Below, piece after piece: positions 1 to 64,000 of a stretch of DNA of 64,000 bases. This stretch comes from an uncultured Alphaproteobacteria bacterium (GTDB lineage Bacteria; Pseudomonadota; Alphaproteobacteria; RF32; CAG-239): assembly GCA_949493535.1 (NCBI GenBank), contig CASZWJ010000004.1:38877-102876 (forward strand), read 5' to 3'. Each line of letters starts with the position of its first letter. Within the stretch, counting starts at the first letter, position 1. The notes beneath the pieces are model-generated. The model did not search any database. It was not told where the DNA came from and saw only the letters and a program-made list of their open reading frames with translations. Made by a program: the position numbers and the translations under genes.

Positions 1-3000
1 TTAGAATTAATAGAAGTTCCTTTTTTATCTAGAATATTTGCGGCACCAGTTCCAATGATTGTTCCTTGGCTGTGGAAAATATTGTTGGCATTATCCATAT
101 CTTTTCGTGTCTCTAAATCACTGGCAACAATACGATTCATTGCCAACCAATCAGCTGTAGTGCTATTTCCGCTTAAAATTTTTCCCATTAAAGCTTCAAA
201 TGTGTCTCCAACTAAACCATAACTAGGGTTATAACGAATAACAGTTCCATCATCTAGGCTTAGTTCAACCACATCATTTGGTGAGTTTAACATACCATTA
301 ACAATATAACTTTGATACTTTTTCAAGGTCTCTTCAACGGCCTCAGCAGGAACCTTTTCTCCATTTACATAAAGCTCGCTTCTGCTTTCATCAAATGTAC
401 CAATAATCCCCCCTGGAGTACCAACTATGGCATTATATAAACCTAGCAAAGGTTTAACTACATTATCATTGAAAAATCCACTTTCTAATGAATCTGAAGC
501 TTGTTGTCCTGCTTGAACAAGGTTACCAGATGCATCACGCATGTTTTCATGATAATTTGCGATATCATCAATAAGTTTTCCAGGGCCATCGGTTATAACA
601 GAATGATTAATTGTCAGGTCAACATCTAACGCTCCTGTTACTTGGTCTTTGGTAATGGTTTCTGTTTTATTGATATCTCTGTTGATGCCGGAGATATCGC
701 TTCCATCAGCAACTTCAATATTTCCTTTGCCGATAGTTGCATGAGTCATACCTTCTTTTTCATAACCATTATCTGTGATAGTAAGGTGCGTTTTACCATC
801 ATCATATCCATCATTTGATCCCAAAGGATTCCCGCCCAGATTTGTATTGATAGAAATTCCGCTATTGGAGTTTCTGTCATAATTATAAATATCGTTAGCT
901 TCGATAGATCCTGCTTTAATATCCAGATTTCCGGCATCTTTACCGTCTTTGTCGATATTAGCAATTAAAGAACCATCCATTTTCAGCTTACCGTCAACAT
1001 CAATGTCAACTGATTCTGTACCAATAATGGATGTCTGATTATCTACCCACTGGCGATCACTTTCGCCACTGCTTTGGCTCAAGCCACCTGTCGGAGCTCC
1101 ACCTCCAAATCCTACATTATAGCTGTTTGAGCTACTATTTGCATGACTTTCATTTTGTTTAGAAGCTAGATTCATATCCCCGCCAACATTAACATCAATA
1201 TTTTTAGCAAGAGCATTATATCCTTCTGCATTCATATTGCCAGCGACATTATAAGAAATCTTACCTTCTTCTGCATAAGAACCCGAATTATTATACTGAT
1301 TTACGATTTCTTTAGATTTAGACTTTCCTGTACCAACACTTCCATATGCACCGGATTTACTGCTGATACCTGCTGAGGCATTGCTTTCAGTTGTTTGTGA
1401 GCTACTATGATAAGTATCTTTGCTTGCTTGTATATTGAGATTGTTGGCTACATTATACTCTATATCGCCTTTATTAGAAATCACTAGAGACCCAACTTGG
1501 TTTAAGTCGTTTCCTGCACTTAAGCTAATATCTTTTTCTGCAATAATATTAGATGCTGTATTTTTAACTGAACCAGAAGTTGTTTCTGTTTTAGTTGTTT
1601 CTGTTGTTATCCCTGCATCAGCATAAAAGCCTAAAGTTGGGGCTGTATTTTGGGCAGTCTCCAAAGATTGACTAGCTGCTTGAGTAACAAATGCCAAATT
1701 AGCCGTTGCAGCAGCCAAACTTATTTCTGCATCTTTTACAGCATCCGAGGAAGCTTTCCCTTGTGAATGTAATTTTTTAATTTTATCTAGATTATCTTTA
1801 GCTTTTTTGACTGCTTCAGCAGCTTCAATATTAGCATCTACAGCATAAACCGCATCCACGGCAACGTGTCCAACCCCCGCAGTTGCTGAAATTTTGCTTT
1901 CGCTGTGGGTTTTCTTGTCGTCTTCCGTGCTTTGTGAGGAAGTAATATTGATGTTATTTTCTGCCGAAATACTGACATTGTTGTCAGATATAATGTTAGA
2001 ACCTTTAAGATTAACATCTTCTGTCGCACTGATATTTACATTTCCACCAGCCTTAATATTAGAAGAAACTGCATTCTTCTGGACATTATCCCAAGTATCT
2101 TTAGTTTCTTCGCCAAGTTCCTTACTTACGGTAATTTTTCCGTTTTCAAAACCAATATCAACCGCTGATGTCAAAGATTTCATCATATTTGTCTTTTCAT
2201 GGACTTCGCGGTGTTTGGTAGTTTCTTCGCCGCTTAGAATATTAACAGAACCATCCTTACCGGATTTCTCGACTTTGCCATCGACTCCGGCTTTGTAGCC
2301 CGCCAAAATATTGACATCTTTGCCTGCTTCAACATTTGAAGCAACGAGCGTTGTATCTTTACCCGAAACAACGGTTAATCCCTCGGTTGTTTTAATATTT
2401 GAGCCGCGCAGGCGTTTTTCTTCGTGTTCGACTTCGTCTAACGATTTTTTCAAACCACCCAAAGACGATTTCTTAGTCTTGGAATAAGAATAGCTACTGT
2501 CTTCGGCGGCAACGGCAGTAATGTCGCCGCCTGCAATGATTTGGGCATCTTTCCCGGCTTCGACTTTTGAGCCTTTCGAGAATAAATCTTTAACCGATTC
2601 GATGAGGGCATTGCCGCCGGCCACGATTACTGATCCCACATTTTGAAGACTGTCTTTAACGCTTGTTGTGGTCTTTTTGCTCAAGAAGCCGGATTTTTTC
2701 ATCGTCCGTTCTTCGCGGTTATGCAATTCAACCGTATCTAAAATAATGTTTTCTGCCTTAAGGGCGACATCGCCTTCTTTGCTTTCGAGTTTTGCCCCTT
2801 TGCTGGCGTATGTGCCGCTTGCCTCAATCTGCAAGCCCTTATTACCGGAGATGACGGCTTCTTGTCCGGTTTTCTCTGTAAGAGTATAGTTTTTGCCATC
2901 ACGCATTTCTTCGGTATATTTCTTGGTTTCGTTCAAAATATCGCCGGCCTTGATAGTTGTTACTTCGCCGCCGATATTACCGCTGCGGTTAATCAGGGTT

Positions 3001-6000
3001 TGAGTGTCAATATCCGTTCTGCTACCGATAATGCGGGCGGTATGTCCGCGGTTGCTTTCGTTTAACAGGTTTTGGGCTTTGAGCGTAATCTCGTTTTTGG
3101 CAAACATATCGCCGGAGTTGCTGATGTTTCCTGCTGCGATTGCGATATTTTGACCTGTCATTTTTGCGCCGTACCCACCGATTTTAATCTTATCAAGCGT
3201 TGCATCGCACAAATAAAGTTCCGGAACAAGCACTTTTTCGCCGTTAACCTCTTTCTCCACATACCATATTATGTCGCTGTTCAATTGTTTAATCTGTTCC
3301 GGGGTAAGGGCAATGCCGATTTTAAGGTCTAGCCGTTCATATTCGTTAGCGGCATTGCGATACAGGGCTTTCATCTGGTCGAGGTCGTTTGAAATCTCGC
3401 CGTTGCCGAGGTAATGCCCGTAAGTCGCCTTGCGGATAGCATCCATAATCAAGCGGGTTTCATAAGCCGGATCGCCCAACATCTTGCGGGTGTTGTACTC
3501 ATTTGAAAAAGGTGTAATCCGGTCAAAGAAATAATCAGAGCCGATAAAATTCTGCCCAAAATAATCCACCGTTGAGGTAACCATATATTTCGGGTTATTG
3601 CTGACGGCAAACATTCCGTTGTTGCCGCGAGGCAAGGTCAAATCTACAGGAACTTGCCCCAATTTGAGGTCAGGAGCTTCATCGCGACCAAAACGAAATG
3701 CTCCGACAGGTTCTTCGACTTGGTCATTAATGACATTGCCGTCCACCGCGTTGATAACAAGGTTGTTTCCGGCAGTAACCAATGATTTTTCTTTGGAATA
3801 AAAGCGCTCATAGTAATATTCTGTAGCGTTATAAGTCTTTTTGCGTGTGCGAAGACGTTTTTTCTTCTTTGTCCGCATTTGCTTCAAGATAGGAAGCTGT
3901 GCAATCTCGCTGTAGGTTTGATTCACAAGGTGGGACGTATTAATAACAGCATCGTTCTTAGCCGAAAACGTCGAACTCTGGTTCAGGATGTCACGGCTGT
4001 TAATCGTTAGGTCATTGCCGGCCAAAATCGATGCAGCTTCTGAATCCATATGTGTGGCGTTGATTTTGTAACGCCCAAGTTCCAACCAACCCCAGTTATA
4101 AAGTGCAGAATCTCTGATTTTGTCATAATAGGTACTATAGCCTGCCGTGCCTGTGTTGTGATGATACCCCATATTATAAAGCTTGTCGGACTTAATATCG
4201 ATATTGTTCAGGCTTTCGATACGGCCGCCGACATTCACAAGGGCATTAAATTGGTCTTCACTGGCTTCAAACGGCGTGCTTGAAATCTGGCTATCAATTT
4301 TATCCGATGTCTTAAAGTCAGTGCCACTTGTTTTGTCAATCGTTTCGCCCTCGGCTTCAGTGTCGTCCCACAGCGTAAACTTAACCTCGTTGCCGTTTGC
4401 ATCAAGAATTGTCATCTTGTCAAGGTCTTCAAAGCTGATTGTCGGCTCGTCATCCGGCGTTTCAGCAGGCGTGACCTTACGTTCGCCAACATAAATCGTG
4501 TAACCGTCTATGGTATAAGAGTCACCAAGTTTGGGTTCTTCCGCAAAGGCATCTGGTGGCAGAATAATCTTTTTGCCGCTGTCAACCAAGGTAATTTCAA
4601 GCTCATCATCGCCTTCGTCAATCTCGCCATCTTTAATGTCAAACTCATTATTGCCGCCGTTTTCTGCGGTATGGTTGTTGTCCACGTTCGGGTTGTCATA
4701 AACCTTGTTCGGGTCAACGTCGCCGATTTTGGCATCTTTGCCTTTGAGTTCAATATCTCCGCCCGCAAAAATCTCAGACAGGTAATTGATAATGTCCTTG
4801 CCGACTTCAATAACCATATCCGCTCCGGCAATCAAACCGGAATCCCTGTGGTTGATGTAGTCGTTCTCAGTAGAAATATTGATGTTTCCGGCGGCGGCAA
4901 TCTGTCCGAGGTTGTGAATATTGTCAGCGGCAAGAGTTGCATCTGTTCCCGCAGCAATTTTACTGTTGTTGGTTATGTCTCCGGTTGTCGCAATAGATAA
5001 GGTGTCATCAGTGGCAATTTGGGCATTGTTGGTCAAAGTGCCTGATTTAATATCCAAAGTCTTGGCTGAAACTGAAGTTCCGTTAAGTTCTGTAGTGTTG
5101 CCGACTGTCAGACTGCCATTGTTTTGGGCAAGGATAGTATCATTATTTGTCAGATTATTGCCGACCGTAACGGTCAAATCATTATCAGCAACCAGTTTTC
5201 CGGCGTTTGTCAGGTTGTTTTTGGCTTCAATCGCAATATCTGCGGCATTCAAAAACTGGCTGTTGAGGTTGATATCGTTATCCGCTTTGAGGTTGGCCGA
5301 GGTAAGGGCAGCCAGTTGTGTATTAGAGTGAATATCTTGTCCAACGGCAATTTCCAAAGTATCAGATAAAACAAAGTCGCCGTTTAAGGCGACATCATTT
5401 TTAGCAGACACAGAGGCATTGTTTTCGGCAACAACAATGCCGGAGTTTTGGTGTGTAACCGACCCGGCAGCGGATGCAACCCGCACATTATTTTTGGCCG
5501 CGGTGTTTTTGAACACAATATCGCCGTCAGCAGTAATCTCAACATTATCCATATCGGCAACCAAATTGCCATCCGTGCGAATACCCATACCGCTTTGCGT
5601 AGCTTCAATCTTAATCCGTCCTGCATACATTCCGCCCAAAGCCGAGCTGTCAATCGCAACGGTAACTTCCGGCGTAGTGGCTTCGCCAGTTTCGGACACC
5701 GAGGGTTTAGATGTGATTTTCTTGCTCTCATAGTCAAAGGTGTCGTTACCAGTCTTGACATTAAGCTCTTGATCGGCATCAACATAAATGTTTCCGGCAA
5801 TTTTAACCGCTTGAGAGACCAAATCTGCCCCACCGCCTTGAACATGAAGACCGAACGCTTCTTCGCCGACACCCTCAACCTTAATCGTACCAATGGTCGA
5901 AATCGCAAAATCCTGAACCTTGCCATCGACAACATTCGGTTTACCCGTAATCATTGTAAGACGACTGGTATTGATAAATCCGGCCCCTTCGGCGGTAATA

Positions 6001-6458
6001 CCGTTCGGGTTGGCAATAATCAAAGCGGCTTTCTTACCAAAAATCTCGGTGTAGCCTTTCAGAGCTGTTGTAGAGTTTGATGTAACTTCGTTCAAAATAA
6101 CCCGCGCGGCATCGCCAAGTCCAAAATTCGGGTTATAGGCTACTGTGCCGCCAAGGGTACTCTCAGCTTGTCCGATATTGGTGTTAAAAGAAAGGTTGTT
6201 TAAAATAAGGTTTTTATCTGAGACATTATATTCAATAAATTTGTTGTGAGAAACACCGCCCGCAGTAGGTTTGACAATGTTTAAGACATCCGTGCCGTTG
6301 GCTGATTGCACAAAATGCGGAGCTCCGGCACCTTGATGGGCATTTTGATCAATGACAATGTTATTATTTTGGGCAAACACTAAGGACGAAAACGAAACAG
6401 ACGAAAGAAGCAGGTAAGAGAATAACCTTGCTTGATGTTTTAAAGTAGTGTTTTCCAT
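1..6458 (-). CDS. Two-partner-secretion exoprotein (TpsA / filamentous haemagglutinin family), N-terminal ~2150 aa; gene continues beyond window start
   Basis: Reverse translation from ATG at 6456-6458 gives MENTTLKHQARLFSYLLLSSVSFSSLVFAQNNNIVIDQNAHQGAGAPHFVQSANGTDVLNIVKPTAGGVSHNKFIEYNVSDKNLILNN... followed by an NPNGI motif, the canonical TPS secretion domain. The rest is a long Gly/Asn/Thr/Val-rich beta-helical repeat region. All listed antisense and other-frame ORFs in 1-6458 are short and in a different frame, consistent with one uninterrupted minus-strand reading frame running off the window edge. Confidence 0.8.
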   Translation of the reverse strand, partial: MENTTLKHQARLFSYLLLSSVSFSSLVFAQNNNIVIDQNAHQGAGAPHFVQSANGTDVLNIVKPTAGGVSHNKFIEYNVSDKNLILNNLSFNTNIGQAESTLGGTVAYNPNFGLGDAARVILNEVTSNSTTALKGYTEIFGKKAALIIANPNGITAEGAGFINTSRLTMITGKPNVVDGKVQDFAISTIGTIKVEGVGEEAFGLHVQGGGADLVSQAVKIAGNIYVDADQELNVKTGNDTFDYESKKITSKPSVSETGEATTPEVTVAIDSSALGGMYAGRIKIEATQSGMGIRTDGNLVADMDNVEITADGDIVFKNTAAKNNVRVASAAGSVTHQNSGIVVAENNASVSAKNDVALNGDFVLSDTLEIAVGQDIHSNTQLAALTSANLKADNDINLNSQFLNAADIAIEAKNNLTNAGKLVADNDLTVTVGNNLTNNDTILAQNNGSLTVGNTTELNGTSVSAKTLDIKSGTLTNNAQIATDDTLSIATTGDITNNSKIAAGTDATLAADNIHNLGQIAAAGNINISTENDYINHRDSGLIAGADMVIEVGKDIINYLSEIFAGGDIELKGKDAKIGDVDPNKVYDNPNVDNNHTAENGGNNEFDIKDGEIDEGDDELEITLVDSGKKIILPPDAFAEEPKLGDSYTIDGYTIYVGERKVTPAETPDDEPTISFEDLDKMTILDANGNEVKFTLWDDTEAEGETIDKTSGTDFKTSDKIDSQISSTPFEASEDQFNALVNVGGRIESLNNIDIKSDKLYNMGYHHNTGTAGYSTYYDKIRDSALYNWGWLELGRYKINATHMDSEAASILAGNDLTINSRDILNQSSTFSAKNDAVINTSHLVNQTYSEIAQLPILKQMRTKKKKRLRTRKKTYNATEYYYERFYSKEKSLVTAGNNLVINAVDGNVINDQVEEPVGAFRFGRDEAPDLKLGQVPVDLTLPRGNNGMFAVSNNPKYMVTSTVDYFGQNFIGSDYFFDRITPFSNEYNTRKMLGDPAYETRLIMDAIRKATYGHYLGNGEISNDLDQMKALYRNAANEYERLDLKIGIALTPEQIKQLNSDIIWYVEKEVNGEKVLVPELYLCDATLDKIKIGGYGAKMTGQNIAIAAGNISNSGDMFAKNEITLKAQNLLNESNRGHTARIIGSRTDIDTQTLINRSGNIGGEVTTIKAGDILNETKKYTEEMRDGKNYTLTEKTGQEAVISGNKGLQIEASGTYASKGAKLESKEGDVALKAENIILDTVELHNREERTMKKSGFLSKKTTTSVKDSLQNVGSVIVAGGNALIESVKDLFSKGSKVEAGKDAQIIAGGDITAVAAEDSSYSYSKTKKSSLGGLKKSLDEVEHEEKRLRGSNIKTTEGLTVVSGKDTTLVASNVEAGKDVNILAGYKAGVDGKVEKSGKDGSVNILSGEETTKHREVHEKTNMMKSLTSAVDIGFENGKITVSKELGEETKDTWDNVQKNAVSSNIKAGGNVNISATEDVNLKGSNIISDNNVSISAENNINITSSQSTEDDKKTHSESKISATAGVGHVAVDAVYAVDANIEAAEAVKKAKDNLDKIKKLHSQGKASSDAVKDAEISLAAATANLAFVTQAASQSLETAQNTAPTLGFYADAGITTETTKTETTSGSVKNTASNIIAEKDISLSAGNDLNQVGSLVISNKGDIEYNVANNLNIQASKDTYHSSSQTTESNASAGISSKSGAYGSVGTGKSKSKEIVNQYNNSGSYAEEGKISYNVAGNMNAEGYNALAKNIDVNVGGDMNLASKQNESHANSSSNSYNVGFGGGAPTGGLSQSSGESDRQWVDNQTSIIGTESVDIDVDGKLKMDGSLIANIDKDGKDAGNLDIKAGSIEANDIYNYDRNSNSGISINTNLGGNPLGSNDGYDDGKTHLTITDNGYEKEGMTHATIGKGNIEVADGSDISGINRDINKTETITKDQVTGALDVDLTINHSVITDGPGKLIDDIANYHENMRDASGNLVQAGQQASDSLESGFFNDNVVKPLLGLYNAIVGTPGGIIGTFDESRSELYVNGEKVPAEAVEETLKKYQSYIVNGMLNSPNDVVELSLDDGTVIRYNPSYGLVGDTFEALMGKILSGNSTTADWLAMNRIVASDLETRKDMDNANNIFHSQGTIIGTGAANILDKKGTSINS

Positions 6459-6816
6459 AATGCACCACCCTTAAAAGTTAATATTTGGTAAACAGAAGTT
6501 TATAATATTTTTATCAATTTACAAGCTATAATTGCAATAAAATTCAAAAAAAATAACATTTTATATAAAATTTTGTGATAAAATTCAAACAATTAGGAAT
6601 AAAGTCATTATTTTTTGATCTAAATTACCTAATATTAACATAAAATAGAATTGTTTTTTCAAATACAACTAACGAATCGGAGGGGTACATTTTTATCTGT
6701 GGATAACATTACCGATATCACCTCACAAACAAAGAAGCAGATAGTCTCGATAAGACTGGACAACCCTCGAATACTAAGCAACCCTCAATTTACATTTAAT
6801 ATATAGAGGTGATGCT
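6459..6816. promoter_or_regulatory. AT-rich 5' region of the tpsA-like gene with direct repeats ATAAAATTCAAA (6537-6548 and 6571-6582); probable promoter/regulatory region
   Basis: 358 bp non-coding, about 25% GC. Two copies of a 12-mer lie 34 bp apart upstream of the TpsA start. No TpsB transporter gene is present here. Confidence 0.3.
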
Positions 6817-7602
6817 ATGCCTGACCAATTGTCTTTCAACTTTTCAGCTCCTACTTTTCAAACTGAAACAACCATCCGCCTACCTCAACAACCAATTATC
6901 CAAGATAGCGAAAATGATTGGTCAGCCAAAGAGGCGGAATTTTTCAAAATGTTTAATCAATTGGCTACAGAGAGCAACCGATCTTTACATACCGTATTTG
7001 ATGATTTTTGCTTGATGGGGCGCTGTATTGTTCATAATTTTGGAATGCAAGAACCGATTTTGGAACAATATATGCCTAAATATGAACAATGTCATACAGA
7101 ATATTAGGAGCGAGCGAAGCATTATCAACAATCTCAAATCATACTTATTTTAAATATGCTTAAAATCTTGTCTGAGTTATTGGCTTGGCAGCCGGATGAT
7201 TATTTGGGGCGTTATTTTGGTCAAATGCGCTTAGATAAGCATTTCCACGGGCAGTTTTTCACGCCGATTCACATTTGCGAGTTCATGGCAGCCATAACTT
7301 TCGGAGATAAACTGCCAACAGGCAGATATTTAAAGGTGGCTGAACCTGCTTGTGGATCCGGGGCAATGATAATCGGGGCTGTCAGTCATTTCAAAAAGTT
7401 AGGCGTAAACAATTTGGGCGGAAAGTTATTGATTCAAGCAACAGATATCGACAGCTTGTGTGTCAATATGGCTTATTTACAGCTTGGTATATTAGGATTA
7501 TCGGTACAAATTGTTCATGGCAATACGCTCACTCTTGAAGCATGGGATGCCTTTGATACTCCCAATTTGCAAATCAATAACTGCTTAGGGTATTATAAAT
7601 AA
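6817..7602 (+). pseudogene. Remnant of an N6-adenine DNA methyltransferase (gamma-class / HsdM-like N-terminal half), interrupted by in-frame TAG at 7105-7107 and C-terminally truncated
   Basis: ORFs 6817-7107 and 7156-7602 are in the same frame, separated only by one TAG. The second part carries GQFFTP (the FxTP motif of amino-MTases) and AEPACGSGAMI (SAM-binding motif I, D/E-P-x-C-G-S-G). A hydrophobic stretch follows, but no NPPF/Y catalytic motif IV precedes the stop. The total is about 260 aa against about 500 aa for intact HsdM-type enzymes. Confidence 0.5.
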
Positions 7603-7701
7603 GTGTAGAGTGTTATTAGAACACTTATAATTTATTGGTTTGACTTTATAATTTTTATTCGGTTAGATATAATAAAGTCAATTTTATTACAGGGGGATAC
7701 A

Positions 7702-8103
7702 ATGGCTAAGATGGAACACCAAAATAAATTGTCGGATAATTTAATGGGAATGGCTGTTTTAGGGCTGATTATTTATGGCGTGTACAGCTTTTTCGCACCC
7801 AATGAACCTGCTAAACCCTACTCAACAGAAGAAACAAACGAGATTGCATCGCAGTTTAGTCTTGCGGATGGCTTCCATTATGAACTGATGAAAAAGGTTG
7901 TATCCACTCGAATGCACAATCCGAACAGCTTCAAGCATATCAAGACCAATTATTCCATAAACCGCAACGAAGAAGGTTATCCGGAGTTTTTGATGGTAAC
8001 AATGGTTTATCAAGGTGTCGATGATATGAATATGCCCTATGAAGATGTGGTGACTGCGAAAGCTGCCATAGATGGCACGATTTTAGAGATCATAAAAAAA
8101 TAA
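7702..8103 (+). CDS. Hypothetical small membrane-anchored protein (N-terminal TM helix LMGMAVLGLIIYGVYSFFA)
   Basis: 133-aa ORF with an upstream AGGGGGA-like RBS region, a single predicted N-terminal TM segment and no recognisable domain. It is followed by a hairpin terminator. Confidence 0.4.
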   Translation: MAKMEHQNKLSDNLMGMAVLGLIIYGVYSFFAPNEPAKPYSTEETNEIASQFSLADGFHYELMKKVVSTRMHNPNSFKHIKTNYSINRNEEGYPEFLMVTMVYQGVDDMNMPYEDVVTAKAAIDGTILEIIKK

Positions 8104-8124
8104 TAAAAACTCCGTTGCAATGCA

Positions 8125-8164
8125 AAAAAGTTAGCCCCGAATGAACTCTCGGGGCTTGTTTTTT
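8125..8164. terminator. Bidirectional rho-independent terminator (hairpin AGCCCCGA-ATGAACTC-TCGGGGCT with flanking A/T runs)
   Basis: GC-rich 8-bp stem at 8133-8156 followed by TTGTTTTTT on + and preceded by AAAAAAG, lying between convergent ORFs 7702-8103 (+) and 8163-8507 (-). Confidence 0.5.
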
Positions 8165-8507
8165 AGTCTTGTGAATGGCGAATTCTGAAATCATCTGTTA
8201 CTACTGCCTGTAAAATCATTGTCAAATTACAGTTTAGATATGTATTCATATTTTCGGCCAAATTTTCATCATTCCATCCGGTCAATTCCTTGATTTCTTT
8301 TAGGGACATGCCTTCTGGAGCATTTAACTTATTTATAATTTCACCCATTTGATCCTGTAGAGGATCATTACTCAAATCAATATCTATCATACGGATGGGA
8401 TAATCATCATTAATATCTTCAACCTGTTTAAGCAAATAAAGATAAAAAATAATTTTAGAGATGGCATTTTTGATGCGAAGTTCGCGAAAAACCACATTTT
8501 TAGACAA
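8163..8507 (-). CDS. Hypothetical protein (possible HTH segment MSLKEIKELTGWN)
   Basis: 114-aa ORF with no recognisable domain. It lies between the tRNA-Lys region and the MTase remnant. Real start uncertain. Confidence 0.3.
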   Translation of the reverse strand: MSKNVVFRELRIKNAISKIIFYLYLLKQVEDINDDYPIRMIDIDLSNDPLQDQMGEIINKLNAPEGMSLKEIKELTGWNDENLAENMNTYLNCNLTMILQAVVTDDFRIRHSQD

Positions 8508-8720
8508 CCGATAGCCAGTTTAGATTCACAAACCGATTTAAAACATTTTGCCCTCAACACCAATAAATCCAATGGTGGAACGTTGTCTAAGAAGCCCCAC
8601 CCTAACAGAGACTTTCTACCCGCTTAGACCGAAATTTATGCCATTTAGGGTGGGGCTTCATAGACTAAAATTCCACACTAAAACTTCCCAAACCCGCTTA
8701 TTTTCTGGGCTATACGGCAC

Positions 8721-8757
8721 AAAAAAATCTCCGCATTTCTACGGAGATTTTCTTAAA
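8721..8757 (-). terminator. Rho-independent terminator immediately 3' of tRNA-Lys (hairpin ATCTCCG-n8-CGGAGAT + U-run on minus strand)
   Basis: On the minus strand the tRNA CCA end at 8758 is followed by AAGAAAATCTCCGTAGAAATGCGGAGATTTTTTT. Confidence 0.55.
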
Positions 8758-8833
8758 TGGTGAGCGCGTCGGGATTCGAACCCGAGACCCTTTGATTAAA
8801 AGTCAAATGCTCTACCAGCTGAGCTACGCACCC
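8758..8833 (-). tRNA. tRNA-Lys (anticodon UUU)
   Basis: Reverse complement reads GGGTGCGTAGCTCAGCTGGTAGAGCATTTGACTTTTAATCAAAGGGTCTCGGGTTCGAATCCCGACGCGCTCACCA. It folds as a cloverleaf with a 7-bp acceptor stem (two G-U pairs), D-loop AGCTGGTA, anticodon loop CTTTTAA, T-loop TTCGAAT and encoded CCA. It is close to the E. coli tRNA-Lys sequence. Confidence 0.9.
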
Positions 8834-8996
8834 ACAATTTGTGGTAACGAAGGAATGTATAATAGATAAAAAATACTTAGTCAACACAAAAAACAAAAAA
8901 AATTAAAAAAAATAAATTTAATTAAAAATGTAGTATATTTATTAACAATTATATGTTACCATTCTGATAAATTAAACGAATAAACAGAGGTTGATA

Positions 8997-9305
8997 ATGG
9001 CTGAAAACATTGTTCCGGAAAGAGAAGAAGAATACAATATCCTTCAGAATGAAGCCGGTGAAATTTTAATTATCATCAAAGTACGCTCCGGCGGTCCTGA
9101 AAATCCGCGTTTGGTTTATGACGGCGGCAGAAGCGCTTTATTATACCGCAGCCGCGAAAGCGCTGTTTTGCTTACCGGCGTTAATCCCGAAGCAAGTTCT
9201 CCGTTGAAAGCCGTCAGCGAAGTATTGGTTGTAGAGCTTGAAGGCGATGAAGTTGCCCGTGAATATATGGTTCCTTTGCGGGTTGTTAAGAGTGCCGTTG
9301 CTTAA
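8997..9305 (+). CDS. Hypothetical small protein (102 aa)
   Basis: ORF with AGAGG RBS 9 nt upstream of ATG 8997, followed by a hairpin terminator. The sequence MAENIVPEREEEYNILQNEAGEILIIIKVRSGGPENPRLVYDGG... matches no family I recognise. Confidence 0.4.
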   Translation: MAENIVPEREEEYNILQNEAGEILIIIKVRSGGPENPRLVYDGGRSALLYRSRESAVLLTGVNPEASSPLKAVSEVLVVELEGDEVAREYMVPLRVVKSAVA

Positions 9306-9321
9306 TTTATCTAAAAAATTT

Positions 9322-9351
9322 TAACAGCGATTTTTTAATCGCTGTTTTTTT
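9322..9351 (+). terminator. Rho-independent terminator (AACAGCGATT-TTTTAATCGCTGTT + T7)
   Basis: Inverted repeat CAGCGATT / AATCGCTG followed by TTTTTTT downstream of the 8997-9305 ORF. Confidence 0.45.
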
Positions 9352-9373
9352 ATGCTTATTCCGAATCGCCAAA

Positions 9374-9961
9374 TTACGAATCGTTGATTTCTTTCTCTAT
9401 TCGCGGTTGGCAGCCGCAATAATCCTGATTATACAACTTTAATTCTTTAACCAGTTGATTGCGCAATTCCTGCATTCCTCCCTTTCGCCCCTCTATTTCA
9501 ACATATGCCACTCCCGTCTCGGCAGAAGCCTTGGCCGCCATTTCATTAACCTGAGCCAGATTTTTGTAACGGGAAACACCTAAAACGGAGCCGACTGCCG
9601 TAAAACCGTTAGCTTTGGCATATTCCATAACCCTTTTAAGACGCAGATGAAAACAAATTGAACAACGCCTTCCTCTTTCCGGCTCATTTTCCAACCCCGT
9701 AACTGCTTGGCACCAGCGCCCGTTATCATATTCAAGCTCAATAAAAGGAACATTATACTGCGTGCAGACACGCGCATTTTCATCACGCCGCTTTTCATAT
9801 TCAGCCCAAGGCCTGATATTCGGATTATAAAAAACAACTGTAAATTCCCTGCCCTCTTCAGCCAGAGTTTTAATCACGGCACAAGAACACGGCGCACAGC
9901 AAGACAAAAGCAAAATTTTTTCGGGCATATCTTTCCTCATCATTTTTTTCATAAAATACAA
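9374..9961 (-). CDS. queH: Epoxyqueuosine reductase QueH (DUF208 family)
   Basis: Translation contains ILLLSCCAPCS, the Cys cluster typical of QueH. The length of about 185 aa matches the family. The likely true start is the ATG at 9928 (MPEKILLL...) with an AGGAAAG RBS, rather than the longest-ORF start. Confidence 0.7.
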   Translation of the reverse strand: MYFMKKMMRKDMPEKILLLSCCAPCSCAVIKTLAEEGREFTVVFYNPNIRPWAEYEKRRDENARVCTQYNVPFIELEYDNGRWCQAVTGLENEPERGRRCSICFHLRLKRVMEYAKANGFTAVGSVLGVSRYKNLAQVNEMAAKASAETGVAYVEIEGRKGGMQELRNQLVKELKLYNQDYCGCQPRIEKEINDS

Positions 9962-10007
9962 TCAAATGTTAAATATTGCAAATTATAATATCTTTGGAGA
10001 GGAATAC

Positions 10008-10727
10008 ATGAATCCTTATTACATATACATAATTATTTTTATAACCGTTCTGCTGGTGATTTATCTCGGTGTGGAAATTCATCGCCTGTTATTATATGTG
10101 CGTGAAAAAAAAGCTGAAATGATGCAGGCGGCAGAAGCGGAATCGCGCCACGACATAGAAGACGCCATTGCTTTTTTGGAAGATGAAACTTCTTCAAAAC
10201 TTTCCGAACAGAAAAAAATAGAATTTCGCATGGCTATTTTGAACAAACTGAAAAAAGAAGAAAGAGCCAATAAAGAAATTATCAAAAAAATGATTATGGA
10301 CGAAGTTGCCCACCAAGAAAAAGAAAAGAAGAAAAAGCTCGAAAAAGAAGATGTTTTGCTGATTATGAAAGATATCTTGAGCATATTCAGAAAAGAATTT
10401 TTCAAAAAAATAAAAAAAATCATCGTTGAAACGAAAAAAGCCAACCCCAAAAGCAAACAAAGCCGTTCGGAGCAAAAACGCCGAGAGCGCGAGCGCAAAG
10501 AAAAAGAACATTCCGAAGAAGAACGGCGCAATACGGAAGAAAGAAAGCGCGAAGAAAATGAAAAACGCATTCAGGAACTCAAAGAAAAAGAACGTCAATT
10601 AGAAGAAGAGCGCAAGAAACGCGAAAAAGAAGAGAAAGAGCGCAAAGAAAGAGAAGAAAAACAAAAGAAAACCGAACAACAAAAACAAGCCCAGAAATGT
10701 GCTGCCGCAGGGAAAGGCGGGCGATAA
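10008..10727 (+). CDS. Membrane-anchored protein with long Lys/Glu/Arg-rich low-complexity coiled-coil tail
   Basis: GGAGAGG RBS 7 nt before ATG 10008. The N-terminus MNPYYIYIIIFITVLLVIYLGV is a single TM helix. The remaining 200 aa are highly charged, with ERKREENEKRIQELKEKERQLEEERKKREKEEKERKEREEKQKK. The mirror-strand ORFs 10079-10570 and 10194-10598 are artefacts of this low-complexity DNA. Confidence 0.5.
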   Translation: MNPYYIYIIIFITVLLVIYLGVEIHRLLLYVREKKAEMMQAAEAESRHDIEDAIAFLEDETSSKLSEQKKIEFRMAILNKLKKEERANKEIIKKMIMDEVAHQEKEKKKKLEKEDVLLIMKDILSIFRKEFFKKIKKIIVETKKANPKSKQSRSEQKRRERERKEKEHSEEERRNTEERKREENEKRIQELKEKERQLEEERKKREKEEKERKEREEKQKKTEQQKQAQKCAAAGKGGR

Positions 10728-10750
10728 CCTATAGATTTCCGACATATTAG

Positions 10751-10795
10751 CTTAAAAGCCCGGCAGATTTTCCTTGCGGGGCTTTTTTTTTTGCG
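10751..10795. terminator. Bidirectional hairpin terminator (AAGCCCGGC...GCGGGGCTT + T10)
   Basis: Near-perfect inverted repeat followed by TTTTTTTTTT, between the convergent genes 10008-10727 (+) and 10809-11252 (-). Confidence 0.45.
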
Positions 10796-10808
10796 CTTGA
10801 CGAAAAGT

Positions 10809-11252
10809 TTATTTGCGGTTTTGCTCCTGAATTTTCATCATTCCGCGGAAAGAAGCGGTTGACCGGTACGGCAGACTGTCTTTAGGCAAGCGTTTGCGGA
10901 CAACATATTCAATTCCCCGCTCCCGACACATCTGTTCTTTAGCTTCAGAAGCACCGTCTTCATTAACGAAGAAAATATCCGGTTTCACGATTTCAAGCTC
11001 CGGCAGGAAATCTAATTTACCGCAGCCAGAGCCGACAAAAGCGTCTTTGACAAAACGTACGGCCTTGACCATATAAAGGCGCTCATCTTCACTGCAAATC
11101 GGCTCATGATGCTTCAATTCCCGGATTGTCCGGTCAGAACCGATACTAACATATAATTCGCCAAATTCTGAAGCTTCTTCAAAGAAAGCAATATGACCGC
11201 TATGCATAAGGTCAAAGCAGCCGGATACAAAAACTTTTTTTCGATTGTTCAT
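10809..11252 (-). CDS. Cytidylyltransferase-like nucleotidyltransferase (HIGH-motif family; TagD / RfaE-domain-II-like)
   Basis: KKVFVSGCFDLMHSGHIAFFEEA is the (T/H)xGH nucleotidyltransferase signature (GxFDxxHxGH). At about 147 aa it is a single-domain enzyme. The probable start is ATG 11252 (MNNRKK...). It is co-directional with, and 27 bp downstream of, the ABC-F gene. Confidence 0.55.
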   Translation of the reverse strand: MNNRKKVFVSGCFDLMHSGHIAFFEEASEFGELYVSIGSDRTIRELKHHEPICSEDERLYMVKAVRFVKDAFVGSGCGKLDFLPELEIVKPDIFFVNEDGASEAKEQMCRERGIEYVVRKRLPKDSLPYRSTASFRGMMKIQEQNRK

Positions 11253-11339
11253 GATTTTCTCTATTTTATTTTGAAAACAATCTGAGTTTAGCTGGAAATT
11301 ATAAAAACACAAGCTGTTTTGACAGGACCGGATTTATAG

Positions 11340-13178
11340 TTAAGACAGATTTTCCAATTTCTCTGAAAGAGCAAGCCATTGGGCTTCGGCCTCATCAATC
11401 TGATTTTGCAAACAGCCTAAATCTTTTTGCAGAGAGATTAATTCTTCTGTCGGCAGAGGTTCGGCAAAACGCATCTCCATTGTGCTTTTTTCATCATTCA
11501 AACGTGATAAAGTTTTTTCAAGGCGTTTAATATCCGAGTTTAACTGTTTGATTTCGTGATAGTTTCCCTGCTTGCGCGTATTTTCTTTTTTAACCGGTTC
11601 CACTGTTTTTTTAGCCGTATTTTTATCTTCCAGCAAAGATTGTTTATAATCTTCCAAGTCACCGTTATACGGCTTGCAGGTATGATTTTTAACCAGCCAT
11701 AAATCATCGGCTATCAGTTCTATCAAATGCAAATCATGCGTAATTAAGATTACGGAACCTTTATATGCATTCAGAGCTTCGACCAAAGCATCTCGCCCTT
11801 CAATATCCAAATGGTTGGTCGGTTCATCCAGAATCAATAATGCCGGCGCATTGCGTGTCATAGCAGCGAAAAGCAGGCGGGCTTTTTCTCCGCCCGAGAG
11901 TTTGGCAATCTGCGTTATTGATTTTTCCTGATTAAGGCCGAAACGCGCCAAATGCGCCCTTACTTTCGGCTCCAAAACGCCGGGCATTAATGTTGACATA
12001 TATTCGCAAGCAGTCATATCCAGAGGCAATTCTTCCGACTGGTGTTGGGCGAAATAACCGACTTCAAGTTTTTTAGAACGGTTTATTGTTCCGCTCATCG
12101 GGGTCAGGCGCCCTGAAAGGAGCTTTGCCAAAGTCGATTTTCCGTTGCCGTTTGCCCCAAGCAAAGCAATTCGGTCGTTATCAACTATTCTGAAAGACAA
12201 TTTTTTTAGTACGATATTGTCATCATAACCGGCGGAAACATCATCCAGACTGATTAACGGCGGCGACAGTTCTATCGGTTCGGGAAAATCGAAACTGCTG
12301 GAATACTCTGAAGACAGCGGCGCCAAAATCTCCATTTTCTCAAGCATTTTGATACGGCTTTGCGCCTGTTTGGCTTTAGTTGCTTTATAACGAAAACGGT
12401 CGACAAAAGACTGCAGATGTTTGCGCTGAATTTCTTGTTTGGCAATCTGCTTAGCCTGAACTTCTCGCTGTAAAGTCCGTGTTTTTTGAAAAGTGTCATA
12501 ATTGCCCGAATAAGTATTCAGCCGCTGATTTTCAAAGTGAATGATATAATTGCACAAATCATTCAAAATATAGCGGTCATGGCTGATGAGCAGCAAAGTG
12601 CCTTTATAGCGCCGCAAATGGTTTTCAAGCCAAATGCTCGCTTCCAAATCAAGATGGTTGGTCGGCTCATCAAGCAGTAAAATATCTGACGGCTGAAACA
12701 ATGCCGCAGCCAAAGCCAGACGCATCCGCCAACCGCCGGAGAATTCCTTTATCGGTCGGCGCAGGTCATCATTGGCAAACCCCAGACCGTTTAAAATTGC
12801 CGCGGCACGCCCTTCCGCCGAAGAAGCTCCTATAATTTTCAACTGTTCATGGATTTCACCCAGTTCTTCTTCGGAAGCCGTTTTCAATTTTTGCAAAAGC
12901 CTTGCGCGCTCTTTATCTTGAGCAAGCACAAAATCCCAAATAGGCATTTCCGTTTCGTTTTGTTCCTGCGCAACGGTTGCCACCCGGCTGCCGGACGGAA
13001 AATAAACTTCGCCGAGTTCGGTTTCCAATTCTCCGAGCAAAACGCGAAATAGGGTAGATTTACCACAGCCGTTATGCCCGACCAAGCCGACTTTCCAGCC
13101 GTCGGCAATATGGGTGGAGGCCTGTTCTAATAAGACTTTTGAGCCTATGCGAACGGTTATGTTATTAATATCAATCAT
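11340..13178 (-). CDS. ABC-F family ATPase (two tandem ABC domains, no TM domain; Uup/YheS/YbiT-like)
   Basis: It has two Walker A sites, GHNGCGKST and GANGNGKST. It has two signature motifs, LSGGWRMR and LSGGEKAR. It has two Walker B sites, LLLDEPTNHLD and LILDEPTNHLD. Long inter-domain and C-terminal coiled-coil regions are typical of ABC-F translation factors. Total 612 aa. Confidence 0.85.
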   Translation of the reverse strand: MIDINNITVRIGSKVLLEQASTHIADGWKVGLVGHNGCGKSTLFRVLLGELETELGEVYFPSGSRVATVAQEQNETEMPIWDFVLAQDKERARLLQKLKTASEEELGEIHEQLKIIGASSAEGRAAAILNGLGFANDDLRRPIKEFSGGWRMRLALAAALFQPSDILLLDEPTNHLDLEASIWLENHLRRYKGTLLLISHDRYILNDLCNYIIHFENQRLNTYSGNYDTFQKTRTLQREVQAKQIAKQEIQRKHLQSFVDRFRYKATKAKQAQSRIKMLEKMEILAPLSSEYSSSFDFPEPIELSPPLISLDDVSAGYDDNIVLKKLSFRIVDNDRIALLGANGNGKSTLAKLLSGRLTPMSGTINRSKKLEVGYFAQHQSEELPLDMTACEYMSTLMPGVLEPKVRAHLARFGLNQEKSITQIAKLSGGEKARLLFAAMTRNAPALLILDEPTNHLDIEGRDALVEALNAYKGSVILITHDLHLIELIADDLWLVKNHTCKPYNGDLEDYKQSLLEDKNTAKKTVEPVKKENTRKQGNYHEIKQLNSDIKRLEKTLSRLNDEKSTMEMRFAEPLPTEELISLQKDLGCLQNQIDEAEAQWLALSEKLENLS

Positions 13179-13264
13179 ATGCAGCCATACAAGAAATTAC
13201 ATTATTCTTTTTCCTAGCCTGAAACCTTTGATGTGTCAAGCTTCTCCCGGCCGTATTTAAATAT

Positions 13265-13293
13265 AAAAAAGCCCCGGATAAAACCACCGGGGC
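13265..13293 (-). terminator. Rho-independent terminator downstream of the Cys-rich protein gene
   Basis: AAAAAAGCCCCGGATAAAACCACCGGGGCTTTTTTT: an 8-bp GC stem flanked by A-run and T-run. The U-run lies on the minus strand, 3' of the stop at 13315. Confidence 0.55.
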
Positions 13294-13314
13294 TTTTTTT
13301 ATGCTATGGCTTTA

Positions 13315-15639
13315 CTACTCAGCATACTTGTCATCAAATGTCGTCAAGCACATTAGAGTCGCAGTACTGTAGCCGGGGTCGCAAGGAGTTTTAGCTCCTG
13401 ACGAGCAACAATATTTTTTACCGTTACAAGTCTTTAAAGTACCGTTGCAGCCACCGATTCCCGGATTTACCGGATTAAGTGTCGCGTTCAGTTTCCATGT
13501 GCCTTTGACATAATTTGAGTCATATGGGCAAGTCGCCGTAACAGTAAATGTGTATTCCTTATACTGATACTGAGGATCATCTATTATGTCCACTCTATCG
13601 CCGACAATCGGCTTGCTAGGATCGATAACAGGTTGATCGGTGGCTAGAAGACCACAGCAATAGTAAGCCTGACAAGAGGATGTACAATTTTGTTTACATG
13701 AATTTATCATGTTTGCCGGACAACCCTGAGCTAACTCAGGAGTTGTGATAGCAGCCTGAGCAGACTTCAGTTCGATGATATTCTTCATGAAGTTAGCCAG
13801 CATTGAGCTCGGGATAACCGTTTCATTAGAAGCTGTCGGTTTCGGCCAGTCTTCTTTCAGACGATAACCTTCATCCAAGCATTTCTGAGCATTGCTCTTA
13901 GCTTCGCAAGCCGTATATTTTCCACCGCAAGACTCACCTTTCAGCGTTCCTGAACAGTTGGAAGAATTATAGATATACTTGCTCTGAGAACACGGGCAAC
14001 CAGGCTGTCCGGGTTGGATATCGGCAACTTTCTTACTGCTGTTGCCACCGGTTCCGGTCCAGCTTTCGCATCTGTAATCACCGTCAATACCACCCTGGAA
14101 GACACTGGTCGTTACACTCGGGTCTGTCTTGATGAGACCATTTACAGTTACTTTTCCTTTATACGTATAAGTACGTTTCTGAGAATAGTAACCGCCGTTG
14201 GAAACAACCAAACCTGATATCAATTCTTTCGTTTTGAAAGCATTGGTAACGGTTGAATCGCCCCACATACGCAACCATGCAACTTCATAAGTTCCGTTAT
14301 CTTTCGGAGTTCCGGTTGTTACATTTGCAGTATGACCATAGGCATCCCATCCGCATTTGCCATTCGGAATAGTAATGTTACCATCAGAATTGACGAAGTA
14401 ACGAGAGCATTTGTCTGTCGGACAGTTACTGTTCTTTTTCGGACAACCTTCAGAACCCTGCGGAATATTGTCTTTAATTACATGCCATTTATTTGCACCA
14501 CTATCGGCGGAAACTGTTTGGCAGGTAAAGTCGCCACAGACGCCTTTTTCAAATCTGACGGTTGTGACACCGGGTTCCAAACGTATTTTATCGGTTACGG
14601 TTACCAAACCTTTATAGGTAATGGTACGCTTCTGTTTATACGGTCCGCCGTTGGAGATAACCATACCCGGCGTTAAAATACCGGTTGTAAAGTCACCGAT
14701 AACGGTAGAGTTGCCCCACATACGAATCCATGCCGATGAATAGCTTTTACCGGACGGAACCGTAATGGTTGCCGTATGTCCGTAAGTATCCCAAGAACAT
14801 GCAGAATCCGGAATTGTGTGAGAACCGTCACCATTCCAGAAGTGTCCGCAGTTTGAAACAGACTCACATTTACCGCACTGTTTGCCGGCACTGTAGTATG
14901 AAGAACCTTTCCAAGACGTCATTCCCGAACAAGTGGTTTGGCTTGTCGAATACCCGCTCGGGCAAGGTGTAGGCGTGCATTTATAATGAGTGCCGCTGCT
15001 ATCCGAACATGATGAACAGGTATAACCTTGGTGAGAAATATCACTGCTGTAAGAATAATCAGCTTTACACTTACAAGCCTTATAACGCTGGGTTGAATTT
15101 ATTTTGCACCCGTTAGTGACATCGATAATCTTTTTGGAATCTCCGCAGCTGGCATCATTCGTATAAGGATATGCCGATGAAGTACAGCCACAGGCATCGC
15201 CAAACGTACCGCCGCCATCCTGCCGGCAAATTTTTCCAGAATAAAGCGCACTACCCTGAGTATTGCCTGCACCAGAGGTCGCATAGCAGTTATTTGCGCT
15301 GTACGGGAACTTTTTACCGTTACAAAAACAGGTTTTATATTTATTGCGATTAAACGGGCAAAAATCGGCAGCATCCTGATTGTTCGGGCATTTACCCGTT
15401 TTACCATAAGCTGCACAGTTGTTTGTCGGCTTTCTTCCGGGGATATTATCTCCGGCCCAGCCGGTTTCGCTGTCTTTTAAATCAGGCAGGAATTGTAAGC
15501 CTGCATATTTTTGAACATTTACCGAGTCGGCCATTGAATCCAATGTAAGACTCATTTCTCCTGCTGCAAGCGAATTGCCGGCAAAACACCAAAGGCCTGC
15601 CGCCAGCGCCCACAACAGGTAATTACATTTCTTAAACAT
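13315..15639 (-). CDS. Large secreted cysteine-rich protein of unknown function (about 775 aa, about 85 Cys), with internal tandem about 100-aa domain duplication
   Basis: A GAGGTG RBS precedes ATG 15639. The N-terminus MFKKCNYLLWALAAGLWCFAGNSLAA is a signal peptide. The composition is dominated by C, G, S, T, Y, K and N. Two paralogous modules share the motifs C(S/G)WD(T/A)YGHTA and AW(I/L)RMWG(N/D)STV and SNGG(P/Y)Y(K/S)QKRT(I/Y)TYKG. One is at about residues 290-390 (DSACSWDTYGHTATITV...) and one at about 430-530 (NGKCGWDAYGHTANVTT...). Many N-x-S/T sequons. No homolog recognised. Confidence 0.6.
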   Translation of the reverse strand: MFKKCNYLLWALAAGLWCFAGNSLAAGEMSLTLDSMADSVNVQKYAGLQFLPDLKDSETGWAGDNIPGRKPTNNCAAYGKTGKCPNNQDAADFCPFNRNKYKTCFCNGKKFPYSANNCYATSGAGNTQGSALYSGKICRQDGGGTFGDACGCTSSAYPYTNDASCGDSKKIIDVTNGCKINSTQRYKACKCKADYSYSSDISHQGYTCSSCSDSSGTHYKCTPTPCPSGYSTSQTTCSGMTSWKGSSYYSAGKQCGKCESVSNCGHFWNGDGSHTIPDSACSWDTYGHTATITVPSGKSYSSAWIRMWGNSTVIGDFTTGILTPGMVISNGGPYKQKRTITYKGLVTVTDKIRLEPGVTTVRFEKGVCGDFTCQTVSADSGANKWHVIKDNIPQGSEGCPKKNSNCPTDKCSRYFVNSDGNITIPNGKCGWDAYGHTANVTTGTPKDNGTYEVAWLRMWGDSTVTNAFKTKELISGLVVSNGGYYSQKRTYTYKGKVTVNGLIKTDPSVTTSVFQGGIDGDYRCESWTGTGGNSSKKVADIQPGQPGCPCSQSKYIYNSSNCSGTLKGESCGGKYTACEAKSNAQKCLDEGYRLKEDWPKPTASNETVIPSSMLANFMKNIIELKSAQAAITTPELAQGCPANMINSCKQNCTSSCQAYYCCGLLATDQPVIDPSKPIVGDRVDIIDDPQYQYKEYTFTVTATCPYDSNYVKGTWKLNATLNPVNPGIGGCNGTLKTCNGKKYCCSSGAKTPCDPGYSTATLMCLTTFDDKYAE

Positions 15640-16078
15640 AATACACCTCACACACTTAACACTATACACAGCATTATTGTATAACAAAATTGAAATGATT
15701 TAAAGTCAATGAAACAAGTTATACGTGTTTTTTCGTTAATTGTAACATTTTTGTAACAATTAAAATAAGCGGGCGGAAATTTTGAAAGATGACGAAGACA
15801 TTGTCCGGAGTCCGAAACTGCTGTTTTTACAAAAGCCAATCCATTTCTTAACAAAAATGTCACATTTTTTGTCTAGGCGGGGCTATGAAAATATGATATG
15901 TTGAATTTGTTATCTTAAGTATATTGCTATTAAAATGGTTTATTATTGGAAATGTTGTCAGAAAATTAAAATTTTAGAATTCTCTAGAGTTTTTAATATC
16001 TGTTCAGTCTGATGATTTACCTTTTATAAGTGCTTCCGATGACAAAACAATATTAACAACTCTAAAATTTTTACAACT

Positions 16079-16711
16079 ATGGCAACAAACATGGTAAGCA
16101 ACAACGAAGTTCTCAACCTGCTCAACAACTCCAAAATGACCGCTATCCCCACCGGCGCCGAGCGACTCATCATCCCGGCTTTCGGCTTCATCGGAGGTAT
16201 CGCTACTCAACGTGAAGAATGGGGTGCAAACGGCGCTTTCATGGAAGATGTTATCGGACTCGAGTTTTATAACGACAAAGACCGGAAGACTCAGGTACTC
16301 AAGGCTGCTGACGGATGTCTCATCTGCTATGCCGCTCCCGGCCGTCTGGAAGCTGTCAAAGAATATCTCGAAGAGAACTCCGACACGTTTGCTACCGCCG
16401 ATGGTGTGACCGCCCTGATTAACTTCATAAAAGAAGATATGGAACTCGACGGCCTCACTCCCGACCTCTACGACACGGATGTCAACTTTGCTCAGGGTCT
16501 GCTCGGCGCTCCCGCTGAAATCACTGTCGGCGTTCCTTTCACCGGCGTGAAGAAAAAGGAAGTGCTTACGGTCATCGAAGTTGCTCCCGGAACAGAGTTC
16601 GGCGGCGCGACGGCAGGCGAAGACGGCGCTTACATCAGAAGAGATTCCAAGGGTGACATCAAGATGGTTCAGCGTGCTGAATTTCTCGCCGCTTACCAGC
16701 TCTCTGAGTAA
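16079..16711 (+). CDS. Hypothetical acidic protein (210 aa) with atypical C-ending codon preference
   Basis: ORF with a clean start and a hairpin terminator. Codons are overwhelmingly C-ending (ctc, atc, ggc, gcc, acc, gac, ttc), unlike neighbouring genes, and local GC is about 52% against about 44%. The sequence MATNMVSNNEVLNLLNNSKMTAIPTGAERLIIPAFGFIGGIATQREEWGANGAF... matches no recognised domain. Confidence 0.5.
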   Translation: MATNMVSNNEVLNLLNNSKMTAIPTGAERLIIPAFGFIGGIATQREEWGANGAFMEDVIGLEFYNDKDRKTQVLKAADGCLICYAAPGRLEAVKEYLEENSDTFATADGVTALINFIKEDMELDGLTPDLYDTDVNFAQGLLGAPAEITVGVPFTGVKKKEVLTVIEVAPGTEFGGATAGEDGAYIRRDSKGDIKMVQRAEFLAAYQLSE

Positions 16712-16738
16712 TCTTCACTAAAAAACTTTTTGTTTTTC

Positions 16739-16763
16739 GGCTCCCCTCGGGGAGCTTTTTTTT
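16739..16763 (+). terminator. Rho-independent terminator (GGCTCCCC-TCGG-GGAGC + T9)
   Basis: GC-rich hairpin followed by TTTTTTTTT directly after the 16079-16711 stop. Confidence 0.5.
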
Positions 16764-16827
16764 ATGCACGCTATATTCTGCCCTTTGCCAATAAAACGAA
16801 AAAATAAAACGGGCATTACGGCAAAAA

Positions 16828-17343
16828 CTATTCTACCTGCCAACTTTTAGAAAACTCTTCATCTTTGAACAATGAGGCCAATCCTGTTATTTGCTTTAAC
16901 CTTAAAACCTCATCCGCCGACATGCCGATATTGCGGCAAATCCACGCATCAGACTTGCCCATTTCCAAAAGTTCTTTAACAATATTGCTCATCAGATCGA
17001 TATTATGGCTGCCGCGGGCACGGTTATGGCGTATGGTTGATGCCATGCGTTCTCCCAGCTCTTTATCAATCACGACAACCGGTGCCATGCCCTGCTCCCG
17101 ATCACGAATGCGGTCGTTGGTCATTAAAATCGTGTAGCGGTGAAAGCCGTCAACCACAATATATTCATCCCGCCTCTTATCATAATAGCAGACAATCGGC
17201 TGGGTGAAACCGTCTTCCCATATTGAAAGCTCCAGCAGTTTCATTTCCGGCGGCGCAACTTTATTCGGATTATAATCATTCGCGCGGATTTTTTTGAGCG
17301 GAATTGCTTTAACATTATAAACGGGACTGATAAACTGGCTCAT
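16828..17343 (-). CDS. ParB/sulfiredoxin-fold (ParB N-terminal nuclease-like) domain protein, IbrB-like
   Basis: 171 aa. IPLKKIRANDYNPNKV...LLELSIWEDGFTQPIVC...YIVVDGFHRYT carries the DGxHR motif of the ParB/Srx superfamily. It is the last gene of a three-gene minus-strand operon. Confidence 0.7.
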   Translation of the reverse strand: MSQFISPVYNVKAIPLKKIRANDYNPNKVAPPEMKLLELSIWEDGFTQPIVCYYDKRRDEYIVVDGFHRYTILMTNDRIRDREQGMAPVVVIDKELGERMASTIRHNRARGSHNIDLMSNIVKELLEMGKSDAWICRNIGMSADEVLRLKQITGLASLFKDEEFSKSWQVE

Positions 17344-17353
17344 CGTTTTATCC

Positions 17354-18655
17354 TTATAGTTTTCTGTATTTATCCATTAATTCGGCTTGGCGGGATTTCT
17401 GCTTTTTTGATTCCGAAAAGCCCATATGTTTACACAAATGGTCATTTTTCAAAATGCAGACAGCCATGCGTTTCCAAGACGGAATGTCTATAGACGATTT
17501 TATATCATCTGTATTATCCGGCGTTCCTAAAAAGCGGACGCGTTCTTTGCTTGATTTATAATTGCTCTGTCCGTTTATTGAAACGGGATAATTGCAAGCC
17601 TCCAGCTCTTTGATTGTTTCTTCACAAACCACACCGCCGGTTTTCCACCAAAAGCGGATAGACGTTGAGAATTTTTTGATATAATTACGGCGGATTTCTC
17701 CCGGCAGGGTTGCCAGCAAAAATTTTACGTAAGACCGCCATGTATGCCCTTCCGGCAACGTGATTTTACCGCAGCCCAAGGCTCTGGTATTGCCGTAAAT
17801 GGCGCCAAAATTTGCCCCGTGTACACGCCCGACGACTTTTGCCCAAGTTACGGGTTCCAACACCCTATATAAATTCAGACTGTCCTTCGCGCTTTCGTGA
17901 TAGGGGCTGGCTACGCGCATTTGCGCTATTGACAGCCCCGCTTTCCAATATAAATCATAAATTTCATTATAATCAAAATCAAATTTGGAATTGGCCGTCC
18001 AGACGTCTTTTACCGTCCAATCATACAACGGATAAGCATTATACAAATTATCAGCCAGTTTTGTCGTCCATTGCCGGTTTTTAAGAATATCTTTATGAAC
18101 ATTGGCATAAGCACGATAACGATTTAAAGATTCATCCGCGCGAATGCCCAGCAGGCAAATGCTTTTTCCCTTATGGCTATTGGCATACCAATGCCCGAAA
18201 CCGGCATATAAATCTTCTTGCAGCATTTTATCTTTATAAAAATCAAACGGATTATTTTCTTCATTAATGACATAAGGAAAAGCCGGCATCGGACGAACCC
18301 AGGCCTCTTTCTGGGATTTCTCCCACGGATACCAATAGATTTGAAAATTGCTGACGGCACAGCGCGATGCCATCGGCAAACATACCCAATAAGGCTCTAT
18401 TTGCCCGAGGTTGTTTTGAAACATGCGGGTCACATATTGCGTCGTCAAATCATATTGAGCCTCAAAATCCTGATGAAATACGCCTATTTTGCGGTTAATT
18501 TGGTGTTTTTTGACATAGTCAAGCACCAAATTCAGCAAAAGCCCGCTGTCTTTGCCGCCGGAGAATGACACATAAATATTTTCAAAATTTTCGAAAATAA
18601 ATTTCAGCCTATCCTGCAGGGCATCATAAACATTTATATCCAAATATTTTTTCAT
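17354..18655 (-). CDS. PAPS-reductase-like / PP-loop ATP pyrophosphatase family protein (IbrA/DndC-like), 433 aa
   Basis: N-terminal YVSFSGGKDSGLLL is the SGGxDS PP-loop of the PAPS reductase / DndC / IbrA family. A long C-terminal extension is present. It lies 10 nt upstream of the ParB-like gene and overlaps the SNF2-like gene by 4 nt. Confidence 0.7.
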   Translation of the reverse strand: MKKYLDINVYDALQDRLKFIFENFENIYVSFSGGKDSGLLLNLVLDYVKKHQINRKIGVFHQDFEAQYDLTTQYVTRMFQNNLGQIEPYWVCLPMASRCAVSNFQIYWYPWEKSQKEAWVRPMPAFPYVINEENNPFDFYKDKMLQEDLYAGFGHWYANSHKGKSICLLGIRADESLNRYRAYANVHKDILKNRQWTTKLADNLYNAYPLYDWTVKDVWTANSKFDFDYNEIYDLYWKAGLSIAQMRVASPYHESAKDSLNLYRVLEPVTWAKVVGRVHGANFGAIYGNTRALGCGKITLPEGHTWRSYVKFLLATLPGEIRRNYIKKFSTSIRFWWKTGGVVCEETIKELEACNYPVSINGQSNYKSSKERVRFLGTPDNTDDIKSSIDIPSWKRMAVCILKNDHLCKHMGFSESKKQKSRQAELMDKYRKL

Positions 18656-19911
18656 AAGCTTAAAACGGCCTCCCTAGACATCTGACGGCATACATTATTG
18701 AGCACGATTTTCTTGCGGTTGAGATTATCGCGGATTAATTCTTCCAGACCGGTCTTAACCCAAAAATTATAAATATTCACCGTCCTTGCACGCAGCTTTT
18801 GATTCAGATTATACAGGCTCTGCACTTTATCTTTATAATCAAAGGTCTGAGAAAAATAGATAATGTTGTCGCAAGCATGCAGACTCAAATGCAAACGGTC
18901 AACCCGATAAGTGCAGAACATAATATTAATATCTCTCTCAAAACAGCGGATTGCCCGCAACTTGTTTGAACGCCCCGTCAGTTCGACAAAAGCGCCTTTG
19001 ACAAAGCCGCCGCTTTCGCGCAGAAAAACCACCTCATCCAAATACTTGGTATAAATGATAACTTTTTCGTTGCGTTTTTCAATCTGACGCACCAGTTTGA
19101 ACAAAGCTTCCACCTTGTTTTTGGCAATTGTGTAGATATGTTGGAACTTCTGAGCGACTTCCATAAAAGCCACGTGATATTTGCCTTTCAAAAAATCTTC
19201 TTTTTCCTGACGGTAGTTTTTGGCTTCTGCCGGCGTCAATTCAAAATCCTGATTGTAATGGCGCAAATTACTATTCCAATCCTTTAAATCAAACTTAAAA
19301 ATATAAGGGCGTATCATTTGTATCAATTTTTTTTCGTTTTCGGGCGTTGACCAGCGTCTACAGGTTTTAAAATCATCAAAATAAAACGGAAGGAAATAAT
19401 TGGCAAACTGAGTTTCCGTCATTCGCAAAATATTTGAATCAATAAATGTCAGCTGGGCATATAAATCTATCAGCCCCTGCGTCAACGGCACTGCGCTCAA
19501 AATCAGCCTGTATTTGAATTTTTTATGTATCGACAAAAGCCGCCGCGTTCTTCCGGCTTCAGAATTTTTGATTGTCAAACTGTCGTCAACCACGCAAAAT
19601 GTTCGATATTTATCGCAGATATTATACAATCGCAAATACTTTTCATCAGACAAAGAAACAGATTCAATCGAAAAAAAACAAATTTTTTTGGCAGTCTCTC
19701 CGGCATAAAACCTTATCAAGGATTTGTATTCCGGCGTGCCGAAAAAAGCTGACGGCGCTATCCAAATAACAAAATCTATCTCTGAGAGCTTTGAGCGGAT
19801 TAAATCAACAGCGAACTTTATTTTTTCATCGCTCGCATTTATAAAAACAGCTCCCGCTTTAAGACAGGAGAGTTTTTTACTTGCTTCCTTAAACTGCCGG
19901 CTGAAATTCAT
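18652..19911 (-). CDS. SNF2-family helicase-like protein with degenerate ATPase motifs (probable pseudo-ATPase), 419 aa
   Basis: It aligns by motif spacing to the SNF2 N-domain. VIWIAPSAFFGTPEY matches motif Ia (LIVxPxSxxxNW). FCVVDDSLTIKN matches motif II, with DDSL in place of DEAH. RLILSAVPLTQGLIDLYAQLTFID matches motif III (LLLTGTPLQNxLxELWSLLNFL), with SAVP in place of TGTP. The motif I position reads GAVFINASDEKIK, with no GxGKT P-loop. The C-terminal half has helicase-C-like VIIYTKYLDEVVFLRE...FVELTGRSN...IMFCTYRVDRLHLSLHACDNIIYFSQTFD but lacks the QxxDRxHRIGQ arginine-finger motif. Confidence 0.6.
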   Translation of the reverse strand: MNFSRQFKEASKKLSCLKAGAVFINASDEKIKFAVDLIRSKLSEIDFVIWIAPSAFFGTPEYKSLIRFYAGETAKKICFFSIESVSLSDEKYLRLYNICDKYRTFCVVDDSLTIKNSEAGRTRRLLSIHKKFKYRLILSAVPLTQGLIDLYAQLTFIDSNILRMTETQFANYFLPFYFDDFKTCRRWSTPENEKKLIQMIRPYIFKFDLKDWNSNLRHYNQDFELTPAEAKNYRQEKEDFLKGKYHVAFMEVAQKFQHIYTIAKNKVEALFKLVRQIEKRNEKVIIYTKYLDEVVFLRESGGFVKGAFVELTGRSNKLRAIRCFERDINIMFCTYRVDRLHLSLHACDNIIYFSQTFDYKDKVQSLYNLNQKLRARTVNIYNFWVKTGLEELIRDNLNRKKIVLNNVCRQMSREAVLSL

Positions 19912-20066
19912 TTTTTACTTACATATCTTATTATATACTACTTCTAATATACAACCATTTTGCCTTTTATACCATATTTTGCTCATCTTTTTCAACAAGC
20001 ACATCTTTCCGATGAAAAAACTTGAAATAAGACTATTTTAAATTAGACTGATGAAAAATTTACATT

Positions 20067-20504
20067 GTGAAAGTTAACATTATGAAAAAATTGCCGATAA
20101 TTACAGCCGCTTTTATGCTGGCTGCCATATCTGCCCAAGCTGAAAAGCCGGAAGAAACTCCTGATAACATTCAAATTCCCGAACAATATCTGGAAATTGA
20201 CAAAGGGTGTCAGAATTCTGATATTTATCAATATAATTCGTGCCTGAAAGAAGCTTTGTTCAAAATCATGTCCGCAACATTGACCGAAGAACAGATTGAT
20301 GATTTAAAATCGCAGCTGGCCGGCATTGAACAAGAAGTTGACACTGCAGAGCCGGATTATGATAACCCTCAGGTTAAAACAGCAGAAGGCAATGAAAGCA
20401 AAATAAAAGAGATGCGCGCCGAGAGCATGAATTTGATATGGAAAAGAATTTTAATTGAAACGCTGAACAGCCTGAATGCCGTTACGGCCGGCCAGAATGC
20501 TTAA
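20067..20504 (+). CDS. Hypothetical secreted protein (145 aa, signal peptide MKKLPIITAAFMLAAISAQA)
   Basis: Clear Sec signal peptide. The mature part has a two-Cys segment, CQNSDIYQYNSC, and coiled-coil-like EEQIDDLKSQLAGIEQEV. Possibly a DUF1311/LprI-like fold, but this is not certain. Confidence 0.45.
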   Translation: MKVNIMKKLPIITAAFMLAAISAQAEKPEETPDNIQIPEQYLEIDKGCQNSDIYQYNSCLKEALFKIMSATLTEEQIDDLKSQLAGIEQEVDTAEPDYDNPQVKTAEGNESKIKEMRAESMNLIWKRILIETLNSLNAVTAGQNA

Positions 20505-20540
20505 AAAAAACCCCGCTTAAAGCGGGGCTTTTTGTTTTTT
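20505..20540. terminator. Bidirectional rho-independent terminator (A8-CCCCGCT-TAA-AGCGGGG-T12)
   Basis: Perfect 7-bp GC stem flanked by A8 and T-rich runs, exactly between the convergent stops at 20504 (+) and 20540 (-). Confidence 0.6.
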
Positions 20541-21178
20541 TACTGCATATTTATCAATGTGATTTCCACACGGCGGTTTTGTTCTCGGCCGGCAGCCGTC
20601 GCATTCGAAGCTATCGGATTAGCAGAACCCAATCCCGATGCATAAACACGGGCTGCAGCTACGCCGCGGAGTTTTAAATAAGAGGCGACAGCATTGGCTC
20701 TGTCTGCGGAAAGCTTATTGTTAATTGCCGCAGTGCCGGTATTGTCCGTATAACCGGTTACCTGAACTTTAGTCTTGTCAAATTCGGTTAAAACCTTGGC
20801 CACAGAATCCAAAACTGGTTTGAAGTTCGCTTTAATATTGGATTGGTTTGTATCAAAAGTAATATTACCCGGCATAACCAAAACGACCATTTGTCCGTCT
20901 TTAACAACGCGAACGCCGGTTCCTTCCAATTCCTGACGCAGCTTGCGCGCCTGAACATCCATATAAGCTCCGACGCCGGCGCCCGAAGCAGCGCCGATGC
21001 CCGCACCGATTAAAGCGCCTTTTTCACCGCCGATCAAAGCGCCTATGCCGGCGCCGGCGGCCGTACCGATACCGGTTCCCCATGCTGTTTTGGAAACTTT
21101 GCTCTCTCCGGTATAAGGATCAATTGCACAAGCGCTCAGAAAAGAAAGGGCGGCCAATGCACAAAGTAATTTTTTCAT
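20540..21178 (-). CDS. OmpA-family lipoprotein with N-terminal glycine-zipper (YiaD-like)
   Basis: Lipoprotein signal LSFLSAC. A glycine zipper, GTGIGTAAGAGIGALIGGEKGALIGAGIGAASGAGVGAY, is followed by an OmpA C-terminal peptidoglycan-binding domain (VTGYTDNTG...NNKLSADRANAVASYL...REQNRRVEI). Confidence 0.75.
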   Translation of the reverse strand: MKKLLCALAALSFLSACAIDPYTGESKVSKTAWGTGIGTAAGAGIGALIGGEKGALIGAGIGAASGAGVGAYMDVQARKLRQELEGTGVRVVKDGQMVVLVMPGNITFDTNQSNIKANFKPVLDSVAKVLTEFDKTKVQVTGYTDNTGTAAINNKLSADRANAVASYLKLRGVAAARVYASGLGSANPIASNATAAGREQNRRVEITLINMQ

Positions 21179-21309
21179 AGCAAACTCCTCTGTTTCAATA
21201 AAATCGGTTAATCGAATTATTCATTTCTAATAACAGTTTTAAACACTTTATTTAGAGAATCAAATTTATACTCTTCATAATTGAAAAGATTTAATAAAGG
21301 GTGAATCTT

Positions 21310-22752
21310 ATGAAACTTTGCACATTGGCCGAGGGCCTGAACTTAAACTTAACAACACCTGACTTGGAAATCAGCGATATTGCTTCCGACTCCCGCGCCG
21401 TCTCAAACGGCTGCCTGTTTGCAGCCCTTGACAACGGCGTAGACAACGGCAATGCCTATATTCCGCATGCAATCAGCAGAGGAGCTTCAGCCGTTGTCTG
21501 TAAAAATGCCGAAATGAAGAAAGAATATCCCGATACGGTTTTCATTGAGACAGAAAATCCAAACAAAGTTTTTTCACGCATGGTTGCCAGATTTTATGAA
21601 GGCCAGCCGCGGCATATTGCGGCTATCACCGGAACCAACGGCAAGACCTCTATTGCCGATTTTATCCGCCAGATGTTGGTTGCAGACGGAAAAAATGCCG
21701 CCAGCATCGGCACCTTGGGGCTAATCAAAAATAACAATGCTCCGGCGGCTTACGTTAATACGACGCCGGGGGCAATTACGTTGCACAAAGATATGCAGCG
21801 CTTGGTTCAAGACGGTTTTGATTATCTGGCGATTGAAGCTTCCAGCCACGGAATCTGCCAATACCGCATCGGCGGCATCAATATTGAGGTTGCCGGTTTT
21901 ACCAACCTCACTCAGGATCATTTGGATTACCACCAAACAATGGAAAACTATTATGAAGCCAAAAAGCTTCTGTTTACAGATATTATGGCTCATGGCGGCA
22001 CTGTTGTTCTCAATGCCGATATTGATATTTATGAAGATTTGAGAAACGCCTGCCGAAAGGCCGGACACAAAATCATCAGCTATGGCCGCGGCGGAGACGA
22101 TATCCGTTTACTAAGCGCAGAACCGCTTCCTCACGGACAAAACCTGAAAGTCCGCTATTTCGGCAAAGAGCATGATTTATCTGTTCCGTTAGCCGGAAAT
22201 TTTCAGGCGATGAACATTCTCTGCGCTTTAGGCATGGCCGGCGCTCTGAGCGGAAAACCCGAAGAAATGCTGAAATATGTTTCGAATTTGAAAGGCGCTA
22301 AGGGACGCTTGCAATATATAGGCACAACGGCTATAGGCGGCGCGGTTTACGTTGACTATGCGCATACGCCGGACGCTCTTGAAAACGTTATATCCGCCAT
22401 GCGGCCCCATACCGAGAACAAACTGCATATTCTGTTCGGCTGCGGCGGCGACAGAGACAAGACCAAACGCCCGATTATGGGACAGATTGCTCAGAAGGAA
22501 GCTGATGTCGCCTATGTTGCAGATGACAATCCCAGAACGGAAAACGCCGAAGATATCCGCCAGCAGATTATGGCTGGCTGCCCCGATGCTCACAATATCG
22601 GCGACAGGGAAAAAGCCATAGAATTTGCCATAAACCGGCTGAATAAGGGCGATGTTTTGATTGTGGCCGGCAAAGGGCATGAGACCGGACAATATATAAA
22701 CGGCAAAATTTTGCCTTTTAATGATGAAGAAATTATCAAAAAATATCTTTAG
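21310..22752 (+). CDS. murE: UDP-N-acetylmuramoyl-L-alanyl-D-glutamate--2,6-diaminopimelate ligase (MurE)
   Basis: Mur ligase P-loop AITGTNGKTS. The central domain has ASSHGI and HLDYH. DYAHTPDALE and the DNPR motif (ADDNPRTE) that specifies meso-DAP-adding MurE are present. The GTG at 21301 in the ORF track is likely an extension. ATG 21310 is preferred as start. Confidence 0.85.
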   Translation: MKLCTLAEGLNLNLTTPDLEISDIASDSRAVSNGCLFAALDNGVDNGNAYIPHAISRGASAVVCKNAEMKKEYPDTVFIETENPNKVFSRMVARFYEGQPRHIAAITGTNGKTSIADFIRQMLVADGKNAASIGTLGLIKNNNAPAAYVNTTPGAITLHKDMQRLVQDGFDYLAIEASSHGICQYRIGGINIEVAGFTNLTQDHLDYHQTMENYYEAKKLLFTDIMAHGGTVVLNADIDIYEDLRNACRKAGHKIISYGRGGDDIRLLSAEPLPHGQNLKVRYFGKEHDLSVPLAGNFQAMNILCALGMAGALSGKPEEMLKYVSNLKGAKGRLQYIGTTAIGGAVYVDYAHTPDALENVISAMRPHTENKLHILFGCGGDRDKTKRPIMGQIAQKEADVAYVADDNPRTENAEDIRQQIMAGCPDAHNIGDREKAIEFAINRLNKGDVLIVAGKGHETGQYINGKILPFNDEEIIKKYL

Positions 22753-22764
22753 CTTGTCAAAGTA

Positions 22765-22791
22765 AAGCCCCGATATTTCGGGGCTTTTTTT
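22765..22791 (+). terminator. Rho-independent terminator after murE (AAGCCCCGA-TATT-TCGGGGCTT + T7)
   Basis: Perfect 9-bp stem followed by TTTTTTT. Confidence 0.55.
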
Positions 22792-23095
22792 ATTTATCCA
22801 TTATTTTTTTCAATACATTTTTTATGGAAATATAATTTTCCTGCTGCCCGTGCCCAGCCCTTTTGTGGCCGTCTTCAGACGCAGCCTCGCGAAAATAGGT
22901 TACCAAAAACAGGCGGGTGGAATAAGTCAATCCCAGAATATCAGATTTATTTGCTTCAATCATTTCTATCAAATGATTTTTAGAGATTCTTTCAATTTTG
23001 CAGACCTCGTATAAAGCATCCCATTCCTTTTGGCACAACCGCATACTTGTCCGGCGGTTGTTAATCAGAATTATCTTATTCATTAATTTGGTCAT
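22790..23095 (-). CDS. Ribbon-helix-helix (CopG/Arc-like) DNA-binding protein, putative regulator
   Basis: RRTSMRLCQKEWDALYEVCKIERISKNHLIEMIEA matches the RHH pattern (RTSVRLDDELWEALDELA...S.SELIREAL). It is a 101-aa protein divergently placed upstream of flgI. Confidence 0.4.
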   Translation of the reverse strand: MTKLMNKIILINNRRTSMRLCQKEWDALYEVCKIERISKNHLIEMIEANKSDILGLTYSTRLFLVTYFREAASEDGHKRAGHGQQENYISIKNVLKKIMDK

Positions 23096-23395
23096 GGCGC
23101 TAACACTGCTTAGTTACAAATCATCTTAAATTTTATATTACTGATTTTAACTATACATGTACGGCACAAAAATACAATTAAAAAAAGAAAATTTACATAA
23201 AAAAGTGTATAGTTTTATAAAAAGACTACTTTTACTTACTATATTATGTATTTTATCCAATCTATTAAAATTGCTAAACATATTATTTTATGTACAGGAT
23301 TAATATCCTATATGATTTTGCAATCACCCGCCCGATTATTTTGGCACGAATTTTGCATTATTAAGGTAAAGTTTAATTACAATTTTGAGGCCATA

Positions 23396-24526
23396 ATGAA
23401 GATGATTGCTTTCAAACCTATTAAAACCGCGCTTTTTGCCGTATTCAGCCTGGGAATATTTTTTCAGGCACAGGCAGTTTATGCCTCTTCGCGCATAAAA
23501 GATATTGCCGATTTTGAAGGCATAAGGGACAACCAGCTTGCCGGATATGGTTTGGTTGTCGGTTTGAACGGCACCGGAGACAATATCAAGTCCATAGATT
23601 TTACCAAAGAAAGCATTTTATCAATGCTTGACCGTATCGGTATTAATGCGCGCGACGGACAGTTGAAGTCTAAAAACGTTGCGGCGGTTATGGTCACGGC
23701 CAATCTGCCGGCATTCGGGCGTCAGGGAAGCCGCATTGACGTTATGGTCAGCGCTTTGGGCGATGCCAAAAGCCTGCAGGGCGGCACTTTGCTCGCAACA
23801 GCACTCACCGGCGCCGACGGCGAGGTTTATGCTGTTGCCCAAGGACAGATTGCAGTCGGTGCAGTCAGTGCCAAAGGCGCAACCCAGTCTGTTGTCAAAG
23901 GCGTGCCAACCTCAGGAAGAATTGCCAACGGGGCTATTATCGAAAATGAGATTCCTTTTGAGCTGGATAACATGAAAAAAATCAGAATTGCCCTACGCAA
24001 TCCTGACTTTACGACGGCTCGCCGCGTGACAGACGCAATCAATGCCTATATGAGCACGAATGCGGCAAAAGCCCTTGATCCGGGAACGATTGCCATTGAC
24101 ATTCCCGAAAATTATGACGGCAAGATTGTCGATTTTATGACCAAAATCGAACAACTCCAAGTCCAGCCGGACCAATTGGCTAAAGTGGTTATTGACGAAG
24201 CCTCCGGCATTGTCGTTATCGGCAAAGACGTTAAGATTAACCGTTTGGCCATCGCCCAAGGCAACCTGACGATTAAAATTACGGAAATGCCTTTTGTTTC
24301 GCAGCCGCTGCCTTTTTCTGACGGGCAAACCGTTGTCGGCACCAATACGGCTATTGATATTAATGAAGGCATTGAAACCAAACTCAGCGTTTTGGACACC
24401 GGCGTTAATTTACAGGAACTGGTTGACGGCTTGAACGCTTTGGGCGTAACGCCGCGCGACCTTATCAGCATCTTGCAGGCTATTAAAGCCAGCGGCGCAT
24501 TACAAGCAGATATAGAGGTAATTTAA
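23396..24526 (+). CDS. flgI: Flagellar P-ring protein FlgI
   Basis: Signal peptide MKMIAFKPIKTALFAVFSLGIFFQAQA, then SSRIKDIADFEGIRDNQLAGYGLVVGLNGTGD and the conserved FlgI core through to C-terminal LQADIEVI. The ORF-track start at 23246 is an upstream extension. ATG 23396 precedes the signal peptide. Confidence 0.9.
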   Translation: MKMIAFKPIKTALFAVFSLGIFFQAQAVYASSRIKDIADFEGIRDNQLAGYGLVVGLNGTGDNIKSIDFTKESILSMLDRIGINARDGQLKSKNVAAVMVTANLPAFGRQGSRIDVMVSALGDAKSLQGGTLLATALTGADGEVYAVAQGQIAVGAVSAKGATQSVVKGVPTSGRIANGAIIENEIPFELDNMKKIRIALRNPDFTTARRVTDAINAYMSTNAAKALDPGTIAIDIPENYDGKIVDFMTKIEQLQVQPDQLAKVVIDEASGIVVIGKDVKINRLAIAQGNLTIKITEMPFVSQPLPFSDGQTVVGTNTAIDINEGIETKLSVLDTGVNLQELVDGLNALGVTPRDLISILQAIKASGALQADIEVI

Positions 24527-24527
24527 G

Positions 24528-24869
24528 ATGACTGAAGCCGTTTCGACATATCAGGCCAATCAAGTTTTTTCCGGCAAAACGGGAAAAGCTCTATCGTCTC
24601 AGGATAAAGGCGCCAAAAATTTAGCCAAGGCTAAAGAAGCGGCCGAAGATTTTGAAGCCTTTTTCATGACAAAAATGATGGAAAGCATGTATGAAGGCGT
24701 TTCAACTGACGGAATGTTTGGCGGCGGCCATGCCGAAAAAATCTACCGTTCCATGCTGTTAACGGAATATGGCAAGATTATGGCAAAAACCGGCACCATT
24801 GGCATTTCAGACAGCATTATGGATTCAATTATTCAGATGCAGGAGGCTCAGAGTGCCGCGGCACATTGA
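24528..24869 (+). CDS. flgJ: Flagellar rod-binding protein FlgJ, short form (no muramidase domain)
   Basis: AAEDFEAFFMTKMMESMYEG...GGGHAEKIYRSMLLTEYGKIMAKTGTIGISDSIM matches the FlgJ N-terminal rod-binding domain. The 113-aa length means no glucosaminidase domain. Start is 1 nt after the flgI stop. Confidence 0.65.
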   Translation: MTEAVSTYQANQVFSGKTGKALSSQDKGAKNLAKAKEAAEDFEAFFMTKMMESMYEGVSTDGMFGGGHAEKIYRSMLLTEYGKIMAKTGTIGISDSIMDSIIQMQEAQSAAAH

Positions 24870-24883
24870 GAAAAGGTGATAAG

Positions 24884-25336
24884 ATGGAAAATATTACGCA
24901 AGAAGAATTAAATAAAAGGATTGCCGATTATCATGAAATTATTTCCGGCTTTACCGCTCTTCTCAAGGAAGAAAATAAAGCTTTGGCCGAGTTGGATATG
25001 GACACGGTCGGAAAACTGTTTGAAAAAAAAGCGCAAACCGTCGGCGTTTATCGCGGTTTAGTCGCATTTTTCATTAAACATCAAGATGCCTTAAACAGCC
25101 TCAGCGACGAAGAAAAAAACAGCCTCAAAGAAGAATCCAAGACATTGGATGAGCTGCTGCTTGAAAATGACAAATTATTAAAAACCAGAATGGAAACCAG
25201 CCAGACGGTAATGGATTCAATTATCAACATTGCCAAAGTGGCTAACAACGCCAATGCGACATCTTACGGCTGTCAGGGGCGCTATACCCCTCTGGACAAC
25301 AGTAAGAATGCCCTTGCCGTTAACAGGACTTTGTAG
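24884..25336 (+). CDS. Putative flagellar export chaperone, FlgN-like (helical 150-aa protein preceding flgK)
   Basis: AAGGTG RBS 5 nt before ATG 24884. The protein is all-helical and E/K/L-rich, with a C-terminal YGCQGRYTPLDNSKNA tail resembling FlgN termini. The call rests mainly on position and composition. Confidence 0.35.
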   Translation: MENITQEELNKRIADYHEIISGFTALLKEENKALAELDMDTVGKLFEKKAQTVGVYRGLVAFFIKHQDALNSLSDEEKNSLKEESKTLDELLLENDKLLKTRMETSQTVMDSIINIAKVANNANATSYGCQGRYTPLDNSKNALAVNRTL

Positions 25337-25347
25337 GAGACACGACC

Positions 25348-27531
25348 ATGGCATTAATTCCCAGTTTAAATACTTCTCTTTCCGGAATGAAAACGGCTCA
25401 AGGGCAGTTGGACATTGTCAGCCGCAATATTGCCAATACCGATACTGTCGGCTATTCCCGCAAATCAGCCCAGCAGAACGCCGTGGTTTTGTCAGGAACC
25501 CCCAACGGCGTGGCTCTCGGCGAAGTCAGACGCAATGTTAACGAAGGATTGTTACGCAGCTTTCTGGCATCTAATTCGACAACCGGAAATCTTAGTTCTA
25601 AAAATGAATATCTGAGCAAAACCCAGCTTCTTTTGGGAACACCGCAAAGCGACAACTCCATTGCTGCTAACGTCGGCGCGCTCCAAGCCGCTTTTGAAAC
25701 TTTTGCCAGCGACGTCACTTCTGCTTCCAGCCGCTATAATCTTTTAAATAATGCGCAAACAATCGCCCAGCGCCTCAGCTCTATTTCTACCGAAATCCAA
25801 AAACTGCGCGGTGATGCAGATTTGGGAATCAGCGGCGCGGTTAACGAAGTCAATGCCTTATTAACCAGTCTGGACGATTTGAATGACAGCATTGTCAAAT
25901 ACAAAGTTCTGGGCTATGAGGGCGTTCCCGATTTGGAAGACAAGAGAGACCAAGCCTTGCGCGAGCTGAGCGAAAAAATTGATATCACTTATTTCAAACG
26001 CGACAACGGCGCTATCGTCATTCAGACACAAAACGGCATTACCCTGTTGGACAACGATCCTTATTACCTTTCGCATTCTGCCGTTGCCCAGACCAGCCCC
26101 ACTTCAACTTATGCCGGAGGCGAAATCGGCGGCATCTTTGTTGACGGCACCGATATAACAAACCTGTTAAAAGACGGCGAAATTAAAGGATTGGTCGAAG
26201 TACGAGATGTCATCCTTCCGTCTTTGCAGTCTCAGTTAGACGAGCTTGCCGGCAGCTTGAAAAACGAAATCAATGCCGTTCATAACCAAGGAACAGCATT
26301 TCCGGCAACGCCGTCAAGCCTGACCGGCACCCGCACGATTATTGATGCGGCCAAACAGCGTATCAAGATTGAAGGCGGCGATGTCCGTTTTACGATTTTT
26401 GATAAATCAGGCAACCAAGTGTCAACAGCTTCGCTCATCGGCGACATCGGTTTTAGCGAAGGCACAATTGAAGAAATGACGACAGCCATTCAAAACTGGC
26501 TGACATCCCCGACCGGCGGCAATATGCCCGAAGCGGTTGCCCAAATTGACAAGAACGGACATTTGACCATTCAGACCGGTGACAGCGAGTATTCTATCTC
26601 AATTATGGATCAGGTTTCTTCGACGCCGGGAAGCGATCAGGGCAGCGTAACCATTAAATTTGCCGGAAACAATACCCTCAATTATGACCGCTCGTTTGAA
26701 GGCTTTTCCAATTTCTTCGGGCTTAATGACTTTTTCGTTACTCAAAATACGGAATCTATTTATGACTCGAAAGTTGTCTCTCGCAATCTGAACCTCGGAT
26801 TGAAAGAACAGGTGGTTCTCGGCTTTTCCACCCCAGGCAACGGTGTCAATTTCGGTTCTATTACCGTTAATCCGTTTGACAGCCTGACGGACATTGTCAA
26901 TAAAATTAACGATGACCCGACTCTTAACTCGACAATTCGCGCTTCCCTTGTTCCAAACGGTGACGGCTATATGCTCCGTATTGTTAATACGACCGGCGAA
27001 CAATTGGAAATTTCGGAAAACCGCATGAACGGCGACCCGGCTCCCGGCCTGATTGAGAAACTCGGTTTGCGCCCGTCCAACGCCACGGCAGCCACTTCGT
27101 TGCAGGTACGCGATAATTTGGCAAATCAGCCGGATTTGATTGTTTCCGGCACTCCGGAATTTAACAAAAATTCAGGAAAATACCAGCTCAATCCGGCGCA
27201 AAACGATATTGCCAATAAATTAGCCGAAGTTTTTTCAACAACGCATGATTTTGCACAATCAGGAACGATTGCAAAAACGACAACCACACTCGGAAACTAT
27301 GCCGCAACTTTTGTCGGAAGCATTGCCACCCAGACCAGCAATGCGGAAAGCAACCTGAAATATCAACAGGAATTAACAAACTCCATTTCGACCAAAGAAG
27401 CGCAAATCAGCGGCGTAGACATCGACGAAGAACTTGGACAAATGATTATTTTTCAGCAGTCTTACGCGGCAAGCGCCAAAGCTTTTACCGCAGCAAAAGA
27501 AATTTTAGACATGCTGCTTAATATTGTATAG
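25348..27531 (+). CDS. flgK: Flagellar hook-associated protein 1, FlgK
   Basis: AGGAGA RBS. The N-terminus MALIPSLNTSLSGMKTAQGQLDIVSRNIANTDTVGYSRK is the rod/hook N-terminal signature. The C-terminus GQMIIFQQSYAASAKAFTAAKEILDMLLNIV is the FlgK C-terminal helix. 727 aa. Confidence 0.85.
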   Translation: MALIPSLNTSLSGMKTAQGQLDIVSRNIANTDTVGYSRKSAQQNAVVLSGTPNGVALGEVRRNVNEGLLRSFLASNSTTGNLSSKNEYLSKTQLLLGTPQSDNSIAANVGALQAAFETFASDVTSASSRYNLLNNAQTIAQRLSSISTEIQKLRGDADLGISGAVNEVNALLTSLDDLNDSIVKYKVLGYEGVPDLEDKRDQALRELSEKIDITYFKRDNGAIVIQTQNGITLLDNDPYYLSHSAVAQTSPTSTYAGGEIGGIFVDGTDITNLLKDGEIKGLVEVRDVILPSLQSQLDELAGSLKNEINAVHNQGTAFPATPSSLTGTRTIIDAAKQRIKIEGGDVRFTIFDKSGNQVSTASLIGDIGFSEGTIEEMTTAIQNWLTSPTGGNMPEAVAQIDKNGHLTIQTGDSEYSISIMDQVSSTPGSDQGSVTIKFAGNNTLNYDRSFEGFSNFFGLNDFFVTQNTESIYDSKVVSRNLNLGLKEQVVLGFSTPGNGVNFGSITVNPFDSLTDIVNKINDDPTLNSTIRASLVPNGDGYMLRIVNTTGEQLEISENRMNGDPAPGLIEKLGLRPSNATAATSLQVRDNLANQPDLIVSGTPEFNKNSGKYQLNPAQNDIANKLAEVFSTTHDFAQSGTIAKTTTTLGNYAATFVGSIATQTSNAESNLKYQQELTNSISTKEAQISGVDIDEELGQMIIFQQSYAASAKAFTAAKEILDMLLNIV

Positions 27532-27542
27532 GAGATTTTATT

Positions 27543-29471
27543 ATGACCAGAGTTCCAACTTATAACAGCTATATGAATATGCTGAGCCAGACAATGAATA
27601 CAAAAGCCAATTTGGATTTGTATAACTTTCAGGCTTTGACCGGCTTAAAATCTCCGACTTATTCCGGATACGGCATGTCTGCTTCGTCTATCGTCGGCAA
27701 CGAAGCTGCTTTGGGAATTACCAAGAACTTTATGGAAAACAATAAAATTTTGACAACCGAAGTCAAAGCCGTCAACACCTCTTTGGAAGCCATAAGCAAA
27801 GCGGTTAATGATTTTAAATCCCTTCTGACAAATTTCAGCGGAATGGATTTGGAAAAGATTACACCGGATTACACCGGCGGCGAAATTACTTTCGGCAGCA
27901 ATGAAGATGTTTATGCCGGAACAACCCTGACCGTCAACGGACAGGTTTATACCTTCACAAATAACGGCGACAATACCGGCAACAACATCGACCTTTCAAC
28001 CTTAACGCCAGGTTCCGATACTTATGGCGCGGACGTTATGAATGCTTTGAAAGAAAAGCTGCAAACATCTGATGCCGCAAACTTCCCCGATTTTACTTTT
28101 GACGGAAACAAATTTGAATTTCCGCTTTATACAATTGACGGAGAATCTTCGGTTTTGGACGCTTCCGGCGTTACGACAGGCAAGCCGCACACAATGAACG
28201 ACGAGCAATACCGCAATATGAAAGAGCTGCAAACCATGGCCTTTACGACCATGACGGCCTTGGTTGACAGCCTGAATATTTTTGCCAACGGAAAATACCT
28301 GTTCGGCGGCGGCGTTTCAACTCAGGCTCCCATTGATTTTCCTTTCAAAACGCTTGACGAATTCCAAAGCTACTATGACGGGCTGAACATCACTTATCCG
28401 ACCAACAGCAGCGCCGATTTGTCGACTTACAATGTTGGCGCATCAATGACCGGCGCTATTGAACTGATTAACAACGGGGGCAACAAAGGAACAATCAAAG
28501 CGACCAACGGATCTTTCCTGACACCTTCGATTTCCGCAAATGAGTCTACAACCGGCGACTTAACGTTTAACAGTGATAAAAACACTATTAAAGCAACCCA
28601 ATACGGCGCCTTTAACACTATCAAACCCGGAGATTCAATCGTTATTTCAGATGCCGGAGATACGCACAACGGCGCATATATCGTTAAATCAGTTTCTGCT
28701 GACGGCAAAACGATTACTTTTGAAGATTCAACGCCTATCCGCGCAGATGACACGATTGCTAACGGCGGCGGCGCCCAGTTCAGCAAATCTTTCCCTGTCG
28801 GGGCCGTTATCAATATGGAAGGTTTTGACAACAATATTTCTCCGCAAGTCCAAGTTACCGGTATCAGTGCCGACGGCACGGAATTATATGTGAGTATGGA
28901 TCCTGCACGCTGGCCGGAAACAAGCCAGACAATTGAGGCCTCCAGCCGCTGGAAACTGGACAGCAATTCTTATTATCGCGGCGGAGAGCTTATTTCAGAA
29001 AAACGCGTTAACGACAATCAGTCTATTACTCTTGACGTAAACGCCAACGATCCGGTTTTTGAACAAATGTTCCGCGCTTTGGGAATGATTGCGCAAGGCA
29101 ACCTTGTCGATACAAGGAATCCGCTGGACGGCGGCACCGGCATTGATCCTAATGAAACGCTCAACCGCGTAACCGAAGCTCTGGATTTAATTAATGATGC
29201 GCTTTACAGCGGCGGCAGAAATTCAGATTTGAAAAATCCGGATTTATATACCGTTCAGGCCAAAATGAACTCCAACACAATTATTCTCAACAGTGTTGAG
29301 GAAAATCTGACGTTAGTTTCGAATAACCTGCAAACCAACATTGATTCCCTTAAAAAGGTTGACAAAGAAGAAGCTGCCGTCAAAGCGCTTCTGGCGCTGA
29401 ACCAGCTTAATGCCTCCTACTCAGTTTTGCAGGCGGCAATGAGTACATCGTTGTTAAATTACTTAAATTAA
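27543..29471 (+). CDS. flgL: Flagellar hook-associated protein 3 (FlgL-family, flagellin-like termini) with large central insertion, 642 aa
   Basis: AGGAGA RBS. The N-terminus MTRVPTYNSYMNMLSQTMNTKANLDLYNFQALTGLK resembles FlgL N-termini (MRVT..M..LS.L.ANQTKM...QQQLTTGKK). The C-terminus VKALLALNQLNASYSVLQAAMSTSLLNYLN is flagellin/FlgL-like. The canonical SDDP motif is absent and the protein is about twice typical FlgL length. Confidence 0.6.
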   Translation: MTRVPTYNSYMNMLSQTMNTKANLDLYNFQALTGLKSPTYSGYGMSASSIVGNEAALGITKNFMENNKILTTEVKAVNTSLEAISKAVNDFKSLLTNFSGMDLEKITPDYTGGEITFGSNEDVYAGTTLTVNGQVYTFTNNGDNTGNNIDLSTLTPGSDTYGADVMNALKEKLQTSDAANFPDFTFDGNKFEFPLYTIDGESSVLDASGVTTGKPHTMNDEQYRNMKELQTMAFTTMTALVDSLNIFANGKYLFGGGVSTQAPIDFPFKTLDEFQSYYDGLNITYPTNSSADLSTYNVGASMTGAIELINNGGNKGTIKATNGSFLTPSISANESTTGDLTFNSDKNTIKATQYGAFNTIKPGDSIVISDAGDTHNGAYIVKSVSADGKTITFEDSTPIRADDTIANGGGAQFSKSFPVGAVINMEGFDNNISPQVQVTGISADGTELYVSMDPARWPETSQTIEASSRWKLDSNSYYRGGELISEKRVNDNQSITLDVNANDPVFEQMFRALGMIAQGNLVDTRNPLDGGTGIDPNETLNRVTEALDLINDALYSGGRNSDLKNPDLYTVQAKMNSNTIILNSVEENLTLVSNNLQTNIDSLKKVDKEEAAVKALLALNQLNASYSVLQAAMSTSLLNYLN

Positions 29472-29491
29472 AAAATGCAGCATAAAAAAAT

Positions 29492-29521
29492 AACCCCGCT
29501 CAAAACGGGGTTATTTTTTTG
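29492..29521. terminator. Bidirectional terminator between flgL and malQ (AACCCCG-CTCAAAA-CGGGGTT + T8)
   Basis: Perfect 7-bp stem with T-run on + and A-run upstream. Confidence 0.6.
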
Positions 29522-29526
29522 TTTTC

Positions 29527-31674
29527 TCAACGCTCTCTGTGGATTGCTTTCAAATTGCGGATATAAGCAATATCTGTTTCCAAAGCTTCCAGCCTGACGG
29601 GCAGTTTTCTTCTCCAGTTCGGGTGCAAATCCCTGTCTGTTCCCGGCAGATTTTGCATTTTTTCGACATGCAGAATATCCTCCAGCTGAGCCAGAAAAAC
29701 CGCGCAAGGCGTTTGCGCCATATAACGGTTAACAGCCTCTTCTATGCCTTCGGGATAACGCTCGCCATAAATATAATTATTTTTGCGCGGGTTGTCTTCC
29801 GGCCAAACACGGCTGCAATCCAAAGCGCCCAAAAGTTTCCAACGGTCTGACTCGCGTTTTTTATAAGCCTGATTGCGCTCCTGTTCGCTGGAAATTAACC
29901 CTAACTGATAGGACTGTTCAATATCAAAACCAAACCACCACATTCTGAGTGGCGCCATGTCATGGGTTCCGACAGAAACAAAAGCGCGTGCCGGATATTC
30001 TGACGGCGATATAAAATCTCCCCAGCCTGCATTGCAGCGCTCAGCCCAAAGCACACTCAGAGAATAAATGTTTTTCTGCTCCAGAATACTCAAGAAACCG
30101 TCAGGAACATTGCCGATGCTTTCGCCGACAACAGCGCATTTATTCAGACAGCTTTCCAAAGCAACGATATTCAGCATATCTTGAAAATTATAATAAATAT
30201 AGGTTCCGCAGTCTGATTTTTCGGGAATGATATACAACCGCATCAGACTCATTACATGATCGATGCGCAAAGCGCCCGAATTTTTCATATTCGCCCGCAA
30301 AATACGGATAAACGGACGGTAAGCATCTTCTTTCAAAGCCATCGGGCGAAAAGCGCCCAAGCCCCATTTCTGCCCGCAAGGGAAGAAAGCGTCCGGCGGC
30401 GCGCCGGCACCTGCATCTTTGAAGAACAAATCCGGTTCGCTCCAGACTTCTGCGCTGTCTTGGCCTACGCCAACTGCCAAATCTCGGTAAAAGCCTATTT
30501 TCAGGCCTAATTCATCGATGAGTTTTTGCGCTTTATCAAATTGGCGGAAAGCCTCAAACTGCATAAACTTGAAAAACCCGATTTTATCTGCGTGCTCTTT
30601 GGCATAATCCCTCACAGCAAGAGAATGCGGATTGCGATATTCTTCCGGCCAGGCTTTCCAGCCGCCCCAAACCGATGTTGTTTTTTCGCTGTATAAAGTT
30701 TGGAATATCGCCAATTTTTCCAAATCGCTGCCCTGCTCTTTAACGAAAGCCTCATATTCTTCCCTGCGTTTTTTATCCGTTGATGTTTTAAAGCGCTCGT
30801 AACACTTTTCCAACATTCTGACCTTCAGCGGGTAAATATGTTCATATTGAATCAACTCGCTCTGACGCAGTTCGTTAATTTCATTTTCAATTTCAGCCTT
30901 ATCTTCCGGCAAAAACTCGGGAACAGCCTCGATATCTATATAAATCGGATTAAGGAACAAACGGCTGACAGATTGATACGGACTGGCATTTTCAGGATAA
31001 TCATGCGATAAAACATTTAACGGGTTCAACCCTATAATGCCGACACCGGCCCGATCAGACATTTTAACAATATCGCATAAATCGGTAAAATCGCCGACGC
31101 CCCAGTTACGCTCGCTTCTGACAGAATAAAGCTGAATTGCAAAACCCCAGATTTTGCTGTCCAGCGCAGGATTGGCATAACAGCGCGCTGGCGCTACGGC
31201 AAGCAACGTTTTATAGCGTTTGCTGTTCACACGCAAGTCAACATTATAATACCCTATTTCCAAAGGAGACGTGACAACGAACTGCAGTTTTACATATTTA
31301 GTTTTGCCAATCAGGCGGTATTCTTCATTATTGACAACATTAAAAGAAACCGGCTCGGCTTTATCATTGCCCTCACGCGTTAAAAGCAGTTCAAAATCGT
31401 CATTCTCGTTTTCTGCCGGAATAACCAAATCAAAAGTAACATTGCTTTGTTCAACAACATAAATTTTTTCCAAAGACTGCTGCCAACGACGGCGTTCAAA
31501 GGCTGCCAATGAGGCTTCGACCTCTTCATCGCAACCGGCTTTGTATCCCATTTTTTCCGCAAAAAAGCGAATGATCTCATCACTCACCTGATATTCCTGC
31601 CGAACCATTCCGGCATCGGCAAATTGGGTAGAAATTCCAAGTTTATCAGCTAATTGCTGCAAATTATTTTCCAT
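29527..31674 (-). CDS. malQ: 4-alpha-glucanotransferase (amylomaltase, GH77), long MalQ-type with N-terminal extension
   Basis: 715 aa. GH77 core WGVGDFTDLCDIVKMSDRAGVGIIGLNPLN...GAGAPPDAFFPCGQKWGLGAFRP...VGESIGNVPDG...FVSVGTHDMAPLRMWW. Confidence 0.85.
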   Translation of the reverse strand: MENNLQQLADKLGISTQFADAGMVRQEYQVSDEIIRFFAEKMGYKAGCDEEVEASLAAFERRRWQQSLEKIYVVEQSNVTFDLVIPAENENDDFELLLTREGNDKAEPVSFNVVNNEEYRLIGKTKYVKLQFVVTSPLEIGYYNVDLRVNSKRYKTLLAVAPARCYANPALDSKIWGFAIQLYSVRSERNWGVGDFTDLCDIVKMSDRAGVGIIGLNPLNVLSHDYPENASPYQSVSRLFLNPIYIDIEAVPEFLPEDKAEIENEINELRQSELIQYEHIYPLKVRMLEKCYERFKTSTDKKRREEYEAFVKEQGSDLEKLAIFQTLYSEKTTSVWGGWKAWPEEYRNPHSLAVRDYAKEHADKIGFFKFMQFEAFRQFDKAQKLIDELGLKIGFYRDLAVGVGQDSAEVWSEPDLFFKDAGAGAPPDAFFPCGQKWGLGAFRPMALKEDAYRPFIRILRANMKNSGALRIDHVMSLMRLYIIPEKSDCGTYIYYNFQDMLNIVALESCLNKCAVVGESIGNVPDGFLSILEQKNIYSLSVLWAERCNAGWGDFISPSEYPARAFVSVGTHDMAPLRMWWFGFDIEQSYQLGLISSEQERNQAYKKRESDRWKLLGALDCSRVWPEDNPRKNNYIYGERYPEGIEEAVNRYMAQTPCAVFLAQLEDILHVEKMQNLPGTDRDLHPNWRRKLPVRLEALETDIAYIRNLKAIHRER

Positions 31675-31695
31675 TAAAAGAACTCCTAATCAGTA

Positions 31696-33774
31696 TTATT
31701 TGCGGATTTCAAACAACAAAACGCTCCATGAAGGAACATGTATCTTTTGGTTGCTTGAAACTTTGTTTTCATCGTTAAATTTATCAGAAGTGTCAAGCAA
31801 CAGGTTCCAAGTATAATTCTTGTCAATGTCAGGCAGCTGCCAGACAACTTCGCCGTAATTGGCATTCAGAATGCAAAAAACATATTTGCTGCCGTTATAA
31901 ATACTATAGGCCAAACATTTGCGGCTGCCATCATGCCAAGCTTCATTATGCATTTCAGCGCCTGCTTCCGTGTACCAAGTGATGTCTTTTATTCCGGTCT
32001 TGTCAATCGGTTTTCCCGTTAAAAATTTGCGCCGTTCAAAAATCTTTAATTTTTTGCGCAATTTGATTATCCGGCGGCAAAAACGCGCCAAATTTCTATC
32101 GCGTTCGGAAATCCCTTCCCAATTCATCCAAGTAATTGCATTATCCTGACAATAAGGATTATTATTTCCCATGTTGGTATGAGAAAATTCATCGCCGCCA
32201 ACCATCATCGGCGTTCCGAAAGAAAGCATGAGCGTCGCAAGCATTGCTTTGGCGCGGGCATAACGATTATCCCTTATAATCATATTGTCCGTTTCGCCTT
32301 CGGCACCGGAATTCCAACTCCAGTTGCTGTCTGTTCCGTCGCGATTGTTTTCATTGTTCGCGCCGTTGTGCTTTTGGTTATAGCTGACTAAATCGCGCAA
32401 AGAAAAACCGTCATGCGCCGTAATAAAATTGACGCTGGTCCAAATATCCCTGTTATTATAATTAAACACATCGCTGGAACCGGCAATCCGGCTGGCAAGT
32501 TCTGCCACCTGAAATTGATCCCCCTTCCAAAAACGGCGGACAACATCGCGATATTTATCATTCCATTCTGCCCAGCGCGGCGTAAAACCGCCGACCTGAT
32601 AACCGCCGAAACCGACATCCCAAGGTTCGGCTATCAATTTTGCTTCGCGCAGAACCGGATCCTGACCGACGGCATAAAGGAAGCCGCTTTCCTGCCTGAA
32701 TTCCCTATTCATTCTTCCGAGGGTTGTCGCCAAATCAAAACGGAAACCGTCAACACGCATTTCCTGATACCAATAACGCAGGGAATCCATAACCAGATTT
32801 AAAACATAAGGATTTTGCAAATTAAACGAAGCTCCGCAACCGGTCGAATCATAGTAATAACGCTTGTTCTCGGGATTAAGGGTATAATAGCTCGAGTTAT
32901 CAATACCGCGATAGCACAAAGTCGGCCCGAGCTGATTGCCCTCGCCTGTATGGTTATAAACCACGTCTAAAAAGACTTCCATGCCGGCAGCATGATACTC
33001 TTTGACCATTTGCCTGATTTCATCAAGATTGTTATTGGCCAAATAATTTTGTTCCGGCGCAAAAAAGCTGAAGCTTTCATAGCCCCAGTAATTGTCTTTG
33101 ACAAAACCTTTTTTGTGGCGGTTGCCGAAAAACGCATGAACAGGCAAAAGTTCCACTGCAGTTACGCCCAGCCATTTCAGATATGAGCGCACACACTTGT
33201 CACTCATACCGGCAAAGGTGCCGCGCTTGGCGTCCGGAATTGACGGGTGCAATTTGGTAAAGCCGCGCAAATGCGTTTCATAAACAATTGTATTTTCAAA
33301 CTTCGTTTTGGGGCGGACATCGCCTTCCCAATCAAACGTGTCTTCAACCACAACCGATTTCGGAACATAAGGGGCACTGTCCAATGTGCTGAATGACAAG
33401 TCCTTTTCAGGGCTGTCCCAATCGTAGCCGAAAATTGCCTTGTGCCAAATCAGCTTGCCCACCAGTTTTTTGCCGTAAGGATCTATCAGCAGTTTGTTGG
33501 GATTAAAACGCAGGCCTTCCTGCGGTTTATACGGCCCGTAAACGCGATAGCCGTAAACTTGTTCGGGCTTCAGGCCGGGAATATAAATATGCCAGATATT
33601 ATTGTCGCATTCGGTAATCGGATAACGGGCTGTTTCCGTAATGCCGGTTTCATCAAACAGGCATAATTCCACTTTTTCGGCATGCGCCGAAAAAATAGAA
33701 AAATTTACGCCTTGGCCGTCATAGGTCGAACCTAACGGATAAGGTTTGCCGTCTGAGGGTTTGATGCTGCCCAT
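31696..33774 (-). CDS. glgX: Glycogen debranching enzyme GlgX (GH13 isoamylase-type)
   Basis: N-terminus MGSIKPSDGKPYPLGSTYDGQGVNFSIFSAHAEKVELCLFDE. GH13 regions VFLDVVYNHTGEG, DGFRFDLATTLGR, KLIAEPWDVG and FITAHDGFSLRDLVSYNQKHN are present. Confidence 0.85.
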   Translation of the reverse strand: MGSIKPSDGKPYPLGSTYDGQGVNFSIFSAHAEKVELCLFDETGITETARYPITECDNNIWHIYIPGLKPEQVYGYRVYGPYKPQEGLRFNPNKLLIDPYGKKLVGKLIWHKAIFGYDWDSPEKDLSFSTLDSAPYVPKSVVVEDTFDWEGDVRPKTKFENTIVYETHLRGFTKLHPSIPDAKRGTFAGMSDKCVRSYLKWLGVTAVELLPVHAFFGNRHKKGFVKDNYWGYESFSFFAPEQNYLANNNLDEIRQMVKEYHAAGMEVFLDVVYNHTGEGNQLGPTLCYRGIDNSSYYTLNPENKRYYYDSTGCGASFNLQNPYVLNLVMDSLRYWYQEMRVDGFRFDLATTLGRMNREFRQESGFLYAVGQDPVLREAKLIAEPWDVGFGGYQVGGFTPRWAEWNDKYRDVVRRFWKGDQFQVAELASRIAGSSDVFNYNNRDIWTSVNFITAHDGFSLRDLVSYNQKHNGANNENNRDGTDSNWSWNSGAEGETDNMIIRDNRYARAKAMLATLMLSFGTPMMVGGDEFSHTNMGNNNPYCQDNAITWMNWEGISERDRNLARFCRRIIKLRKKLKIFERRKFLTGKPIDKTGIKDITWYTEAGAEMHNEAWHDGSRKCLAYSIYNGSKYVFCILNANYGEVVWQLPDIDKNYTWNLLLDTSDKFNDENKVSSNQKIHVPSWSVLLFEIRK

Positions 33775-33806
33775 GTTTTTCTCCCGAATTAATTTTCAGC
33801 CAATGC

Positions 33807-36005
33807 CTAGCGCATCGGTTTTAAAACAATAGTCGACAAAGGCGGCAGGGTCAAGCGGATTGAATAAGGTTTGCAGTTCCAATCCTGTGTTTCCGCCATA
33901 ATTGTTCCGTCGTTTTTAACGCCGCTTCCCCAATAGTTTTTATCATCGCTGTTGAAGATTTCCTGATAGCCGCAGAGCTCGTTGACACCGATGCGGAAGT
34001 CATGTCTGACAACAGGCGTAAAGTTAGATATGACAATCATATAGTCGCTCGGATTATGCCCCTTGCGCATATAGGCAATTACGCTGTCATCCGCATTTGA
34101 GTGCTCAATCCACTCAAAACCGCGATAGTCAAAATCTTCTTCATAAAACGCCGGATTGCCTTTATACATCAGGTTCAAATCGCGAATGCAGTTTTGCATG
34201 CCTTTATACATCGGATATTCAAGCAGGTGCCAACGCAGGCTTTCTTCGGCATTCCATTCCCAATCCTGTCCGAATTCGCAGCCCATAAACAAAAGCTTTT
34301 TGCCCGGGTGGGTGAACATGAAGCCGTAATAAGCGCGCAGGTTGGCAAATTTCTGCCATTCGTCGCCCGGCATTTTGGAAAGCATGGAACCTTTGCCGTG
34401 GACAACTTCGTCATGCGAAATCGGCAGAATAAAGTTTTCATTAAAAGCGTACAGCAGCCCGAAAGTCAGCATACCATGGTGATATTTGCGGTGAACCGGC
34501 TCATGGCTGATGTATTTTAACGTATCGTTCATCCAGCCCATATTCCATTTATAACCGAAGCCCAAACCGCCCATAGAAGTCGGACGGGAAACCATCGGCC
34601 AAGCGGTTGACTCTTCGGCTACGGTAACGGCACCGTTGGCCTGAGAATATGCCAGCTCATTCATCTTGCGCAGGAAACCGATTGCCTCCAAGTTTTCATT
34701 GCCGCCGTATACGTTGGGAATCCATTCGCCGTTCTTGCGGGAATAATCCAGATAAAGCATAGAGGCTACGGCATCAACACGCAGGCCGTCAATATGAAAT
34801 TCTTTCAGCCAGTAAATGGCGCTTGCACATAAGAAGTTGCAGACTTCGGTGCGGCCGTAATTATAAATTTTTGTTCCCCAGTCGGTGTGTTCGCCTTTTC
34901 TCGGGTCGGCGTGCTCGTATAAATGCGTGCCGTCAAACTCGACCAAGCCATGGCCGTCTTTCGGGAAATGCGCCGGAACCCAGTCCATAATCACGCTGAT
35001 GCCGGCCTGATGAAACTTGTCAATCATATAGCGGAAATCATCAGGATTGCCGAAACGCGATGTCGGCGCAAACATGCCTGTTACCTGATAGCCCCAAGAC
35101 GCATCAAGCGGGTGCTCGGTCAAAGGCAGAAACTCAACATGGGTAAAGCCCATATTAACGACATAGGGCACCAAATGGTCTGCCAATTCGCGATAGGTCA
35201 GATATTCGCAGCCGTTTTCTCCTTTACGGCGCCAAGAACCCAAATGTACTTCATAAATGGACATCGGTTTGTCAAAGCTGTTGTATTCCTGACGATAATT
35301 CATCCAAGCGGCATCTTCCCACTGATATTTATTTATATCATAAACGATTGACGCCGTATCCGGACGTTTTTCAGAATAAAATGCGACCGGATCCGATTTT
35401 AAGAGAATATAATTTTCTTGGGTTTTGATTTCAAATTTATATACTTCGCCTTCGTTTAATTCGGGCACGAAAATATCCCATACGCCGCAGGAAATATGTT
35501 TGCGCATGACATGGGCACGCCCGTCCCAATTATTGAAGTTTCCGACGACGCTGACACGTTTGGCATTAGGAGCCCAAACAGCAAAACTGACGCCTTTGAC
35601 ACCGTTTATCGTTGCAACATGGGCGCCCAGTTTTTTATACATATCAAGGTGGTTGCCTTCTGCCAGCAAATAAATGTCTATGTCTCCCAATGTTGCAGGA
35701 AAACTGTAAACATCATGCACGGTATAAAAGTTTCCGCAGTCATTTTGAATTTTTAATTTGTAATTGAAATTTTCTCTCGGGCCGAGATTGATTTGGTAGA
35801 ATCCGCGGTCATCCAATTTGGCAAAACTGCCCATTGAATTTCCGTCTTCGTCTAAAAGTTCCACTGACTGTGAATGCGGCTGATAGGTTCTGATAAAGAC
35901 TTCTTTTGAGCCTTTGTCCTTATGGATACCCAAGACGGCAAAAGGATTGCCGTGATCGCCGTTGATGATTGCTTCCATCTCTTCTTTAGACAATAAATTT
36001 TCCAT
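33807..36005 (-). CDS. glgB: 1,4-alpha-glucan branching enzyme GlgB
   Basis: 732 aa. GH13 regions VIMDWVPAHF, HIDGLRVDAVASMLY, VTVAEESTAWP and FILPISHDEVVHGK are present. The N-terminal CBM48 region shows KGVSFAVWAPNAKRVSVVGNFNNWD. Confidence 0.9.
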   Translation of the reverse strand: MENLLSKEEMEAIINGDHGNPFAVLGIHKDKGSKEVFIRTYQPHSQSVELLDEDGNSMGSFAKLDDRGFYQINLGPRENFNYKLKIQNDCGNFYTVHDVYSFPATLGDIDIYLLAEGNHLDMYKKLGAHVATINGVKGVSFAVWAPNAKRVSVVGNFNNWDGRAHVMRKHISCGVWDIFVPELNEGEVYKFEIKTQENYILLKSDPVAFYSEKRPDTASIVYDINKYQWEDAAWMNYRQEYNSFDKPMSIYEVHLGSWRRKGENGCEYLTYRELADHLVPYVVNMGFTHVEFLPLTEHPLDASWGYQVTGMFAPTSRFGNPDDFRYMIDKFHQAGISVIMDWVPAHFPKDGHGLVEFDGTHLYEHADPRKGEHTDWGTKIYNYGRTEVCNFLCASAIYWLKEFHIDGLRVDAVASMLYLDYSRKNGEWIPNVYGGNENLEAIGFLRKMNELAYSQANGAVTVAEESTAWPMVSRPTSMGGLGFGYKWNMGWMNDTLKYISHEPVHRKYHHGMLTFGLLYAFNENFILPISHDEVVHGKGSMLSKMPGDEWQKFANLRAYYGFMFTHPGKKLLFMGCEFGQDWEWNAEESLRWHLLEYPMYKGMQNCIRDLNLMYKGNPAFYEEDFDYRGFEWIEHSNADDSVIAYMRKGHNPSDYMIVISNFTPVVRHDFRIGVNELCGYQEIFNSDDKNYWGSGVKNDGTIMAETQDWNCKPYSIRLTLPPLSTIVLKPMR

Positions 36006-36229
36006 AAATATACTCCTGTATTTTGACCCAAGAACCGTAAATATTTTTTACGTTATCAAAGCTAATCTATAATTTCATATAACATTAATTGCAAGTAAAT
36101 TACACGATATGTAAATATTATTTTGCAAAGTGCATATTTTCAATCCATTAGGTATTGACGTATTAATTTTTGATTGTATATTGAATGGTGTATGTAAACA
36201 TTGTTTGAAATTTTTTATTGGAGTTTATC

Positions 36230-36472
36230 ATGGTTAAAAATAACGAAAATGCCATCAGAGAAGCTGCTTATTACAACTGGCAAAATGCCGGTTGCCCGAA
36301 TGGTCAGGACGAGTACTTCTGGGCTATGGCTGTAGAACAATTTTCTAATTGCAAATCAAATACTTGCAGCAAATCTTCCTCTGCTAAGAAAACCGCTTCC
36401 AAAAGCAGCACTTCTTGCAAAACAAAATCTGCAGCTTGCAAGTCTAATTCTTCTTCTAAAAAATCTAAATAA
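36230..36472 (+). CDS. DUF2934-family small protein with Ser/Lys/Cys-rich C-terminal tail
   Basis: GGAG RBS 6 nt before ATG 36230. IREAAYYNWQNAGCPNGQDEYFWAMAVEQ matches the DUF2934 signature (IRERAYYLWEQEGRPHGRDLEHWLQAE). The tail is KSNTCSKSSSAKKTASKSSTSCKTKSAACKSNSSSKKSK. The ORF-track start at 36218 is a TTG. Confidence 0.5.
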   Translation: MVKNNENAIREAAYYNWQNAGCPNGQDEYFWAMAVEQFSNCKSNTCSKSSSAKKTASKSSTSCKTKSAACKSNSSSKKSK

Positions 36473-36492
36473 TTTTGAGACAGATTTTTGTA

Positions 36493-36524
36493 AAAAAGCT
36501 CTTGTTGAAACAAGAGCTTTTTTA
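36493..36524. terminator. Bidirectional terminator (AAAGCTCTTG-TTGAAA-CAAGAGCTTT + T-run)
   Basis: Perfect 10-bp stem between the convergent stops at 36472 (+) and 36522 (-). Confidence 0.55.
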
Positions 36525-37850
36525 TTGCCTGCGAGCAGCAAAAATATACCCCCAGACATCTTGCTTCCCTTCTGTTCTAAGCTTTGTTTTCTCTTGCTTT
36601 TCCAGAATAAAGCCGTTTATTTTTAAAAGCCTTTTTATATAGTTTTCATGGTGCTGGAATCGACCTGAAATATGCAAAAAATAATCATCATTATTTTGTT
36701 CGTTTGCCGTTACGCTGAAAATTATCCTTCCTGATTTTTTTAAAGCCGAAAACAGATTTTCAAACAGGGAATCCAAACTGCCGAAATAAGTAAAAACATC
36801 TGCCGAAACAATCAGCTCATACGCTTTTTCCTTACGGCTCAAAAAATTGTTTATTTCCTGGCAAAACAATCGATTATAAAGCTTCTTGCCTTTTGCTATT
36901 TTTAACATTTCCGAGGATAAATCCACGCCGTCAAGAGAAAAGAATCCGGCATATTTTTTCAGAAATTTTCCGCATAATCCGGTGCCGCATCCGGCATCGA
37001 GAATCCGCATTTTTTTTCGGGGATTTTCTCCATAAAATTCTTTCAAGAATCCGTTTATCTGCTGTGGCGTCCGATAGTCCAGCGAGGTTAAAACATTTTC
37101 AAAATCGGGCGCAAAAACATCAAAAATATTTTGCAGATATTCATCATTGGCGCGACCGATTTCCGCATTATTCAGAACAGCATTTCCCATATGTGCGGCA
37201 ACGTTATTTTCCGGATATTTTTCCAACCATAAACGAGCATATTTTTTTGCCTCGCCGGCATTATTTTCCATTGCAATTTCATAAAGAAGATAACCGAAAG
37301 AAATCTGCTGGGAATCATCGCCTTCGGACAAAACGATTGCCTGCCACCCCGCATCCAGAGCTTCGGAGACATTCCCGTTTTGCTGATATGCCCGACTTAA
37401 AGAATTATACAGCCAAGCATCCGTCGAATTCGATTTTTCCGCTTTTTCCAAAGCAGAAACGGCCTCTGAATATTGCTCTTTTTCCAACAGGGAATTTCCT
37501 AAAATATTCCACCCCAGATAACTTTGAGAATCCAGTTTTAAAGCCTGGCGTGCATAGTCTTCCGCATTATCATAATCTTGCATTTCAAAATAAGTATTCG
37601 CGAGGTTTATTTTAACCGGATAATAATCAGGCCGGGCAGCATCCGCTTTGAGATAGGCTTCAACGGACTTTGAATATTCTTTTTTTATGAAAAGCAGATT
37701 TCCCAAATTAATCAATGCGGCATAATTATCAGGAGCCGTTTTCAAAACTTTGCGGCAAAGTTTTTCCGCCTCTTTGTATTTTTTATTTTCATACAAATCG
37801 ATACTCAAATCCGTTAAAGCAGAAACTGAATATTTTGTTTTGAAAAACAT
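36522..37850 (-). CDS. TPR-repeat protein fused to class I SAM-dependent methyltransferase domain
   Basis: The N-terminal 270 aa are TPR-like repeats (YAALINLGNLLF..., AYLKADAARPDYYPVKINLANTYF...). The C-terminal domain has ILDAGCGTGLCGKFLKKY (motif I GxGxG) and LIVSADVFTYF, typical of Rossmann SAM MTases. Confidence 0.6.
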   Translation of the reverse strand: MFFKTKYSVSALTDLSIDLYENKKYKEAEKLCRKVLKTAPDNYAALINLGNLLFIKKEYSKSVEAYLKADAARPDYYPVKINLANTYFEMQDYDNAEDYARQALKLDSQSYLGWNILGNSLLEKEQYSEAVSALEKAEKSNSTDAWLYNSLSRAYQQNGNVSEALDAGWQAIVLSEGDDSQQISFGYLLYEIAMENNAGEAKKYARLWLEKYPENNVAAHMGNAVLNNAEIGRANDEYLQNIFDVFAPDFENVLTSLDYRTPQQINGFLKEFYGENPRKKMRILDAGCGTGLCGKFLKKYAGFFSLDGVDLSSEMLKIAKGKKLYNRLFCQEINNFLSRKEKAYELIVSADVFTYFGSLDSLFENLFSALKKSGRIIFSVTANEQNNDDYFLHISGRFQHHENYIKRLLKINGFILEKQEKTKLRTEGKQDVWGYIFAARRQ

Positions 37851-37932
37851 TTATTTATCCCGAAAAAAAGCCAAACGCCGCGGTTTTTAAGTATAGGCGC
37901 AGATGATTAATATTCAAGTTTTTTTACGGGCT

Positions 37933-37961
37933 TTGACAAACTATTTGCGATATGCTAGTTT
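37933..37961 (+). promoter_or_regulatory. Candidate sigma70-type promoter for the MATE gene (TTGACA-17 bp-TAGTTT)
   Basis: Perfect -35 TTGACA at 37933-37938 and a weak -10 TAGTTT at 37956-37961, 50 bp upstream of ATG 38011. Confidence 0.3.
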
Positions 37962-38010
37962 GCAGGCAAAAGAGGCTTATATTTAATGCCGAAAATATGT
38001 AGAGTGGCAC

Positions 38011-39336
38011 ATGGTTTACAACTTCAAAAAAATATGGGAAATTTCTTATCCTATTCTTTTCGGACTGATTATCCAACAGATAATCGGCCTGACAGACACA
38101 GCTTTTTTAGGGCGTGTCGGGGAAGTTGAACTCGGCGCTTCTGCCATTGCTGGCGTTTTTTATATTATGATTTTTATGCTTGGGCAAGGCTTCAGCGTCG
38201 GCGCGCAAATCATCATCGCCAGAAGAAACGGCGAGAAGAATTTTCAGCGCATAGGCCCGGTATTTTATCAGGGTTCGGCTTTTTTGCTTTTGGCCGCGGC
38301 TGCCGCTATCATCCTTATTTTATGGCAAGCGCCGTTTATCTTAAAACAAGTTATTTCTTCCCCCAAAGTTTTGCAGGCATCTGTCGATTATTTGGAGCCC
38401 AGAGTTTCAGGATTTGTATTTGCTTTTTTAATTGTGATGTTTCGCGCTTTTTACGTGGGCATTACCGATACAAAAATTCTGACTATTAATGCCCTGCTGA
38501 TGCTGGTTGTCAATATTGCTCTGGATTATGTTTTGATTTTCGGAAAGCTCGGCTTGCCGGCCATGGGAATCCGCGGCGCCGCTATCGCATCGGTTATATC
38601 GGAAGCCGTTTCAGCACTGTTTTTTATCATCTATACATTCAAAAAAACAGATTTGAAAAAATACGGTTTTAACAATATTGTTATTGCCGACATGGGCATA
38701 CTCGGAAAAATTCTGAACATCTCTGTCTGGACAATGCTGCAAAGCGTCGTCTCCCTTGCCACATGGCTGATGTTTATTTTAGCCACAGAACACTTAGGCG
38801 AAAGCGAACTGGCAATTACCAACATCTTGCGCAGCATATCTTCCCTGCCTTATATGATCGTCGGCGCATTATACGGTTCTGCCAATGCCATTACCGGAAA
38901 CCTTATCGGTTCAGGCAAAGATGACCAAGTGGAAAGAACCGCAAAAAAAATTATCATTATGGGATATGCTGCCGGTATTGCGCTTGAACTGCTCATGCTG
39001 ATTTCGCCCTATTATGTCATGCGTATTTATTCTGACAACATTGGCCTTATCGCCAGAGCTATTCCCGCCTATTATGTGATGCTGACCGGATATTTGACGC
39101 TTGTTCCCGGTTTTATCCTGCTCGGCGTTATTTCCGGCACCGGCGACACCAAACAAGCCATGGTTCTGGAGCTTATTGCTCTCGGCGCTTATACGCTCAC
39201 CGTGTGGTATGTTGTTATTTATCTTCGGGCGGATATTGCCATTTGCTGGTTCTGCGAACATCCCTATAATATTTTGCTCACATATCTGACTTACAGATAC
39301 TTAAAGAGAAACAATTGGTGCTGCAAAATTATCTGA
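38011..39336 (+). CDS. MATE-family multidrug/Na+ efflux transporter (NorM-like)
   Basis: 441 aa, 12 predicted TM helices. The MATE N-terminal signature is MVYNFKKIWEISYPILFGLIIQQIIGLTDTAFLGRVG...GASAIAGV, with an internal repeat of the 6-TM unit. Confidence 0.8.
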   Translation: MVYNFKKIWEISYPILFGLIIQQIIGLTDTAFLGRVGEVELGASAIAGVFYIMIFMLGQGFSVGAQIIIARRNGEKNFQRIGPVFYQGSAFLLLAAAAAIILILWQAPFILKQVISSPKVLQASVDYLEPRVSGFVFAFLIVMFRAFYVGITDTKILTINALLMLVVNIALDYVLIFGKLGLPAMGIRGAAIASVISEAVSALFFIIYTFKKTDLKKYGFNNIVIADMGILGKILNISVWTMLQSVVSLATWLMFILATEHLGESELAITNILRSISSLPYMIVGALYGSANAITGNLIGSGKDDQVERTAKKIIIMGYAAGIALELLMLISPYYVMRIYSDNIGLIARAIPAYYVMLTGYLTLVPGFILLGVISGTGDTKQAMVLELIALGAYTLTVWYVVIYLRADIAICWFCEHPYNILLTYLTYRYLKRNNWCCKII

Positions 39337-39669
39337 TTGCGCGCACATTATTTTCTTGATTAATCTTCACGCTTCTTCTAAAGTTTAGCTGATTGCAGGC
39401 ATGCCTGCAGTTAGAACCAGAGATGGTTCGGAGCCTTGACAAGCTCTTATACAATACGGTGCCTGATATTGCATCGTCAATCAGTTATGCCTTTTTTGCA
39501 TCCTGATGAAATATCCCCGTGCATAGAAATATGGCCGGGGAGGTTTTAGTGTATGTTCAGAAACTCCGGTTTTAAAGACTAAAACGGTCATTTTATTGTA
39601 TATGATTTGTCAACTCTCCGACCGCCTTCTCAGGCGGTTTTTTGTTACGCATAACACACAACCGGAGAA

Positions 39670-41322
39670 TTGGAATCTATGACCAACAAAACTAACTTTA
39701 TTAAAAGCTTTATATATCCGCAGAACGGAAAAACCGGCAACAATATTCTGTTTGCCATTGCCGCAACGACAGCTGTTCTTGCTCCCGATATGATTATGAA
39801 CTATGCGGCAAACGCACATATTATTCAGGAACCTTTGTTTGTTTTATATCTTGGCGGCTTTATGCTGCTTCTGTCTTTCTGCCAAAACAAATTCGTTTAT
39901 GCCGTCATCGGCATTATTGCGCTTATGCAAACAATTCAGCTCAATTTTATGGCTTATTTCGGGCAGCCAATTACCGCCAGCGAAATCATGAATATTATAA
40001 ATGAAAAGCGCGATATTTTCGATGCAGCCTATCTGCGGCAGACATGGTTTGTAATGCCGGCGATTATCCTCTTTTACGGCATGATTGTTTTTATTTTTTA
40101 CACTGGCAGCAGGGAATCCGTCAAAATCCGCTGGATGTTTCTGATTGTTTTATACCTTATGTCGCACAAACCTTATCGCGCGTGGAGCGAAACCAAAGGA
40201 ATCTGGTATTTCCAGCCCGGTCCGACACGCCCGACGCTCAAAAACAGCATCAATACTTTTTCGTATTTCTTTTTTCAATATTTACGGAAAGACAACCATA
40301 CTTCGGAAGTTGCCTACAAACCATATAAAGTGCAAGAGCATGCCTCTGAAGCCGAAAATATTTTATTGATATTCGGCGAGAGTTTATACAGTCCGCATAT
40401 GCCGATGTATGGCTATGGGCGCAACACTTTCCCCAAACTTGCCGCGCGCTTAAGCCAAGCGCCGCAAGCAGCCATTGCGGCTTCAATATCGCCGGGTATC
40501 TCGACGGCAACCTCTACGGCATTGTTTTTTAATTCCGTCCGAGAACCGGGGAATATAAAAGAAATCAACAACCAGACGGCAAACCTGTTTCGCATAGCCA
40601 AACAAAACGGCTTTGAAACTTATTATTACTCTAATCAGGAATCCAGATTGACTATGAATATCGGCGTCAAATATATCGACCATATCGCCAATAATGATTC
40701 CGAACCGGTTTTATTCGGAAAATTCCACGATGAAGGTTTGGTTGAGCTTTTGCGCAAAACAGATTTCGGCAAAGGAAAAAAATTTGTTGTCCTGCATATG
40801 CGTTCACCGCACCTGCCTTATGAAAAACACTATAAAAACCGCAAAAGCGAGTTTGAAAAATTTGTTCCGGCAGAAACAGGCAAAAACCGGTTGGAATATA
40901 CAATCAACACATATGATAATGCCCTGCTCTATACAGACTTTGTCATAGATGAGATTATTGATGTGTTCAACAGAGCCAATGCCGGCAAAAAAGCCACCGT
41001 TTTTTTAACGGCAGACCACGGACAGCTTTTTGACTTTCAGGGTTTGTGGGGACACAATCATCTGCTTGCGGAGCAAGGTAAAGTTCCGGCCGTTATTTTC
41101 GGATATAATGCCGATAAACTCCCGCCTGTCATCTCTTCTTATCAATTCGGCAAAAAGATTTTGGAAACTCTCGGCGGAAAGCTTATTAATGCAAACGAAG
41201 ACAACCGGCATTTTCTGCACGGAAACAATATTTATTATCCATATGATTTTCTCGAATATCAGATTTCGGAGAGCGGAAAAATTATTGAAAACGGCATTAA
41301 AAATACCAATGAAATAAAATAA
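39670..41322 (+). CDS. Phosphoethanolamine transferase family membrane protein (EptA/EptB/OpgE-like, sulfatase-type catalytic domain)
   Basis: The N-terminal 180 aa hold 4-5 TM helices. The C-terminal alkaline-phosphatase-superfamily domain shows ILLIFGESLYSPHM, the metal and nucleophile region. It also shows VVLHMRSPHLPYE and FLTADHGQLF, the HxxP and DHG motifs of LTA-synthase/PEtN transferases. Confidence 0.7.
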   Translation: MESMTNKTNFIKSFIYPQNGKTGNNILFAIAATTAVLAPDMIMNYAANAHIIQEPLFVLYLGGFMLLLSFCQNKFVYAVIGIIALMQTIQLNFMAYFGQPITASEIMNIINEKRDIFDAAYLRQTWFVMPAIILFYGMIVFIFYTGSRESVKIRWMFLIVLYLMSHKPYRAWSETKGIWYFQPGPTRPTLKNSINTFSYFFFQYLRKDNHTSEVAYKPYKVQEHASEAENILLIFGESLYSPHMPMYGYGRNTFPKLAARLSQAPQAAIAASISPGISTATSTALFFNSVREPGNIKEINNQTANLFRIAKQNGFETYYYSNQESRLTMNIGVKYIDHIANNDSEPVLFGKFHDEGLVELLRKTDFGKGKKFVVLHMRSPHLPYEKHYKNRKSEFEKFVPAETGKNRLEYTINTYDNALLYTDFVIDEIIDVFNRANAGKKATVFLTADHGQLFDFQGLWGHNHLLAEQGKVPAVIFGYNADKLPPVISSYQFGKKILETLGGKLINANEDNRHFLHGNNIYYPYDFLEYQISESGKIIENGIKNTNEIK

Positions 41323-41480
41323 TCCGCCCTTTAAGGCTCTGCCGCACCAACGGAGCCTTTTTGTCCGGCAGATTTCGCCATGATTTCTGCCGGATTTTTT
41401 TTATCATATAAAAATATGCTTTTTATAAAAAAAACTATTGACGGATAAGATTAAATATATTAATTATATCGCCAGACGAT

Positions 41481-41566
41481 GGGGGTATGGCGGAACTGGT
41501 AGACGCGCTAGACTCAAAATCTTGTTCCCACAAGGAGTGTCAGTTCGAGTCTGACTACCCCTACCA
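41481..41566 (+). tRNA. tRNA-Leu (anticodon CAA), class II with long variable arm
   Basis: The sequence GGGGGTATGGCGGAACTGGTAGACGCGCTAGACTCAAAATCTTGTTCCCACAAGGAGTGTCAGTTCGAGTCTGACTACCCCTACCA folds as a cloverleaf. It has a 7-bp acceptor stem with one G-U pair, D-arm GCG/CGC, anticodon loop CTCAAAA, a long extra arm, T-arm GTCAG-TTCGAGT-CTGAC, discriminator A and CCA. It has the same architecture as E. coli tRNA-Leu. One U-U mismatch lies in the anticodon stem. ORF 41487-41720 overlapping it is spurious. Confidence 0.8.
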
Positions 41567-41572
41567 CTTTGA

Positions 41573-41601
41573 AAAGCCGGATTTATTTCCGGCTTTTTTT
41601 T
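41573..41601 (+). terminator. Rho-independent terminator after tRNA-Leu (AAAGCCGGA-TTTATTT-CCGGCTTT + T8)
   Basis: Perfect inverted repeat followed by TTTTTTTT. Confidence 0.55.
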
Positions 41602-41612
41602 ATATCTTAGCC

Positions 41613-42221
41613 TTATCCAACTATTTCTCTTCTAATATATTTTATCTTATCTGCTTTTATGTTTGTATAAAAAGCCTGTTTTTTGCAATAATGAAGACGT
41701 CCATAAAAATCGCATTCTGATTTATACATTTCTAATGGATTTTCGTTATAATTTTCAAAATTACATAAATAATTCACATATAATACATTTATAAAACATC
41801 CCGTATTTAAATTTTCCGATGATGTTAAAATTTGATTTAACTGTTTTACAGACCCAAAAATCTCTGTATCAAATTTCTGAGAAAAATCTATAAAAATAAA
41901 ATCCTCCTTTGTGGTCTCTATTTGCAAACCGACAACTTCTGCTATCTTAAAAGAACGTCCTCGTTCACGTTTATTTTCTATTAATAACTTTGCTTCATGA
42001 AAAGATGCTGCAAACCATCCCATATGGTATGAAGTGTATCCTCTACCAGTCAATACTTCATATAATTTTATAAATCTTATATTTGTTATTTCTTTTTTTA
42101 TAATTTCTTTATTCCCTGAAAATAAAGGAATACTATAGGATAAAGATGTTTTCTTTCTCTTTGTATCAGCAATAATCAATCTACGTTTTTCATCTTCGAA
42201 ATTATAGATAATAGCGTTCAT
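41613..42221 (-). CDS. Hypothetical protein encoded by a markedly AT-rich (about 27-30% GC) orphan gene next to tRNA-Leu
   Basis: Strong AAGGAG RBS 7 nt before ATG 42221 (MNAIIYNFEDEK...). The codon usage is AT-extreme compared with flanking genes. The sequence ...GYTSYHMGWFAASFHEAKLLIENKRERGRSFKIAEVVGLQIE... matches no family I recognise. Confidence 0.45.
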   Translation of the reverse strand: MNAIIYNFEDEKRRLIIADTKRKKTSLSYSIPLFSGNKEIIKKEITNIRFIKLYEVLTGRGYTSYHMGWFAASFHEAKLLIENKRERGRSFKIAEVVGLQIETTKEDFIFIDFSQKFDTEIFGSVKQLNQILTSSENLNTGCFINVLYVNYLCNFENYNENPLEMYKSECDFYGRLHYCKKQAFYTNIKADKIKYIRREIVG

Positions 42222-42531
42222 TATTTTCTCCTTTAAAATAAAAAAGCTCAATTAAAAATATTTTTAACTGAGCAAATACAAAAAAAACAGCTATTTGCAT
42301 AGCTGTCCAATATTCTGCCTATATGGCTTTTATAGAGTTATTTTAGCTAAAATTTAAATCTGTGTCAATTATTTTTTGCATCAATAAAAAATGAATCGAT
42401 TCACTTTTTAAGATGTCGGTGTGCAAAATTTTCGTTAGCTGACTCCGAAATTTAGGCATATGGCAAAATCTTGTTTTCTTCCGAAAAATTAACATTTTAT
42501 TAATATACAGTTTTTTTAGGAGGATAAAAAA

Positions 42532-42747
42532 ATGTTAAAGGTAAATGTTGCAGGCTATCTTATTCATAATCTGGCCGGAATGAACTACGACAACAACGAA
42601 GCTGCTGTCGCTCAGACCATTGATATGCTTGTAGATTCATGGTCTGATAACAGATACCTTTCCGTCCAGCCTAATCTTGAATATCACATCAAGCCGGATC
42701 AGGTTAACTTTGGAAAAACACCGTTACGCGCGGTCACCAATTGTTGA
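42532..42747 (+). CDS. Hypothetical small protein (71 aa) with strong RBS
   Basis: TAGGAGGAT RBS 8 nt upstream of ATG 42532. MLKVNVAGYLIHNLAGMNYDNNEAAVAQTIDMLVDSWSDNRYLSVQPNLEYHIKPDQVNFGKTPLRAVTNC. A hairpin terminator lies downstream. Confidence 0.4.
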   Translation: MLKVNVAGYLIHNLAGMNYDNNEAAVAQTIDMLVDSWSDNRYLSVQPNLEYHIKPDQVNFGKTPLRAVTNC

Positions 42748-42803
42748 TGAGTTTTTTTATTATTATGCCGACATGATTACATCTCTCAAACACACACAAC
42801 AAA

Positions 42804-42830
42804 AAGGCTGTTCAGAATGAACAGCCTTTT
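42804..42830. terminator. Bidirectional hairpin terminator (AAGGCTGTTC-AGAA-TGAACAGCCTT)
   Basis: Perfect 10-bp stem with T-run downstream on + and A-run upstream, between 42532-42747 (+) and the cysS stop at 42850 (-). Confidence 0.5.
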
Positions 42831-42849
42831 ATCTTTATCAGAACATCAA

Positions 42850-44274
42850 TTACAACCTTTTCCAAGAGGTACCGTTGGGGCCGTCTTCAAGAACAATCCC
42901 CTGCTCTTTCAGCTCATTGCGGATTTTGTCGGCCGTTGCCCAGTCTTTGTTCTTTTTGGCTTCGGCACGAGCGGCAATTTTAGCTTCAATTTCAGAATCG
43001 CCGCCTTCGGCAACATCACCCCTGAACCAAGCTTCCGGATTTTGCCACAATAATCCCAGCAGATAAGCATTTGCCAAAAGTTCGGATTTGTATTTTACCT
43101 TATCTTCCTGCGTTTCCGCCTTGTTCAGGTTATTGACGTTTTCATGCAGGTATGACAAAGCTAAAGGCGTATTCAAATCATCGGCCAAAGCCTCGACTAC
43201 TCTGGCGTCGGGAGCAACATCTTCAACCTTTACACCAATATTTTTCAAAAGGGCGTTATAGAATTTATCCAAAGTGGTTTTGGCATTCTGCAAGCCTTCA
43301 AACGTGAAGTTAAACGGCTGGTGGTAATGCGTGGTTAAAAACAGCAGGCGCAGCGCTTCTGCCGGAGCTTTTTGCAAAACTTCGTCAAGCGTGAAGAAAT
43401 TTCCCAAAGATTTGGACATTTTAACGCCGTCAACCATAAGCATGCCGGCATGTACCCAATAATGGGCAAAGCGGCTGCCTTCAAAAGCACAGCAAGATTG
43501 GGCGCATTCGTTTTCGTGGTGCGGAAAAATCAAGTCAGATCCGCCGCCGTGAATATCAAAATCATTGCCCAAAAGTTTTGAACTCATGGCAGAGCATTCC
43601 AGATGCCAGCCCGGGCGTCCGTATCCCCAAGGGCTTTCCCAACCCGGTTCGTCTGGGTTAGAAGGCTTCCACAGTACAAAATCCGCCGGATTTTTCTTAT
43701 AATCGGCAACTTCTACTCTGGCGCCGGCCAGCATCTCTTTCATCGAACGTCCGGACAAGCAGCCGTAATCAGGCATAGAATCAACATCAAACAGCACATG
43801 CCCTTCGGCTTCATAAGCATGCCCGTTGTCCAGCAGGCGTTTGACCAGTTCTATCATCTCGTTGATATAATCCGTTGCTCTCGGGCGGAAATTCGGCTCC
43901 AGGTTGCCGAGTTTTTTCATATCTTCAATATACCAGTTATATGTTTCTTCGGTAATCTCGCGGATCGGCTTTCCGGTTTCTTTATGCTTGTTGAGAATTT
44001 TGTCGTCAACATCGGTAATGTTGGAAACATAAGTCACATGTTCCGCTCCGTAAACATGGCGCAACAAGCGGTAAAGCACATCATATGAAACAGGCGTTTT
44101 GCCGTTGCCCAAATGTGCTTTGTCATAAACGGTCGGACCACAGACATACATGCGCACATTATTACAGTCGATAGGACCAAATTTTTCTTTACGACGTTTC
44201 AATGTATTGTGCAAATAGATGTCTACCACGTTTTTTCTCCTTATGTGCCAAACTGCCGAGTTTTCGGCAAACAA
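42850..44274 (-). CDS. cysS: Cysteinyl-tRNA synthetase
   Basis: Class I aaRS with N-terminal YVCGPTVYDKAHLGN (HIGH-type motif) and KMSKSLGN. A zinc-binding Cys region is present. The overall about 470-aa architecture matches CysS. The exact start codon is uncertain. Confidence 0.9.
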   Translation of the reverse strand: MFAENSAVWHIRRKNVVDIYLHNTLKRRKEKFGPIDCNNVRMYVCGPTVYDKAHLGNGKTPVSYDVLYRLLRHVYGAEHVTYVSNITDVDDKILNKHKETGKPIREITEETYNWYIEDMKKLGNLEPNFRPRATDYINEMIELVKRLLDNGHAYEAEGHVLFDVDSMPDYGCLSGRSMKEMLAGARVEVADYKKNPADFVLWKPSNPDEPGWESPWGYGRPGWHLECSAMSSKLLGNDFDIHGGGSDLIFPHHENECAQSCCAFEGSRFAHYWVHAGMLMVDGVKMSKSLGNFFTLDEVLQKAPAEALRLLFLTTHYHQPFNFTFEGLQNAKTTLDKFYNALLKNIGVKVEDVAPDARVVEALADDLNTPLALSYLHENVNNLNKAETQEDKVKYKSELLANAYLLGLLWQNPEAWFRGDVAEGGDSEIEAKIAARAEAKKNKDWATADKIRNELKEQGIVLEDGPNGTSWKRL

Positions 44275-44280
44275 TGTATT

Positions 44281-45603
44281 TTAAGCTTCAATTCCTTTTA
44301 AGCGGTTATATGCTTTTTCCCGCCCCATCAAAGGCAGCAGAATTTTAAGTTCGGGACCGTTTTCCTGAGCCGTTAAGGCCTTGCGTATCGGGTGGAATAA
44401 ATCCCTTCCCTTTTTGCCGGTCTGAGCTTTTACCTCATTAACCCAAGCGCTCCAAGTTTCTTCATTCCACGGCTCCGGCGGCAAAAGTTCGGCAGCAGCC
44501 GAAGTTAAAGCCTCATCTTCAATTACCGGTTTAACTTTTTGATGACAAATCCCTTTCCATGCATTGATATCATCAACCGTTTCCAGATTGCCTTTGACCG
44601 CATTCCAAAAAGCTTCGTCGACGCCGGCGCGTTCTTTAACATAAGCATAAGGCGCAGCATGGATAAACTTGGCATTAAAAATTTTCAGTTCATCAACATC
44701 AAATTTCGGTTGGGAACGTCCGATTTTTGCAAAATCCAAAGACGCGGCCAGTGTATTCAAATCATAAAAAGGCTCTATGGCTTCCGAAGTACCCAGTTTG
44801 GCCAAGAAAGAACTGATTGCCATGGCTTCGACGCCTTCTTCGCGCAATTCGCGGACGCCCAAACTTCCCAAACGTTTGGAGAGTTTTCCTTCTTTGCCGG
44901 TCAGCAGCGGCAGATGCGCAAATGAGGGAACCTTGCCGCCCAAAGCTTCAAACATCTGAACCTGAGAAGCCGTATTGGTCACATGGTCTTCTCCGCGGAC
45001 AATATGCGTAATGCCGAAATCAACATCGTCAATAACCGAAGGCAAATGATACAAAAAGCTGCCGTCTTCGCGAATGATAATCGGGTCGCTCAAATTATGC
45101 GCCTCGTATTTAACCTCGCCTCTGACCATATCGTTCCATTTGATTTCGCCGTCAAGCAGTTTGAAACGGTAGTGCGGTTTGCGCCCCTCGGCTTCATAAG
45201 CGGCAATTTCTTCTTTTGTCAGGGCCAAAGACTTGCGGTCATAAATCGGCGGCAAGCCTTTGTTCATCAGGCGTTTGCGCATAAACTCCAATTCTTCGGC
45301 CGTTTCATAGCAGGCATAAATCCGCTCTTGAGCCTTGAGCTTTTCAACAACTTCGTTATAGCGGTCAAAACGAGCCGACTGGCGGGCTTCTTCTTCCCAG
45401 ACTAATCCCAGCCATTTTAAAGACTCCCGCAGAGAAAGCTCATATTCTTCTTTTGAACGCAATTTATCCGTATCATCAATACGCAGCATAAATTTTCCGC
45501 CCAGCTTTTTTGCCAAAAGCCAATTAAACAATGCCGTGCGCGTGTTGCCGATGTGCATATAACCGGTCGGGCTCGGGGCAAATCTAACTTTGATTTCCGT
45601 CAT
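44281..45603 (-). CDS. gltX: Glutamyl-tRNA synthetase
   Basis: MTEIKVRFAPSPTGYMHIGNTRTALFNWLLAKK has the GluRS N-terminus with its HIGH-variant. KLSKR is the KMSKS-variant. 440 aa. It lies 6 nt upstream of cysS on the same strand. Confidence 0.9.
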   Translation of the reverse strand: MTEIKVRFAPSPTGYMHIGNTRTALFNWLLAKKLGGKFMLRIDDTDKLRSKEEYELSLRESLKWLGLVWEEEARQSARFDRYNEVVEKLKAQERIYACYETAEELEFMRKRLMNKGLPPIYDRKSLALTKEEIAAYEAEGRKPHYRFKLLDGEIKWNDMVRGEVKYEAHNLSDPIIIREDGSFLYHLPSVIDDVDFGITHIVRGEDHVTNTASQVQMFEALGGKVPSFAHLPLLTGKEGKLSKRLGSLGVRELREEGVEAMAISSFLAKLGTSEAIEPFYDLNTLAASLDFAKIGRSQPKFDVDELKIFNAKFIHAAPYAYVKERAGVDEAFWNAVKGNLETVDDINAWKGICHQKVKPVIEDEALTSAAAELLPPEPWNEETWSAWVNEVKAQTGKKGRDLFHPIRKALTAQENGPELKILLPLMGREKAYNRLKGIEA

Positions 45604-45705
45604 AATAAAAAAAATCCACCTCAGAATTAAAAAAACTAAAGTGGATATTATAAGTTTCCGCCAATAAATTCAAGGCTATTTTATATACAAAGTGTAATTT
45701 ATTCC

Positions 45706-46365
45706 CTATTGGTTTTGCAATTTCATCTGATTTGTCCGCTCTGTTGAAACGACGGAGTTTTCAAGGTCTTCCAAAAACCATTCCATATCGCCGTCAACAT
45801 CGGCAACCATTTGGTAGAATCGGTTGCGGTAAGATAAAATCAGGCTGCTTTCTGCCAATTTCAAATCTATCAGCTTTATCTTATTATTTTGTCCCGTCAA
45901 ACGAAACATCACGTTTATTTTTTGAGACTGCCCCTCGTTTTGCCAATTGCCGCCCAAATCTATAAAAGCCCAAACATCAGTATAACCGTTGCCGGGCCGG
46001 GCATTATTTATCGAAAAAGTTATCGGCTTGTCAAAAGTCAGAGGAAAGCTTTTATAAACGCCCAAAGCATAGCGCTTGAACAATTCCTGATAGCGCTGCT
46101 GCTGCTCGGGAGTCATTTCGCGCCAATGCTTGCCTATAACAAATTTGGAAATATACGGCAAGTCGACATGCTCTATAAACAATTCATCCAATAATTTATA
46201 TTTTTTGCCGATATCTTTAACCTGAAACGTTTCAAGCAGCAGATTTCCTTTATCTTCAGCCCATTGCTCAGCGGCTGCCGACGACGGTCCCGCAGCCTGA
46301 ACGGCCGCTGCGCCCAGCAAACAAAAACAGACGATAATAAGTTGTAAAAATCTCTTACTTTTCAT
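45706..46365 (-). CDS. mlaC: Periplasmic phospholipid-binding protein MlaC (Ttg2D family)
   Basis: Signal peptide MKSKRFLQLIIVCFCLLGAAAVQA. ...ELFIEHVDLPYISKFVIGKHWREMTPEQQQRYQELFKRYALGVY... matches the MlaC/Ttg2D pattern (V.GR.W......Q...F...F...L...Y). Confidence 0.65.
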   Translation of the reverse strand: MKSKRFLQLIIVCFCLLGAAAVQAAGPSSAAAEQWAEDKGNLLLETFQVKDIGKKYKLLDELFIEHVDLPYISKFVIGKHWREMTPEQQQRYQELFKRYALGVYKSFPLTFDKPITFSINNARPGNGYTDVWAFIDLGGNWQNEGQSQKINVMFRLTGQNNKIKLIDLKLAESSLILSYRNRFYQMVADVDGDMEWFLEDLENSVVSTERTNQMKLQNQ

Positions 46366-46425
46366 GAAAATATGTCCTATAGTAATCGCAAATTTGATTT
46401 ATTATAGCATATATTGGTTAATAAA

Positions 46426-47445
46426 ATGAAACTTAAATTTTGGGTTGTCCTGTTATTTTGTATTTTTGCCGTCAGACAAGCAGAAGCCGCTGATACCGGT
46501 TTTCGTTACATTAATACCCGAGGCACGGTGCGTTGCGGTTCGGAACTGCAAAGCAACACTTATGCTTATAAGGATGAAGCCGGATATTGGCGCGGCATTG
46601 ACGCTGATTTGTGCCGGCTTTTTTCAATCGCCGTTTTCGGACGTTCAGACCGTTTTGAACTGGTTGACGTCAAACCCTCGCAGGTCAACAAAGCCATTGC
46701 CACCAATAAAATAGACATCATGCTCGGCGATGCCCCCGGAACAGCCAGCCGCGACGTCAGCGGCAAAGCAACTCAGGCAGAGCTGATGTATTATGCCCGC
46801 CAGATGTTTCTGGCGCAAAAAATTGAAGGTGCGACCTCAATGGAAGCTTATAAAGGCAAGAAAGTCTGCGTGGTTACAAATTCAGAAGACTATTACAATC
46901 TGCAAGACTACAGCGACAAATATGACTTGGATTTGCAGCCGCTGTTTTTTGCCGACAGGGTGCGTGCTAAAGAGGCTTTCCTGCTCAAGCGCTGCGATTT
47001 GTTTACCGGCAATGAGATTTATCTGAAAAGCGTTTATGACCAGGTGAACAATGACAATATGAACCTCGTCTTGCTGCCGGAAGTGATTGCCGACAAGCCG
47101 ATTTATGCGCAGGTCCTCAAAGACAACCAGAAGCTTCGCATTGCCATTAAATGGATTATGAACGCTGTTACTTTGGCTGAAAAGAAAGGGATCAACTCCA
47201 AAAATATTGATATTTTTATCGGCGTGAAAGACGGTTCAATCAAAAACCTTTTGGGTATTAATCCCGATTTGTGGAACAAGTTTCAGCTCAAACCGACTTG
47301 GGTCAAAACAGCCATTACCGAGCTTGGCAACTATGGCGAAATTTATGAAAAAAATCTCGGGTCTTTATCAAAATTTGAAATTGAACGCGGGCGCAACAAG
47401 CTGGTTGAAGACGGCGGACTGATTAAATCGCAATCTTTTTTCTAG
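46426..47445 (+). CDS. Amino-acid ABC transporter periplasmic substrate-binding protein (family 3; AapJ/BztA-like, about 340 aa)
   Basis: Signal peptide MKLKFWVVLLFCIFAVRQAEA. The protein is of type-3 SBP size and pattern (GIDADLCR...KIDIMLGD...). The ORF-track start at 46414 is a TTG. ATG 46426 is preferred as start. Confidence 0.6.
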   Translation: MKLKFWVVLLFCIFAVRQAEAADTGFRYINTRGTVRCGSELQSNTYAYKDEAGYWRGIDADLCRLFSIAVFGRSDRFELVDVKPSQVNKAIATNKIDIMLGDAPGTASRDVSGKATQAELMYYARQMFLAQKIEGATSMEAYKGKKVCVVTNSEDYYNLQDYSDKYDLDLQPLFFADRVRAKEAFLLKRCDLFTGNEIYLKSVYDQVNNDNMNLVLLPEVIADKPIYAQVLKDNQKLRIAIKWIMNAVTLAEKKGINSKNIDIFIGVKDGSIKNLLGINPDLWNKFQLKPTWVKTAITELGNYGEIYEKNLGSLSKFEIERGRNKLVEDGGLIKSQSFF

Positions 47446-48142
47446 CAGGCTTTTTGCCTAAAATAAAATCGGCGGCGGCGGCAAGCCCCTCTTCCGAAAT
47501 GCGGTGCTGTCCGTTTTCAATGACTTTTGTTTCAACATTGCAGCCGATTTTTTCCAAATTCTTTTGAGTAAAATCCAATGCTTCAAAGCGGACAAGATTA
47601 TCGCCGTTGCCATGTATCAACAACGCGTCCGGCGTTGAATGCCAATGTTTCTGCAAAAAACTGTGCGATGCCAATATGCCGCTGAAGCTGACAACGCCGC
47701 CGATTTTATTTTCGCGCATTAAGGCGGTATAAAGCGCCAGCATTGCCCCTTGCGAAAAACCGCAAAGATACAAATTTTTGTCTTCCAGCTGATATTCGTT
47801 CAGGCAATTGTCAATATATTCGTCAAGATATGTTCGGGCTTCTTCCAAACCCAGCGCCATTTTATCATAAATGGCAACGCATTCGTCCATTGTCGCAACC
47901 GTCTTGCGTTCATCATTCGGGTCAAAGCGGTGCATAGAATACCATTGGCGCTTGTCTTCCAAAACCTCGCAAGAAATCGGCGCCTGCGGCAAATGGATTG
48001 CCGTATTGTCAAAGCGGCAGATAAAATCTTTGAGAGTATTGTTCAGGTAATCTGCGTTATCAATATAGCCATGCAGAAAGATAATCAAACGCTGCGGTAC
48101 GCCGTTGACATGGACAATTTCTTCATTAATCGTATTCAGCAT
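47423..48142 (-). CDS. Alpha/beta-hydrolase of the phospholipase/carboxylesterase family
   Basis: 239 aa with the nucleophile elbow LYLCGFSQGAMLALYTAL (GxSxG) and an Asp/His-containing C-terminal part (LIHGNGDNLV...). It is convergent with the SBP gene and overlaps it by 23 nt. Confidence 0.75.
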   Translation of the reverse strand: MLNTINEEIVHVNGVPQRLIIFLHGYIDNADYLNNTLKDFICRFDNTAIHLPQAPISCEVLEDKRQWYSMHRFDPNDERKTVATMDECVAIYDKMALGLEEARTYLDEYIDNCLNEYQLEDKNLYLCGFSQGAMLALYTALMRENKIGGVVSFSGILASHSFLQKHWHSTPDALLIHGNGDNLVRFEALDFTQKNLEKIGCNVETKVIENGQHRISEEGLAAAADFILGKKPARKKIAI

Positions 48143-48296
48143 TGCTTTTTCCGTTACAGAGAATCGCTTTCGTTTGGAATATAGTCCCGATTGGCTAAAT
48201 AAAAAGTAAACATACTTTCAAAAAATTAAACTTTTGCAAGGATTAATATTGCCAAATAATTTATTTCAATTAGTCTGTTTATATGGAGAAAAAGTG

Positions 48297-48689
48297 ATGA
48301 GAAAAATATTTATGATATTGCTTTTAATTGTACTGGGTGCTTGCCAAGCAACGGCTGAACAAGAACAAAGATTTGTCAATCCGTTGTTTTATAAAACGAT
48401 GGAACCGGTTTCAACCATGGCATGGCGGACAAAAATTACGCCGACTTCTGTGGTTCGTGACAATAAGGGTACAGTTTTAGAGCAAAAATGTACCCTTGTC
48501 GAAAACACCATGGAAGCTGTCACGCTTAACTGCGAAGGCGCTTACGAAAAAGAAATCCGAACCTTATACCGCTTTGTCCTTAAAGGAAATAACGGCAGAG
48601 GAATGATTATATATATGCACGATAAATATCCACGTGAAGAGATATTCTCCAATCAGGAAACGTTCATTATTTATGAATATAATCAATAG
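48297..48689 (+). CDS. Small secreted protein/lipoprotein, paralog 1 (130 aa)
   Basis: GGAGAAAAAGTG RBS. Signal peptide MRKIFMILLLIVLGAC, with a possible lipobox. The mature N-terminus QATAEQEQRFVNPLFYKTMEPVSTMAWRTKITPTS... is near-identical at the DNA level to paralog 2. Confidence 0.5.
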   Translation: MRKIFMILLLIVLGACQATAEQEQRFVNPLFYKTMEPVSTMAWRTKITPTSVVRDNKGTVLEQKCTLVENTMEAVTLNCEGAYEKEIRTLYRFVLKGNNGRGMIIYMHDKYPREEIFSNQETFIIYEYNQ

Positions 48690-48742
48690 TCTAATCTTCT
48701 GATTTTACGGATTTCATCTTCTGTTTATACGGAGAAAAAGTG

Positions 48743-49132
48743 ATGAAAAAAATATTTACATTCATATCCTTAATATTACTCAACTGTTGCCATGCAACGG
48801 CTGAACAAGAACAAAGATTTGTCAATCCGTTGTTTTATAAAACGATGGAACCGGTTTCAACCATGGCATGGCGGACAAAAATTACGCCGACTTCTCTAGT
48901 TAGTGACAACAAGGGTACAGTTTTAGAGCAAAAATGCACCCTTGCCGAAAACACTATGGACACAGTCACGCTTGATTGCGAAGGCGCTTACGAAAAAGAA
49001 AAAAGAACCTTATACCGTATTGTCTCGCAAAAAAGAGATTCTGATGGGATTTTTATTGTTATATATTTTAAATCTCCCATAGAAGAAGAATATATTTCTC
49101 AAGATACATTTTTTATTTATGATAATCCTTAA
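48743..49132 (+). CDS. Small secreted protein, paralog 2 (129 aa)
   Basis: It has the same leader, RBS and first about 60 mature residues as paralog 1 (ATAEQEQRFVNPLFYKTMEPVSTMAWRTKITPTS). The C-terminal third diverges. Confidence 0.5.
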   Translation: MKKIFTFISLILLNCCHATAEQEQRFVNPLFYKTMEPVSTMAWRTKITPTSLVSDNKGTVLEQKCTLAENTMDTVTLDCEGAYEKEKRTLYRIVSQKRDSDGIFIVIYFKSPIEEEYISQDTFFIYDNP

Positions 49133-49830
49133 TAATTCAGCCTTTTGATTTTGCGGATTTCATCTTCAGCCCATTGGTTGCGTTTTATACCAACCTGGTA
49201 TCTATGTACATTATCTAATATTCCTTTAATGCTGCGCTTAGCAATAGCCTTATGTAAATTTGGCCAATTTATTGGCAAGACATTGCCGGTGTTATATTTG
49301 ATATCCAGTAAAACATTTTGCAGTTCCGGCGGAAAACGGTCAAAATCTTTAAACGTGTCCCGCAGTTCTTTCAAATCATTATTCACATGCATGTCATATA
49401 ACCGTCGTATTTCTTCATCGGCAATGCGCAGCGGCGTTTTATCCTCATAATAATCGGCTTTATAATTATTTCCTTCCATTTCGTGTAAAACATTTCGATA
49501 TTTAACAGCATCATCGGGACGAATCCTCCGTTTCTGCTCATCCATCCACTCCATGCTTCTGAATTTGTCTTCATCATCAATATTGATGCCGGCACCGATT
49601 GTAATTTTGCCCACACTGTCTTTATAGGGAAAATTTTTATTTCCTTCATGAGCTTTAATTATCGGATACATTCTTTCGCGAATCTCATGGTCAGGATCCG
49701 CCGCTTGCGCGGCGGTCCTTGACGGCGTGTTAAAAAATCCGGCGGATGCGTCAGGATTCTCGTTTTCTTTCTGCCGGCGCATTTTTTCCATCGGGTCTTC
49801 CTGAGTAATATAACGAATCAAGTTAGCCAT
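49129..49830 (-). CDS. Phage lysozyme-family protein (GH24 / T4-lysozyme-like catalytic region), last gene of the phage block
   Basis: IKAHEGNKNFPYKDSVGKITIGAGINID matches the GH24 pattern (E-G-x-x-L-x-A-Y-x-D-x-x-G-x-x-T-I-G-x-G) including the catalytic Glu. 233 aa with N- and C-terminal extensions. Confidence 0.5.
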   Translation of the reverse strand: MANLIRYITQEDPMEKMRRQKENENPDASAGFFNTPSRTAAQAADPDHEIRERMYPIIKAHEGNKNFPYKDSVGKITIGAGINIDDEDKFRSMEWMDEQKRRIRPDDAVKYRNVLHEMEGNNYKADYYEDKTPLRIADEEIRRLYDMHVNNDLKELRDTFKDFDRFPPELQNVLLDIKYNTGNVLPINWPNLHKAIAKRSIKGILDNVHRYQVGIKRNQWAEDEIRKIKRLNY

Positions 49831-49847
49831 ATTTCTTCTCCTCCTGT

Positions 49848-50045
49848 TTAATTTTCTTTAGGATATTTTGCTTTGATATCCTGCCATTTTTCTATCAGGT
49901 CTATCAGTTCATACGGCAAGTCGCCGCCGGCCTGAAGCACAAAGTCAAAAGCTTTCAAGATTGTATCCAACTGGTCGCCGACCGGCAGATATTTGTTGTA
50001 GGCGCGTTGTCTTTTTTCACGATAAGTCATTTTGGTTCTAGGCAT
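49848..50045 (-). CDS. Hypothetical phage protein (65 aa)
   Basis: Small ORF within the phage block. No recognised domain. Confidence 0.35.
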   Translation of the reverse strand: MPRTKMTYREKRQRAYNKYLPVGDQLDTILKAFDFVLQAGGDLPYELIDLIEKWQDIKAKYPKEN

Positions 50046-50056
50046 TTTATTTCTCC

Positions 50057-50452
50057 TTATTTGATTATTTTTCCGGTGGTTGAGATGACAGACGACAATA
50101 AATTGCGGTTGCCGCTGCGGCGCAGGTTTTCGTATTCCTGCTGATATTTGAAATTATTTTCGGCAATGTCTTCATAAGCTTCTTTAGCCATTCGCTGTTC
50201 GACGGCGGCTGCCGATTTGCTCGATGTGATGCCTATGGCGCCCAATCCAGCGCGGCGGTTTGCCAATTGCGTTTCAAGCAGATTTTTCCTCTTTTGGGCC
50301 GAGGCTTGGCGATTTGCTTCCATATATTTCATTCTTTGTTTATCAGCGGAAGCATTGTTCATCAGATTCATTGCCGTCATACCGACCGAAGCGGCCGTTG
50401 CCAGACTAATTCCTCCCATTTGTTTTCTCCTAATCTTTGGTTTTGATTTCAT
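50057..50452 (-). CDS. Hypothetical phage protein (131 aa; basic N-terminus, Ala/Gln-rich)
   Basis: It lies directly downstream of the tail tubular B-like gene, overlapping it by 23 nt. Possibly a minimal internal virion protein, assigned by position only. Confidence 0.35.
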   Translation of the reverse strand: MKSKPKIRRKQMGGISLATAASVGMTAMNLMNNASADKQRMKYMEANRQASAQKRKNLLETQLANRRAGLGAIGITSSKSAAAVEQRMAKEAYEDIAENNFKYQQEYENLRRSGNRNLLSSVISTTGKIIK

Positions 50453-52328
50453 TTACTGCCGAAAGCAGCGTAAAGGCGCAAGGCACCTCGCTTTTGATGC
50501 TCCACATCGGTTTTTCCAAATCTCTTATCCAACCGATAGAACGCAACTCAACGTCTCCGTTAAAAATTGTCGGAGGCGAATCCAAAATCTGATTGCGATA
50601 CATCTTTTTCAGCGGCACTTCAAAATAGCCGCTGCCAAAATCAAGTTTCAGCGACTTTGAAGCTATAATGCGAAACAACCCGTAGACCACACGGTAAGCT
50701 TTCGGCGGGAACGGACGCATAGCATCATTCATAAACGGCAGCGGTTCGATAATATGTTCATACGGCAGCCCGACCATAATTTCAGAGGCTTCTTCATTCA
50801 GCGTGATTTTGCCGTCAATAACGGGAAAAGAACCGACGGTAAATTCATCGGCGACAACCATCACTTCTTTGCCTTCCAAATAGTCAAGCCCGCTCCATTC
50901 CGCCTGAGGTTCTTCCGCTGTAAATCTTTTTCCGCAGTCTACAAAAAAGGCTTCGTCAAAAGTCTCCAAAAAGAAACTTTCTCCGCGTTTGACCACAAAA
51001 TAAATATCGTCGCCGATAACCGCCGTAGACATAAATTCTCCGGCAGTCTTAAGCCGGCTCCAGGCATTGACTTCTTCCGTCCGGTAAGTTGTCAGGCAGG
51101 AAACGCTCCCGTCTTCCAAAACAATGTATAAAACGCTCTCGTCCTGATAATAAACCGTGTCTTTCGGACTGCTGATAATGCCGCTTGAAAGCAAGGTTAA
51201 ATCTTTGGCCTGATAGGCCTGTTCGACATCGGCATATAAAAATTCGCGCAATTGTTTGCCACTTTGCGAAATAAATGTCGTGGCACCGTCAATATTCTGC
51301 GGCGGCAAGGTATAACGCGCATAGCTGCCGATGTTGGTTTGGCGGTTCAGCCTGATGCTTGACGGCGTGAGCGGTTCGCCCGAAACCATCCATTCGGCAC
51401 CGGTGGTAAAAACCAACAGATGTCTGGTGGAAACAACGCTGGTAATGGCATTAACCTGATCAGACAAAATGGCAAAATCTATCGCTTCGTCATCTTTGCC
51501 GGTTCCGATGTCAAAGTTGAACAAATCCGACGATTTTGACAGCCACATGCGGTTCGGCAGGCTTTTTGAACCGCCGATAACCATACGGTCCTGATGAAAG
51601 GTTACCGCATTCGGATACCCGCGTAAGGCCGAAAAAGCCTGCTCCTCCCAATCTGTCGTTCCGCCGTTGCCGGAAAGGTTTTTGTTAACCGTCGCATTGC
51701 ATTTGGCCGGCGAAGCAACGGAAGTTATTGTCACCTGACCGCCGTTTATGCGCAAACGGATCCCGACATAAGCCGAAGTAAAAATCTCTTTATCTGCGGT
51801 TAAAGTAATGTTGCCGGAGGTTCCGCTCGGCGTCAGTTTCGTTTTATGTTGGTAAAAATTAAAATACGGGCAAAAAACCTGCCCGCCTGACGTATAGTAT
51901 TCCCATTCTCCGATTTGCCATTCTTCATTGGCATTGCGGCTGATTTGGCGCGGAGCCACATCAGGATGCACAATAAGCAACGTGTCGGCACTCTGCGTCC
52001 AGTTGATGTTTTTAAGCTGTGCCAAAGTCCACGGCGTTTCCAATGAAGCAATCGCTTCGCCGTTTTTATAAACCGTCATTGTTTGATTAAGCAGGCATAG
52101 CAAATAAGTTTGTTCGGTATTAAATTCAAAAGCAATCAGGCGGGCCGATGACGGCAATTCATCAATAAAACGCAGGCCGCTGCGTCTCGAAACGCCGCCG
52201 GTCGGGTGAATTATGACATTTTGCAGCGTTTTGGCGCCGTTTTCAAAAATCCGCAAATCGCCGCGCCCGAATAAATTGGCCGAAACCTGACCGGCCGTAA
52301 AATTGCTTTTGACACAAATTTGACTCAT
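50430..52328 (-). CDS. Tail tubular protein B-like (T7 gp12-like), 632 aa
   Basis: Its position follows the gp11-like gene. The segment DFAILSDQVNAITSVVSTRHLLVFTTGAEWMVSGEPLTPSSIRL parallels T7 gp12 VSTNRIAILKYAVPFSEELLIWSDEAQFVLTASGTLTSKSVEL. Size class and beta-rich composition are consistent. Confidence 0.5.
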   Translation of the reverse strand: MSQICVKSNFTAGQVSANLFGRGDLRIFENGAKTLQNVIIHPTGGVSRRSGLRFIDELPSSARLIAFEFNTEQTYLLCLLNQTMTVYKNGEAIASLETPWTLAQLKNINWTQSADTLLIVHPDVAPRQISRNANEEWQIGEWEYYTSGGQVFCPYFNFYQHKTKLTPSGTSGNITLTADKEIFTSAYVGIRLRINGGQVTITSVASPAKCNATVNKNLSGNGGTTDWEEQAFSALRGYPNAVTFHQDRMVIGGSKSLPNRMWLSKSSDLFNFDIGTGKDDEAIDFAILSDQVNAITSVVSTRHLLVFTTGAEWMVSGEPLTPSSIRLNRQTNIGSYARYTLPPQNIDGATTFISQSGKQLREFLYADVEQAYQAKDLTLLSSGIISSPKDTVYYQDESVLYIVLEDGSVSCLTTYRTEEVNAWSRLKTAGEFMSTAVIGDDIYFVVKRGESFFLETFDEAFFVDCGKRFTAEEPQAEWSGLDYLEGKEVMVVADEFTVGSFPVIDGKITLNEEASEIMVGLPYEHIIEPLPFMNDAMRPFPPKAYRVVYGLFRIIASKSLKLDFGSGYFEVPLKKMYRNQILDSPPTIFNGDVELRSIGWIRDLEKPMWSIKSEVPCAFTLLSAVNEIKTKD

Positions 52329-52894
52329 TGCCTGACCTCCACCAAACTGAAATCTTCAAAACAAGACGGGGTGGATTGCTGCGCGTCAATCGAACGGGCG
52401 CGGCTGATTGAAGCTTCTGCCAATTTATTTAAAAACTCCGCGCGGCTTGAAGATTCCGTCAACGGAATACAAAATTCAAAAGCAAGTTTATTTATCAGCG
52501 CTTCACAGAAATAAGCCGGAAAAATATTTTCATCCGGCCGGTATATATAAGTCAGATTGATTCCGTTCAAGTTGGTATGCAGGCGGTCTTCCACAATGCG
52601 GTATTCAATGCCGCGCCCTTTTGAACCGAAACCAGCCGAAACAATCCGCAAAAAATCATTCGGCAGCTGATATGCAAAATCATAATCCGCCAAAGGGCAT
52701 GTCTCCAAACGCGGCAATTTTGCCTGAGCTACGGCAAAACTCCAAGGATAAGCGGAAAGCAGCCCGTCACGGATACAGGGGTAAAGGTTTGCCGCAACTT
52801 CGGCTTCGGCAGTCCCTTCTTCAAAAGATGTAATGGTAGAGGCTCCGATTTTGAGCAGAGCTTTGGAGCATAAGCTTATGCTGGTATAGGTCAT
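52325..52894 (-). CDS. Tail tubular protein A-like (T7 gp11-like), about 190 aa
   Basis: AGGAGA RBS 9 nt before ATG 52894. MTYTSISLCSKALLKIGASTITSFEEGTAEAEVAANLYPCIRDGLLSAYPWSF parallels the T7 gp11 N-terminus ([48 protein letters not shown]). The length matches gp11 (196 aa). Confidence 0.5.
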   Translation of the reverse strand: MTYTSISLCSKALLKIGASTITSFEEGTAEAEVAANLYPCIRDGLLSAYPWSFAVAQAKLPRLETCPLADYDFAYQLPNDFLRIVSAGFGSKGRGIEYRIVEDRLHTNLNGINLTYIYRPDENIFPAYFCEALINKLAFEFCIPLTESSSRAEFLNKLAEASISRARSIDAQQSTPSCFEDFSLVEVRQ

Positions 52895-52910
52895 GAGGTG
52901 TTTCTCCTGA

Positions 52911-52939
52911 TAAAAAAGGGAGCCTGAAAACAGGCTCCC
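52911..52939 (-). terminator. Rho-independent terminator inside the structural module, one small gene after the capsid gene (analogous position to T7 Tphi)
   Basis: On the minus strand the hairpin GGGAGCCTG-TTTT-CAGGCTCCC is followed by TTTTTTAT. Confidence 0.5.
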
Positions 52940-52972
52940 CCTCATTTGCCAATAGATGTACGGGTTAAAAAC

Positions 52973-53236
52973 TTATGCGGCAGGCGTATATGGAGCAATA
53001 ACCGCAACGGTGACGCTCTCGGAAGATACGCTGCTGACAGACAAAATTGCGGGCTGCGGCGCGTTTGCCGTATCTGCATTTACCAAAACCATATCTCCGG
53101 GTCTGGCAAACGGCGCAATTTCATTAAAATAACCGTCGGCTTTGACCGCGGCCAATTCGTCTTCGGTCGTGTAGTTCCACAGGGTGAAACCGTTGGCATA
53201 AGCCATTACGCTGAAATTTTTAGAATTATATGACAT
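52973..53236 (-). CDS. Hypothetical small phage protein (87 aa) following the capsid gene
   Basis: AAAGGA RBS before ATG 53236. MSYNSKNFSVMAYANGFTLWNYTTEDELAAVKADGYFNEIAPFARPGDMVLVNADTANAPQPAILSV... Possibly a minor capsid or decoration protein, assigned by position only. Confidence 0.35.
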   Translation of the reverse strand: MSYNSKNFSVMAYANGFTLWNYTTEDELAAVKADGYFNEIAPFARPGDMVLVNADTANAPQPAILSVSSVSSESVTVAVIAPYTPAA

Positions 53237-53264
53237 TCTTTTTTTTCCTTTCTTAAATATTGAA

Positions 53265-54089
53265 TTAAGCTTCTTTGCATTTGATGCGGACAACGCCGGT
53301 CTCGTCAATCAGGCAGGCGCCCTGGCTCATCATGTTATTGACGAAGTGGGCGGCATGGTCGCCGTGCCAGGTGATGTCTGACTTGACATCCTGTCCGGAA
53401 GCGTGGCCGACGGCCGTTTTATGGAAGATGAAGCAGTCGCGGTTGGTGCCGTTCAAAGGCAATCCGGTGTGCATAATCCAGTTAATGCCCAGCCATTTGC
53501 GGCTCTCAGTGCCTTTCAAAAACGGCAGGTTGTCGCCGGCATAGTCAGAACTTGAAAATTCAGGGATATTCAGCAGCGCATTCCACTGCAACGGGCCGAC
53601 AATGCCAAAACGCTGGCCGTCATCAGGAACATCTTTTTCATTAAGTTTGGCAAAAGCGTTCAAAATATCAGCTTTAGCCAAAGCTTTGCCATAATCGCCG
53701 ACATCATTGCCGTCAGACGCTTTGTTCAAAGCGCCGATAATCAATTCGTCGGTTTTGCGGCCCAAGGCGTAAGCGCCGGCGGAAGCAATCACGCGGCGTT
53801 CGTCAATGCTCATTTTGAGTTCATCCAAAGCATCGACCCAATCGCCGGCATAATAATCCTGCAGCTCGCATTCGACCGGAGAATGGTCTACGCTCATTAC
53901 CGGAACCAAACCATGGCGGGCTTTGCCGGAGGCGATGCCTTTGCCGACTTTTTGGAAAACGGTTGAAGAACCGATGACATCGTTCTTAAAACGGACGGTG
54001 TTTTTTAATTTAGAGCCCATTTGCTGATAAGCCAAATGGACATCTGCTTCAAAGTTTTTAATAAAAGACTTGCTGACTTGTGTTGTCAT
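53265..54089 (-). CDS. Major capsid protein, T7 gp10-like (274 aa)
   Basis: Its position follows the scaffold gene. The C-terminal region AAHFVNNMMSQGACLIDETGVVRIKCKEA resembles the T7 gp10 C-terminus (AKYAMGHGGLRPEAAGAVVFKVE). The composition is typical of HK97-fold podovirus capsids. Confidence 0.55.
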   Translation of the reverse strand: MTTQVSKSFIKNFEADVHLAYQQMGSKLKNTVRFKNDVIGSSTVFQKVGKGIASGKARHGLVPVMSVDHSPVECELQDYYAGDWVDALDELKMSIDERRVIASAGAYALGRKTDELIIGALNKASDGNDVGDYGKALAKADILNAFAKLNEKDVPDDGQRFGIVGPLQWNALLNIPEFSSSDYAGDNLPFLKGTESRKWLGINWIMHTGLPLNGTNRDCFIFHKTAVGHASGQDVKSDITWHGDHAAHFVNNMMSQGACLIDETGVVRIKCKEA

Positions 54090-54131
54090 AATTTATTACT
54101 CCTGATTAGTGATTATATATAAATTCTGTGG

Positions 54132-54842
54132 TTATTTTTCGGGATAAAGCTTTTCAAAGCCGCGGGTGATTTTGGCAATGTAAGCGCTGTCTTTGTCTCT
54201 CCAATATCTGGGGTCTTCCATCATCTTGCGCAGAGATGCTTCGCTCAGATTTTCAACCGCGCCGCCTTCTTTGCTCAAAGACGGTTCGGAAGAAGACATC
54301 ATGTTATACAAAGCAATAACGCCCTCTGCCGTCGAGCCAAGCGCATCATAAACTTCGGGGTTGACATTTTGTTTCGCCCAAGCAGAAATCTGGCGCGAGA
54401 CTTCATTAAACTTATCTCTGCCGCCAAAATGCCGGCTCAGTTTTTCCAATTGGCGTTCCGCTTCAAAATTGACGCCCATTTCGCCCAAAACAGGCAAAAC
54501 CCTTTCGCCGGCCAAGTCATAAACGAGCTGCGCCTGTTCATTAGTGAAACGCTTTTCATAAAACTTTTTCAAAATATCGTCATCAACGTCCAGCAGCGGC
54601 GACGGCGACTTGATTTGATATTTGTCATAGCTTTCGGGAATATTGCGCAGATTAGTTTCAACGAGATTGTCGTCTCTGGCAGCCAAATCGTTGTATGCCC
54701 GAACTAATTCCTCCAGCTTTACCTGTCCTGTTTTTTCATCCAAGAACTGTTCCGGCAAAGCTTTCGGATATTTGGCAAAGCTGCTCTCTGTTGAACCGGC
54801 TGAAGATGCTTCAACCAGATTTTTTTCTTTTTGTAATTCCAT
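54132..54842 (-). CDS. Putative scaffolding protein (236 aa, acidic, helical)
   Basis: It is located between the portal and capsid genes as in T7 (gp9). It is highly charged and helical (...KLEELVRAYNDLAARDDNLVETNLRNIPESYDKYQ...). Confidence 0.45.
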   Translation of the reverse strand: MELQKEKNLVEASSAGSTESSFAKYPKALPEQFLDEKTGQVKLEELVRAYNDLAARDDNLVETNLRNIPESYDKYQIKSPSPLLDVDDDILKKFYEKRFTNEQAQLVYDLAGERVLPVLGEMGVNFEAERQLEKLSRHFGGRDKFNEVSRQISAWAKQNVNPEVYDALGSTAEGVIALYNMMSSSEPSLSKEGGAVENLSEASLRKMMEDPRYWRDKDSAYIAKITRGFEKLYPEK

Positions 54843-54862
54843 TATTTATCCTTTCTAAAAAA

Positions 54863-55096
54863 TTATGATTGCCGTCCGCCGAGCTTTTCTATCAGCTTGA
54901 CTAAATGTCTCTGCCCTTCTAAGTGGCGCAATTCGTCACTTGAGGCATCAGGACCCAAATAACGCTCAACGGTCAAACGGCGCAAAAAAGAGAGGACAAC
55001 CATGCCCTCTCCGGTTTTAAAGCACTTGGCAAACGCGGCGCGGATTTCCTCATCGCCCATTTGCTCCGTGCAATAAATGTTACTATGCGGCGGCAT
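54863..55096 (-). CDS. Hypothetical small phage protein
   Basis: ORF partly overlapping the portal 3' end. Start uncertain. Confidence 0.25.
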   Translation of the reverse strand: MPPHSNIYCTEQMGDEEIRAAFAKCFKTGEGMVVLSFLRRLTVERYLGPDASSDELRHLEGQRHLVKLIEKLGGRQS

Positions 55097-56618
55097 TGTC
55101 AGAAGCTCCGTCGCCGAGTTCAGGCAATTCCAAATCAAGCGGCTGCTCGTTAATCAGTTTGGCCGGTACATTTAAAATTTGCCCGATTGTTTTGGCAGCC
55201 TCAAACATATTGACTGCTGCCATGGCACCGATACCCATTCCGGAAACAATGCCGACCCATTCGGAAATATTGCCGACATCTGCTTTGGCCTGAAGCATGG
55301 CCAGAGGAGATTTGTATTGCAAATCGACAATCTTGCCGTCTAAGTCAAAATTCAGGATATCGCCGCGGCGGCGCAAAATATGAAAAGCCCTTTTCAAAAG
55401 CGGCGTCAGCAATTCTGACTGCAAACGCCCGAAACTGGCGCCCAAAATCCGCGCAATTTCTGCCGAACGTTCCAAAACTTCGGTTGCCGTCATGTTCGGC
55501 GTTTCAACCTGAGACAAGCGGTCTGCCAATAAAGAATGGTTAATCCGCTTTTGCAGGTTTTCCAAAATAAGTTGAGAAACATCAAATTTACCCGGAGATT
55601 CCAGAGGCGTCAGCCCTTTGGAGCCGACAGCCTTCGGGATAATAGCTCCCGGAACCAGTTTGATATTGGCCGGATTTAAAATGCCGTCATCATCGGCCTG
55701 CCAAATGCCTGTCACCGAAATTGACGCGTTTTTCAAAATCAGTTCCACAACCTTGTTGGCCGTTTTGATATCCGGCAGCGCTTTCATGACCGGCGACCGC
55801 CCGTAAACTTCTCCCGGCGCTTTCAGCCAGCGGAAATTAATAAACGGCGACGTATCAAAAATGCCTTCCTTGACAACCAGATTTTCTTCGATGCCGGCAT
55901 TTTCATCCCAAACGAAAGCCGTATATTCATAACCGGCAGCGCCGAATTTGCCGTGTCTGGGCATAACGGCTTCAATCAAACTCAAACGAAAATCGCTGTC
56001 ATTTTTTGCCCTTTCCTGCCAGATCTCGGGAATTTCAACCTCAGGAAAACGCAAGCCGATTGCTTCCAATCGGATTTCCGAACGGCGAAAAGTCGTATCC
56101 AAACGCCCGTCAGCGCTTTCTTCCAGCGCAATTTCCCGCAGAGGAACCGCGTAAAAGCGAAAGGCAGAGCTTTCCCCAAGCGGCGCTTCTTCAAACATAA
56201 GGCAGGCTGTTCCCGCCGTTACCAAATCCAGATAACATTGGTGAATCTCAACCGCAAAATTAGAATGTTCAAAATTTTGAAGCATGATTTCTGATGTTTT
56301 CTCCAAGGTATCAGCTACTTGGCTCCGCTCTTCCGAAGTCAGTTCAGAACCTGCCTTTAAGCCGAACCATTTGGCCCAAGGCGGCGTCAGTTCCGCCAAA
56401 AGCGATGAGGCCAGCTGATCGACGGCATCGGGCGCGGTTCCGTCAAAAAGGTGAATATTCTTTTTTGAACCGCAATTTTCCGATACCTGCATTGAACAGG
56501 CATTTTCACGCTGCGGCAGCGCATATTCATAACACTCCTGCCAATGCGGTTCCCATTGCCGGCGCCGTTCTTCCGCTTTTTTATAACGTTCGATAAGTTT
56601 TTCGATTTTGTTGTCCAT
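55083..56618 (-). CDS. Portal (head-to-tail connector) protein, T7 gp8-like (511 aa)
   Basis: APGEVYGRSPVMKALPDIKT parallels T7 gp8 LDGESYGRSYIEEYLGDLRS. The size of 511 aa against 536 for T7 gp8, the acidic C-terminus and the position before the scaffold gene fit the assignment. Confidence 0.6.
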   Translation of the reverse strand: MDNKIEKLIERYKKAEERRRQWEPHWQECYEYALPQRENACSMQVSENCGSKKNIHLFDGTAPDAVDQLASSLLAELTPPWAKWFGLKAGSELTSEERSQVADTLEKTSEIMLQNFEHSNFAVEIHQCYLDLVTAGTACLMFEEAPLGESSAFRFYAVPLREIALEESADGRLDTTFRRSEIRLEAIGLRFPEVEIPEIWQERAKNDSDFRLSLIEAVMPRHGKFGAAGYEYTAFVWDENAGIEENLVVKEGIFDTSPFINFRWLKAPGEVYGRSPVMKALPDIKTANKVVELILKNASISVTGIWQADDDGILNPANIKLVPGAIIPKAVGSKGLTPLESPGKFDVSQLILENLQKRINHSLLADRLSQVETPNMTATEVLERSAEIARILGASFGRLQSELLTPLLKRAFHILRRRGDILNFDLDGKIVDLQYKSPLAMLQAKADVGNISEWVGIVSGMGIGAMAAVNMFEAAKTIGQILNVPAKLINEQPLDLELPELGDGASDNAAA

Positions 56619-56621
56619 TAA

Positions 56622-56828
56622 TTATTCTCCAAGCAGTTTTTTGCGCTTCAAATCCATATTTTGCGGATCCAGAATTCCGGTATAAGATGTGCGTATCGTG
56701 CTGTCCAAACCGCGGCGCTGCCGTTCCAGAGCCTTCTGGCGCTCGGCTTCGGCGTTTCTTTCCGCCTCTGCTGCCGTATCGACTTTGCTGACTTCTATTT
56801 TCGGGGTTCCGCTGAATACTTTTCCCAT
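56622..56828 (-). CDS. Hypothetical small phage protein (68 aa)
   Basis: It lies between the holin-like gene and the portal gene. Charged helical peptide. Confidence 0.3.
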   Translation of the reverse strand: MGKVFSGTPKIEVSKVDTAAEAERNAEAERQKALERQRRGLDSTIRTSYTGILDPQNMDLKRKKLLGE

Positions 56829-56870
56829 TTGTTTTCTCCTAAAAAAAAGCCCTTGTTTCCAAGGGCTGCG

Positions 56871-57416
56871 TTAAAAAATTTTGTTGACTGTTTTTGAAAA
56901 GATGTCTTCGCCTTTTTTGCTTTGTTTTTCCTGAGAGCGTTTGACAACCTGAACGCCAAGGACGCCCAGAGCAATACTCCACAAAGAGGTGGTTTCGACC
57001 AGCGATGCGATTATTTCTGTTACATTCGGATAATCGGCAATAATCACATAACAAACCGTTGAGATTGTCAGCAGCCAGGCCAAAGCCACGGAATATCCGA
57101 AAGCCGGACGCCAAAAACGAACAAAACGGTCTTCGGAAGCCAATTCCTGCCTTATTGTTTCATTAATCGTGCTTAATGTTTTGGCATCAAATTCGTTTTC
57201 AACCTCCTGTGTTTTTTCGGCATGGCGGTTGGCTTCTTTCAACGCTTCTACCGATATTTCGCCCTGTTTTATGGCATCGCTCACTTCAAACAAAGCCGAA
57301 CCTGCCTTTTTTGCGGCATCATTATCAAGTTTGTTCAATGACGAACTGACAAACTTTACTAAAATAGGCAGTCCTATTTTTCCCAGAACTTTGCTTATCA
57401 TTTTTTCATTCCTCAA
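56871..57416 (-). CDS. Putative holin (181 aa; soluble N-terminal domain plus two C-terminal TM helices)
   Basis: TM segments FGYSVALAWLLTISTVCYVIIA and LWSIALGVLGVQVV lie at the C-terminus. The gene is immediately downstream of, and overlapping, the endolysin gene. Confidence 0.4.
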   Translation of the reverse strand: MRNEKMISKVLGKIGLPILVKFVSSSLNKLDNDAAKKAGSALFEVSDAIKQGEISVEALKEANRHAEKTQEVENEFDAKTLSTINETIRQELASEDRFVRFWRPAFGYSVALAWLLTISTVCYVIIADYPNVTEIIASLVETTSLWSIALGVLGVQVVKRSQEKQSKKGEDIFSKTVNKIF

Positions 57417-57825
57417 TGTCGTTATAGAAAAAATGACTGCCGATTTCGGCGCAGGGGATTTTGCCTACGGACCATTTAGGACGCAGCTTTTTGACATGAT
57501 AATGCGTTGCGCCGCCGGTTCGGTCTTCCAGCAATCCGGCAGCCGCGCGGCGGGCAATCCGCTTACAGGTTGCAAATACCGGATTATCTTCATTTGCCTT
57601 CAACAAAATCCTGTAGTTGGGGTCATCCATATTCCAACAAGAAAACTGGTACGGTTTTTGGCAAACCTCGGCAATATTGTTTCCCCACCAGTAATGCCCG
57701 TATTTTCTGCTGAAGGCAACACGGTTTATAACCACCGAAGCAACAGCTTCCTGGCCTGAAAGAGGTTCGCCTCTGGCTTCGCCGAAAATGGTTTTGGCCA
57801 GAATATCAATTGTTAAATCGCTCAT
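57406..57825 (-). CDS. Endolysin, SleB/CwlJ-type cell-wall hydrolase (Hydrolase_2 family)
   Basis: LAKTIFGEARGEPLSGQEAVASVVINRV...YGHYWWG...YQFSCWN matches the SleB-like hydrolase signature (ARGE...INR...QFSxWN). 139 aa. Confidence 0.65.
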   Translation of the reverse strand: MSDLTIDILAKTIFGEARGEPLSGQEAVASVVINRVAFSRKYGHYWWGNNIAEVCQKPYQFSCWNMDDPNYRILLKANEDNPVFATCKRIARRAAAGLLEDRTGGATHYHVKKLRPKWSVGKIPCAEIGSHFFYNDIEE

Positions 57826-58109
57826 CTGTTTTTTCCTACTTCATCAAGTTTTTTCTCAATCCGCAGCAGATGATTGGTTAACCGGCTCTCAACATCTTTG
57901 AGATAGTTCACCGACACATAGTTGCGGGCGACATGGAGTTTGAAATCAGCCAAAGCATCTTTCAAATCCAATATTTGTTGTTCCTGCGCGGCTTTAGCCT
58001 GCTCTAATTCGGCATCTGCCTCCTTTTTGTTGCGCAGCACCATTCGAAACAAGGCGGCAAAAGCCGGCAGTTCGACCATGGCCACCCAGGTCGTTATTTC
58101 ATTAAACAT
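57822..58109 (-). CDS. Small membrane/coiled-coil lysis-associated protein (i-spanin- or antiholin-like)
   Basis: N-terminal hydrophobic segment WVAMVELPAFAALFRMVL followed by about 65 aa of coiled coil. It overlaps the endolysin start by 4 nt. Confidence 0.35.
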   Translation of the reverse strand: MFNEITTWVAMVELPAFAALFRMVLRNKKEADAELEQAKAAQEQQILDLKDALADFKLHVARNYVSVNYLKDVESRLTNHLLRIEKKLDEVGKNR

Positions 58110-58121
58110 TGTTAAAATTCC

Positions 58122-59624
58122 TTATTCTATTTCAAAGCCGGTTTGAGCATTGAACTGGCGAGAGCTTCCCTGCCAGCTGTTCATCCTGGCCTTGCCGCCG
58201 TCAACAGCAAAAACAGGCAGCCGAACAGGCTCAGCAGCCAAACAGCCGGCAACAGCGTCAAGAGCATCGTCATGATGAGAGCCTTCAACGCTAAATTCGC
58301 GCATTTCTTCAATGAACGGCGTCGTCCAGATTTTCTGATGTACATTTAAAGCCCTTTCAGCCAGCAAAACCTCAAAAGCGGACAATATCCGCGCAGCTTT
58401 GCCGGCAGTTGAATACATTTCTAAAACCGCAACCCTGAGATTGCGGCGTTTAAGCGCTTGTTTCAAAATCCCCGGCAAAAATTTGCCGATGCCGTTTGCT
58501 TCAATCCGGACGGCATTCAGATAATTGCGTTCCAGAAAAGCGATCACTTTTTCGCACTGGGCGGAAGCGGCATTATCACAGCTTTCATGGCCAAGCCTGA
58601 TATATTCCAAATCATGCAGCCAATAATGCCCCTCCTCATCGGTAAACACGCAGGCAATCACCGAGTTATCTCCTTTTTGAGACGCAAAAGACGGATCCCA
58701 CCAACAAGAAGCCGCCACCATTTTTTTATCGCCGATTTTTAAGAACTCGCGATTATTGGCCGCGCTTAAAACGATTTCTTCGTTATACGTCCTGAGACGA
58801 GACGGATCCAAGATGCTGTCGCAAAAATTGACCGGTTGCAGCATCATTTGCGACAAGAACTTATTTTCGCCCGAACGAGCGCGAATCGAAGCAATTTTTT
58901 CAATACTGAAACGTTCCGGCCAATTTGAATTTCCGTTTTTATCAAGCACCGGAAGCTCCAGTTTCTTGAAGCCGCGTAAAAAAGGCTCGGTTTCAGGCTT
59001 TGATTTTTCAGTCTCCGTTTGATAAATCGTATAAAAATTATGCGGTGTTCCGATATATAACTGCATTCCCTGCGGGGTGAGAATGTAATCAAGCTCATTG
59101 AGCTTTTCCCGCAGTTCCTGTCTCTTTAACGGCGTATCGCAGTTTTTAGGCACTTCAACGTCATCACAAATTATCAAATCAGCTCTCAAGCCGGTTATGT
59201 TGGCGCCGATGCCTTTTGCCAGCATCGACGGATCTCTTAATTCCTGAGGGCGGACAACCGTAAACTGCCCCGAAGCCCATTGATCCTGCTTTTGTGGTTT
59301 CAAATGCTTCGCAAGCGGATGCTGCTCAATTATCCTTTTGACATTGCGCACCATTTTCTTGGCCAATGCATGATCTGCTGCCATTACCAAAATCCGCAAA
59401 GAGGGATTATCATACAAAGCCCATGCGCAAAACAGCCCGACAATCGTCGATTTTCCCGAATTGCGAAAGGCCATCAGCAAGCCCTGCCTGTCTGACGGTT
59501 TCGCATAAAGTTTTGACAACCAACGCAACATCTTGTTTTGATGCCGCGGAATTTTCATTCCCTGAAGGCGAAACCAAACATATACAAATTCAAAAAAGCC
59601 GACGCCCCAAAGCGTCTGCTTCAT
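58122..59624 (-). CDS. Terminase large subunit (500 aa)
   Basis: Walker A LMAFRNSGKSTIVG and Walker B-like LVMAADHA. A C-terminal nuclease-domain acidic residue (...IICDDVEV...) is present. The size is that of T7-like TerL (gp19-class). Confidence 0.65.
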   Translation of the reverse strand: MKQTLWGVGFFEFVYVWFRLQGMKIPRHQNKMLRWLSKLYAKPSDRQGLLMAFRNSGKSTIVGLFCAWALYDNPSLRILVMAADHALAKKMVRNVKRIIEQHPLAKHLKPQKQDQWASGQFTVVRPQELRDPSMLAKGIGANITGLRADLIICDDVEVPKNCDTPLKRQELREKLNELDYILTPQGMQLYIGTPHNFYTIYQTETEKSKPETEPFLRGFKKLELPVLDKNGNSNWPERFSIEKIASIRARSGENKFLSQMMLQPVNFCDSILDPSRLRTYNEEIVLSAANNREFLKIGDKKMVAASCWWDPSFASQKGDNSVIACVFTDEEGHYWLHDLEYIRLGHESCDNAASAQCEKVIAFLERNYLNAVRIEANGIGKFLPGILKQALKRRNLRVAVLEMYSTAGKAARILSAFEVLLAERALNVHQKIWTTPFIEEMREFSVEGSHHDDALDAVAGCLAAEPVRLPVFAVDGGKARMNSWQGSSRQFNAQTGFEIE

Positions 59625-59935
59625 TCTTCATCCTCCGGCAAATCTTCTGCCTGAGCTTCTGCCAAAAGCTGCTGCATCGACGTCAGCTCCGCCGAATTAT
59701 CCTCAGCAGGCAGCAATTCGTCTTCTGTCCAGCGCGCAAGCTTTAGCAGAGTTTCGGCATGAATAACCGCCGATTTGCAGGCGGTATGATGCGCGCTGAA
59801 CCCTTTGGCATCAACCGGAGCCGGCTGTTCCGAAAAATCTTCATAGCTTTGTATCACCTCAGATATTTTCTGTGGCAGCGTTTTTTTCAAATTCTTTTTC
59901 AAAGCCTGAAGAGTTTTTATTTTTTTGACTGGCAT
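59621..59935 (-). CDS. Putative terminase small subunit / packaging protein (104 aa)
   Basis: It is immediately upstream of TerL with ATGA overlap. Basic N-terminus (MPVKKIKTLQALKKNLKK) and acidic C-terminus. Assigned by position and size only. Confidence 0.3.
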   Translation of the reverse strand: MPVKKIKTLQALKKNLKKTLPQKISEVIQSYEDFSEQPAPVDAKGFSAHHTACKSAVIHAETLLKLARWTEDELLPAEDNSAELTSMQQLLAEAQAEDLPEDEE

Positions 59936-60028
59936 TTAATAAAACTCCATAAAAAAAAGTCCAACCGCTGGCTGAACTTTTAACTTTTTTTGGATACACT
60001 ACTGGCAAGTGATAGAATCATCTATAAA

Positions 60029-60469
60029 TTAAAAAAAATCATTTGTCAAGACTTTTTTCCTACAATTCTGAGTAATTGTTAAATATTTATACAATTTATA
60101 TGGCGTGGCTATGCATACGTCATGGATTCCAAGCACCCTTTTAACAAATTCAACGCAGGTAAACGGCGCCAAAGGCGCTGCCTTGAGAGGCGCTTGTCGG
60201 AACTTTACCGGAATAACTTTAATATTTTCTTTCTTTTTCAAATGATAAATATAATCAAAATTCAAAGGATTGGCGTGCACAAAAAAACATATCTGATTAG
60301 ACATCGGATTAATTTCAAGCCACTGCTCTTTCTCCCCCGAGAGTTTCAGCAGCAAATAACAATGCCGGAAACCCTTTTTTAGAAAACGAAGCCACCAAAG
60401 GTTTGTTTCATGCTCAAAGACAACATATCCATTGCCAAAATATTTTTCATTAAACATAGAATCATACAT
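60029..60469 (-). CDS. Hypothetical early phage protein (146 aa; His...Cys arrangement compatible with a permuted papain-like fold, speculative)
   Basis: GFRHCYLLL and PFTCVEFVKRVLGI resemble the His and Cys boxes of NlpC/P60-type peptidases in permuted order. No firm family assignment. Confidence 0.3.
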   Translation of the reverse strand: MYDSMFNEKYFGNGYVVFEHETNLWWLRFLKKGFRHCYLLLKLSGEKEQWLEINPMSNQICFFVHANPLNFDYIYHLKKKENIKVIPVKFRQAPLKAAPLAPFTCVEFVKRVLGIHDVCIATPYKLYKYLTITQNCRKKVLTNDFF

Positions 60470-60481
60470 TAGGTTTTCCTT

Positions 60482-60808
60482 TTATAGAATTTCCTTATAT
60501 TTCAAATACACGTCAAAGTTGCGCATTGCTTCTTCCCATAGGCGTATTTCACTACGTTTCGCGCGTTTGTCATACCAAGGAGAAACTTGCTTTTCTCCCC
60601 ATTCCGTCATCACACGCAAATGCCTGTTTGTTAAATGGTGATTCTTCTTCATATTCTTTACTATTCCATAGATATCCGATATTTCACAATTTCTTAATTT
60701 TCCCCAATAATCGCTTTTTGAACGCAGTCCTCCGCGTGCCGATAAGCTGTTGCAGAACCAAAACCAGACTTCTTCTGCGCTGTTAAACGGTTCATAATCT
60801 TCCCTCAT
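60482..60808 (-). CDS. Hypothetical early phage protein (108 aa), first gene of the leftward operon
   Basis: GGGAGA RBS 5 nt before ATG 60808. It is Trp-rich (EEVWFWF...). LTNRHLRVMTEWG resembles a sigma70-region-4/LuxR-type HTH, weakly. Confidence 0.3.
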   Translation of the reverse strand: MREDYEPFNSAEEVWFWFCNSLSARGGLRSKSDYWGKLRNCEISDIYGIVKNMKKNHHLTNRHLRVMTEWGEKQVSPWYDKRAKRSEIRLWEEAMRNFDVYLKYKEIL

Positions 60809-60969
60809 ATTGTCTCCCTTAAAAACACACTACAATTAACCAAATGTTAACCATGTGAAATTTATATATAAAGTTGTAGGAATTTCAACACAAAAAAGAT
60901 TTGATTCCTAACAATAATTGTTTATAATAACACAAACACCTTTGAAACCCTAATTAAAGAGTAGCTAAA
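60809..60969. promoter_or_regulatory. Divergent intergenic switch region between the CI-like repressor and the early operon; contains direct TTAACCA repeats and inverted repeat AGGAAT...ATTCCT
   Basis: TTAACCAAATGTTAACCATG at 60834-60853 has two TTAACCA copies around a GTTAAC palindrome. AGGAAT at 60878-60883 and ATTCCT at 60904-60909 form an inverted repeat. Confidence 0.35.
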
Positions 60970-61590
60970 ATGAAATATGACACGATATGGAACTCTGTTG
61001 ATAAGTTAGCCCAAAGCAAAGGATTATCCCCTTCGGGGCTGGCTAAACTAGCCGGGCTGGACGCAACAACGTTTAATAAAAGCAAAAGAATTCGTCCGGA
61101 CGGAAAAAACAGATGGCCTTCCATGGATAGTGTCAACAAGCTTCTTGAAGTTTGCAATATTACTTTTGAGCAATTTTACAATATGGGAAACAGCGAGGAA
61201 GAATTTGAGGGGGGAACAATCCCCTTTATTAAGCTCTCACAATTAGGCTGCAATCCTAAAATTGAAGATAAATACTTAAAAACGGCCGGCTGGAATAAGA
61301 TTATTTTTCCTGATGCAAAAGACATTCTCTACGCAGCAGAAATTAATACTGACGAATATCTGCCGCTATACCGTCACGGTTCCACAGTTATACTATCTGC
61401 AAATTCAGATATACGCAAAGGCGACCGTGTTGCAATTTTTTTGAATGAAGACAAGCTACTCCTAAAAGAATTTATCCGCCGCACGCCGTCTCAACTGGTT
61501 ATAACCGATATTAACAATCCTGCCGAAGAAAAGATTATTGCCATTGCCGATGTCAAACTGATCAACCGCATTCTTTGGGCCAGCCAATAG
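60970..61590 (+). CDS. CI/LexA-type phage repressor (N-terminal XRE-family HTH plus C-terminal S24 peptidase domain)
   Basis: The HTH is IWNSVDKLAQSKGLSPSGLAKLAGLDATTFNKSK. The C-terminus GDRVAIFLNEDKLLLKEFIRRTPSQLVITDINNPAEEKII parallels lambda CI [37 protein letters not shown], including the catalytic Lys. YRHGSTVIL is the probable Ser region. Confidence 0.65.
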   Translation: MKYDTIWNSVDKLAQSKGLSPSGLAKLAGLDATTFNKSKRIRPDGKNRWPSMDSVNKLLEVCNITFEQFYNMGNSEEEFEGGTIPFIKLSQLGCNPKIEDKYLKTAGWNKIIFPDAKDILYAAEINTDEYLPLYRHGSTVILSANSDIRKGDRVAIFLNEDKLLLKEFIRRTPSQLVITDINNPAEEKIIAIADVKLINRILWASQ

Positions 61591-61598
61591 GAATAAAA

Positions 61599-61853
61599 AT
61601 GGATACAAAAAAATATCTGCAATTAAGCAGCTTGAAACTTTCAGAATTGGAAAACAAGTATCATTATATTGCAAATGAACATAACATTAAGGAAATCGGC
61701 CACTCAATTGATCGGGCTTGTCTCAAAGAGACTCTGAAAATCGCCAGCCTGAGAAACAAAAACGGCCTCAGCAGCATTAAATTTTCTGAGAAAAAACTTT
61801 TTGAAAAGCGGCAATTCGCCATTTTGGGCAATAAATGCCCGGATGAATTTTAA
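61599..61853 (+). CDS. Hypothetical small protein downstream of repressor (84 aa)
   Basis: AGGA RBS 8 nt before ATG 61599. MDTKKYLQLSSLKLSELENKYHYIANEHNIKEIGHSIDRACLK... Its stop abuts the convergent stop of the next gene. Confidence 0.3.
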   Translation: MDTKKYLQLSSLKLSELENKYHYIANEHNIKEIGHSIDRACLKETLKIASLRNKNGLSSIKFSEKKLFEKRQFAILGNKCPDEF

Positions 61854-62342
61854 TTAATAGAATTGCGTGGTTTTCAGCATTTCTTCAATTTGGCATAAAA
61901 CATTATCGGCATCTTGCGACAAATCTATCGTCACACAGTCGCCGATACGGCAGGTATTGGTTTCTGCATTATAATGGCAAAACGGCGTTGTGAACCATTT
62001 TTGATATTGGGTGCCGTCATCAATATGAATGTTTATCCCCTGTGAATTGCAGTATTCGGCTTTTGCCGAATTCCACAGCTTTTCCGGCACCTTAAATTCA
62101 CCGTTGCTGAAATATTTGACTTCGCCCTGCGCATCATAAAAGTCCAGAATTGCAAAAACGGCCGTATAAAAAATATTATGGCTGTTCAGATAATCTTCAA
62201 CTGTTTTTCTCGGACCGCCGGTTATAATATGAAGTTCATAGCCACGCTCTTTTACAGCCTTTGAAAAAGCGCTGAAAAATTCGGGGCGATCCGTTATAAC
62301 ACCGTGAAAATCCAACCCGATTTTTACTTTAAACTTCCTCAT
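61854..62342 (-). CDS. Hypothetical protein, possible HAD-like/nucleotidase-like hydrolase (162 aa)
   Basis: The N-terminus KVKIGLDFHGVITD resembles HAD/5'-nucleotidase motif I, but the second Asp is His. It overlaps the upstream AsmA-like gene by 4 nt, so it is host operon rather than phage. Confidence 0.35.
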   Translation of the reverse strand: MRKFKVKIGLDFHGVITDRPEFFSAFSKAVKERGYELHIITGGPRKTVEDYLNSHNIFYTAVFAILDFYDAQGEVKYFSNGEFKVPEKLWNSAKAEYCNSQGINIHIDDGTQYQKWFTTPFCHYNAETNTCRIGDCVTIDLSQDADNVLCQIEEMLKTTQFY

Positions 62343-64000
62343 TTGTCCGAACTTCCGAATATTGATGACAATAAATCTTTTAACGATCCCGGACTCAAAG
62401 CAGAAAGCGGATTGATGCTAACCTCAGGATTAGAGATATCTCCTTTGATTGAATAATTGGCAGCAAATACCGTACCGTCTTTACCGCTCAGAATATTGCC
62501 GACAATCGGCAGTTTTCCGATGAAAGTATTCAGTCCATAAGCGGGAGCAATCACGCCTTTCATATTCAAATCTTCGGTATTGCGGTCGTAATAGCCTTTC
62601 AGAGTTATACCCATAACATTACCAAACGCTTTGCTTTCCGCCACAGACAAAATTTTATTTTTATATTCGAACGGCGCGTCCAAATGAGAAAAAGCCATTC
62701 CCTCGCCGGTCAGCATATTGACCATGCCGCTCAAAGAAGCAACTGTCAGCAACTTGGCAAAAACCGGCGTATTATGGATGCTGAAATCGCGGATTTTGGC
62801 ATGCCCGATAAAAGCTTTGTTTTTGTCTCTTTTAGCACTGATACTCAGCCTGCCGCCGCGCATGTCGTCATAAATGCGCAAAAACTTCATGGTTTTTCCG
62901 GCATCATTACTGTCAATGGCAAGCAGATATTCTTTACCCGGGCGCGGCGTATAATCAAGTTTGAGGTATTTCTTCTGGTTGCCGCCGAAATTGCCGATTA
63001 AATGCATTTCCTGAATGCCGATGCCGTTACGCAGCTGTGCTGACCCCGCAAAATTTTTGACAGAAACATATTCATTGGTCCAAAGGCTGTTAACGGCGAT
63101 GAAAACATCCGTGTCAGGCACGTTTTCCCATTCGTCGTCTTCTTTTTGATTCTTTTTGCCCGCAGATTTAGGTTTGGCAGTTTTCTCATCAGTCTTGTCA
63201 AAAAATTCTGACAAATCATAGCTGCTGCCGGAAACATTGATTTTTACTTTTTTCTTTTTGCCGTATGCCAGTTCTATTTTGGCTTTGGCATTGGTTTTCG
63301 GCGCTTTAATATTAAAAATATCAACCACTTTGACACGTTGTTCTTTATCCAATTCAATTTTGCCGTTTAGAACAAAATCGCGCTTATTAAAGCTGATATT
63401 CGGTACGGAAATGAGCTTTCCATCTACAAAATTCAAACGCACTTTGGCTGTTCCCAGCTGCCCCAAAGGCTTGACCAAACCAAGAAAAGCATAATCCACA
63501 TCCGCATTGGCCATATTACCGTTAATATCAATCTGCATGCGCTCATCGTCAAAACGGGTAATCTCGGCATCAATCAAAGCATATCCGGAAATATACGGCG
63601 GATTAATAATATCTGATTCAATGCCGACTTTCTTTTTGAAAGCATCGTCAAATTTGAATGAAATATTATAACGGCTTTTATAGTTTTTATCGGTAAAACG
63701 CTCATTCCAGACCAAACTGAGCGGGATACCTTCTATTGAAGCATCGCCGGTCACTTTCAGCCCGTTATTATCAACTTCAAGCTTAAGTTCTTCAGCCTTA
63801 ATGCTTTTTTTCTCAATAATATCGGGAATTTCCACATTATGCAGGTCTGATTTGACAGCGACTTTGACTTCATCCGGCCTGAGGTTTTGCTTTAATTCAA
63901 AATTCAGATATAAATCCGTGTCCACAGTTCCGGTAATTGCTTCCGGAGCGATACCCATTTCGCTGGCATAATTTAACGGTTTGTGATCTATCAATTTCAG
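62339..64000 (-). CDS. AsmA/YhdP-family envelope protein, C-terminal part (gene start beyond window end)
   Basis: The C-terminal region ...LTGEGMAFSHLDAPFEYKNKILSVAESKAFGNVMGITLKGYYDR...GKLPIVGNILSGKDGTVFAANYSIKGDISNPEVSINPLSALSPGS matches the AsmA-like C-terminal domain (DUF3971). The ORF is open to the window edge, and the listed Met at 63994 is probably internal. Confidence 0.55.
   Translation of the reverse strand: MKLIDHKPLNYASEMGIAPEAITGTVDTDLYLNFELKQNLRPDEVKVAVKSDLHNVEIPDIIEKKSIKAEELKLEVDNNGLKVTGDASIEGIPLSLVWNERFTDKNYKSRYNISFKFDDAFKKKVGIESDIINPPYISGYALIDAEITRFDDERMQIDINGNMANADVDYAFLGLVKPLGQLGTAKVRLNFVDGKLISVPNISFNKRDFVLNGKIELDKEQRVKVVDIFNIKAPKTNAKAKIELAYGKKKKVKINVSGSSYDLSEFFDKTDEKTAKPKSAGKKNQKEDDEWENVPDTDVFIAVNSLWTNEYVSVKNFAGSAQLRNGIGIQEMHLIGNFGGNQKKYLKLDYTPRPGKEYLLAIDSNDAGKTMKFLRIYDDMRGGRLSISAKRDKNKAFIGHAKIRDFSIHNTPVFAKLLTVASLSGMVNMLTGEGMAFSHLDAPFEYKNKILSVAESKAFGNVMGITLKGYYDRNTEDLNMKGVIAPAYGLNTFIGKLPIVGNILSGKDGTVFAANYSIKGDISNPEVSINPLSALSPGSLKDLLSSIFGSSDK

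Follow-up and report, generated by a model that had tools for sequence, protein, structure and literature searches.

The RcGTA type (Rhodobacter capsulatus, and CcGTA of Caulobacter) descends from a phage and has become fixed in alphaproteobacterial chromosomes as a cluster of head, tail and packaging genes, with a prohead protease, a long non-contractile tail and a tape measure. Satellites are mobile islands of patchy distribution that have an integrase, replication genes and att sites and are derepressed under helper control; among them, capsid-forming elements that borrow tails exist (cf-PICIs). In BaGTA of Bartonella, portal and terminase are lambda-like, and a run-off replication origin of phage ancestry is coupled to the cluster (PMC2697382). 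In the human gut, a GTA-like element proposed to be podovirus-like, FpGTA, has been described in Faecalibacterium prausnitzii (PMC12946183). The locus studied here lies in a 64,000-nucleotide stretch of DNA (the window) from an uncultured alphaproteobacterium, and it is probably, although with considerable room for doubt, an undescribed domesticated T7-like GTA-type particle cluster of Rhodospirillales-type Alphaproteobacteria.

The core element covers positions 49848-61853 of the window (~12 kb) and includes a T7-type portal, scaffold, capsid, tail tubular proteins A and B, TerS/TerL and a lysis cassette (Table 1). Pfam and PHROG scans backed the gene content of the minus-strand block, which the divergent S24 repressor gene adjoins, and bore out its preliminary description as a T7-like head-tail-lysis module, including the portal, scaffold, capsid and gp11-/gp12-like assignments. 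In the same scans no integrase, replication, RNA polymerase, large core/ejection or fibre gene was detected in the window cluster, in agreement with that description. Host genes directly abut both ends of the block, as had been proposed, with YhdP and a 162-aa HAD-like gene on one side and alpha/beta hydrolase, SBP_bac_3, MlaC, GltX and CysS on the other. An att-like tRNA flank is missing, also as first described, the nearest tRNA being 7 kb from the cluster and the element flanks yielding no att repeats. The starts of several ORFs were over-extended at first and were corrected (gp11, 189 aa; post-capsid gene, ~87 aa; Bbp19-like gene, 65-77 aa; post-nozzle gene, 120 aa).

Table 1. Features of the particle cluster and of its variable edge, in window coordinates.
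Feature	Position	Strand	Matches and remarks
Variable edge, outside core	48234..49830		233-aa weak lysozyme-like gene and two signal-peptide paralogues
Tandem signal-peptide paralogues	48234-48689, 48740-49132	+	Duplication, 90% identical
233-aa lysozyme-like gene	49129-49830	-	Pesticin-C match E 4e-4, below threshold
65-aa conserved gene (t65)	49848..50045	-	Last core gene, left edge
120-aa post-nozzle gene	50057..50419	-	At position of small internal virion protein
Tail tubular B (gp12-like nozzle)	50430..52328	-	phrog_376 E 4e-147; PF25675 Phage_nozzle
Tail tubular A (gp11-like adaptor), 189 aa	52325..52894	-	phrog_394 E 7.5e-50
Small post-capsid gene, ~87 aa	52973..53236	-	phrog_18004 E 5e-18
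Major capsid protein	53265..54089	-	PF19821 E 2e-76; phrog_3437
T7-type scaffolding protein	54132..54842	-	PF05396 E 2.5e-15
Bbp19-like small head-module protein	54863..55060	-	PF25181 E 1e-11
T7-type portal (head-to-tail connector)	55083..56618	-	PF12236 E 1e-135
68-aa conserved gene	56622..56828	-	Precedes portal
Strong terminator-like hairpin	56848..56867	-	8-bp stem, 5 GC pairs, T7 tail
GTA_holin_3TM-family holin	56871..57401	-	PF11351 E 2e-11; phrog_3427
SleB-type cell-wall hydrolase (endolysin)	57406..57825	-	Pfam Hydrolase_2 E 1e-20; phrog_938
95-aa protein, membrane segment and coiled coil	57822..58109	-	phrog_29007 E 5e-33
TerL	58122..59624	-	phrog_38 E 8e-84; Terminase_6C; weak T7 RNaseH-like domain
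Candidate TerS, 93-104 aa (104 in window)	59621..59935	-	phrog_31793 E 3e-38 (unknown function)
Intrinsic-terminator-like hairpin and T-run	59955..59981	-	Between early and late genes
Early gene 2 (e146), 146 aa	60029..60469	-	Predicted permuted papain-like (NlpC/P60-type) cysteine hydrolase
Early gene 1 (e108), 108 aa	60482..60808	-	Sigma-region-4 / Q-antiterminator-like helical protein
Divergent control region	60809..60969		Early-operon promoter, inverted repeat, TTAA-N7-TTAA box
CI/LexA-like repressor	60970..61590	+	Pfam Peptidase_S24 E 1.6e-6; phrog_4
Small 84-92 aa gene	61575..61853	+	3' of repressor; marks right edge

At the right edge, the stop of the small gene that follows the repressor abuts the host 162-aa gene; gene calling places an 84-87-aa gene after the repressor in Caenispirillum, in Magnetospirillum and in the window's own species, and a search of Pfam and PHROG gave no family match for the window gene. 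At the left edge, t65 is 58-84% identical across the gut clade and has no family assignment. The variable edge beyond it was found only in the window's species and in locus L007. The lysozyme-like gene in this region is an edge accessory outside the core, and its previous designation as a GH24-like lysozyme is not sustained, as the match is weak, the gene is restricted to the closest relatives and its GC is atypical (0.40, with 0.35-0.36 in its neighbours, vs 0.45 in the core).

Within the core, the TerS candidate is assigned from position alone, because the gene lies directly upstream of TerL and overlaps it; it adjoins TerL in both gene orders. The 68-aa gene ahead of the portal recurs in gut loci and in many environmental loci, and the post-capsid gene and the gene following gp12 keep their positions in all clades, the L084 equivalent of the latter weakly matching phrog_418, an internal virion protein. 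In all arrangements the SleB lysin and the holin are accompanied by the 95-aa protein, which may be a spanin or a holin partner, and a hairpin separates this cassette from the portal block. The genes retained are those that a DNA-filled short-tailed particle and cell lysis need.

Analysis of the control region revealed a predicted early promoter (TTGAAA-18-TAAATT, 60888 to 60859, minus strand) with an inverted repeat, TAGGAAT/ATTCCTA (60877-60883 and 60904-60910), on both sides of the -35 hexamer, and with the sequence GTTAAC-ATTTG-GTTAA (60836-60851), fitting TTAA-N7-TTAA, just downstream of the -10. This promoter/operator layout is conserved among related loci. At the equivalent position, TTAA-N7-TTAA was present in all 26 gut-clade loci, and the LexA-box type GT[TA]C-N7-GT[TA]C in 29 of 43 environmental loci; in these two sets the motifs were never mixed. 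The repressor itself has a DNA-binding region at its N-terminus and a degenerate S24 domain, in which alignment with E. coli LexA places Leu at A84, the Ala of the Ala-Gly site, and Glu at S119, the catalytic Ser; A, G, S and K are kept in 41/41 environmental homologues. With nucleophile and cleavage site lost in the lineage, and with the LexA box of relatives replaced by TTAA-N7-TTAA, the window repressor is not autocleavable, and the autocleavage and SOS inducibility previously deduced from the S24 domain are both contradicted. The gut lineage has swapped SOS inputs for a non-cleavable repressor and a CtrA-consensus-like box. Regarding the early genes, the fold of e108 is similar to those of Q, AlpA and sigma region 4, and the protein is predicted to be a late-gene activator or antiterminator; 60 of 73 loci have a hairpin with a T-run behind the e146 homologue, with stems that differ in sequence.

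The same site (yhdP/162-aa gene, element, hydrolase-SBP-mlaC-gltX-cysS) was found occupied in at least 25 species-level gut alphaproteobacterial genomes, between which the flanking genes are 45-70% identical; such shared synteny favours domestication, as anticipated in the preliminary description. In 80 species-level loci and ~50 IMG/VR loci every core ORF is intact, and no internal stop was found in ~1300 gene-by-locus alignments. The dN/dS values of core genes (0.008-0.17) are in the same range as those of neighbouring housekeeping genes (gltX, mlaC), indicating purifying selection on the structural genes. Element and flank protein distances are tightly correlated (Mantel r 0.97, reached in 0/5000 permutations), the element proteins diverging at 0.76x the flank rate, and the GC, GC3 and RSCU of the element are host-like (RSCU r 0.956 vs 0.971 between two host halves). 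The cluster is nonetheless dispensable, since some strains have lost it: the site is empty on three metagenome contigs, the portal-to-t65 block is deleted in three others (L185, L186 and L206), and in L186 the lysin gene is also apparently broken. The frameshifts or stops expected of simple decay have a counterpart only in a minority of strains, those with loss or truncation of the cluster. In some strains of the same species, different host genes adjoin the flank.

A portal scan of species-representative genomes confirmed 557 relatives, and almost every one of the top 80 carries a label of Rhodospirillales-type Alphaproteobacteria. The family has its own early genes (1142 and 2143 protein clusters), and inheritance with host chromosomes across hundreds of Rhodospirillales-type bacteria is most likely. 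No integrase was present in any related locus inspected, nor integrase or replication genes in the Caenispirillum and Magnetospirillum loci, where host genes again adjoin both ends, and for 141 ORFs outside the element, drawn from 34 related loci and their surroundings, the top Pfam families listed were all cellular, with no recurring integrase family. In the environmental relatives a T7-type fibre is retained, its N-terminus conserved and its C-terminus variable, as would suit particles still able to adsorb to cells. No fibre or large core gene is present in the window or in any gut-clade locus examined, and large ejection proteins are missing from every family member. The window copy is a derived form, in which the terminase-lysis block has moved, the fibre is absent and the autocleavage residues of the repressor are lost.

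The closest phages, 31-43% identical, are temperate podophages whose structural modules are of T7 type, namely the Vibrio phage 1.257.O-type (32 kb) and Pelagibacter phage EXVC031P Hodr (34 kb). The element shares a homologous, colinear order of modules with both (TerL - e146-like gene - portal - scaffold - capsid - adaptor - nozzle), with identities of 34-43% for the capsid (43% in Hodr) and 31-35% for the portal; the SleB-type lysin of Hodr is homologous too (44%). In contrast to the element, the phages continue after the nozzle with core/ejection proteins of ~700-1250 aa, and they have early/replication regions and fibres, to which the Vibrio phage adds an integrase. The e108 gene was found in no phage of the collection searched. 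Most likely the locus descends from a temperate podophage that had a structural module of T7 type, and is a remnant now fixed in the chromosome and maintained by the host.

The head genes have diverged less at synonymous sites than several flanking genes, which could reflect recombinational exchange between species and not strict vertical descent. This observation bears on an explanation that we regard as unlikely, although deserving attention, according to which the locus is a selfish, integrase-less, 'grounded' phage-like element that spreads by in-situ, lateral-transduction-like packaging from or near itself and then, through homologous recombination, replaces or enters the matching site in recipients, with selection acting on its own transmission and not on host benefit. 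In several species pairs, head and terminase nucleotide identity is higher and dS lower than in yhdP, hydrolase and mlaC, and in L014/L015 the lysin dS is 0.09 vs 1.2-1.6 in the flanks; presence/absence polymorphism at one site with clean empty sites would also fit, and, given phage relatives of 32-34 kb, a retained head could hold the 12-kb cluster plus flanks. However, the tight correlation of element and flank distances opposes such spread, the gltX dS is similarly low in some pairs, so that part of the signal could stem from constraint on codons or expression, and the cluster, interrupted by host genes such as histidine kinases in some genomes, has its parts separated by many kb of host genes in several genera, which makes co-packaging of all of them less likely.

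A domesticated module serving a purpose other than transfer (altruistic lysis with release of DNA or a public good, an antagonistic particle, or phage decoy/defence) is a rather improbable reading. It would agree with the constant retention of the lysis cassette, with a control region of stress or cell-cycle type and with purifying selection persisting in the fibre-less gut lineage. On the contrary, TerL (dN/dS 0.02-0.08), the TerS candidate, portal, scaffold and capsid (0.008-0.048, with 76-93% identity among gut species) are among the most constrained genes (0.008-0.08 overall), suggesting that selection acts on heads filled with DNA, a requirement that lysis or killing alone would not impose.

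Still less probable is a satellite-like element making its own heads, tail stub and lysis proteins and mobilised by a helper phage that supplies fibres and ejection proteins. The missing fibre and large core genes of the gut clade are what such borrowing would predict, but integrase, excisionase, replication and primase genes are all absent, the flanks have no att repeats, codon usage is host-like, the site is fixed across species with divergent flanks, the element has its own lysis cassette and the environmental relatives their own fibre. An ordinary prophage in decay, its conservation a sampling artefact, is very improbable; the data on selection and synteny already contradict it, as the deletions, broken lysin and empty sites noted above are set against intact core ORFs, dN/dS far below 1, co-divergence with the host, full amelioration and nearest phages at most 43% identical. 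Altogether, the conserved site, intact ORFs, purifying selection, co-divergence, ameliorated codon usage and integrase-less loci strongly favour the domesticated particle producer among the three readings first offered, and oppose simple decay and a mobile satellite.

If the locus is such a producer, the repressor and the second operator would keep the early promoter off, and release of the promoter would lead to expression of the sigma-region-4/Q-like protein and the papain-like hydrolase. The Q-like protein may then allow RNA polymerase to read through the terminators after the early genes and after the lysis cassette, so that a single long late unit with the packaging, head, tail and lysis genes is switched on. 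The terminase would pack chromosomal DNA into heads, as is proposed because the element neither excises nor replicates, and lysis would release the particles. Delivery would probably reach the periplasm only, because large ejection proteins are missing, with import by host uptake functions in an RcGTA-like manner; the competence for delivery is uncertain, given that available sequence holds no fibre of the window lineage and the family no large ejection proteins. If the head keeps the ~32-35 kb capacity of the phage relatives, a single head could accommodate the entire cluster of 12 kb, which would break a classical GTA criterion.

Compared with known systems, the cluster resembles cf-PICI-type satellites in compactness (~12-15 kb) and in having its own capsid, portal and terminase while some virion parts are missing, but the element examined here has none of the satellite integrase, replication, att, helper-control or patchy-island features. 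FpGTA, compared by description, has a Bacillota host and two loci with baseplate and RBP genes, and its packaging was seen experimentally (PMC12946183), whereas DNA packaging and transfer by the present cluster are predictions. With BaGTA it shares the state of an alphaproteobacterial domesticated cluster of the ~14-kb class, genus-wide and thought to be under selection; the parallel with these 14-kb short-tailed particles, drawn in the preliminary description, is an analogy only, since BaGTA portal and terminase are lambda-like (PMC2697382) and the present cluster is T7-like; in the sequence examined it has no replication module alongside. The cluster also derives from another phage lineage than RcGTA, having a T7-type portal (PF12236), T7 scaffold, PF19821 capsid and tail tubular proteins A/B in place of prohead protease, long tail and tape measure, and, unlike RcGTA, its own CI-like repressor. 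Like RcGTA, it is fixed in alphaproteobacterial chromosomes, is devoid of integrase and replication genes and of a full DNA-ejection apparatus, and shows vertical inheritance and purifying selection. Both have a lysis cassette with a GTA_holin_3TM-family holin, LexA- or CtrA-type operator control (predicted for the present cluster) and, in e108, a small sigma-region-4/antiterminator-like predicted activator that would be analogous to GafA or GafYZ (PMC11150451).

The element, a 12-kb cluster of T7-like genes on the minus strand of the window, is best explained as a putative domesticated particle producer; this was one of three readings offered in the preliminary description, along with a defective prophage and a satellite. 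PHROG and Pfam scans recovered the block of particle genes reported there, and profile matches supported the assignment of the portal, the scaffold and the gp11 and gp12 proteins (tail tubular A and the nozzle, tail tubular B) to T7-type families. Two of its labels, a lysozyme and an autocleavable repressor, did not stand. Pfam, NCBIfam and PDB-sequence profile searches gave no family match for the two early genes (e108 and e146, named after their lengths) or for the small ORFs; leads on these came from fold comparison only.

Features of the element, its edges and other parts of the window, from the right end of the element to the left end of the window
Feature	Coordinates	Strand	Assignment or remark
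Particle-gene block	61853 down to 49848	minus	
S24-domain repressor	60970-61590	divergent from block	small gene downstream closes right end
TTAA-N7-TTAA box	60836-60851		GTTAACATTTGGTTAA
Early gene e108	60482-60808	minus	108 aa; no family
Early gene e146	60029-60469	minus	146 aa; no family
Hairpin and T-run after e146	59955-59981		
TerS candidate		minus	104 aa; overlaps start of TerL
TerL		minus	phrog_38, E 8e-84
95-aa protein		minus	membrane segment and coiled coil
SleB-type lysin		minus	Hydrolase_2
Holin		minus	GTA_holin_3TM (PF11351)
Second strong hairpin, after holin	56848-56867		
s68		minus	68 aa; between holin and portal
Portal, T7-type		minus	PF12236, E 1e-135
Bbp19-like gene		minus	between portal and scaffold
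Scaffold, T7-type		minus	PF05396
Capsid protein		minus	PF19821, E 2e-76
Small conserved gene		minus	between capsid and tail tubular A
Tail tubular A		minus	phrog_394
Nozzle (tail tubular B)		minus	phrog_376, E 4e-147; PF25675
Two small genes		minus	120 aa and 65 aa (t65); after nozzle, left end
233-aa edge gene	49129-49830		labelled GH24-like lysozyme in the preliminary description
Tandem signal-peptide paralogues	48234-48689 and 48740-49132	plus	255 nt at 90% identity, 446-bp period; GC 0.35-0.36; between element and host hydrolase gene
Three consecutive ORFs	29527-36005	minus	715, 692 and 732 aa; tandem paralogue array in appearance
Giant ORF	3-6458	minus	at least 2152 aa, runs off left window end; N-terminus signal-peptide-like, then two-partner-secretion (FhaB/CdiA-type haemagglutinin) domain in appearance; strong negative AT skew over the region

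The neighbours of the block were cellular on both sides, with YhdP and a 162-aa HAD-like gene to the right and an alpha/beta hydrolase, SBP_bac_3, MlaC, GltX and CysS to the left. As the preliminary description had held, profile scans of the window revealed no integrase, replication gene, RNA polymerase, large core protein or fibre in the block, and no att-like tRNA flank was present. The closest tRNA lay 7 kb away, only two tRNAs were recovered when the whole window was searched with Rfam, and the direct repeats around the element were short ones at chance level, plus the 446-bp tandem duplication of edge paralogues. No helicase or origin module was found in the flanks. The supposed lysozyme gave a lysozyme-like match below threshold only and belongs to a variable edge outside the module: this gene and two tandem paralogues were restricted to the window's species and its nearest relative, and their GC content was 0.35-0.40, against 0.45 in the core.

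Twenty-two metagenome contigs carried a portal identical to that of the window, and their flanks were also the same. Scanning one genome per bacterial species with a portal alignment yielded at least 557 confirmed relatives, and nearly all of the best 80 were labelled as Rhodospirillales-type Alphaproteobacteria. The relatives comprised gut MAGs (Ca. Scatocola among them; Rhodospirillales by NCBI taxonomy) as well as Magnetospirillum, Paramagnetospirillum, Phaeospirillum, Caenispirillum, Terasakiella, Telmatospirillum and Thalassospiraceae. When the window proteins were mapped onto the relatives' loci, the cluster occupied one shared chromosomal site in at least 25 gut species, in which its proteins were conserved equally to or above those of neighbouring host genes (identity to the window copy 76-93% for capsid, 65-86% for portal and 58-84% for TerL; 69-96% for GltX, 46-68% for YhdP and 45-77% for MlaC).

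No internal stop was observed in about 1300 gene-by-locus alignments. Several ORF starts had been over-called, as judged by gene calls on identical metagenome contigs, and every apparent "stop" in the cross-species alignments sat inside such an over-extended start. Pairwise dN/dS values in ten species pairs ranged from 0.008 to 0.17 for every core gene, the same range as in flanking host genes, which indicates purifying selection on the structural genes. Distances of concatenated element and flank proteins were closely correlated (Mantel r = 0.97, slope 0.76; 0 of 5000 permutations as high), consistent with co-divergence of element and host at a fixed site. In GC, GC3 and relative synonymous codon usage, the element matched the host genes of the window.

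The cluster formed part of a wider family. The gene order of environmental Rhodospirillales loci was T7-colinear: repressor, e108, e146, (s68), portal, Bbp19, scaffold, capsid, small gene, gp11, gp12, small gene and fibre, with TerS, TerL and lysis genes further on. In the gut lineage of the window, the TerS-TerL-lysis block was relocated ahead of the portal. A T7-type fibre gene with a conserved N-terminus (PF03906/phrog_1640) and a variable C-terminus followed the nozzle in 21 environmental loci; its N-terminal domain had no match in the 64-kb window or in any gut-clade locus. Large core or ejection proteins were found in none of the family members examined. Gene calls and Pfam searches placed ordinary cellular genes right beside the repressor in Caenispirillum salinarum and Magnetospirillum moscoviense. 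In the latter, three histidine kinases and a rubrerythrin came directly after the scaffold gene, so that the cluster is interrupted there; in some genomes it spans more than 20 kb or is split by host genes. In 141 non-element ORFs from 34 clusters and their surroundings up to 5 kb, no integrase family recurred and the 25 commonest Pfam families were all cellular.

Environmental copies frequently carried extra genes between modules or beside the cluster (loci L050, L063, L075, L077, L079 and L086), namely Sel1-repeat proteins in up to three tandem copies, peptidoglycan-binding-domain proteins of 300-600 aa, an M23 peptidase and a CAAX-type protease. In three gut MAGs labelled Azospirillaceae (L032, L033 and L034), the 65-aa gene lay between the TerS candidate and TerL, not after the nozzle, a further rearrangement in the family.

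Strain-level polymorphism of the locus was seen in human-gut metagenomes. A scan seeded on the flanking hydrolase retrieved about 30 contigs in which the element adjoins this gene. Three others (L176, L205 and L221) were clean empty sites, the 162-aa gene abutting the hydrolase, and in a further three (L185, L186, accession OKWR01000237.1, and L206) the block from portal to t65 was deleted, with the lysin apparently broken in L186. In several strains of the same species (L222, L178 and L202), the hydrolase was preceded upstream by unrelated host genes, heptose-biosynthesis genes for example. The empty sites and deletions indicate that the cluster is maintained yet not indispensable.

The main rival to a host-serving GTA is a selfish element that transduces itself, and the synonymous divergence of the head genes bears on it. 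Between species, the terminase-to-gp11 block showed 90-96% nucleotide identity, against 77-85% in the flanks (locus pairs L010/L012, L014/L015 and L018/L019), and its dS was several-fold below that of yhdP, the hydrolase gene and mlaC. Recombinational exchange between species, leaving a mosaic inside the element, may have produced this pattern, and such exchange would favour the selfish reading. On the other hand, the low dS may stem from constraint on codons or expression, which has been reported for RcGTA genes (PMC9765227). The nozzle gene and the repressor had diverged as much as the flanks in the same pairs. The dS of gltX was likewise low in some species pairs and not in others, so that low head-gene dS was dropped as proof of horizontal exchange.

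The other two readings fared less well. Prophage predictors and IMG/VR list these loci as proviruses, and a decaying prophage had been proposed for the window; this is contradicted by the shared site, the intact ORFs, the low dN/dS, the co-divergence and the host-like codon usage. A satellite of the PICI, cf-PICI or P4-like kind does not agree with the lack of integrase and replication genes, the absence of flanking repeats beyond chance, the fixed site and the co-divergence. The IMG/VR contigs of 12-14 kb were rejected as discrete viral genomes, as they start in the host 162-aa gene or were provirus-trimmed at the repressor. A GenBank entry from Mexican human faecal samples, MT838907.1 (5084 bp, "UNVERIFIED: Bacteriophage sp."; L090), was a fragment of the cluster from s68 to nozzle, whose portal and capsid share 73% and 81% identity, respectively, with those of the window; the locus is thus already in GenBank as phage sequence. 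Filing of these loci as proviruses would inflate estimates of lysogeny in these taxa.

To return to the proposed domesticated producer, its control region comprised 160 bp between the repressor and e108, and its layout was conserved family-wide: a TAGGAA-type motif, a -35 of the form TTGAC/TTGAA, a -10 and then a 15-bp box. In the gut clade, the first motif formed an inverted repeat (TAGGAAT...ATTCCTA) around the -35. The box read GT[TA]C-N7-GT[TA]C in 29 of 43 environmental loci, which is the known direct-repeat form of the LexA box in Alphaproteobacteria, and TTAA-N7-TTAA, the known CtrA consensus, in all 26 gut-clade loci; the two types were never mixed. Matches to GTTAA-N6-GTTAA were not enriched across the window (9 vs 6 expected), and the significance of this motif derives from its positional conservation across species rather than from the window count.

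Alignment with E. coli LexA revealed a parallel division among the repressors. The Ala-Gly cleavage site, the Ser nucleophile and the Lys were invariant in 41 of 41 environmental sequences. Among 27 gut copies, Ala was replaced by Leu, Ile or Val, Ser was kept in one and Lys in 13. The window repressor, described at first as an autocleavable S24 protein, has lost both the cleavage-site Ala and the nucleophile, with Leu-Gly, Glu in place of Ser, and Lys present at the corresponding positions. The LexA box and the intact residues of environmental copies indicate that the ancestral element was probably under SOS control twice over; both predicted SOS inputs are lost in the lineage of the window, which has retained the repressor fold. 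LexA-type or CtrA-type proteins would bind the conserved operator boxes.

With regard to the early genes, the model of e146 (pLDDT 84.9) resembled permuted NlpC/P60 or papain-like cysteine hydrolases (TseH, YiiX), and a His-Cys...Cys-x-Glu set was invariant in alignments of 33 and 50 sequences. In Vibrio phages, a homologue lies between TerL and portal, which makes a morphogenesis or packaging accessory more likely than a regulator. Downstream of e146, 60 of 73 loci had a hairpin followed by a T-run, the stem of which differed between lineages, and a second strong hairpin lies after the holin of the window. These terminators, together with the Q-like fold of e108, suggest that the late genes are expressed through antitermination; a Q/sigma-4-like activator would act at the conserved terminator, a logic like that of GafYZ control of the Caulobacter GTA (PMC11150451). 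DNA uptake would rely on host import functions.

Altogether, we regard the locus as a putative GTA-type viriform that arose from a new viral lineage and shows an unusual switch in its regulation. A broader proposal is that it represents the first recognised GTA (viriform) family derived from a T7-type podophage, ancient, domesticated apart from RcGTA and BaGTA, present in much of the Rhodospirillales including uncultured alphaproteobacteria of the human and animal gut, and, in the gut lineage, switched from control by the SOS response (LexA box and autocleavable repressor) to a CtrA-type box combined with a repressor of pseudo-peptidase type; we advance this tentatively, at somewhat under an even chance. 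To our knowledge, independent GTA lineages with known genes amount to only a handful (RcGTA-like, BaGTA, VSH-1 and, since 2026, FpGTA). If the reading is correct, a fifth lineage, derived from T7-type podophages, would be carried by hundreds of species, human-gut alphaproteobacteria included, which would widen the view of how often, and from which viral sources, bacteria have domesticated particles for DNA exchange. The family would also offer a natural experiment, in which SOS-type control was swapped for another input within one homologous family and selection on the structural genes persisted. Magnetospirillum, Caenispirillum, Terasakiella and Telmatospirillum are cultivable carriers, which makes the reading directly testable and of high interest.

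In comparison with phages, the element follows the colinear gp8-gp9-gp10-gp11/gp12 order of T7-like phages and differs from T7 in lacking the gp14-gp16 core/ejection proteins and the gp17 fibre, only the two small genes coming after the nozzle. It also differs from Autographiviridae sensu stricto, in that a single-subunit RNA polymerase and a T7-type replication module are absent in or near the cluster. The closest real phages were Pelagibacter phage Hodr (34 kb) and the Vibrio phage 1.257.O type (32 kb), with 31-43% identity in portal and capsid; unlike the element, both encode, past the nozzle, proteins about 700-1250 aa long, and an integrase is also present in the Vibrio phage. Set against these phages, the family-wide gene set looks like that of an old temperate podophage derivative that has lost the functions for mobility, replication and ejection.

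Among known GTAs, the RcGTA cluster has an HK97-type portal (PF04860), a prohead protease, an HK97 capsid and a tape measure. The window locus falls outside this family (Rhodogtaviriformidae) by its portal, capsid and scaffold, has tail tubular A and B in place of the long tail, and shares with RcGTA only the holin family PF11351. It likewise falls outside the BaGTA family (Bartogtaviriformidae), defined by a lambda-like portal and terminase and a run-off replication origin. BaGTA has been described as lambda-like (PMC2697382), and homology with it was rejected because the portal and scaffold of the window are T7-type. A 2026 paper on FpGTA of Faecalibacterium (PMC12946183) describes this GTA-like element as the first of podovirus-like type and also the first from the human gut. 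The literature searched contained no account of a domesticated T7-type cluster in Rhodospirillales. According to PMC3899980, particles induced by mitomycin C and filled with random host DNA of about 10 kb are released by Azospirillum lipoferum and strain B510, and no firm identification of their genes has been made. The cluster family could be the genetic basis of such Azospirillum-type particles in Rhodospirillales; the portal had no match among the Azospirillum replicons in PLSDB. As for the GTA concept itself, the expectation that particles hold essentially random host DNA in pieces too small for the full set of particle genes could fail here, since the phage relatives are 32-34 kb. The window and related loci have resident phage-derived structural and packaging genes without replication, integration or excision functions of their own, and these genes are inherited with the host under purifying selection, though the cluster is lost or truncated in some strains. 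On every criterion that can be read from sequence, the locus would fit the concept, being chromosomal, non-mobile, non-replicative, host-inherited, under purifying selection and equipped with a control region of predicted host type.
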